Shown here one piece after another: positions 1 to 41,383 of a DNA stretch of 41,383 nucleotides. Within the stretch, counting starts at the first letter, position 1, and every line of letters starts with the position of its first letter. The notes below the pieces were generated by a model, which was given only the letters and a program-made list of their open reading frames with translations, was not told the origin of the DNA and did not search any database. This DNA is from Perkinsus olseni (Eukaryota): the NCBI GenBank assembly GCA_013115125.1, contig JABANN010000301.1, forward strand, positions 1-41,383. Reading direction: 5' to 3'. Position numbers and translations under genes: made by a program.

Positions 1-484
1 GTAATCTCTCTCTTCCTGTGACGTATCCTTCACTGTGCGCTCAAATTTTGAGCCTCAAAATGGTATCTTTGGGTGCTGCAGTAGTTTCGCCTACCTTCAA
101 CTAGTATCTACGGATGGTACGTGGCTTTCTAGCATAGTCATAGGCACGTGCAGGCGTGAAGCTGATCATCTCTAGTTCGTACGGTTCGCCGATGCTGTAG
201 GTCCTAGCACGGACAACTTTGACTTCTTTGCCCTAAGCGCGCTGGCTCCGTTCTTCTCTCAGTCGGGACGGTTCACTTCTATCGCATGTGCAACGTCTTC
301 GCGCGCCCTGTGCACATTGCGCGCCGCACTATTTTGTCTACTCAGAATTTCCGCGGCTCCCCGTTAAAAGCTGCCTCTGAAAATTGGAGTCCTTGCGAGA
401 AAACCAGACCGGGTCACCCGGCCTATAGAACGCCCAGTTAGTTCCAATGTGGGTTCTTTGACCTGTGCCTCCTTCCCATAACCA

Positions 485-1678
485 ATGCACCATCAAGTCC
501 TCGTCGTCACCGTCATCGCCGAGTTCGGGTCCATTGCAACCTCCAGTGTTGATGACGCCGTTGCGTGACGTACGCTCGTGAGCTCCGTGGAAACGCCACG
601 TCAGGCTCACTGCACCGTTAGCTGGGCAAATCTCGACGATCCCAGGAGCGTTACAGTCGAGGCTTTCGTTGACGAACTAAAAACCAGAGAACCGCCAATC
701 CCAGGCCAGAACTTGAAGGTTGCGCGTATCAGATCTATCGAGTACACTTCAGAGTGGGTGCCTGATACGGCAGGCCAGCAATGAGTATCTTTTATTTCAG
801 GACGGGTGCCGTGGAGAGAACCTCTGGTAGCGAGGTCGAGGATTTGTTGGACTCAGACATGCTCCGTGCCTTGGAAGGGAAGAGCCCCCCTGTTTACCCT
901 GATAACAAGGCCTTATGTGAAGGACTTCTGATAAGGTTCGGTGAGTACATGTACCGGACTTCGGAAAGATACCAGTCCGACGCGAGGAGCCTCGGAATCA
1001 TGCCGGGGAGCAATTCATTCGTCGCTTGGAGCATCCTCAATCTGAAACTGGAGAGAGCCTATACTCGTCACTTCGCCAATACGGACCCTGAACTGGTGGG
1101 TAACTGTGATGACGACCGGGGAGGTGTGGACGGTGTATTGCCTTGTTATGATTGTCAGAGTTGTTACATTGATGAAGGAGTGTGCATAGATATAAGAGCG
1201 AGCGACAAAGTGCCTCTAATTGACCGGTTCTTGGGAGTGAACATATCAGCCGGTAGTATTCCGCCTTTCAACAATCTGGCCATCAAAACATTCACAGTCA
1301 AGGGGTGAGTAAGCTCCTGGTGATCTCTCGTCGCACCCACCTGAGGTCCTTATCCTTAGGGGCAGGAAGCCCGATGAGGACATGGTTTGCAGGCTGAACA
1401 GGGATCTACTGACCATGCCACATTACGTGACCACTGAAAATGCTCCAGATATTGTTAACTCTGAGGAGATTTGCGAATCTTTCCTCCAATTCAAGGCCTG
1501 GGAGCTCAATCAGATGCTCTGCCATATCCCTAAAGTCCAAATCTGCATTCTGCACACGCGCTTTGGATGTTCTCAAGTTCCTCTGGCCTTCCTGCGCTGG
1601 CGAAATTTTGATACAATGCGGCAGAGGAGGGAGAAGCGTTTAAGGAAGGGAGGAAATTCGAGATGTGTGCTCTTGTGA
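485..1678 (+). pseudogene. Signal-peptide/CaaX family copy 1 (4 exons) with in-frame TGA at 566-568; pseudogene or sequence error
   Basis: Exons 485-753, 801-1095, 1159-1304, 1360-1678 with GT-AG introns at the same positions as copies 2 and 3. Shared blocks CTVSW, SLGIMPGSxSFxAWSILNLKLER, LNRDL..PHYVTTEN, FKAWEL, LRWR; ends RCVLL*. Confidence 0.75.
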
Positions 1679-2924
1679 GAGGCGAAGAGAGCTAACGAAG
1701 TTCACAACATGATGTCTGATGTTGATGTACTGTCATGATGGCAGTGTCGTCCAAGTTATGGCGTTGTCGCAGTCTTATGCAGGCGCAAGCACTCCGGGTT
1801 TTCCTTCTCAGGGGTGGGTTATACACCATTAGATGCACAACAGCCTCCTTTCCTGCATATGTTGTGATTCGGAGATGGAGTTATGTCGGTGAGCTGAGGG
1901 TCATCAGCTGAGGTCACCGTGAGGCGCACCCTATAAAGAGTGTCTCATGGAAGGGCTGCTCGCCTTCTTATTACATCTGCATGGTACCGATAGTTGAAAG
2001 CGGCGGAGTGAGCTAGTTCCCCGAATTGAGACATTTCCGAGAGACGTCGTTGACCCAACGACGTTGAGTGACGATTGGACTCTCGGCGTAGATATCCGCT
2101 CGGCACCATGCCGAGATGTGTGAAATAACCTAAGTTTAAGACCGCCTTCTTGGCCCTCCTCGTGCGAGGAGCCTTTCGGTGAGGTTCTCGTAAAAGCCTT
2201 ACTTCACCTTTTCGACCCAATCCGTAAAGATATCCCGACGTCGAGCGGGGTCACTCTCCAGCAATCCTATTCGTTGCGCTGCGCTCCTGTTCGCCCTAGT
2301 AGGTCGACCCATTAGTTCTCGTCTCCTTCCGTGGACGATGCTTACGATAGTGCTGCTATGCCGATGATCCGGAGATTCAGAGTTGAAGATGGGCTCCACG
2401 GTTAAGACGTTAGACGTTAGCGGTTAGTGATTCACTAGGCAAGAGTATACCCGCAGCCAGGATGGGCAAGTTGCCCAGGGCAACTTGTTAGCTGTGGCCA
2501 TTCCCGCATTCGAGACGTTGGTTAAGCAGCCCCAGCATGGGGGGGGGACTGGGTCGACATCGTGGAACCATCATCCAAGGCAGTGTCATGAATTAGCTCT
2601 CAAACAAGGTCAGACGAAAAAAACGAGATCGTGTGAAAGCTCCAAGATCGCCGATCGTCACAATATTCCATGTTTATATGCTTGTATTTATCATGTCAGT
2701 TGTTAAGTGTTCGAAACGGATAGGACTGGAACGGTCGTCCACATGCTCAGCACTGTTGGCCGCATTCCATCAATCTTTCAATGTGCATCCTTTCACTTGG
2801 CATAGGAGAAGCGGGGCTCAGCAGTGCTGAGCCAGCACGATTTGTGCAGGGGTCTCGCTCGCCCACGCGCAGACCGCGCGGCTCAATAGGATCTTTCAGA
2901 GTTTCCATGGCTCTTTCCACTTGA

Positions 2925-4160
2925 ATGGTGCCCCGTCGGATCGTTATCTTGGCTCTCATCTTCGAGTTGGGGTCAGCCGCGACCTCCAGAGTGGATAGTG
3001 ATGACAACACTGTCGTGGAACCTTCCGTGGTGGCTACGGAGCACCGGAGCGACTGCACAGTTAGCTGGGTTAGTCTTCGTGACCCCAGAAAGGTTACGGT
3101 CGAGGCTTTCGTCCACATTATAAAAAACCCGTTATTTCCTCTCCATAACATGAGAATTGTGCGCATCAAACCCTTGGAGTACACTCCGAAGTAAGTGGGT
3201 GACGCAGCGTCACTGACGCTTGGAAGGTTTGGTCGCCACGGGGGTTCTTCGTCGTAGGATTGAGCCACTGGAGAAGACTTCCGGCGAGGATATCGCGGAT
3301 TTGTTGGACTCTGAGATGGTTAGTGCCTTGCGTGATAAACCTGTTCCTGACTACATGGGTAACAAGACTTTCTGCGAGAGAGCGTTGAAGGTCTTCGGCG
3401 ACTACTTATACAAAAGATCGGGCCGCTACCGATACGACGCGATGAGCCTCGGGATCATGCCGGGGAGCGATTCCTTTATCGCCTGGAGCATCCTCAACCT
3501 CAAACTAGAGAGAAACTACACTCGTCACTTCAACAGCCCGTCTCTTTCGAAATGGGTGAGGGGTTATGAGCGCGCGCCCTTGTTGTAACCGTTTGTTTGG
3601 TGTAGGGCTGTTCTGTCAAGGAGGAAATATGCGTGGTGGATAAGAGGACGAAGAAGAAATCTTCCATGCACAAGACGCAAGAAGTGACCATATCAGCAGG
3701 CTATGTTTTCGGGAGAAAAAGCGTCGACGTCAGCCAGTTTACTACGAAGAAGTGAGTAGCTCTCGGATGAGATGAACTTTTTCCAGATTTTTTCAGAAAA
3801 CAAAAATCTGACAATGACGTCGTCGCCAGGCTGAATAAGGATTTACGGTCTTTGCCTCATTTCGTGACCACCGAGAATGCTCCGAACCTCGAGAGCCCAT
3901 CGGGGGTGTGCCGCTATTATCTACTCTTCAAAGCGTGGGAACTCGACCAGATGATTTCGGGCTTCCTACACTCTCCACCGATCTCACTCTGCCCCGAGCA
4001 CGAGGGTTCTACAGATGCTAAGGTGTGCCTCACTTACCTACGTTGGCGGGAGTGCGACGAAATTCGGCAGAACGGTGAGGAGGAAGCAATAAAGAGGGGA
4101 GAAGACGCTGCTCTGCGTTCATCTGCGGGTGGGTCGAAAACGCGATGTACGATGTTGTAG
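2925..4160 (+). CDS. Signal-peptide/CaaX family copy 2, unknown function (4 exons)
   Basis: Exons 2925-3190, 3258-3555, 3606-3751, 3797-4160 splice in frame. N-terminus MVPRRIVILALIFELGSAATS, C-terminus RCTML*; paralogous to copies 1 and 3. Confidence 0.85.
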
Positions 4161-6962
4161 GAAGAAGGAGAAAAAATAATATCATGCCTGTTGAGTGACT
4201 CAACTTGAGTCGGGTGACATTCTGTGTCTGATGTTGATATTGAAGTACGCAGTGTTTCGTCTAGCAGTGTTGGAGGCTCCGCGTCGGAAACGGTTCACTG
4301 CCTAATCGCGCTCAGACTGCTGGTGACACTGTCATGGCAAACAGTCATGGCAGTGTCACGGCGCACTATAAATCGTTCTACAAAAGTACAATACGTACCT
4401 TCACGGGCGGTGAGGGACACAGTGGTAATTTCGCTAGCGCTGAACCCTCTGCCAAGGAATGCTAACATTACGGGAGGTGGCATGGCGCTGTGCACGTGTG
4501 ACGAACTAGATGGGCTGTTGGTAGCATTTACTCTCATCTTAAGGGTGATGCGCGGAAGGTTAGGTAGATATCTTTTGCTTCCTACGATGAATTAATCTGC
4601 CAGTGCGGTTCGGGGTACGCTAACTCGGCCACCGGAGTTACCGGTGCCGAAAATGAGCAACTTTTAAGAGAAAGACGCCGTCGGTGTCTCAGCGGGGCGA
4701 TTCGAAGAAACGCTTATTACGATGAGTCCGCGGCACTGCAGGAAGGCTTGCTTCAGGCTGAAGCCTTCAGCCGTAGCCGAAGTAAAGTACGGCTCACTGA
4801 TAGAGCTATTCTAAGGGGTTACGGTAACCCGGTTACCATTCCCTTCATAAAACCGTAGCCGCGGGGGACTGGGAGGAGGTGCTTCCGAAGCCCGAACAGT
4901 GCAGTGAGCTCTGTGCAGCGGGTTGTCACTCGCGAGGCATCTCAAAGCAGCCGAGAGCCGTGTCAAACGGCTTGCCCCAGGTGGGGGCGGCGGCGGCTCA
5001 GGTGCCAGTCTGGCACTGCCAGAACTGTGACAGTCACTGCGCGTTGGTGGGCAAGCGAACCACAGTGCCCGAGCTGGAGGTATGAAATTACGACTGATGA
5101 TCCCATGACCTACCAGGTCAAAACACTCTCCCCAATCTCCTCCAAGTCGAAGCTAGCGATTGGCATTCAGTAGCCAGACTAGAGCTCAACTGGGCCAGCA
5201 CAAACCGCTCAGAAGGAACGGTATAACAACCAAATAGATAGACCAGATCGAGTAGGGCGACAATGTCGCTGCAAGTTGCAGCGTTGCAGCCTGCAACGTT
5301 GCTGATCAGACTGAAGAGTTCATTTACTGCTCTACGGCCGAACTGATAGCTCCAGGCGAACTATGACGCTCAGGACAGGTTTAGAGGAAAGAAGAAACGC
5401 AAGAAAGACATCCTGGAGCCTGAATGAGGTTTTGTCAAACCAGAACCTGGAACCTGGGCGAACTGCAATCTACAACTGCGTCAATTGGTACTGACCTAGT
5501 CCTTAAACGGACCGGCGAGAAATCCGATCTTATGGATCATGAAGATTCGCGCAATTTGCGCACAGGCAGAGGTGGCGGCCGACAAAAGACTACTACCCAT
5601 GCAGAAGCCGCGGGGCTGTAACGACCTAGGCCTCTCAAGGAGCCACGCTCGTCACTAACTTGGATCAAGTTCTACCGAGTACGGCTCGAAATTAGGCGTC
5701 GCAAACGAAGCGAACATTGAGCTAGATCCCGGCCCACTACCGTCATTAGTCGGACTATCTACTCGCTGATTGGTACTCGGCGAAAACTCAAAGCGCAAGA
5801 GGAGACCAGAGAACATTCACGAGTATACCCCCGAAGAAATAAAGAATAAAGATAGCCTCTCGAGTTCCCGACGAAACCAAATCAAATCCCAATTCTGTGA
5901 ATTTGTTCTCAGAGGTTTAGAGGGGACGCGAGCGAAAAGATCTAACGAGTAGGCTTCAACGCCTATGATTTCGATAAAGAAGCGAAACGAAGACGCGAGG
6001 GTCTTCCTGAGGCAGCGCTCAGATGGAAGACGTGGCTTCCGAGGAGGAGGCAAGGCTCCTTAAAATGCCTTCAAATTCTCTCAGGCATAAGATGAGAAAC
6101 TGTCACTGTCAGCACGCAAACCCTTGTGTTTTTGTGACGCCTGTCCCCGAATCTAGCCTAGCCTAGGCTAGGTCTTCCCGGACCTTATAGTTGTTATGGT
6201 TGTTACCATCCTTATCAGTTCTTTGCAAACTTATGCCAGTTGCGTTGTATCCCGATGTTCAGGAGTCAGTTGAAGGGGCTCGGAGTCAACCACAAAACCA
6301 CAATTCGAAGGCTGAATAGGTGCTAAAGCAGTTGCTTACCTTGCTGTGGGGCCCAACGGTCTGTCTCACAGCTTGTGTCGTCTCCGGACACAAGAAGGAG
6401 GGCGTCCCCTCGATCTTTGTTTTACCCACGTCGAATCCTGCGGGCTTAACTCAGAATAATTTACCCCGCTTCAGTGCACGTCACCGCGGTCCATCCTTCA
6501 CTCTGTGGCACATAGCGTGAGCGTGCTGTCCCCGTCATGGAGTCTTTGCATGCTATGGTCGTTCCACTCATGTTATAGCTAGACGCTGTCGACCCTCCGT
6601 CGTCCAAGAGCGGTGATGATGGGTGATGATAAATACCAGCGGTCACATCACTGATTCTGGTCATCTCGTCAACGCTTACCCTTAAGCTCTTGATGTGCTT
6701 CTTGTGTGCTGGTGTTATGTGCGTGTGAGTTTATAGGCCAACCTCGATTCCGGCTTAGTTAGACTCTTGCCGATGTACACAGTTGGAGACTCTCTGTAGC
6801 GCTGACGTTCTGGTGTTGGTTGGGACGACTCTCTTGTATCTTCGGTGTCTGGCGAGCGACAAAGAAGATCTCCTATCGCACGCCATGCCCGGACGGCAGT
6901 CTCGCTCTCACACGCACGATATTGTGCCTTGAGAAAATTCCCACAGTTCTTTCGCGTTAGTG

Positions 6963-8204
6963 ATGTTCCATAAAATCTTCTTCTTTACACTCGTCATCGA
7001 GCTGGGCTCAGCCGCGACCTCTTGGGTCCATGCTGGCTCTGCCACTGCCGTTAAACCCTCATCTGACGCGTCGGCGGCTCATCAGGGTGAATGCGCAGTG
7101 AGCTGGATCAACAGCGAACACTCCAGATGGGCCAGAATCGAGGCTTTCGTGGACACAATCAAGAACCCATTTGACCCACTCCATAACATAACAGTTGCAC
7201 GTGTTAAATCGATTGAGTACTCTCCAGAGTAAGTGTGCAACTCTCATTCACTGTGGTTGAAGCATTGCTTCTCTTAGAATTGGCCCAACGAAGAAATATT
7301 CTGGTGAGGAAGTCGTGGATCTGATGGACGCGGATATGACCCGTGCCTTGCATGCGAACCCAATTGCGGATCACGCTGATAACGCGACTTTTTGCGAGAG
7401 CGCTCTGAATGTCTTCGGTAACTACATGTACAAAACATCGAAAAGGTATCAGGACGACGCGAGGAGCCTCGGAATCGCGCCGAGGAGCGACGCTTTCATC
7501 GCGTGGAGCATCCTCAATCTCCAACTGGAGAGACCCTACGCTCATCACCATAAGGATCCATCCGTGTCCAAATGGGTGGGTGACTGCTTATTTGCCGTGA
7601 TGGGGTGTGGCGAAGATGAGTTTTTCGTTTCTCTTAGGCCTGTGATATCAAGGAGGAATTATGCGTGAGTGACAAGAGGAAAGGGAGAAGGCCGTCCTTC
7701 CACAAGCACCGAGAAGTAACTGTATCAGCGGGATACATTTTCGCGTCGAAAAGCGTCCATGTTAGCAAGTTGACAACGAAGAAGTAAGTAACTAACTGAA
7801 AGCATTTGCTCATTTTCGAGTTTCTCAGGCAAGAAGAATCCGACAAAGACGCCGTCCGAAGGCTAAATAAAGATTTACGCTGTTTGCCACATTACGTGAC
7901 CACCGAAAATATTCCAGATTTCGAAGAGTCTCGGGAGGCGTGTCGCCATTTCCTCCTTTTCAAGGCCTGGGAACTCGAACAGAGGCTGGCCGACTTTCCC
8001 CAATCCACGAAGATCTCTCTCTGCGCCAATCACAAACACAATGGCGATACGAGAGTTGGCCTAACTTATTTACGCTGGCGGGAGTTAGACAAGATTCGTC
8101 AAGAGGAAATGAAAAAAGCTGGAAAAGAGGATAAAGATATATCTCTCACGTCGCCTCTCGTCGTGAATTCAGTATATGCAGACACTGGCTGCACAGTTTT
8201 CTAG
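6963..8204 (+). CDS. Signal-peptide/CaaX family copy 3, unknown function (4 exons)
   Basis: Exons 6963-7228, 7278-7575, 7638-7783, 7829-8204 splice in frame. N-terminus MFHKIFFFTLVIELGSAATS, C-terminus GCTVF*. Confidence 0.85.
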
Positions 8205-9110
8205 GAGGTGGAAAGAGCTTATGAATTTCATGTCTGCTGTTGTTGTTGTTGTCCGTGTATGGTTCCTTGTGTTCCAGTGACAGTATACACTTGGCTGTTA
8301 GGCACACAGAAAGCTCCGAAATGCGGAGTCCGAATCTAGAACTATACGACGACTGCCGAGCACCACATCTTGGCCAATAGGTTGAGGGGATTCCCCTCCA
8401 AGTGATATTACGGGCTCCTCAGGGAAGCGTGGCATCGTCAGACGTCAATGATCGTCCTGAGGAGACTATAAATGTTGCACGGACTGGGGAGAACACAAAA
8501 GCTGTTCTTTTGAAACAAAGCAGAGATAATAAATTATAAAGAGGATATATGTTCTGTTCTCCCTTCTCCGTCTTTTTGGTGACTGTCGATCAGCGCGGAC
8601 TGGATGGCGTCGAATGAAAGAGCTCACCAACGGCGATCTGAGAGAGAAAATACCGATCCTGAAGGCGATGCTGAATACGTGCGTTTCAAGCGTCTCAAGC
8701 CACCCTCTCCTACACGGGTTCATTCGAGTGGTCTTCAGTCGCCTCAGCACTTCGGGTTGTGAATAGAATGGGAAAAGCGGACAAATAGTGCAACGGTTGA
8801 GGAGTTCATTTAACATCCGTAGCAACCAAGTTCGAACCTCATCATTGGCACATAACCTTGATATATACCGTCCACTTTGAGGACGGATGCTTTCACCACA
8901 GTCTACAAAATGACGGTCATAATGGTACTTGCGGTCACTGCAACGGCAGTTATAGCAAAACTTGAATGACCAGAGTAGCCAAAAATAAAAATCACATGTC
9001 GAATAATGACGATGTCGGACCCTCGCCTCCTAGTAGAGTAGGCGAAGGACAAATCGGTAACCACGGACACCCTCCGGCACACCATAAAAGTGAAACGACA
9101 ATCGAAGGCT

Positions 9111-10211
9111 TCATACCAGTCTCTTCAACTGCACTGAGTCTGTTGACTCATTCACTCCGCGGTTGGTGGTGGTACAGTCAGTAGAAAATGACTGTTGTCT
9201 TGAAGACGCACAACCTGGTGTATTGACAGTGGGTGTATAGACGCTCGTTGTTGAGCATTCAACTGGGTCTTCGCCACTGTTGATCTGAGCGAGATTCTCG
9301 ACCATATCCGCAGCGTCACTGAGCTCTGTCTCACAACGGGCCTTGAAGTCGGCATCAGTGCAGCTATCCCATGCACGTCGGATGGCTTCACGTCGAGCCC
9401 CCTCGCCAGCATCAGCATATCGAGAAGAGTGATGCAAGAGCTCAGAGTGCGCCGGACAATGGCAGGTTGAAGCAAGGCCGAGATCAATAAGTTTAACAGT
9501 GGAATGCCAAGAGGAATCACCATCGTGAGAGTAGGCGATGTTTTCTGGTCGTATGTCATTGTGAAGGATGCCGCAGTGGTGCAGTGCAGTCAGCGTGCTC
9601 GAAAGCGATTGGGCTATTCGAGACCAATTCAACGACTGTCGACATTCGTCAGCATCATCGCCCGACGCGACAATTTGCTGTAGGTCTTCCCCTTCATGTT
9701 GGCAAACCATATAAAATGAATCAACGTCAGAGTAAGCATCTAAGACTGTCGTAACACCACCATCACCACCACAGGACTTGATGTTATCCAAGCCGAGGTC
9801 CTTGCAGATTCGAAGAAGTTGAGCTTCTTCATCGCACTTAGGCGTCTCGCTGAACCTTCCTTCGTAAGGTGGCTTGTTCACGTTCTTCACAACAACTGTC
9901 TCACCGGAGCTTCGACACAAAGCGGTGTAAACCGTACCAAACCCACCCACTGCAATCCGCTCCCCACAGCGCATATCATAGCTTCTTTGTAACGATGATA
10001 GTGCGCTTCCAGGAGTGCTGGTTGCAGCAGGAGTCGCGGACGGAGCACTGAGAGGCGACAGGAGGTCGCCGCCGGTCGGCGGTGTCATCACAGCGAAGGC
10101 TTCTGGGGGTAGGCGTAGAGTCTGTCTCGAACATTTGGTTGGACTCTCTAGGCCTGAGTTTTTGTCACTCATATATTGACGGTTAGAAGCAACTACATCA
10201 ACCAACCTCAT
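9111..10211 (-). CDS. Protein kinase-like protein, intronless, short C-lobe (true start may be a downstream ATG such as 10172)
   Basis: IAVGGFGTVY Gly loop, VVVK lysine, HNDIRPENI catalytic loop and KLIDLGLA DFG-equivalent in one 366-aa ORF. Confidence 0.85.
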   Translation of the reverse strand: MRLVDVVASNRQYMSDKNSGLESPTKCSRQTLRLPPEAFAVMTPPTGGDLLSPLSAPSATPAATSTPGSALSSLQRSYDMRCGERIAVGGFGTVYTALCRSSGETVVVKNVNKPPYEGRFSETPKCDEEAQLLRICKDLGLDNIKSCGGDGGVTTVLDAYSDVDSFYMVCQHEGEDLQQIVASGDDADECRQSLNWSRIAQSLSSTLTALHHCGILHNDIRPENIAYSHDGDSSWHSTVKLIDLGLASTCHCPAHSELLHHSSRYADAGEGARREAIRRAWDSCTDADFKARCETELSDAADMVENLAQINSGEDPVECSTTSVYTPTVNTPGCASSRQQSFSTDCTTTNRGVNESTDSVQLKRLV

Positions 10212-10507
10212 GGGGCGGATCGATCATCACCACGCGGACCAAGTCCAAGCGACAAAGGTGGTACAGATCCCACGCGAGCCAGCCTATCTTCCAGGATGGC
10301 TCGGAAGCCCTGGCCGAACCCTGCCCCAAAACGTCCACCCGGTGACCCTGGATCGCCCATCAGTGTCTCTCCAATAAAACCTCTCAAACCCAAGAGCCAG
10401 ATGTTTGTGAAGCGAATGTTACTATGATGATGATGCCTCTCGAGGTGAAGCTCTTCTCTGCAATTATCGATATATCCCCAGACGGGAAGGAGCATAACAA
10501 TGGTGAT

Positions 10508-11464
10508 TTACAAGTCATCATCATCGTCGTCAATGGCCTGGTCCTGAGCGGCCTGGAGCTCTCTTTCGTGCTGTGCAACGAGCTCGGGGTTGATCTGGAA
10601 CTCGGGGGCCTTGGCGAACTCACCCTGAAGGATAGAGAGTATACCAGTATGCTCTACCTCGGATTAGAACCCGCGTCCTCTCGAATGGCAGACGAGAAAA
10701 TAGCCTACTGAACTATACCCACCTGGAAAACAAGCTGAGGCTGGTTGGTGAGCCTCCTTGCGAGCCAGAGGAAAGGTTTCTCAAAGTTGTAATTGGAGCG
10801 AGCAGAGAGATCATAGTACTGCAGATTGCGCTTGCGGTGGAACTGAATATTCCGAGCCTTGACCTGAACACCGAAACAGAGTTCCAACGAATCTTCACCT
10901 TCATCAACCTACCTGTCTGTCCTTCACATCAACCTTGTTGCCAACGAGGACGATTGGGATGTTCTCGCATACTCGGACGATATCCCTGTGCCAGTTGGGA
11001 ACATTCTTGTAGGTGATACGAGATGTCACGTCGAACATGATGATAGCGCATTGGCCCTGAAGGATGACGACAGGTACTCGGATTGGGAGATTGACGCGGG
11101 ATTGAGAGAAAGTCGCTCACTTGGATGTAGTAGCCATCGCGAAGGCCTCCGAACTTTTCTTGCCCGGCGGTATCCCATACGTTGAAGATGATCTCGCCGC
11201 AATTAGTCATGAACTTCAGCGGATGAACCTGAGAAGTGAAACGTATCTTTAGTTGAAGCTGGCGAGATACAAAACAGGTCAGATCAGTTCCCCCTTCTAT
11301 CGTCAAGCAAATGGATGTTGTTCTACCTCAACCCCGAGCGTCGGGATGTACTTCTTCTCGAACTCTCCTGTAAGATGACGCTTCACCAAGGTGGTCTTCC
11401 CAACGCCACCATCGCCGACCAACAGCAGTTTGAACTCAGGTACTCCACTCTGTTGTTGAGCCAT
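10508..11464 (-). CDS. RAN: GTP-binding nuclear protein Ran (multi-exon)
   Basis: [66 protein letters not shown], acidic tail IDDDDDDL*. Confidence 0.97.
10650..10722 (-). pseudogene. Degenerate tRNA-Gly(GCC)-like sequence in the last Ran intron
   Basis: Parses to 73 nt with canonical spacing: GTGGGTA TA GTTC AGTAGGCT ATTT T CTCGT CTGCCAT TCGAG AGGAC GCGGG TTCTAAT CCGAG GTAGAGC A. Anticodon stem 4/5 paired; acceptor and D stems broken. Confidence 0.65.
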
Positions 11465-11787
11465 AGTTAACACCAACTGTGCGAGGAATCTCCGTTCTCA
11501 AGAAAGTCCATGATGGCCTTGATGGGAAAGACGATTATGCGCTAGACGTTTTAGGGCGGGATATCTCATAGCGATTGCGGCGAGCGAGATCGACGTTTTA
11601 ACCCATTTATCTCTCAACGATTATGCCGGATATTTTCTCCCGCTCATGCACGTGGTCTGCCCCGCCTTTCTACTGCCCGCTGACGGAAGGAGACGAACGT
11701 CCATCTTTTATTAAAGTTTTGTGGGATAGCCGGGAGTTGTACTTCGCGCAGTTCTTTTTTTTTCGGAAGAGACCAGCTTCTATCGCA

Positions 11788-12638
11788 ATGCCTGCTATTG
11801 CTAATCTGGGTCGTCTACTGGACTCTGCCGTGCTCGCCATGATAACTGTGGTGCTTGCCGGAGCTGCCTTGTAAGATTGTGGGAATTTGGCCCAGCGGAC
11901 GAGGAGTTGTTTTACCTGTCGGGAGTCCCTGGGTCGAACCCTGCGGCGGGCGATGTGGTTCGATATTATTTATCGCAGGTACTGCATTGGACTGGTCCAC
12001 CACATGATCGTCATCACTGAGAGGAACAAGCTCGGAGCCTTCGGCAACCTAGTGGCCAACGCACTGCCTTTCAAGGTTATAATACTGGGAAAAATGGGGA
12101 GCTTGTTAGTACGTTTTTTTCCGTAAACTCGTTTTCCGGTAGTAGAGATCCTTCCTACTTAGCACTGTGAACGTTGAGATGGAATCGCTAGAACAGTTCA
12201 CCGTGAAGTAGGCTGCAACGCTTCGATCGTCTGAAGGCTCACCCGAGGCTACCCAACGCTGAATAACAGAAATCGTATCACTAATGGTTGTGCTCAACAT
12301 GGTGGATGCCTCTACTGCAACCAACTGACCTCCATCTCGTTTTCATCGCGTAGAGGAAAAGTACTGGGTAAATGCTGTCGGCGGCGAGCAGGGCAACCCC
12401 AGGCCCTCTCTTCGTGAAGAAGGAAAGCTCTTTCCTGACTTTGATCTGCTTTTCTTGGGTTGTCCCGAACTGTGTTTCGTCTCAGGGCAATCGGTTCGAA
12501 TTCAACTTGACCCATGTGCTGTTGTACGCCATCTTGTGCGTTATCCTCTCGCTGAGTCATCATAAGTACCTCGATGCTCAGAGCAAGAGGTTGGAGAAAG
12601 AGGAGAAGAAACAACAGAAGGGGAAGAAGAATGAGTGA
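11788..12638 (+). CDS. Hypothetical multi-exon membrane protein with C-terminal KKxx ER-retrieval motif
   Basis: Hydrophobic first exon (MPAIANLGRLLDSAVLAMITVVLAGAAL then gtaag), several small exons, last exon GNRFEFNLTHVLLYAILCVILSL...KGKKNE*. Internal structure unresolved. Confidence 0.55.
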
Positions 12639-12858
12639 TTGTTAATGATGATGAGCTGAGGATGGACGAGATATTAGAGTATCCTCACGACTGTTGGCGA
12701 TAGTATTTCTTTATGCCATCGGGCTTTTGGTTGCTATGCCGCCGTCTCAATTAGCGCGCGTCTGGTCATAGTAGTATCCTGACCTGTTTTGTATCTTGCC
12801 AGCTCCGACATAAGATTCTGTCATTCGCCACATCTCAAGGTTTTACACTATCCGTATT

Positions 12859-13410
12859 ATGGGTGCTTCTTCCTCGTCCTCGTCACCCTCGCTGCCTCCC
12901 ATCGATAATCAAGAGCTGCCCTGCCAACCGGAGATGGACGCCTTCGTGGCATGCGTCAAATCGTAGTGCCCCGCTTTTGCATTCCGATAGTAGTAGTGGA
13001 AGTGTTGGTAGTCTCTCTACTTGTATGAGTAGTAGAATGAAGACGGCATCGCTCCGCTAACAGCAGGGCACGGCTCCGGAGGAGATGAACTATTTTCTAT
13101 TAGCCCTCGACGAACGAAGGTGTGGCTCTCTGGAACAGGAATAAATGGCGGGCTCCCTTATTGGCGCTGGCGGAATGCAATTTTTGGAAGGATGCCTTCC
13201 GACGCTGAAATTGCATTTTCACGGTGGAGTCCAAGCTCGGAGCTTCCATTGGCTTGAACGCTCGTGCTGTCGAAATTGGCTGTTTTTAGGAAGCCTCAGG
13301 GTCTGCGGGCTACTGACTGCGAGGAGCTGAGGGATCGATATAAGCTCTGCATGCAGGAGCATAAGGAGAATAAAGGCAGCAACAGCAGCGGAGAGAAATC
13401 TTCAGGGTGA
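12859..13410 (+). CDS. Small twin-CX9C (CHCH) protein, about 74 aa, probable mitochondrial intermembrane-space protein; missed by the ORF track
   Basis: Exons 12859-12962 and 13290-13410 join in frame to MGASSSSSSPSLPPIDNQELP-CQPEMDAFVAC-VKSKPQGLRATD-CEELRDRYKLC-MQEHKENKGSNSSGEKSSG. Confidence 0.8.
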
Positions 13411-13685
13411 TGAAGGAATCTTAGGTTGATGCATGTCTTTGATAGACTGTTTCTGATGAAAAAAGGATATTTGAGTTGATAGTATCCGCGGGGCTGATCA
13501 CAGTTGCATTTCATCCGGCTGCGGGTTTATAATTTTATGCTACTTTCTCAGCAGCAACCTCTTTGAAAGCAATTCACACGTCCGAATCGTTTTCGGCGGA
13601 GAGGTGTCTCTGTGTAGAGCTGTTGAATCAGAACAGGCCGAGCTCCCTTGTAGCCGAGTTACCTTCCCTCTGGTCGTCGGTGATC

Positions 13686-16600
13686 ATGTCCTCCTCCTCC
13701 GTCTCGTCGAGTCATCGTCGAGAAGCAAAGAGAGCCAAAACGAGGGAGACGGAGCTGAGCACCTCTCTTGGATACACTAATGAGAGCAATCCCTTCGGTG
13801 ATTCCAATTTGACGTCGACCTTTAGGTAGGGAGGCCTGTTGGGTTGATGGGCGTTGGAAGGCTGTGGTTAGGTGGAAGAAGAAGGAACAGTTCCAGGAGG
13901 CGGCGGGGGTTCGACCGTTGAAGGGTAGCGAGGCGAGAGAGCAAGCGAGGTAGTGACCGTTTGTTGGGTTGGGGAAGGGGTACGTGTGCCCTTCGAGAGG
14001 TGGTTGGTTCCATCCCCACACTTGGCGGTATTTCTCGTCGTCTCAGAGCCAACCTGAATGAGGTGGTCCAGATTCGGCAAAGGCGGGAGGAGCGGGCGGC
14101 AGAAGTGAGCCTGTTGGAGCAGCAGCGGAGCGAAAGGGAGAGAGACATGATGGAAGACGAATATCGGGATTGGCTGGCGAAGGAGGAGAAATTCGATATT
14201 GTACAGAACTGGGAAGATACGCCCTCGAGAATCTTGCGCGTGCGTGCTCACAGCTTGACGGGAATCTTATGGATGGGGAGTGGAGTTCCTTGGACTTTCT
14301 TGTGAAGATATTTTGCAGTGATGGAGTAATTTGTCAGTCCCAAGCGGCCCTGAGATGCTCTCTCCGAATAAAGACCAACACCGAGCACCTGGAGGACTAC
14401 CTGTACAAGGAGCTGCTCCTCGCTACTAAGGGGGTAGAGAAGTTCCCGTATGACGACTGTACCATATTGGAGTCGTCCCTGGTTACTGATACCATTGCGG
14501 TAAGAGGGAGAATGGTGTGCTTGGATGTAGAACTCCGATATGGTGTAGCGGTAGAGCGGCTGTTTGTGATTCGATAGGTTGTGGGTTCATCTCTGAGTAT
14601 AGGCGAATAGAACTCTGAACTTCATTTCTTTACAGACCGGTCAGCTGTTTCCCTTTTGCAGAGCCTTCCCCCAGGGGAGCTGGAGTCCTCAGCGGCACAC
14701 ATAGGGGATCTAGAGAGAGCTGCTCGGGACAGAGGCAAAGGCGAGGAGGCGGACTATTGGCATTGCGTACTTGCACTGGTCAAGGAGCAGCTAGCGGCCA
14801 AGACGGAAGCTGGACCCAAACGTACTGTGGGGGGAGGAAGAGACGCCGTGTTGTTGCTACGCTTGCTCGGACGCCTGGCGGTTACAGCGTATTCGTGTAC
14901 GGGCGGTTGGAGGTCCGCGGTGGATGAAGATCCGGGGGAGGGCACGGAGAGTCAACCATGATGGTCATGGTTCTCTTCCTTATTAATTTCCGAACATCCC
15001 TCAGAGGCATAGAGAAGTGGCATATCTTCATTCTTCGTATCTTCCCATCTTCGACCTCGTGCTTCCTCAGTTGCTCCAACCAGCGGTCTCGGTATCGAGG
15101 ACAATTCCGTGGAGGCTCTGCTGGGAGGAATCGAATCTGCGGAGGTGTTACGAGGAGTTGAAGATGAGCTCAAATGGCTGCTGACTAACAAAGTGAGTGG
15201 AGGATCGGGCAGGAGGGACGCGTGCGGTACTCAGTAATTTCGTGGCGCGCGGTCACTCTCGCACTTTCATTGGTTGCTTCAGGATAGCGGGGGACCAGCA
15301 GATGAGGTTGATGAGGAGTTCATAACAGCAGCCTTAGAGAAGTAGTACTCAAAGTGGTATCTTGGGAATCTTCGCCGTGCGCAAATCCCGGCCTTGTCGT
15401 TACTTAAATCGTCCAGTTCTCCGGCTGCAAGCGGATCTTGCGAGAATCTTTACTGTGCGCTGTTCTGCCCTTCAGGGTTCCTCACTATATTTCTCGTCTA
15501 AGAGTTGATGACATCCATCGGAGGGCGCGCAAGGTTGTCGAGAAGGTGGTGCAATCGATGGACAATGACGAAGTGGAGGTCGTAGAAGACGCGGCAAATA
15601 GGTAGTACGCGTGCTCATACCAACTTTTCCCGAATCCATGACGATTCGTCGATCAGCTCCTCTGCTGCTGCAGCGCCAGCTGCCACCCCAGAGGATACTC
15701 CGGCCCCCTCAGTGACTTCAGACTCTGGATCGGTGGAAGGTGAGCGTATCGAGGAGGGGTTATCGAGGATCACAACGCCACTCAGGTCGAACATCACGAC
15801 GGAGGGCTGTATCCCCAGTCCCCATCGAGCGCGGGACTTCAGCGTTGGAGCCTATCACGGAGGAGGCGAGCCGGTCTGAGATGGCGGAGACGCGGAGGAA
15901 GATCGTGGAGCAGTGGGACAGGAAGGACAGGAGCGCGAAGGCAGAGGTGATACTGATGGGCCGGGGAGGACTATGTGCCGTCGTGGTACGGGAGGCCGTG
16001 ATACATCTGATGTCGATATGGTCTTAGTACCTGTTGACGAAAATCGCCCTCGTAAAATAGTGGGACCGCTTCCCGACGTTTCGATTCGACGACCGCCGTG
16101 GATGTGGCAGGTGGAATGATCTGTTAATGCAAGTGCGATATGATCGTCGGAGTTCTCCGTCTCAACCTAGGGGGTACCATGGGGTATCTTCGTAGTGCGG
16201 GAGCGCTTGAGTCCTGCCCGTGGAGATGTGCCGCTCCGCGTGCGAACGATGAGTCGGTTGTTGCTCGCTCCCGACAGTTTATATATCGTTGATGTTGATT
16301 CTGCAGAGATAGGAATGGCTGGATAGGGGTCCGTTGTTTTTTCACAACTATTTCTACCATAATTGGATTGAAGATGGACTTTGATGATAGGATGGCGCAG
16401 AAGGAATCTTTCGGCTTTCAGGCTAATTTGTTGACAGCAGCGGAAAAGCGGTTGTTGGCGGAGGAAAGGAATCGTAAGGTTGATGATGGTGATGTTACGG
16501 AGGAGATGTTCAACGAACTTTATGTCGCCCCTGGAGAGGCTGGAAAGACCTACGCCTGGGAGGACAAGTGAGGCGATGCGGCTCACGCTGTGGCTTCCGT

Positions 16601-17156
16601 GGAAACTCAGTCGTTTCGATCTGCATTTCTCAAAGCAGAATTTATATCCGGACTGGGAATTGAACGTCCGATCTTCTGAATGATGGTCTTGGATTGTATC
16701 CGCTAGGCCAATAGGAGACGGTTCAGGCGACCTCATCTCAGGTACCGGCCACGGAAGCCGAAGTTCTACAATAAGGTTAAAACCGGCTTTGATTGGAACA
16801 AATACAATCAGACTCACTACGATAAGGAGACGCCGCCACCTAAGAAGGTCATGGGCTATCGCTTCAACATCCTTTACCCAGATCTCATCGACATGCGGAA
16901 GACCCCGCAGGTGAGGAAGTTTGGGTGAGGAACTCTGAGCAGGCAGGGCGTGTGCTTTCAGTACCACCAGGAGGCCTCCCCGACCCCTGGGACGATCATC
17001 TTGCGGTTCTCGGCAGGGCCACCGTACGAGGATATCGCCTTTAAGATTTCTAATAAGGAATGGGACTACGATCGGAGAAGCGGATTTAAGGCAGTCTTTG
17101 AGCGAGGGATGCTACAGTTGCACTTCAACTTCAAACGTGATAGATATAGACGATGA
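13686..17156 (+). CDS. CACTIN: Cactin, spliceosome-associated protein (many exons)
   Basis: GYTNESNPFGDSNLTSTFRWKKK at the N-terminus; YRPRKPKFYNKVKTGFDWNKYNQTHYD..PPPKKVMGYRFNILYPDL and RFSAGPPYEDIAFKI...HFNFKRDRYRR at the C-terminus. Confidence 0.95.
14534..14605 (+). pseudogene. Degenerate tRNA-like sequence (GTG at anticodon position) in cactin intron 14500-14662
   Basis: 72 nt with canonical spacing: TCCGATA TG GTGT AGCGGTA GAGC G GCTGT TTGTGAT TCGAT AGGTT GTGGG TTCATCT CTGAG TATAGGC G. A-box intact, acceptor stem 5/7 paired, B-box decayed. Confidence 0.6.
16646..16716 (-). pseudogene. Degenerate tRNA-like sequence antisense in cactin intron 16568-16741
   Basis: Minus strand TCCTATTGGCCTAGCGGATACAATCCAAGACCATCATTCAGAAGATCGGACGTTCAATTCCCAGTCCGGAT: A-box TGGCCTAGCGG and B-box GTTCAATTCC at tRNA spacing, with TCC...GGA ends. 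Confidence 0.55.
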
Positions 17157-17630
17157 GACGACAGAGGAAGTCGATAAAATTTCAGTGACTTCATGCTACT
17201 TTCTCGTTGTCAATCGAGATCGGGATGGGCGAGAGGGCCACTCGTGTGAGTGGTAGTTGTGTTTGTGTCATCGTTGAGTATGACTGTTGAGGGTCTGGTC
17301 GCTGACGGTCTTCGATTGAGCCTTAAGCGACAGCGAATTCTTGGGAGGAGAGGCACCCCTAAGAGCTGACTTGTCACTAAATCACGCGGTGACACTATCC
17401 CCGTAGAACTTCCCGACTGCCCGACAACTCAGAGCGATTCTTAGGAAGGGAAAATAACTCTTAGTCGGGTCCGAAGGAAGGACAGGAACTCTGGAAAGGA
17501 GGGATAGATTATCAAGCTGTACAGTACACGCTGGCGTATCCCTGAGCAGAACAGAGGAAACCTGACATCACACCGAGGTCGGATTTCGTCCGCCGCTGGG
17601 AGACAGGACGTGAAGTGGCAGAAGGCATGG

Positions 17631-18882
17631 TCAAACGGGGCTGCGGCGATCATCGCACCTGGGGAGGGTGAGACAACTCGGGTGAAGGTGAAGGTGTGCG
17701 GCGGCGGCGGCGTGAGAGGTAGTAGGAGTATCAGGATTCTACTAGAATCATTTTAGGAGTGACCAGTCTTACCAGTATCTCCTCCTGAGGACGAGAGCGG
17801 CTGCTGCCAGGGACCCGACCCCACCGATCACGAATGAAACACTGTCACTGTGAAGGGTGGAGTTGAGGGGACCTCCAAGCTGAGAGGAAGTCGACACTAG
17901 GACCGCTGGGAGGGAGGTTGGAGGGGCATACAGTATCTAATGATAAACACCTTGCCCCGAACTTTGCCCCGATTGGAGTTCACCTTGGAGCTAAGATTCA
18001 TTCCGGTCGCGGTGGACCAGTCCTGACTAGCGATCCATCCGCCGCACATGCCGCCCAGCTCGCTACTGATGGCTACAGATGACCAGTGAATTGCCAGCAG
18101 TAGTGTTGCTGATCCTACATGTTCACAGGTTTGAGTGAAGAAGCCTGTAGGAACGTGGCGAGGCGGAGCGATGTCGACCAAGGCCGATCTGCTCACGACC
18201 ATCACCACATTCGAGGCGGCGTCATACACCCAGAATATCAGTATCAGTATCACCAGCCCGACTGTATGAGAGGAGCCTGAGAGTCGGAAAGGTTCGAAGG
18301 ATCAGGTGGCGATAAAATTGGTACAACTCCGCTCACTTTTATGCTACCATCACATGAATAATGAGTTGAGAATTCCCTCCCATGGTGAAGAGCTCACCTC
18401 GATCCCCGAGTAGTTCACCAAGTTCGATAGAGTAGCCGATCACAACGGTGCAGAGGCTGAGGATGAGGGCTCCTACGACGAGGAAAGGCAGTCGGCTACG
18501 ACCGTTGCCGCGGGATACATGCCCATCGGACCATCGACCTACTAGGGGCTGTATGATCATACCTGTAGGGATGGCAGGAGGGCTTGTTGAAGGAAAAGGT
18601 TCCTACCTGTGACGGGCCCACACAACCACACCAGTGAACTCGCCGACTCTGGCAAGCCCATTTTCATGGCGAAAGGGATGGAGAAGACGCCCCTGAGGGA
18701 TGATAGCTGGGTGAGGAGCAGCGTGGGTCGACTTACTGCAGAGTCATCGAACAAGACGTGCCGAAAATGGCCAGCCCGACGAGACAGATGCGAACCCATC
18801 CGAAGATGCTGAGATCTTCGCGGACGACACAAGGAGCCTCGTCGCAGCTGCCCTCCTTCTCGACGAGTGTCTCGGAAGCCAT
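17631..18882 (-). CDS. Sucrose transporter (SUC/SUT, SLC45-like) MFS protein, apparently internally deleted; 3' end approximate
   Basis: SLVWLCGPVTGMIIQPLVGRWSD...SRLPFLVVGA, FWVYDAASNVVMVVSRSALVD, then directly LGGPLNSTLHSDSVSFVIGGVGSLAAAALV, which resembles the final helix. Confidence 0.8.
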
Positions 18883-18916
18883 TCACTATGATCCTTAAAA
18901 TAGTAACTTACCAACA

Positions 18917-20095
18917 CTACCATAGTCTGGTTGTGGGAATGTCAACAGACTCTCGAATGGTGAATCGAAACGCTGAGCGATCCAAGGCGAATGTCGGCCC
19001 GTTCGACCAGCAGCTCAGTCGGAATTCCGGTGAATCAGGCTGAGGGGGCGGGCTTATTCCAGTCTGGGAGGGATGGTGAAACAACATTGCACGCATGCCC
19101 TCGTGCCGTGTGTGATGAGAGCTCACCATCCAGTACAGTGTATGAAGGCTCCTGAAACGAAGATCGGGAGGTGTAGAGGGAAGGTCCACCTGGAGCGATG
19201 ATAGAGGGGGATTCTCGGACCGTCTGTTGCTAGCGTTAGACTAAATCGGTTTGGGGCATTGATAGGCGGAGCGACGCCGTAGCGGTCAAAATCCGCACAG
19301 CTGGTCAGGTTGGTACGGCTACCTTGGTCCAGTGGTCCGGGCCCCTCTCTGGCAAGAGACCAAAGGGGGGGCAACTCAGAATTCGGTCCACATTACGGAA
19401 TTCTTCATCACAACGGCGGGAATGCACAGCCATAGCCTGCAGGCTTCGGCTGTACCCCGGTCCCCGAATCTGGGGCCGCGTGGTTCGGACGGTTGGCCTA
19501 TCGACGCTCTCTAACAGAGCTGATCGATGCTGGCTGCCAGTCGGGGTCCTGTAGGGCGCAGTAGTAGCAGACTGCTACTAGCAGTAGAAGCTTACCTTCC
19601 ATCCCCATCTCAACTTTCTCCTGTACACGTCAATTCAACAACCTGTCCCACTGCCGCCGGACCATCCGCTTGTCGGCCTTATTTGATGTGTTAAGCCTCA
19701 AAGGTCCGAGTGCTAGCTCCCGGCCCCGCAATGCTGAAGACACTGGAATCTTTCTCTCTGTGTCGCGCATGCTCGCCGGCTCGGAGTCTTATCCGTTCCT
19801 CTTCCTCCTTTGGTAGCACGTAGTTATCTGTCGACGCTGGGAATGCATGTGAACACGCTGCCAAGTCGGGCGAGACCGCCGTGACGCGGTGTGGTGACGC
19901 GGCTGTATCACCAACATCTCGGAGCTCATGACTAGCAGTAGTAGGCTCGCCGAACGATTCGTTCGGAACGCGGGGCAGGGGCAGCCTTGAGGTGGGAGGA
20001 AATGTTTCAGGGACTTGTCCACTGTGCCGGCTGGAGCCAGCGGATGAGGTGGTGAGTGAGATTTCCCATATCGATTGTCGGTCGATAGAGAACAT
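18917..20095 (-). CDS. Hypothetical multi-exon protein
   Basis: Long minus-strand ORF segments (19691-20095, 18917-19189) linked by GT-AG introns such as about 19549-19595; no recognisable domain. Confidence 0.45.
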
Positions 20096-20359
20096 GAGTT
20101 GCGATTATTGTGGTATGAGTAATAATAATGCTCAGAAAGTAGGATGCAGTGAACACAGTGCACCATCATTTTTCATAAGATACCATTTTCCTTGATTACT
20201 ATCTAAGCACTGCTAGCTGTCACCCTGGTCAGTATCGGTCGTCTTGAGACCCCCACAAAGTTACGATGATACCAAGCATCCTTACAGTTCCATTTCTTCA
20301 AACTCCGCTATCAGTATCGCCTGTTCAGTAGGGCGATCGTTCAGTTTACTTTCTACGTC

Positions 20360-22277
20360 ATGTACTCGTCAATGGCCGTGGCCCAGCTGTTTCTGTCCAC
20401 AATCGTAGCACAACCAAACGTTACGACCAATGCCTCGGTGACCGGTGCGATCGAAGGGTTTCTCGCGGACATCTTCCGCACCACTCCGCAGTTGGACGGC
20501 TCCTGCGTCAAAGGAGATGATTGCCTCCTTCCTGTACCTGAAGGCTTCGACCATTCGACGTCGTCGTTCAACATCTATCTGGTGGAGGAAGGCGGCTGGT
20601 GTAGTGTCGCCCAGCAAACGTATCTTAGTGCTACCCTGGCTATTGACGGGGAAACCTCCGAGGGAAATGGCAACCATTCGGATCACTTCCGTCTTCGTTT
20701 CCTCGAGGACAAACCGGCACTCGGACTGTACAAGGTGAGGTCGTGGGCTTCGTGAGGGCCCCCCCTCCTCTCCGGATCAGATTTGCATATGCATGACGTT
20801 CTTCGCGTCCTGCCCGAGCCCACTGAACGATGCCGCCATCGCGGAGGGGTGGACGACGCACACGCCGGCTCAGCCTCCAGGACTAGTTCCATGCGTGATG
20901 GGAGAGGTAAGGGGGCGGTCGGTCGTCCTTGGCAAGGTCCGACAAGAGCCACTCAGCCTCTTTTTCGCAGGCGTCGAGTTCTTACCCCCTTTGTATGTGC
21001 CTTCCTGAGTGTTCCAAGGGGCGGGTCGTAGCCCTTGACTACGCTGTGACCCTCGGGAGAGTGGATTTTGTCGGACCCGAGCACAATCAGTCCTTCGACT
21101 GCACTCTGGTGAGAGGCCGTTCTCCGCAGGAGGAATATCGTATCTCCTATTAGGGGAGGAACTGCAGCTTCAACGTCCGCGGCCACGGGCTGACGGTGGG
21201 TGATAGGCTCACTTTCGTGGAGGGAAGAGATCCCACCCAGTGTGGGGTGAGTGAACGTGGGATGCCCGAGTTCTCCGGCAGCGGATGTATCGATTCGCAG
21301 GCAGCCGCAGCGAGCCCGCTTCTCCTCGACGGGGAAAGTTTGGGGGTGCAAGGAGTTGGCGAGGATGGTGGATGGGTCTCAGCATTTCTTCACGGAGATA
21401 ACCTGCGAAGCGGCGGTGGGATGTTGAAGAAAAGGGGAGGTCGGCTTCCAACTAAACAGACCTCAGGCGCCTTCTCTATTTGCTGGTGTACACCGGCCCA
21501 GCACCCTGGAACGGGCTGCGAAGCTCCGATCGGGTTCGCGATGCCCGCTGGGTCGCTGAGCGTTCTCGGGCCACTGTCATCGCAGAACTTTGTCTGCTAC
21601 GTAGGTTACAGGTGCGAGGTCACCATTCGAGGGTGAGCGATCCACTCAAATGGTTGACCAACGGCATCGTCTGGGCAGGTTCCGACTGTCCCCTCTGGAC
21701 CAGCTCAGCATCAAGACGTCGCCCCTATTTTGTGGAAGCCCGAATTCTTCAGCCTTGGAAGCGTTTCCCTCCCAGCCCTTTAGGGTCTCCCGGATGCAAC
21801 TGGTGAGTGGGCGTCTGCCGTGTAGCGAGCTCATCGTCAATGTTGCAGACCTCGGCCCAGGCCAGCACCAGCTTCGCGCTGCCCGCACCGCAGCGAGCCG
21901 GAGTGTTTACGCTGTGCTACTGTACAAGCCCAGGAACGTTGTGTGATTCGGCCGAGAAGTTCGCGTCGATGCTGGGGAGTATTACAGTGAATGGGGTCAT
22001 TGAAAACCAAACGTGAGGATAACCCCGGCGGGACTTGAACCCGCAACCTTCGGCTCCGGAAACTGACGCGCTTCCATTGCGCCACGAGGTCTGATGGTCA
22101 CGTCTCGAATTTGATGCCTACACCTTTGAAGGTTCGACTGCACCCCCTACTCTGAGTGTAGGATGCGGATCTCGGGTATTGGCCTCGATAGAGAGACCGA
22201 CCGCCTGCTTGTCACCCGAGGGCCCTCCTGCCCTCCGAGCAGCAGCGATGTCGTACCCGATGAGCAGCCAGCAGCAT

Positions 22278-22314
<37 letters not shown>

Positions 22315-24755
22315 CAAGACTAGCTTCCCTGTCCGGTAGTTCATCACCGATGCCTTTTTCAGAGAATGTTCTCATCTCCGGGTATTCGAGTCTCTCCCCT
22401 AGCCCTGGAGCATTTCTCAACTCCTATCACCTCACCGTACTCGGTACCTACACAGTGTGCGTCTGTGCAGCCCACACGAGGACAGTTGAGCCGCCGGACC
22501 GAGGGCAAGAGGAAGGCAACTGCACCACCCCCGAGGACTTCACGTTGAAGGCTGGCGTGGTTCGCTCTATCGGCATCCTTCGTTCCTCGGTGGAAGCGGT
22601 CGTCTGCGGCGCCATGGATGCAAACTGTGTCTTCAACTTCACCGGTGACAGTTTCGGCATCAACTCTGGTGATCGTGCAACGCTCGTTGCAGCCGGCTCG
22701 TGCAGCAGTCTGCCAAGGCGTGAGGTCTCTATCAGTTTCCCTGTTTACATTTACCCCGGCCTCTCGCCCTCTTGGGGTATACTGGTGCCTCCCAGGGCCA
22801 TTCCAGCCGGCGCTAACTACACTATCTGCTACTGCGCAGCGGACCTAGACAACGGTCGCTGTGCTCTGCAATCCTCCTATCACCTTCATGCGGGCGAACT
22901 CATCGTATCAGGGTCAGTAGAATCGACCAGCAATCATTCTTGCTTGCCGAGCGAGGTTTGTATGGTATCGATAAGAGGCCTCAGCCTGCACCCGCGAGAC
23001 AGGCTCAAGGTCCTCAACGACGCCAGTCGTCCGTGCAGTAACATCGTCGTAGAGAAGTTCGGCGACAGAATCATTAACATGTCGGACTTGACCAACGACA
23101 GACTAGTTTCGACCTTCCGTATGTCCCCTTTTGGGGCCGCAGATAGTTTCACCCTTTGCTACTGCCCTTTTACTGGCCTGCCGGATTGGGTGGATGACCC
23201 TTGCTCAGCGAGGACACCCCATAAGGCTGGCATATTGCATGTCGAAGGGTTCATGCCTACGCCGGGAGGCACCCCACCCACCTTGGGGCGATACAAGGGC
23301 ACCGTGACGCTTCCCGTGAGAATGATAGGTCAGCCGAATGAGAAATGGAAGATCGGAATTAGGCCGGAGGGGCAGCATTGCAACGCTAGTAGCAACACTG
23401 ATGATGCTGCAGTCGCTGAGGTGAACGTCCGAGCGAAGGATACCCTCGTCGTTGATGTGAGCCAGTTGCCACAGGGCAGATACCGAGCATGTGGGTGTGT
23501 GGGGAAATGCGATGAGGAGAGCTCGCCCGACGCCCCTGTCGACCTCGGTTCTATCGAAATAGTCGGTCCCGCGCTCGACGTCACTGAGCAGAACTCTACG
23601 GCGCCGTACATTCCCTGTGCTGCTGGTCACCCGTGTGAGGTCTCCGGCGTTGGCGACATTCAAGGAGCTGAGATTTTCCTCACGACGCTGCCCCTTCCTA
23701 GCAACACCGGAGGGCAGCCTGTCGGAGTCGCCCGAGTGCAGGCTGAGGAGGGTGACGTTGCGTGTGGCGACCCCAAGGGGCAACCTATGGATACCCCAGT
23801 GGGGCGAGGGCGGGAGGGGTCATTCGCCCTACCACAGTACTCATTCGGCTCTATCAGAACTATTTGTGCCTGTATGAAGATCGCTGGTAGTCTGGATGGT
23901 TGGGATTGCAGCAAGCCCGAGCACTTCAACATCGCCATCGGGGCTATGGTAATCTCCGGCCCGTTGGAAACGTCCGACAGCCTACGGTGTCCAGTACAGT
24001 CGTCGGACTGCCGGGTCGAGATCGACGGTGTACTCCTCCATGAAGGTGATCGCGCTGTGATGCTAGCGGAGGGCGAGTGCGGAGAGGGAAGCTCGGTGCC
24101 GAAGGGCGATTCAGCCGAGATCAAGCTCAATGAGGATCGCTCTGTGGGAGAGTTCAACTTCGGCAAGACAGGGTCCGCTGTGGAGAGCTACAAGGTCTGC
24201 TACTGCCACGACGCCGCTTCTGGAGGTTGTCACAGGATGGAGCAGTTCACCCTCGCTACAGGGCCTTTGGACGTCTATTTCCGCCTCAACGCCTTCCACA
24301 TCCTCGGCATCATCGCTGGCTGTCTATTTCTGGCGCTCGTCATTCGCTACGTTTGGGTGAGGGTCCTACGACGGAGGTTCGCCACAGGAGCGCACCAGCT
24401 TGACTTTGACGAAACAGGCAATGCAAAGATCGGCTACGAATACACCACGGAGGTCGGTGGGCTCCGAGGTGGTCGTACCAAGACGAGGGTGAGCCAAAGG
24501 GATCGCTGGATGGAGCAACGTGAGCGGTCTCAGGTCATATGGAGGCCCCAGGATAAGTACGCCGAGAAGGCTGCCTTGGACACCCTCCGCAATCAGCTTC
24601 CCGAGCGCGTTGATGAGCCGATTGAGGATGATGAGGACCTGGGGGAAGATGATGATGTCTTTCATGTCCCAGAAGACGATGAGGAAGGTGGGGAGAACCC
24701 ACAGGAGAGTCGCGACCTCAGCGGTGAGCAACTCTACATTTTGTGGCACCTCTAG
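20360..24755 (+). CDS. Large Cys-repeat type I membrane protein (repeated YxxCYC...GP modules, one TM, acidic cytoplasmic tail)
   Basis: Repeats FSICWC, FTLCYC, YTVCVC, YTICYC, FTLCYC, YRACGC, YKVCYC; TM HILGIIAGCLFLALVIRYVWV; acidic tail ending LYILWHL*; several GT-AG introns in the 5' half. Confidence 0.85.
22020..22091 (-). tRNA. tRNA-Arg(CCG), antisense inside intron 22013-22131
   Basis: GACCTCG TG GCGC AATGGAA GCGC G TCAGT TTCCGGA GCCGA AGGTT GCGGG TTCAAGT CCCGC CGGGGTT A: full cloverleaf, one A-C mismatch in the anticodon stem. Confidence 0.92.
22278..22313 (+). repeat. (CAG)12 microsatellite in coding sequence, read as poly-Ala (GCA) in the spliced frame
   Basis: Direct reading; the frame entering from the 22131 acceptor gives FDCTPYSECRMRISG...DEQPAASAAAA. 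Confidence 0.9.
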
Positions 24756-25268
24756 CTGTCTCCGACGTCTCGCAAAGGTTCAAGTATCCGACGTAGCGCA
24801 ATGAAGGTGCCGAGGGCCCGTACGTGTATGGAGGCATGGGAGGAGGTGGAAGGACCACTGAGCGATAACAGAGACGATGATACTCTGGCTGAGCTCATGA
24901 GAGGAGGGAGCAGCACCAATGGCAGCTACAGTAGGAACTCCCTACATCGAAGGGCCCACAGATCACCACGTGGCTTTGGTGAGTCCTCGAGACTTACCTT
25001 CATCGTTTTTCCGGTCACTCCAGAGTCCGAACTTCCCTGGCAGGCCTTGGTGGTATGCCAGGGAAGATATCTCCTGAGCAGAGGGTCCGTCGGCATGGTG
25101 AGGATACTCGCAGTGTCTGTGGCACGACAGCACCTCACACACCAGAAGAGACCAAGGAAACCGAAAGTCTCTAACGAGCATGTCAATTCACGTTGGTACC
25201 ATGATGCTATGTTCAATGTTTCTCATTATTGTACTGGGATGGAGTGGGTATTTAGGGGGGTGGGGTGA

Positions 25269-25318
25269 TGGCGATAGCCTATCGCCAGACTCCCCCTATC
25301 GCCGATAGGGGGAGTCTG
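25269..25318. repeat. Two overlapping perfect palindromes (9-bp and 16-bp arms, 1-nt spacers)
   Basis: tggcgatag-c-ctatcgcca (25269-25287) and cagactccccctatcg-c-cgatagggggagtctg (25286-25318). Confidence 0.9.
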
Positions 25319-25799
25319 CCGCCCTGCCTTGCATCAGTCTCTCTCGTCTCTTTCGGTCGTTCTCGGACTCGCTGCATGCTGTTTATTGATTTCTTCTTGA
25401 GCGGCATGCTCAACTTTACGTGGATCGCGGTTGCCTCACAACTTGCCAGTCGTATAGCATCTTCTCGCCCCTAGTTTCCCTGTGCAATTTGCATAGGATT
25501 CACACTTTTACAGCTTCCGGTGTGCATATCGCTCGATGAGAGGCTTACATTTCCCCGATAGACAGCCGAATTTATCTCGAGTCTTGATTGATATCGCTGG
25601 AATATTTGCAAGTTTCCGTGCGCATGCCGTAAGGTCAACGCACAGTCGGTGTAGTTATGACCATTGCATGTTTCTCAAAGAGTTTCATTCGAGATTGTTC
25701 TTCGATCTGAGCTATCACGCGGGCACGGCTGTAGCAACATGCATCACAAATGTCAGTCACGCTTCACAAGAATATCAGGATGCATCGTCGGCCGGACCG

Positions 25800-27654
25800 C
25801 GTACTATCTGATGCATGGATCCGAAACTGCAGGGGGCTCCTCACGGATACGATGGTGCTATATTACTAATTCTGGCAAGAAAAGTATGATGATTCGAGGT
25901 CGTGTCCCTTCTCATCAATATCTGTCAATGCCGACGTACACAATATCGTCCCTCGCATTCACTCGAGTCATAGTCTATGGCCTATCGGCTAGAAAGTGCA
26001 TCTTTGCATGTGGAGGACGCGTAGTACGTATCATGGATCGAGATCAGCTCCTGAGCACGGTGGAGATATATGTACACCCTCCTGGGTATGTCGAAGTTGC
26101 GAGACGATCAAGATGCGCTGTTGCATGGCTTGATGAGTCTAAAAGTTCTAATGGTGTGTTTGGGGAGAGGTTGTAACGAATCGCTCGGACGGCAATGCAT
26201 CAATCCACCCAGGTTCGGTCCCGGGACCGTTCGTGTATTCCGTTAGTAGTTTTGATACCATTTGGGAGAGCAGCTATCCCTGAACGAATGACATCAGCGG
26301 CTTCTACTAGGACCATAGTATGGTCACTATACCTACTAGGGCTGGTCGTCTTGCAGTGACTGTCGGCTGCTGTGTAGTCTTGGTGGATGGTGAAAAGCGT
26401 ATCAGCGGATCCAGGATGGCATCAACACCACGACAGCATACGGCCTGCAGGCTGAAACGCTCTCGTATTTTCGGCATGCATAGCGGACCTTGAGCGCGAC
26501 CGGCAATGTGTTGACGTCTTTGGGGCTGAATAGTATCCTATTGGTTATCGCACCTGCAATGTGCTCATCACAGGCAGGACAAGAGAGTATCTCGTGTAGC
26601 TCAACGAGCCTGGGAGGCCTTCAAGGATGTTGATGAGTAGTGCGCACAAGAGGCTACTACCCTATCTTGCCCGCTATAAACGAGATACTGCCGAACGGGA
26701 TAGAGAAGGAGGCTAAGCTGTGTTGCAAGCCCATTCGACAAGACCCAGTCTGATAGTAGACTATTATCAGACGTAGAGGAGTCGTCGACTAGGATAAAGC
26801 TTTTCATTCAACAAGAGAAAGAGCCTTGAGACCCAGTGCTTGAGTCGAAGTGTAAATTCGGTCTGCCAGCTTCGCAAACCTTCATGAAATAGCTTCGGCG
26901 GATTCATTTCCGGCATATGACGTTTGGCCTAAGCAAGGGACAGGGTTTTGTGTTGCGCTTCTATACCACTCGTTTTTCATATCTAACGATGGTCACGGGG
27001 GGCCTGAGACATTGTAGGGTGTCGACTGTACTCGAACAGGATCACTTCTGGAGTGATTTCCTTTCGTTCACAAGAGTGCTCTTGACAAAACCCTAAACCG
27101 TGATGAGGAGTTGTATACCCCACTCTAATGGAGGCTTAGTCAGTACAGTCATTTACTCGACTTCGATGATCGAGGGTAGGGTGTGGGTATTGCTGAGCGG
27201 TTAATTGTTAAGATGTCTAATCGGCACACCTGTCTGAATGTACGGCGGTGGCATATTTTCAGGAGCGTGCCGGTTGCTGTTTCGATAGCCGAATGAGCAA
27301 CTTGCTTATCTCGTGTCTTCCGTGTGCTTATCCAGTGTCTAATGTACATCGTTATCGAGCCTCGTTAACCCAAATAGTGATGCTCCGCTCGACGGCCGTA
27401 TTCATTCTGTGTTGGAAGAGTCATAGCAAGGCGGCAGTTCATGCACCCCATCCCAGAAGATCCCATCGACCCGCCAAGGTAGAGCGAGACCTCTCGCTGG
27501 TCAGACTCCTCTGGGGGGGCATTGGCCAGCGGAAGCCGGTGACGAACCTCGATGAAGACGTTCCGGTTCCCGATGCGATCTGCGAGTCGCAGACGGCGAC
27601 AGCATAAATTACACAGCAAAATGACCCCAAAAAATCGGACCAGTAGTTTCATAT
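25800..27654 (-). CDS. Possible many-exon hypothetical gene with signal-peptide-like start; boundaries uncertain
   Basis: MKLLVRFFGVILLCNLCC start followed by repeated short GT...AG segments on the minus strand; no continuous protein could be assembled. Confidence 0.3.
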
Positions 27655-28235
27655 GAACGACTGATAGTGAGAGCCTCACTGATCCAAGGATTCCACATGT
27701 CATCCTAAGGTCATGCTGTTCTCGTTCCGTATTCCGTCAAGATGACAGGGTGTGGAATGCCATTTCGTTATGTCCATCGCACCTTGAGGAATATGAAGCT
27801 CCAGGGGCATGGAGAACCTGTGCACCGTTGTGTCCAGGCTATGAGGTTCTACCTATCAAACTATGAAGAACGCAACAACACAGACCCGGCCGAAGTTCTC
27901 GTGAAAGAGAGACCTGACTGACTCAGCTAAACTGAGGGACCTTTAACGCTAGATTTAAACAAACTACTTCCTCTGCTTGGAAACCAAGTCTAGTCGAAGT
28001 AAGGTCACACCAGGCTCGACGAAGATACTCAATACGATGTGTCTGATTCCACCAACGCGGAATAGACTGATGAATAGATATGTTTGAGAAGGCCGGGACA
28101 AGATAGAATTGGGTGCTACAAAGGAGGTAGTTAGCTGTCCGAGGGCCACATAAACTGGAATGTCGGAATCGCTCATCACTGCGTGACTGAAACAGAATGT
28201 AGACATACAGTTTGAAAGATCGGGATCCGATGGGA

Positions 28236-29659
28236 TCACACGGTGCCTCGGACTCTCGAAACGGACTTGGATGCTCCGGAACGGCTAGTCGGTTGTCCAA
28301 GAGCCACATGGACTGCCTTCAGGGCGTCCACCTCTCCGATACCGGAAACGCGTAAGTCGTTGGGTATATCCGCAGTTCGAGACCGGATAATAGCATCGGT
28401 GATCTTCTCGCCTTTCACACCTAGTGTAGCCAAAAGGGCCGCAACCCCAGCGACGGTAGGGGTAGACATAGATGTACCACTCAATTTGGCGTAACGCTTT
28501 CCGGGGGAAGTCGAGTTTATGTCCACTCCGGGGGCGGCAATCTTGGTGGTAGAGCCAGCGTTCGAGAAGGAGGCCAACTTTATAGGCGAGCTTGGGGATG
28601 AAGTACTGGCGGCAACGCAGAGCACGGATGGGTTGTTCTTCGCGTAGTTACAAGGGTAGTCAGCCTCTTTGTCCACGTTTGCGGCGTCATTTCCAGCAGC
28701 AACAACCGCGACGTGCCCGGCGGCAGCGGCCTTCTTCAATGCCTGTTCGAAGACTGCACTTGAGGAAGGTCCGCCGTAAGAATGGGAGGAGACAGTAGCT
28801 CCATGCTCGACCGCATAGTTGAGAGCCCTCAATGAATCACTCGCTGAACCGGAACCGTTTTCGTCCAGGAACTTCAGGATCATCAGCTTCACATTGGGCG
28901 TTGGTGCGGTAGCATTGCCCACGCCGGCGATACCAATACTATTATTAGTCCGAGCAGCCGCGTCACCGGCACAATGGGTACCATGACCATATTCATTATC
29001 GTCATTGACATCAGCATTGTTCTTAATGAAGTTGTAGCCGATAGAACCGTCAGATGGGTTCTTATAAAACTGGCAAACTAGATCCGGATGATCAGGGTCA
29101 ACTCCGGTGTCGATGACGGCCAATACAACATCTTTCAACTTCTGCTTGGACGAGCGAGCTGCTTCCCAGGCAGCTCCGATGCGGATGACCTCGAGGTTAC
29201 TCTGGCAGGAAGAGAGAGGATCGTTGGTACCGAGCCCAGGATTGCCACCAGTACAACCGGAAGATTTCTCGGCCTGAACCTGGGTGACGACCGGCTTGGC
29301 AGTGACCTTGAAGTCGCGCTCACAATCAAACTCAAACCCCAGCAGCTCTTCGGCACTCTTCAAGTAGTTCATGATTTGCCTGTGACCCGCCGAACTTTCA
29401 GAGTGTACAATTTGGACTCCTATTAACGTCAGTCTTGGACCATACCATGTTGAGCAAAGCATTGTTCACAGTTGCGATCACCTTCGCTGAGCGAAAGTAA
29501 CCTTCCACCAGGGGCAGAGGCAGCCTGTGCCATCATGTGTGGTACATGGCGAATGTCGAGGGGGGATCCACGATGAGAGATCCTGACCAGCGTGTGACCA
29601 GAGTCACCCTCTCCAAAGGCCATAACACCGAAAAATGTCGGTAAGAATGCCAAACGCAT
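28236..29659 (-). CDS. Secreted subtilisin-like serine protease (S8) with a 1-nt frameshift in the prodomain at about 29432
   Basis: Catalytic triad VLAVIDTG, GHGTHCAG, SGTSMSTP and oxyanion AAGN; the signal peptide MRLAFLPTFFGVMAFG lies in a different frame from the catalytic domain. Confidence 0.9.
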
Positions 29660-31582
29660 GGGAATAACCGTTAACTGAAGCAAACGGAACGATTGCCATC
29701 CGAGCGGGTAGTTCGTGGGAGGCCTATCGGCTCCGCAGGCTTGGTGCTCTCTAAAGCTCCGAAGAGGAGTTGAACTCATCATTAACGCCGTATCGTAAGT
29801 CGGAGCGAATGGCGATCTCCGCGTTCCTGGTGAGATTATGACAGGGAAGTTCCCTGAGGGAACACGCATACGATAATTGTGTGAGGAAACCCTTTAGCAA
29901 GAGATCATGCCTCTGTTACTGTTGCCGCGGACTGCGATTGTCTCACGTGACGACGGACTACGGTGACTATGCTGTGACAGCATTGCTGTTTTTCAACCTT
30001 GGAAACCGTACATGATGTAGTTGCATTCACTGACTGCCCCACCGAAATCGGGTATACGTGTGATTTCAGATCTCGCACGGATAGCGGCCTTGGGATAGCG
30101 TTCGCACAGCCGTCCGTGCAGACCACGAGCAGCCACATGAACTATAATGATAATTAGTGCGGGGAGTGACGGGCTTGATACTTCTCACCTGCCGATCTGT
30201 CACTACAACGGTATTGATTGTTACAGCAGTGCTTTGGGAAGCACAAGTGCTCCGAGGCAGAGTTGAAGGCAGAGTCTTTACCTCACGGTGCTCGTCTATC
30301 TCCGCTGCCACAGGCACACAACCTCTGTCGCCCTCAGCTAACTCGAGCTAGTAGGAGTGGTAGTAGCGCAGGCTGATACCAGGCAGCTTCGCACCAGAGC
30401 AAGAATCCAGCAAGAGCAAGATTCCTGTGGTAATCAATGTACAACGTGTTTGCTGGTGATGATAGCTTTCCCGCGACGGCCGCTGGCCTAGGCTTTATGC
30501 ACCCGGATAACATCTGGGGGATGTTTGATTATGTTCGACCTTTGCCCGCTTTGTGCGACAATATTCATGCCACACAAACCTGAACTCGTACGGCAGAAGT
30601 TTCCAACGAAAACTCTTCATTCCACATGGATACGCGTTTCGAGAATTCATGTGCGTTGGAGTCGCCTGGCCATATGGCGGCTGCGAGGGAGAACGAGAGG
30701 GATTTGTTTGTTTCGGGTTTCTACCTGGCGGACCAGCATCTTCCTCGCGGCCCCGCCCTAGTGGGAAGGATCGGGCACTAGTGATAATATATTGGTCGAC
30801 CTTGTTCAAGCGCGAATCACCTTGTTCAGCCGGTATTCGGGCCACGATGTATCCATAAACTGAACTTCAGTGCCCAACTTCCAGTGGTTACTCCCGCCGA
30901 TCGCACCGTGCGTGTGGCTCGGATGTTATGGACGCGGGTATATCGGCCCCCATCTGATAGTTATGTCATGATAAATTGCGAGGTTCCGCTGAAATCTCAC
31001 CGTCGCCCTCAATACATCAATCCACCAGATCGACTCCAGGTTGTACTGAGCCCCTTCGATATCCTGATGCCAAACACGAGCGCTTGCGGGTTTCTTCGAG
31101 AGTGCATTGGTGTGTTTATAGGCCAACTCCGTTCCCGGCTGAGTAAGACTCCGAACGATAGGGTCAATTTGTCGCTCTGTGGCGAGATTGGCATTCGCTT
31201 CACGTGGAGCGTGAGCGTTATGATATCTCGCTGTGTTCCACACAAAGAACAGTATGTGAGTCCTTATACAGTCATAGTTGAATATGAGGTCGTCGCACCC
31301 CTATTCTGATGCTGTAGTGAACAAGTCAGCTAAGCTGGAATAGAACCAACAACCTTCGGGTCGTCCGCCTCGTGAATAAACGACTACGCCACTTTTCCAC
31401 GCACCACCGCTGTAACTATGAAACGCGGCACTGCATAGTAAGACTAGAAAATGCTTCCATCAATGCGATACAGAGGAAACTTACTCCTACGGAAGGTTTG
31501 CTACTACATCACTTCAAGAAGTAATTCACCACTTAGCGGCCGAGGTACAACATCAACATCGGTGGAAGTAAGCACATGATAA

Positions 31583-31808
31583 CTAAACGGCTGAATCCAG
31601 CGTCTTCAGCTTCCGATCACCGAGGCTCGCTTCATGAGTCATACCAAGAGCCCTGGCCATGTTGGTAGCAGCGCGAACTTCCTCCTTGGAGTTAGCCCGA
31701 CGAAGCTTCTCTCGGATAGATTGAGCTAGCCTGCGACGGAAGAGTATCATCAGTAGCGGATAGGATGACCGCTAGACTCACTCGTTATCAGGATGGCCTT
31801 CCTCAGCC

Positions 31809-31853
<45 letters not shown>

Positions 31854-32543
31854 CGGACATTCCTCTTGCCTTGCGGGCGCTGCTGCCTTGATGGGGCAGG
31901 GGCCATACCCAACATGCTCTTCAACTGATTCTCGGCGACGAATTTAGACTTATTGTTACCTGCATTCCAAGTGTACTAGACTATCCGACTCACTCAGCCC
32001 TACGTCTATTGTCAGCCTTCTGAGCTTGACGCTGCTGCTGTTGCGGCTGCTGTGTTCGGGCCCCAGTAGAATTGGGAGCCCGCTGGTTCTTAGTTACACC
32101 GGCTACCTGCTGCTGACGGGTACGCTCCTCACTGGCGGAGCGCGTCGGGGCATAGGCCGCATCGATGACTTCCTCACGAACCCCCTCAGGGATCACCTTG
32201 TCCAGCTAAAGAAAGAGACTGCGAGCCCATCGCCAACCTCGGCCAGGTTACCTCCATCTTAGTGGGCTTCTGGCCCTCGCGTTTGCTGAGCTTCATCAAC
32301 TCCTTCACGGCATTGCGCAGTTCATCGACCTCCTTGGTAAGATTGGCCAGCTGCTTCGAGTCGGACTTGGTCATGCGCTGAGGAACGCCCCTATTCCGAC
32401 CCGCCGAGTTGAGATCATGGACTCACATTGAGGTTCGACAGCTGGTCCTTAAGTGCCTTGTTCTTGGTCCGGGCGTTGACCATCTCAGCGGCACCACTGG
32501 AGGCGGCGGCCGCGGTTTGCTGTTGCTTCATATTAGGGGCCAT
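31583..32543 (-). CDS. Hypothetical Gln-rich coiled-coil protein (5 exons)
   Basis: Splices in frame through four GT-AG introns from MAPNMKQQQ to ELAQSIREKLRRANSKEEVRAATNMARALGMTHEASLGDRKLKTLDSAV*. Confidence 0.75.
31814..31849 (-). repeat. (CAG)12 microsatellite encoding poly-Gln
   Basis: (CTG)12 on the plus strand; in frame as RNVRK-Q12-KQAEE in the minus-strand gene. Confidence 0.9.
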
Positions 32544-32719
32544 TAGCGCGGAGGATGACGGCGTCGGAGAGAAAAAGCGGGTGGTATAACAAACTACTGA
32601 TGACGATGATCAACTCTCGACCAATAACGCAGGGATGCACTTAGCGAGCAAATGGTAAAGTATCAGCATGTGTAAGGGTTATTATTAGAAACTGTATGAA
32701 TGGTACAAAGAAGCGGCCC

Positions 32720-35406
32720 TCACTCGGCCGGGGCGCCTCCTACTACCGGAGAGGAGATGCCAGGGAAGATACTGCTGCTGGCTGAGGGACCGTGCAGGCG
32801 TGAGAGCTGAGCAACGTCGGCCAGGAAGCTGAGTGGAACGCATGACGCCGAAGCGGATGGTGGTCGGATGCAATTACGTTTTAGAGTTGTGGACGGTACT
32901 GCCGCCGAGCACTATGGCCGGTTGTTTCTCTGTTGACTGTTGTGAGGTAGCCCCGGGCGCAGTAGCGGTGGTGCTCGCGAGCTGGTCATTGAGAGTGTCG
33001 ATGTCTCGGGCCTCCTCGAAAGTACAGCCACCAACCATGAACACTAGCAACAATGATGGCCTGAAGATGAGTGACGCGATGGTATCTTAGGTTGACTCGT
33101 GGTCACCACGGTGTAGAAAGATACTACCTCATATTCTCCACGCCATTCAAGCGGCCTTTACTGCCAACCACAGCAACGTAATCTTGCTCTTTCACTTTGC
33201 CCTTGAGCGCTTGCTCAGCTGTGATCGATATTGGAGACCTGTGCTGAGTATAGACGTTCTCTGTCGAACCAGCGAGCCCCAGACGGCGGGCCAAGGCAGC
33301 AGCGGCTCCCGAACTGGAAGGGTAGGGTAGCCGAGATGCCGAACCGAAGTGGTCCAGCATTGTTGATATGAGCCCAACCTGACCGCAAGAACATCGACAG
33401 CGCGGCGTGAGGAGAGCCGGATCAGTACCTGCTCGGGAGGGACGCCCTTCTGTTGCAGAAGACCCTTGAGATCCCGGATGCCACTCGTATCGGTCTCAAA
33501 CCTCAACGCATAGAGAATACATATCTTCAGCCGTTCCAGGTTGGAGTTGCGAGGATTCTCGATCATAGCTGATATGACGACCCAGGTTCGATCCCAGGTA
33601 AGGACATCTTTTCCTACCCTTCACCCTTTTCAGTTGGTCGCGCATGCTCATATGATCGTCACAGGCCAAACTTTGCTCCAGCTCTGAACACTCCAGCAAG
33701 TTGTACTTCTCCACCATCCGCGATATCTCATGAACCAATGCCACGTGCTTTGACACGTTGCCACTGAGCTTGCGGTACTCGGGATACCTGAGCGAGGCAC
33801 AGGTTCAATCCCGGCACCCGACACATTGTACTACTGGTCTAGGAATCTTTGCATATCTTCAACATTGTCGACCTTCGCCTGATGCTTGGTCTGCTGCTGA
33901 TAGAGCTCAACATACTCCTTTATGTGCATCCCGAGATCTCCGAAGTTGCTCAACTGAACAACAACCACTTCAAGCCTTCCGAAACCCCTTCCCAACCTTA
34001 CGTAATTATCCCGGAAGAATTTATCAGAAGTAGTGCTGAGGACCACCTCTACACCCTCCGAAGACGATCCTCCTTCGCCGGCCACCGCCAACGGATGCAT
34101 TACTCGGTTGTTCTCCAAACCTAGCAGCTCATGGACCTAATTGGGAGCATGCCGATCTCGAGAATACCATCCCCCTGGGTATTACCATTGCTTGATAAGT
34201 CCACTGTGTGAGTAAAGGCGTCACAGGGTCGTCCCGTCGATCGGCCACCAAGATGAGCATACCGCCGCCACTGTTAACGGGCGTCTCTGCCGACCCCGCA
34301 ACGCTCTCGAAAAGACTCTCATCTTGTTCTAGCCGCTTTTGAAGAGCCAAAGCGACTTTGCGTGCCAATGGGGAAGCCGATGAATACCGAATGACTGGCA
34401 GGGTGAGACCGGAGGAGTTCGTGGCTGTGACCGGGCCGGCACCTGGGAAGTGACAGTTGATTTGAGATAGGGGGAAGGAGAGGCCTACCTCGCTTGACAC
34501 TACCCAGCGATATCGAAGCTGCGAAGAGGCCATCTACTTGACGTTGAAAGACGCTCTCCTCGAAGGCCGTCCACATCGTTTGCTCTCGATGCAGCTGTGC
34601 TACTGACTGGGAGCCCAGAGAGAACGACCCAGCATTTAGTGCGATAACGTCGGCGTACCTGAGGGGAACTGCAGGAGGGAAATGATCGGTAGACGCCTAC
34701 GCTTCGGTGACAGAAGCGACGCACTCATACTCGTCACAAGCCGCCAGCTGAGACAGTCGACCGTGAGGGACTACGTTTGAGAAAACTGAAAGAAGGCGGC
34801 GATGGCACACCGGTGCCTCGAATGGAGTATTACATAAATGATACTCGCTGTAGATGGGCTGACGGAGGACCTTGGAAAGCGCCAAGAAGTTCTGGTTGGT
34901 GGGTCGAAGGAAGACGCAGGCCTTCATGTGCCGCATGTTGTTGTTGGTGGAAGCAGGAGACCCATCGTTGGGTGCGGCTATGGCCTCCTCAAGTGGCTCT
35001 ACCTATTCGGAAAGGATACTACCACTAATTCTCCTAGTAGCTCAACGTAACCGTGGTATGGCTGATGCTACAGTAGCGAGTCGAGCGATGATAATCAGAG
35101 AGCCACAATCACCAGTATCACTGCTACTACGGCCTTTACCAACATCATCACCGACCCCACAAGCATTACACCCCTCCTCCTATTGAGACCACCACGGCTA
35201 TCACTACTACCACGTAATACTATTACCAGGAAAACCTCCTTATTGAGTATCTCGGTCTGTGTCATGACTGTGCTGACGATGGGAAGCGTGTCCTTATCTA
35301 CCAGAAGGGCCTTCATCACACCAGCCCCTCCGACTCGGTCCAGCATCGAGTTAAGATACCGATTATTGGACCCCCAGATGGAGTACCACGGCTCATCCTT
35401 AGACAT
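32720..35406 (-). CDS. VPS45: Vps45, Sec1/Munc18 family vesicle trafficking protein (many exons)
   Basis: MKALLVDKDTLPIVS, HMKACVFLRPT, DRRDDPVTPLLTQWTYQAM, NVSKHVALVHEIS, ENVYTQH, VFMVGGCTFEEA, LGGSTVHNS. Confidence 0.93.
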
Positions 35407-35655
35407 GCAAAAAACAATGTTAACCTGCAACCACACACTCACTGGTTGCCAGCCCCGGGCCCCAACCTTCGCGCGCCACGAAATTATCTTACATTCACGA
35501 AGTCTGCGCTTGACCTTCACTCGGCATCATCGTCAATCAGTCGCTTAAGTATGTCATATGATCCCGAGCCGGTGCGACGAGGATCAAGTGGAGTCGCGCG
35601 CGCCCGAGTGATCGATTAATTTCCGAGGAAGTGAGCGAGAGTGGTATTAGGTAAA

Positions 35656-36514
35656 ATGGGAAAATTTGGTGGTGGCAACGAGAAGGCGATAGCCGCTAGA
35701 GAAAGGAAGAAGGAACAACACGCTGTGAAGGTCGCTGAGGAGGTAGATGGGGATCTGGGTATCTTAGGTTGAACCGTGGTGTCGTTGAGTAACCTTGGTT
35801 GTCTCAGCAAAAACGCAAGGAAGATGCACTCTGGCGAGACGAAGATAAGAGCAAAGCCGCGAAGGACGCGAGAGCAAGAGCTAAAGTGCGGGGGCTGTCT
35901 GTGCGGGACATTGGATGGGAATCTTAGGTTGAAGCTTGCATGGAATCTTAAGGTTGACTGCGTCTTGCTTGAGTATCTTTCTTCAGGAAGAGGCCCACGA
36001 TGCTAAGCTTGAGAAGGATAAGGAGAAGAGGGAACTCTTGAAGGCTGAGGAAGAGGCGCTGAAAAATGTCGGGAAATCTAAGAAGCAATTGGCGGGCTCG
36101 AAACAAGTCACGCGCCGCGATATTCAATCCCACGCCCTCATGGGGCTGGCAGCTCCCCCTACTAAAAAGAAATCTCACAAGCCCTCCGCTGCCGCTCCGA
36201 AGGTCGTCGTCACTGACGAGCCGCTGCAGGAGAACATCAATCACTTGTTGAGAGCACAGGCAGCGCGAGGCGTTGAGGTGGTATCGGGTAGTGGCATTGA
36301 TAGTGCTCTTGGGGCGTTGGGAGGAGAGGCTGCTGGTGGAGAGGATCGACATCCGGAGAAGCGGGCTAAGGCGCTGTATGCTGCGTTCGAGGAGAGGAGG
36401 ATGGCTGAGATTAAGGATGAGTATCCGGGTTTGAAGCGGTCACAATACAAGGAAAAGATATTCAAAGAGTGGCAGAAGTCACCAGAGAATCCTTTGAGAG
36501 ATTTGAAGAAATGA
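35656..36514 (+). CDS. CCDC124: CCDC124/Lso2 family ribosome-associated protein (3 exons)
   Basis: MGKFGGGNEKAIAARERK start; DRHPEKRAKALYAAFEERRMAEIKDEYPGLKRSQYKEKIFKEWQKSPENP C-terminus. Confidence 0.9.
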
Positions 36515-36889
36515 TAAAATCGTAAGATTAGATTTCTTGTGTTAATCTCTGTGGTGTTTGTGATAGCTCTGGGGGAAGTCAAATGCCGGGATGGAGACTC
36601 CGTTGATAGATCCACCTCGGTGGTTGCGTATGGGCATTTGCCGCTTTTTCTATCAAATTCGGTAACCCAGGCCGCAGAAGCATCTTTCGTTGGGGATAGA
36701 CATTTGCCACTTCTTGTATCGGAATCGGTGCCTCAGGGCGCGAGAGTCCTTGTCGTGAGGACTCCAAGTGAGAATTGCTGTAGCGGCAGCGGGACTACTG
36801 AAGGGACATCCCATCCCAAAACCCCACAAGAATTCGTGAGGGTAGTTGTATATTGTCATTGTAGTAGGGATTGGCTTACGAGTAATAAC

Positions 36890-39689
36890 ATGGGAGCATC
36901 ATGCTGTTCCTCTTCCACTGCACCAGATGATCCAACGCGTATGGACAGCTTAGTAGAGGAAACGCGGACGGGTAGTGGGTAGGGGTATCGACACGAGCGG
37001 TTCACGCCCTGCAACTGCTAACGTTGATTAGAACGGGAATCGCTCTTGTGAAGGGCTCGTCTGAGTTTTCGAAAATGTGGTAGGGAGGAAAATTCATCCG
37101 ACGCGGGGCGTGGTGGAGCCTATCTTAGTCTAAGCGAAGACCCGGAGAACCCTTTCGCGATCCATTCAGACCGAGAAATTGGCCATTCTCGCTTAGGCGG
37201 GTGGCGCATGATTTTGATGGGTATTGTACAGAACAGTCGCGTGAGAAAAGCTACCGTGGAATTGAGTGCCCTCCTCTCAGATTCACAACCCCGTGGGGGT
37301 TCGTCATCGGCCGCAGTGGCAGTAGGCAGCGATGTGCTCACAGACGGCGATGAGATAGATGTGCGGTTGCTGGTCGATAGCGATCCGTTCGAGCAACCAG
37401 TGTCGCCTATCAATCAATCGGGAGGGACCGCAGCCTTCTACCGAGTTAAATACAACGAAGGTTCTTCTGGCGGCAGGTAGTAGGGACACTCGGTATGGTT
37501 TTGAGCTTCAAGATTGGAGGCAGGACCCCTTACTACTGGATCGGAAAAGATCTCGCGAGAGCAGCCGACGAAGTTGACTTTTACGATGAAATTAATGCTT
37601 TGCGGAAGAGCGAGAATGCGAATGGTTCGGGCTGCCAGTCCTGGGCCATCAGCGAGTACATGCTGGAATACGCCGGTAAGAACTCCTTCCACGAGTCTCG
37701 TTTGATCTTCGGGCTGGCTCCTAGGCGTCTGTCGTCTTCGTGTGAAGTGCCCGGCGAAAGCGTCAGCTCATACTGGCTCGGAGGCCAGTAGTAGTGTTAA
37801 CGGTAAATCGCCTGTGAGCGCAACTGAAGTGATCGAAGAGAGAGATCTCATCTTGTTGCGGAATCTTCACGACGGTTATAAGAAGCTGAGGTTACTGGAC
37901 ATAAAAATGGGAGAAGTCACGGCGGTTGCAGGTTGGCAGGTGAGAAGGGCTGAGACAGAAAGTCTGAGCTCTTGTCCGAAGTGGGTTTTCAGGAGCTACT
38001 ACTGCGGACCAGCGGAGTTAGAGTGGAAAGGCTTTTGTGTTCAGGGAAAGAGTCGTTTTCGGGCTTGGAGAGGCCATCGGATTGATAAGCATACTAATTC
38101 ACAAGTGGAGGGTTTCCGACTTGAAGGCTTTGGCGGATACCCGTGGAGTTTACGAAGCATGGATCCGAGTGCGGCTTTGAAAGTACAGGGTCAGCTTTTC
38201 TGTCGATCCCTTGGTTCATGTGGCTGTGTGGTCTAGTGGTATGATTCGCGCTTCGGGTGCGCGAGGTCCCGGGTTCGATTCTCGGCTCAGCCCTGTTATT
38301 TCTTTGAACATATCTTGCTCTCAGATGTACAAGAGCCAGGCTCGGCGACTACAATATCAGCGCCTGAGTGCGCAGGACTTTCTCACCTTCTTCCTTGACA
38401 TGCGCCATGCTTATTCTTCTGACGGTCCTCTTTCCCAAGGCCGTACGCCTGAGGAATACATCGAACTCGTTCTACTCCAAATACTACGAAAGCTGTGTAA
38501 GATTTGCTCAGCACTGAGCGAGGTGAAGATACCGCAGATGTGGGTGGGCAGTAGCATAGCACTCGGGTTCGATGCTGAGGGACTTGACTCTAGTGGAACG
38601 CCCAACACTCAAGTAGTTCTCTTCGACTGGGGTAGATCAGAGTTGAACACCGCGGCGAAGAACGCCCGATTGAGTCCGGAGGAGCAGCATAAGAGAAGTA
38701 AATACTGGAGACATTACCTGTGTGCTGCCCACCGCCTCTTCTACGAGACTGCTAGGGTATATTATAATAGATATCTGGCTGAGAGATGGCGGAGCGTAGT
38801 TTTTGAAGTTTGGGATTACGATTCTATCACGGAGAACGACTCCGTGGGCCGAGTAGCCATCCCGCTGGACATGTCGAGATTGTCGACAGAGACCTTTACG
38901 AGCTACGTCCTCTTCCTCATGGACTGCGATGATGATGGTGTCCTGACGAGGAACTCTCGGGGGGAGGCGTCGCTGCTTTACGTGAGTTTGAAGCGAATTG
39001 AGTATGCGGAGGAGTCACGGTTCGAAGAGGGCGTTTTGGTGAGGGTTGAAAAGGCCAGAAATCTGCCCATCAAGGACTACATTGGGAGCTGCGATGCGGC
39101 AGTGACAGTTGCTGTGACGGACCTTCCGATAGGGAGCCAAGCTAGGGTGCCGCGCTGCGTTAGCGAAGAGAAGCGGAGTGGAACGGTGAGTAGCGACTGC
39201 TATGGGGAGTCCCTGCGTTCCGACATGCTTCCCCCCTCAGTCTCCTGGTGATGCGACTGGGTATCCCTTCCCCGCCTTGGGTTCTGCAGCCTCGGCAAGC
39301 AATTGCCAGTGCCTTCAACAAACCTCCGTCGTTACCGACTCACTCGATCCAATTTGGGGCGGTCCGAATGGCTTGGGCGAGGTTTTCGAGTTCGCCATCA
39401 CCAAAGTGTACGCAAGCTTCCCGTGGTTGCTTTAGTATCACTTCCACTCAGGGATGATGTCACCGGCAAAGATTTCCTGCAGGCGATAACAGGCGGGGAA
39501 ATAACAACTTTCGACCGTAGCTTTTGCAACGGGCTCTTCCCAATCAGGTGAGGACGCATCACCGCTGTCGGCCATAGTCTGCCTTTCTTTAGTGGCGGAG
39601 ACATCGATACAGGCGGAGCCTATCAAGATTTCGTCCGTAACTTTGTGCCCACTACCTGCGGTGACATCTCATCCCCATCCGCATGCTAG
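36890..39689 (+). CDS. Inositol polyphosphate kinase family protein with C-terminal C2 domain(s) and an N-terminal myristoyl/palmitoyl motif
   Basis: MGASCC start; LLDIKMG, TNSQVEGFRLEG, GSSIALGFD, VLFDWG kinase motifs; C2-like FEVWDYDSITENDSVGRVAIPL, VRVEKARNLPIKD, TSVVTDSLDPIW. Confidence 0.8.
38222..38293 (+). tRNA. tRNA-Pro(CGG), sense strand inside an intron (about 38183-38324) of the inositol kinase gene
   Basis: GGCTGTG TG GTCT AGTGGTA TGAT T CGCGC TTCGGGT GCGCG AGGTC CCGGG TTCGATT CTCGG CTCAGCC C; one T-T mismatch in the acceptor stem. Confidence 0.92.
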
Positions 39690-40045
39690 GCGGCGTTCAA
39701 GACTCCGGCGAGGTGACGACTGTTTGCTGCCTGTTACTCCTACCCTGGAAGGCATTCGCCTCTTCCTCGATGAATACTAATTTACCAGTTTTCCTCAAAG
39801 CCGTGGCCCAGCTTACCGGGCTTCGATGACCGCTGACCAATGACAACTTGTCAGAGCCATTGATGAGCTGGCTTTGGCTCTCGATACCGTCCGCTCCTCG
39901 CTGTGTACATACTATCAACAATATCATCAATCTGTTATTTTTGTCGTGATTTGTGTATTTTGACGTGCGAATGTCCACCAGGGTGTTGCGCTTATGGGAG
40001 TTGAGAAGTCGTAGTCGCCGTATTGTTGCCGCAGTTGTTTCATCG

Positions 40046-40847
40046 ATGGTCCGAGGGAAGGATGCTTCTTCAGTGAAAGGGAACGGAGTAGAGGACCCTT
40101 TTGCGATGCTTGAGGCTGAGCAAATGAAAGAGAAATTGGCGGCGAGCTCGAAGCCGAAATCGGAGGTCAATCGGAAAGTCAGCAGTATGTGCTCGCATTG
40201 CTGCACCGTTTGAGTGATGCATTCAGACACTACGGTTTCGGCGCCACCGAGGACGGGACGGCCCCGCCAGTCAGACGCTTCCAGCGATAGTGATTCGGAG
40301 GCCAGTGAGGATGAGCGCTGGGCTCGAGAGCGAGAGGCACGCCGAAAAGTAGGAATGGGTATGCTGTGGAGTCAATCCTGCAATGCTCCCGGCCATGCCG
40401 ATGCGCTCCTGGATATGCTCGCGGAGGTTTCATGATACGATGGGGGATCATGTACTGGGCAGCATCTACTGTTCCATCCCGCCTTCTCAGCGCGCTTTGG
40501 AGCAGATAGACAAAGAGTACGAAAATAAGGCTAAGCAGCGTGCGGTAATGGAGAAGACGGCTGAGGAGAAAGCCAAGGTCCAAGAGGCAGCACTCCAGGC
40601 GGGGTAAGTCCGCCGGGCAACTCCGACTATCGCTCCTCTTTCGGTTGATGTGTGCGCATCTGGAATAACTTCTATTGGAACGAAGCAGCCTTCCTCTGCT
40701 GATGGTAGGTTCACTCCTCTAGAACGGTATATTCTTCGGTCGGGGGAGATAGCAGAGAAGTATAAGGTCGATGACCTCAAGATCAAGGAAAAGCTTGAGA
40801 ACAAACACCGATCGAACGCGGAGGAGTCTGAAAGTAAAGCTCCTTAG
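40046..40847 (+). CDS. Hypothetical charged coiled-coil protein (about 4 exons)
   Basis: MVRGKDASS...EVNRK, DSDSEASEDERWAREREARRK, RALEQIDKEYENK...ALQAG, FTPLERYILRSGEI...ESKAP* separated by GT-AG introns; start may be ATG 39971. Confidence 0.6.
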
Positions 40848-40890
40848 TTGCATGAATGATGTTGAGTCGATAAGTCGCGCTTAGAGCCCG

Positions 40891-41320
40891 ATGGTCGTTG
40901 GGAAGATGGACTGGTACATAAATTGAATGCCAGTGCGGTTTGAAACACTTGCGATGAGGGCTGCTTAGCTCGAGGGGGCCAATTGAGCTTCAGCCAATCT
41001 TCGACCAATCGGGAGGCAAATTCTGTTAGGTTACGGATGTCATATTGTCACGAGGTAGTAGGAAAAATTTCAGCGGATAGATTTTCACGGCGGTATGCAA
41101 CAAAACATGGCGACTCAGTATCTATACTTCTTTTCGTGTGGGTCGTTCCCTATAAGAAGACACGACGTAACGCTTTTCCGGTCTTCTGGTACAGTGTATA
41201 TGCTCCATGCGGACAGTCCTCCAAGAACCCTTCCGTCCTTGCCCAACCACCTCAACAGCAATGCATCGATTGCTAAAGTCTCCACACTTCAAGGGTCTCA
41301 CTTTGATAAAAAGATGTGTG
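40891..41320 (+). CDS. Possible 5' part of a divergent S26 signal peptidase / mitochondrial IMP-like gene, continuing beyond the window
   Basis: Ordered exon fragments SRGPIELQPIFDQSG, KISADRFSRRYATKHGD, SSKNPS, GLTLIKRCV then donor gttagt; order resembles GxSMxPT...GD...P...IKRV. Confidence 0.35.
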
Positions 41321-41329
41321 GTTAGTCTC

Positions 41330-41383
41330 TGCGCCCGCCGGGAGTCGAACCCGGGTCACAAGCATGGGAAGCTTGTATGATAC
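41330..41383 (-). tRNA. tRNA-Gly(CCC), 5' end cut by the window edge
   Basis: ...GTATCATA CAAGC TTCCCAT GCTTG TGAC CCGGG TTCGACT CCCGG CGGGCGC A: perfect anticodon and T arms. Confidence 0.9.

Follow-up and report, generated by a model that had tools for sequence, protein, structure and literature searches.

A tRNA-derived SINE family shares one tRNA-related head together with a common body and tail, and its dispersed members carry A and B boxes and often lie in introns. Intact tRNA genes can also be nested within introns of protein-coding genes, as is described for Caenorhabditis (PMC3342880, PMC4999229). Introners, for example those of Amoebophrya, are described as families with inverted and direct terminal repeats (PMC7789003; review PMC11282704). 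In human introns, tRNA look-alikes that originate from mitochondria reportedly influence splicing (PMC7722341). In Perkinsus marinus, tRNA gene families are amplified (349 tRNA-Leu-CTT and 116 tRNA-Gly-GGA copies, >95% identical to consensus), and Dada transposons target tRNA genes (PMC3706591).

Here we analysed a stretch of 41,383 nucleotides (the window), whose proteins match those listed by NCBI under Perkinsus olseni at 98-100% identity. Perkinsus is a shellfish parasite, and a search of the literature found no report of intron-nested tRNA genes and relics for Perkinsozoa. As in Caenorhabditis, the window holds complete tRNA genes with putative internal promoters wholly within introns of unrelated Pol II genes; unlike Caenorhabditis as described in those reports, it also holds relics in successive grades of decay, the smallest being half-tRNAs in introns of minimal size. 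The arrangement is of a kind already known and familiar from animals, namely nested tRNA genes with decaying copies. Since the usual intron here is 42-50 nt long, a single tRNA triples its length, in contrast with Caenorhabditis, and insertion and decay can be read in this protist from the length and sequence of introns that are near the minimum size.

Relics were sought by sequence alone, using a home-made tRNA HMM trained on 24 E. coli tRNAs and two tRNAs of the window, and a second HMM of E. coli tRNAs only. The null sets were 100 shuffles of the window, 500 shuffles of each relic intron, and 300 shuffles each for the comparison of introns with exons. Structure-aware searches used the Rfam RF00005 covariance model (gathering score 29, relaxed to E<=10) and ARAGORN with thresholds from 100% down to 85%. 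We catalogued 34 introns (8.0% of the window), including a subset of 15 listed from RNA (2.2% of the window). That most introns are short, as the sequence-only reading had stated, is confirmed by the RNA-listed set, where 11 of 15 measure 42-50 nt.

Table 1. tRNA genes, tRNA-like relics and their host introns in the window
Feature	Position	Strand	Evidence
Last intron of Ran, 98 nt	10625-10722	-	Exact mapping of P0002
Decayed tRNA, sense, nearly the whole Ran intron	10650-10722	-	HMM 12.8 bits
Cactin intron, 162 nt (labelled cactin intron 1)	14500-14661	+	Spliced model against P0123: 97.8%, 582 aa, ungapped
Decayed tRNA in cactin intron 1, sense	14534-14606	+	HMM 18.1 bits, E 7e-5
Cactin intron, 174 nt (labelled cactin intron 2)	16568-16741	+	CactinC Pfam match begins at exon edge
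tRNA-like piece in cactin intron 2, antisense, marginal	16647-16702	-	HMM 6.5 bits
GT-AG intron, 119 nt, in coding region of large gene	22013-22131	+	X2 contig and P0242
tRNA-Arg(CCG), complete	22020-22091	-	ARAGORN 114.8; Rfam RF00005 59.5 bits
tRNA-like relic, intergenic	31325-31412	-	ARAGORN 95% threshold, score 95.2; HMM 7.7 bits
Sec1-family gene intron, 49 nt, ordinary size	33569-33617	-	RNA joint, 4 runs
Second intron of same Sec1-family gene, 47 nt, ordinary size	33788-33834	-	RNA joint, 4 runs
GT-AG intron, 142 nt, tRNA-Pro in sense	38183-38324	+	RNA contigs, 4 runs
tRNA-Pro(CGG), complete	38222-38293	+	ARAGORN 120.8; Rfam 49.5 bits
tRNA 3' part, cut by window end	41330-41383	-	Rfam 34.3 bits, model positions 18-71

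It is evident that the two intact tRNAs are nested and that their host introns are spliced, so that the claim that both complete tRNAs are intronic is borne out by RNA contigs and, for tRNA-Arg, by a protein as well. The tRNA-Arg is antisense to its host and lies 7 nt past the donor. One X2 contig starts at 22132 and has 11 overhanging letters that match 22002-22012 exactly; this overhang ends at the GTGAGG donor at 22013 and thus defines the intron. P0242, a protein of P. olseni, aligns colinearly over the tRNA-Arg gap and uses an alternative acceptor at 22161. For tRNA-Pro, the sequence restarts at 38325, directly after the AG at 38323-24, in X1 rec5, X2 rec12, X3 rec17 and X4 rec21. The 141 letters of X4 rec21 cover genomic 37937-38324, and the 247 nt spliced out are therefore exactly the sum of the GT-AG intron at 37940-38044 (105 nt) and the 142-nt intron with the tRNA. 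The host gene encodes a C2 domain, with a weak inositol-polyphosphate-kinase match under the Pfam cut-off.

Both genes have A and B boxes. A TTTT lies 13 nt beyond the 3' end of tRNA-Arg, and the longest T run downstream of tRNA-Pro, which has a single U-U mismatch in its acceptor stem (by eye), is TTT (no TTTT; a weak terminator). The intact copies may be transcribed by Pol III through these internal boxes; at least tRNA-Arg would need its own promoter, because it is antisense to its host. The third tRNA, with the anticodon CCC (Gly, by eye), had been noted shortly behind a donor-like gttagt. An intronic position is not confirmed for it: contig X1 rec6 covers 40708 to 41358 without splicing, across the gttagt at 41321, and the reading frame of the upstream gene stops near 40847.

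Other introns in the window also contain tRNA-like sequence, and the evidence supports decayed tRNA copies in five of them, two strong and three weak. In the ranking of HMM matches over the whole window, the relics in cactin intron 1 and in Ran come fourth and fifth, right after the three real tRNAs. Their alignments span 53-60 tRNA positions with the invariant bases included, and neither score was reached by any of 500 shuffles of the respective intron. With the E. coli-only HMM, the cactin intron 1 score falls to 14.1 bits, a value exceeded in 2 of 100 shuffled windows. The Ran relic has GCC at the anticodon position (by eye), pairs at 1 of 4 D-stem, 4 of 5 anticodon-stem and 2 of 5 T-stem positions, and has one mismatch in its B box; the B box in cactin intron 1 has three (by eye). 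The piece in cactin intron 2 is marginal, with a score expected 0.21 times per window and reached by 0-1 of 500 intron shuffles. Thus, of three long introns in which relics had been proposed, two are strong and the third is marginal. Their coordinates were correct except for the end of cactin intron 1, which is 14661 rather than 14662. None of the three relics gave an Rfam tRNA match at E<=10 or an ARAGORN match at any threshold from 100% to 85%, which fits the broken stems ascribed to them.

New here are the remnants of antisense tRNA 3' halves, each with its B box intact, in the 47-49-nt introns of the Sec1-family gene. The body of the 49-nt intron consists of a T arm that contains an exact B box, an acceptor-like 3' strand and then TTTT (5.6 bits, a score reached by 0-1 of 500 shuffles). 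The 47-nt intron holds a T-arm remnant, again with an exact B box, which scores 3.7 bits with the mixed model and gives no match with the E. coli-only HMM. These remnants score weakly (3.7-5.7 bits). The exact B box GGTTCRANNCC occurs only four times in the window, in two real tRNAs and in these two RNA-listed short introns, compared with a shuffle mean of 0.6 per window (Poisson P = 9e-5 for at least two in RNA-listed introns). The intergenic relic, for which ARAGORN in intron mode draws a poor Ala-like cloverleaf, has no Rfam tRNA match (E<=10). It lies beyond the 3' ends of mRNAs, since contigs from three runs stop at 31453-31457, and the statement that no tRNA is clearly intergenic therefore fails. 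The similarity to tRNA is marginal in cactin intron 2, in both Sec1-family introns and in the intergenic relic.

These results are probably best explained by ordinary Pol III-type tRNA genes, and dead copies of them, that sit within introns of protein-coding Pol II genes in a compact Perkinsus genome. The genome would contain very many near-identical tRNA gene copies, of which new ones could land anywhere; in P. marinus, of the same genus, the hundreds of near-identical copies reported indicate that tRNA genes multiply and disperse (PMC3706591). Insertions into exons would be purged by selection, and those into introns and small intergenic spaces would survive. A tRNA of ~72 nt entering an intron of ~47 nt would yield an intron of ~120-140 nt that can still be spliced. 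Redundant copies would then lose their stems and be whittled by deletions, giving a decay series that begins with full-length relics in long introns and ends with half-tRNA pieces, the host intron having returned to 47-49 nt. We infer this order of events, with insertion into pre-existing introns followed by decay.

Dispersing tRNA copies could also be a main supply of intron sequence in Perkinsus, with some of them, as in the last Ran intron, having founded the intron and provided the donor GT; we regard this as unlikely. The Ran intron fits poorly to a simple insertion into an older intron, as its first position is also tRNA position 1, the donor GT is the first two bases of the relic, and only 26 nt would remain without it. 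If true, this reading would mean that introns can be gained and turned over by way of tRNAs, a route other than that of transposon-type introners. Rather improbable, too, is the related view that tRNA gene copies, or cDNA of abundant tRNAs, were captured at breaks within genes and persisted only where they could be spliced, so that tRNA sequence gave rise to some introns or replaced them entirely. Besides the Ran intron, the two standard 47-49-nt introns that are largely a tRNA 3' half and the many tRNA gene copies reported in the genus (PMC3706591) speak for such gain or replacement. On the other hand, in both intact cases the splice sites lie outside the tRNA and were thus not supplied by it, the tRNA-Arg intron without its tRNA would have a normal length of 47 nt (7+40), and neither target-site duplication nor shared ends were seen. 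The search for the host introns in relatives returned intronless matches alone and is therefore silent on intron presence there.

Could the relics be chance likenesses, selected visually and with a lenient model, with only the two intact tRNAs being real? We consider this very unlikely. Rfam at E<=10 is blank on every relic and ARAGORN on the three in the Ran and cactin introns, the weak matches are short T-arm stretches, and window shuffles yield 0.35 matches per window at >=5.6 bits and 0.03 at >=12.8 bits, with none at >=18.1 bits. However, eight non-tRNA matches of at least 3.7 bits were observed against 1.67 expected from the 100 window shuffles, and they are concentrated in introns. Five of the eight lie inside the 34 catalogued introns (binomial P = 1.5e-4), a catalogue that is partly ascertained, the Ran and cactin genes having been picked on account of the relics they carry, and two of the eight inside the 15 RNA-listed introns (P = 0.013). 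Likewise, 7 of 34 introns score above all 300 of their own shuffles, and among 65 exon pieces only one had a score reached by <=3 of 300 shuffles. The two strong relics, with their long alignments and with scores beyond all intron shuffles, also argue against chance.

Seven of the nine elements are in introns, three in sense and four antisense, so both orientations occur as had been claimed. In the RNA-covered 10 kb, introns make up ~15% and intergenic regions plus UTRs ~18% (an estimate), and the share of 7/9 is therefore not clearly above the expectation from non-coding space. Among the 16 introns of at least 90 nt in the catalogue, tRNA or relic content explains 4-5.

It is also very unlikely that the intronic tRNA-like sequences were kept for function, such as TFIIIC sites or insulators, splicing helpers, or RNase P/Z signals in the host transcript. 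The exact B boxes of the two short introns and the single mismatch in that of Ran would agree with this, as would the possible splicing effect of the human nuclear look-alikes, which are also tRNA-like intronic sequences; the latter are described as derived from mitochondrial DNA insertions (PMC7722341), and those in the window resemble cytosolic-type tRNA genes. The stems, however, have decayed to unequal degrees, the orientations are mixed, and the B box in cactin intron 1 is degraded.

A single tRNA-derived mobile unit, which had been offered as one source of the relics, was not borne out. All-against-all blastn-short among the nine elements of this window gives matches of 8-14 nt at most, which fall in the T-arm/B-box part where coordinates were checked; the relics differ in the triplet at the anticodon position (by eye), which speaks for independent copies, and no target-site duplication, terminal repeats or shared ends or flanks were seen among them. 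Within the window, a tRNA-derived SINE can thus be rejected: the sequences resemble SINEs in being dispersed, tRNA-related and intronic with A and B boxes, but they have no common head plus body or tail, and two of them are intact tRNA genes. An introner family is rejected within the window as well, where introns are alike only by the 8-14-nt matches; as in Amoebophrya, a myzozoan relative, repeated DNA forms the body of spliceosomal introns, but neither a family nor the end repeats described there were found (PMC7789003). The Dada elements of P. marinus are described as inserting into tRNA genes, whereas here tRNA genes are inside introns (PMC3706591).

If the nesting and decay of tRNA copies hold genome-wide, they would explain part of the Perkinsus long-intron class and tie the unusually large tRNA gene families of the genus to intron evolution, and a dated series of insertions would give the rate at which introns shrink back. 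The findings also bear on annotation, as gene finders tuned to 45-50-nt introns would misplace splice sites around tRNA-bearing introns. The cactin model of a relative may be compared in this respect: it has an insert of 37 residues precisely at one relic intron.

Both complete tRNA genes in the window, tRNA-Arg and tRNA-Pro, lie within spliceosomal introns, as the sequence-only reading had claimed. Contigs from four public RNA data sets (X1 rec5, X2 rec12, X3 rec17 and X4 rec21) each restart at 38325, with an AG immediately before. The last of these covers genomic 37937-38324 with 141 letters, and the 247 missing bases are the exact sum of two GT-AG introns, 37940-38044 (105 nt) and 38183-38324 (142 nt). 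Thus tRNA-Pro is located within the 142-nt intron, in sense orientation and with the donor 39 nt upstream. Near tRNA-Arg, an X2 contig begins at 22132 with an overhang of 11 letters that match 22002-22012 exactly, up to a GTGAGG donor. This joint defines a 119-nt GT-AG intron, in which tRNA-Arg is antisense, 7 nt past the donor. A 5′-UTR intron was ruled out as the host of tRNA-Arg because the P. olseni protein of the host gene (P0242) runs from 20360 across it; the protein is colinear across the gap, and the host is therefore a coding-region intron. Two in-frame acceptors, separated by 30 nt, serve this intron: splicing is at 22131 in the RNA contig and at 22161 in the annotated P0242. A CAG repeat at 22262-22320 within the same gene was left out of the contig placement as a repeat. 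The first anticodon position is C in all three tRNAs of the window (CCC, or Gly, in the tRNA at the window end, as read by eye), which makes each of them an isoacceptor for codons ending in G. In one X3 contig, tRNA-Pro from 38222 on is joined to a different upstream sequence, with CAG and then GTGAGA 21 nt before the tRNA, a hint that a further tRNA-Pro copy exists elsewhere in the genome, close to the start of a different intron.

tRNA genes, putative relics and remnants in the window
Feature	Position	Strand or orientation	Host intron	Evidence
tRNA-Arg(CCG)	22020-22091	-	22013-22131	ARAGORN; Rfam 59.5 bits
tRNA-Pro(CGG)	38222-38293	+	38183-38324	ARAGORN; Rfam 49.5 bits
tRNA cut by window end	41330-41383	-		Rfam 34.3 bits
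Cactin-1 relic	14536-14588	+	14500-14661	HMM 18.1 bits
Ran relic	10719-10660	-	10625-10722(-), last Ran intron	HMM 12.8 bits
Third relic (marginal)	16682-16651	antisense	16568-16741, cactin	HMM 6.5 bits
Half-tRNA remnant		antisense	33569-33617 (49 nt), Sec1-family gene	Intron RNA-confirmed in four runs
Half-tRNA remnant		antisense	33788-33834 (47 nt), Sec1-family gene	Intron RNA-confirmed in four runs
tRNA-like relic	31325-31412	-		

The window is gene-dense eukaryotic DNA with a G+C content of 48-58%, and the evidence comes from the window alone, the four RNA data sets and the literature. RNA contigs of the four runs were placed on 21400-41383, and parts without contig cover were excluded as evidence. 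The Ran exon is 100% identical to the P. olseni protein P0002, and the spliced cactin model shares 97.8% identity with the P. olseni protein P0123 over 582 residues without gaps. Our own gene finder strongly over-predicted introns in its first version and was incomplete in its second (e.g., Ran exons were missed); its calls were accepted only where backed by RNA or protein colinearity. The catalogue of 34 introns comprises 15 listed RNA joints of 35, 3 introns inferred from contig pieces, 4 Ran introns from exact mapping of P0002, and 12 cactin introns from colinearity with P0123. Of the 15 RNA-listed introns, 11 measure 42-50 nt. The whole catalogue holds 16 introns of at most 60 nt and 16 of at least 90 nt, the long ones being over-represented because the Ran and cactin genes were picked for their long introns. 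The cactin gene at 13686-17153(+) has 12 introns, 8 of which are at least 90 nt (the longest, 15947-16421, is 475 nt), unlike a nearby Sec1-family gene with introns of 42-67 nt. No tRNA signal was found in 11 of the 16 long introns, in agreement with the earlier remark that several lack one. Searching the 16 long introns with a C/D-box snoRNA pattern gave no match, and thus snoRNA hosting is not supported as an alternative for the others.

Decayed tRNAs had also been proposed in three long introns, one in Ran and two in cactin. The two cactin introns are numbers 4 and 11 of that gene. An Rfam search at E ≤ 10 over the whole window and three sub-regions gave no tRNA match at any relic, and ARAGORN, with thresholds between 100% and 85%, reported none of the three introns; its extra matches at 85-95% are away from them, one coinciding with the relic at 31325-31412. 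Since these structure-aware tools are blind to the relics, we built a profile of sequence alone (HMM 1) from 24 E. coli type-I tRNAs and the two window tRNAs, and another (HMM 2) without the window tRNAs. In a blind scan of both strands of the window, the top three matches are the real tRNAs, followed by the cactin-1 relic and then the Ran relic. These two relics align over 53-60 tRNA positions, including T8, A14, G18-G19, T33 and the T-loop. Dinucleotide shuffling of the window, done 100 times, never produced a match of 18.1 bits or more, and matches of at least 12.8 bits arose at 0.03 per window; when each intron was shuffled by itself, 0 of 500 shuffles reached the score of the cactin-1 intron and 0 of 500 that of the Ran intron. 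The E. coli-only HMM gives 14.1 bits for cactin-1, exceeded in 2 of 100 shuffled windows, and 11.8 bits for Ran. In the Ran relic, 1 of 4 D-stem, 4 of 5 anticodon-stem and 2 of 5 T-stem pairs are formed, which confirms its decay. Two of the three proposed relics thus stand above shuffled sequences, and the third, with 0.21 such matches expected per window, is a marginal candidate.

Another cactin intron, 13950-14046, has a B-box-like site at 14006-14016(+) with one mismatch and T-stem-like flanks, where the HMM gives no match. An HMM match at 12958-12990 was rejected as it looks like chance and spans an apparent exon edge. In the annotated P. chesapeaki cactin (P0125), 37 extra residues stand precisely where the cactin-1 intron lies; the gene model probably retains an in-frame intron of 111 nt. 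This insert shows no significant similarity to the translated cactin-1 intron (603 of 2000 shuffles are as good). A metagenome scan with the Ran protein yielded 80 loci, the best of which are contiguous matches of about 630 nt, cDNA-like and without introns.

Two short introns of the Sec1-family gene add remnants to those described earlier. Both contain, in antisense, an exact GGTTCRANNCC B box, T-stem-like flanks and a 3′ acceptor-like strand, which is followed in intron 33569-33617 by a TTTT run. Exact B-box matches number four in the window, two in real tRNAs and two in these introns, against 0.6 per window in shuffles, and for the RNA-listed introns, 925 nt in all, the Poisson probability of at least two is 9×10−5. 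No internal repeat was found in the host protein, so neither intron is a duplicate of the other.

Non-tRNA HMM matches of at least 3.7 bits number 8, against 1.67 expected. Five of the 8 fall in catalogued introns, which make up 8.0% of the window (P = 1.5×10−4), and 2 of the 8 in RNA-listed introns, which make up 2.2% (P = 0.013). All 300 of their own shuffles were beaten by 7 of 34 introns, and 1 of 65 exon pieces was reached by at most 3 of 300 shuffles. The claim that no tRNA is clearly intergenic is countered by the tRNA-like relic at 31325-31412, which lies beyond the transcript ends (31453-31457) and is therefore intergenic. Intronic elements account for 7 of 9 in all. In the RNA-covered 10 kb, introns are estimated to occupy about 15%, and intergenic and UTR sequences about 18%, and the intronic share is not clearly above the prediction from non-coding space; the enrichment is relative to exons, not to other non-coding DNA. 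Compared with one another, the elements share common matches of only 8-14 nt, and by our own reading the triplets at the anticodon position differ between them. There is thus no sign of the single tRNA-derived mobile unit that had been suggested.

Nested tRNA genes are found in animals other than Caenorhabditis as well. In Caenorhabditis they are well known (PMC3342880 and PMC4999229), so the nesting of tRNAs in introns is an already known arrangement, of which Perkinsus is a further case. No description of tRNA genes in Perkinsus introns was found in the accessible portions of the literature, including PMC3101222 and PMC7789003, for which supplementary tRNA tables may exist. Hundreds of near-identical tRNA gene copies, including 349 tRNA-Leu-CTT and 116 tRNA-Gly-GGA, are reported for P. 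marinus (PMC3706591). The most likely account overall is insertion, persistence and decay. Copies landing in exons would be lost and those in introns would persist; redundant copies would decay and then be trimmed, in a putative series from an intact gene in a 119-142-nt intron, through a full-length relic in a 98-162-nt intron, to a half-tRNA in a 47-49-nt intron. Without its tRNA, the tRNA-Arg intron is 47 nt (7+40), a normal intron size, and both splice sites lie outside the tRNA, which fits insertion into an existing intron. The antisense copy is predicted to use its own promoter, and for sense copies, excision from the host intron is conceivable as well. The relic of the last Ran intron starts at intron base 1, and only 26 nt are left beside it. 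Deletions may have shifted the donor into the relic, or the tRNA insert may have founded the intron. A bolder, unproven idea is that intron turnover or gain draws on tRNA copies.

The tRNA at the window end had been taken as intronic from a donor-like gttagt, a placement that fails as stated since contig X1 rec6 is unspliced over 40708-41358, crossing the gttagt at 41321 to enter the tRNA. The reading frame of the upstream gene stops near 40847. Possible locations for the tRNA are a 3′ UTR, an intergenic stretch, or the first intron of a gene that begins near 41207. A contig of run X4 bears nine extra letters, CTTGGCTCA, immediately before 40033, which resemble the terminal part of the spliced leader of Perkinsus or dinoflagellates; 40033 may be the trans-splice acceptor of a gene at 40029-41358.

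A U3 snoRNA at 27022-27202(+) (Rfam ACEA_U3, 100.4 bits), with very high X1 contig depth (65,899 in bin), does not look intronic. For the 8-mer GGAATCTT, 10 copies are present where 1.26 are expected, and five of them are in catalogued long introns, in sense orientation; its positions include 13415, 14261, 15365, 16403, 35918 and 35942 (+), and also 33084 and 35761. The 12-mer ATCTTAGGTTGA has exactly 4 copies, and the two may represent a second, non-tRNA intron-associated motif or repeat.
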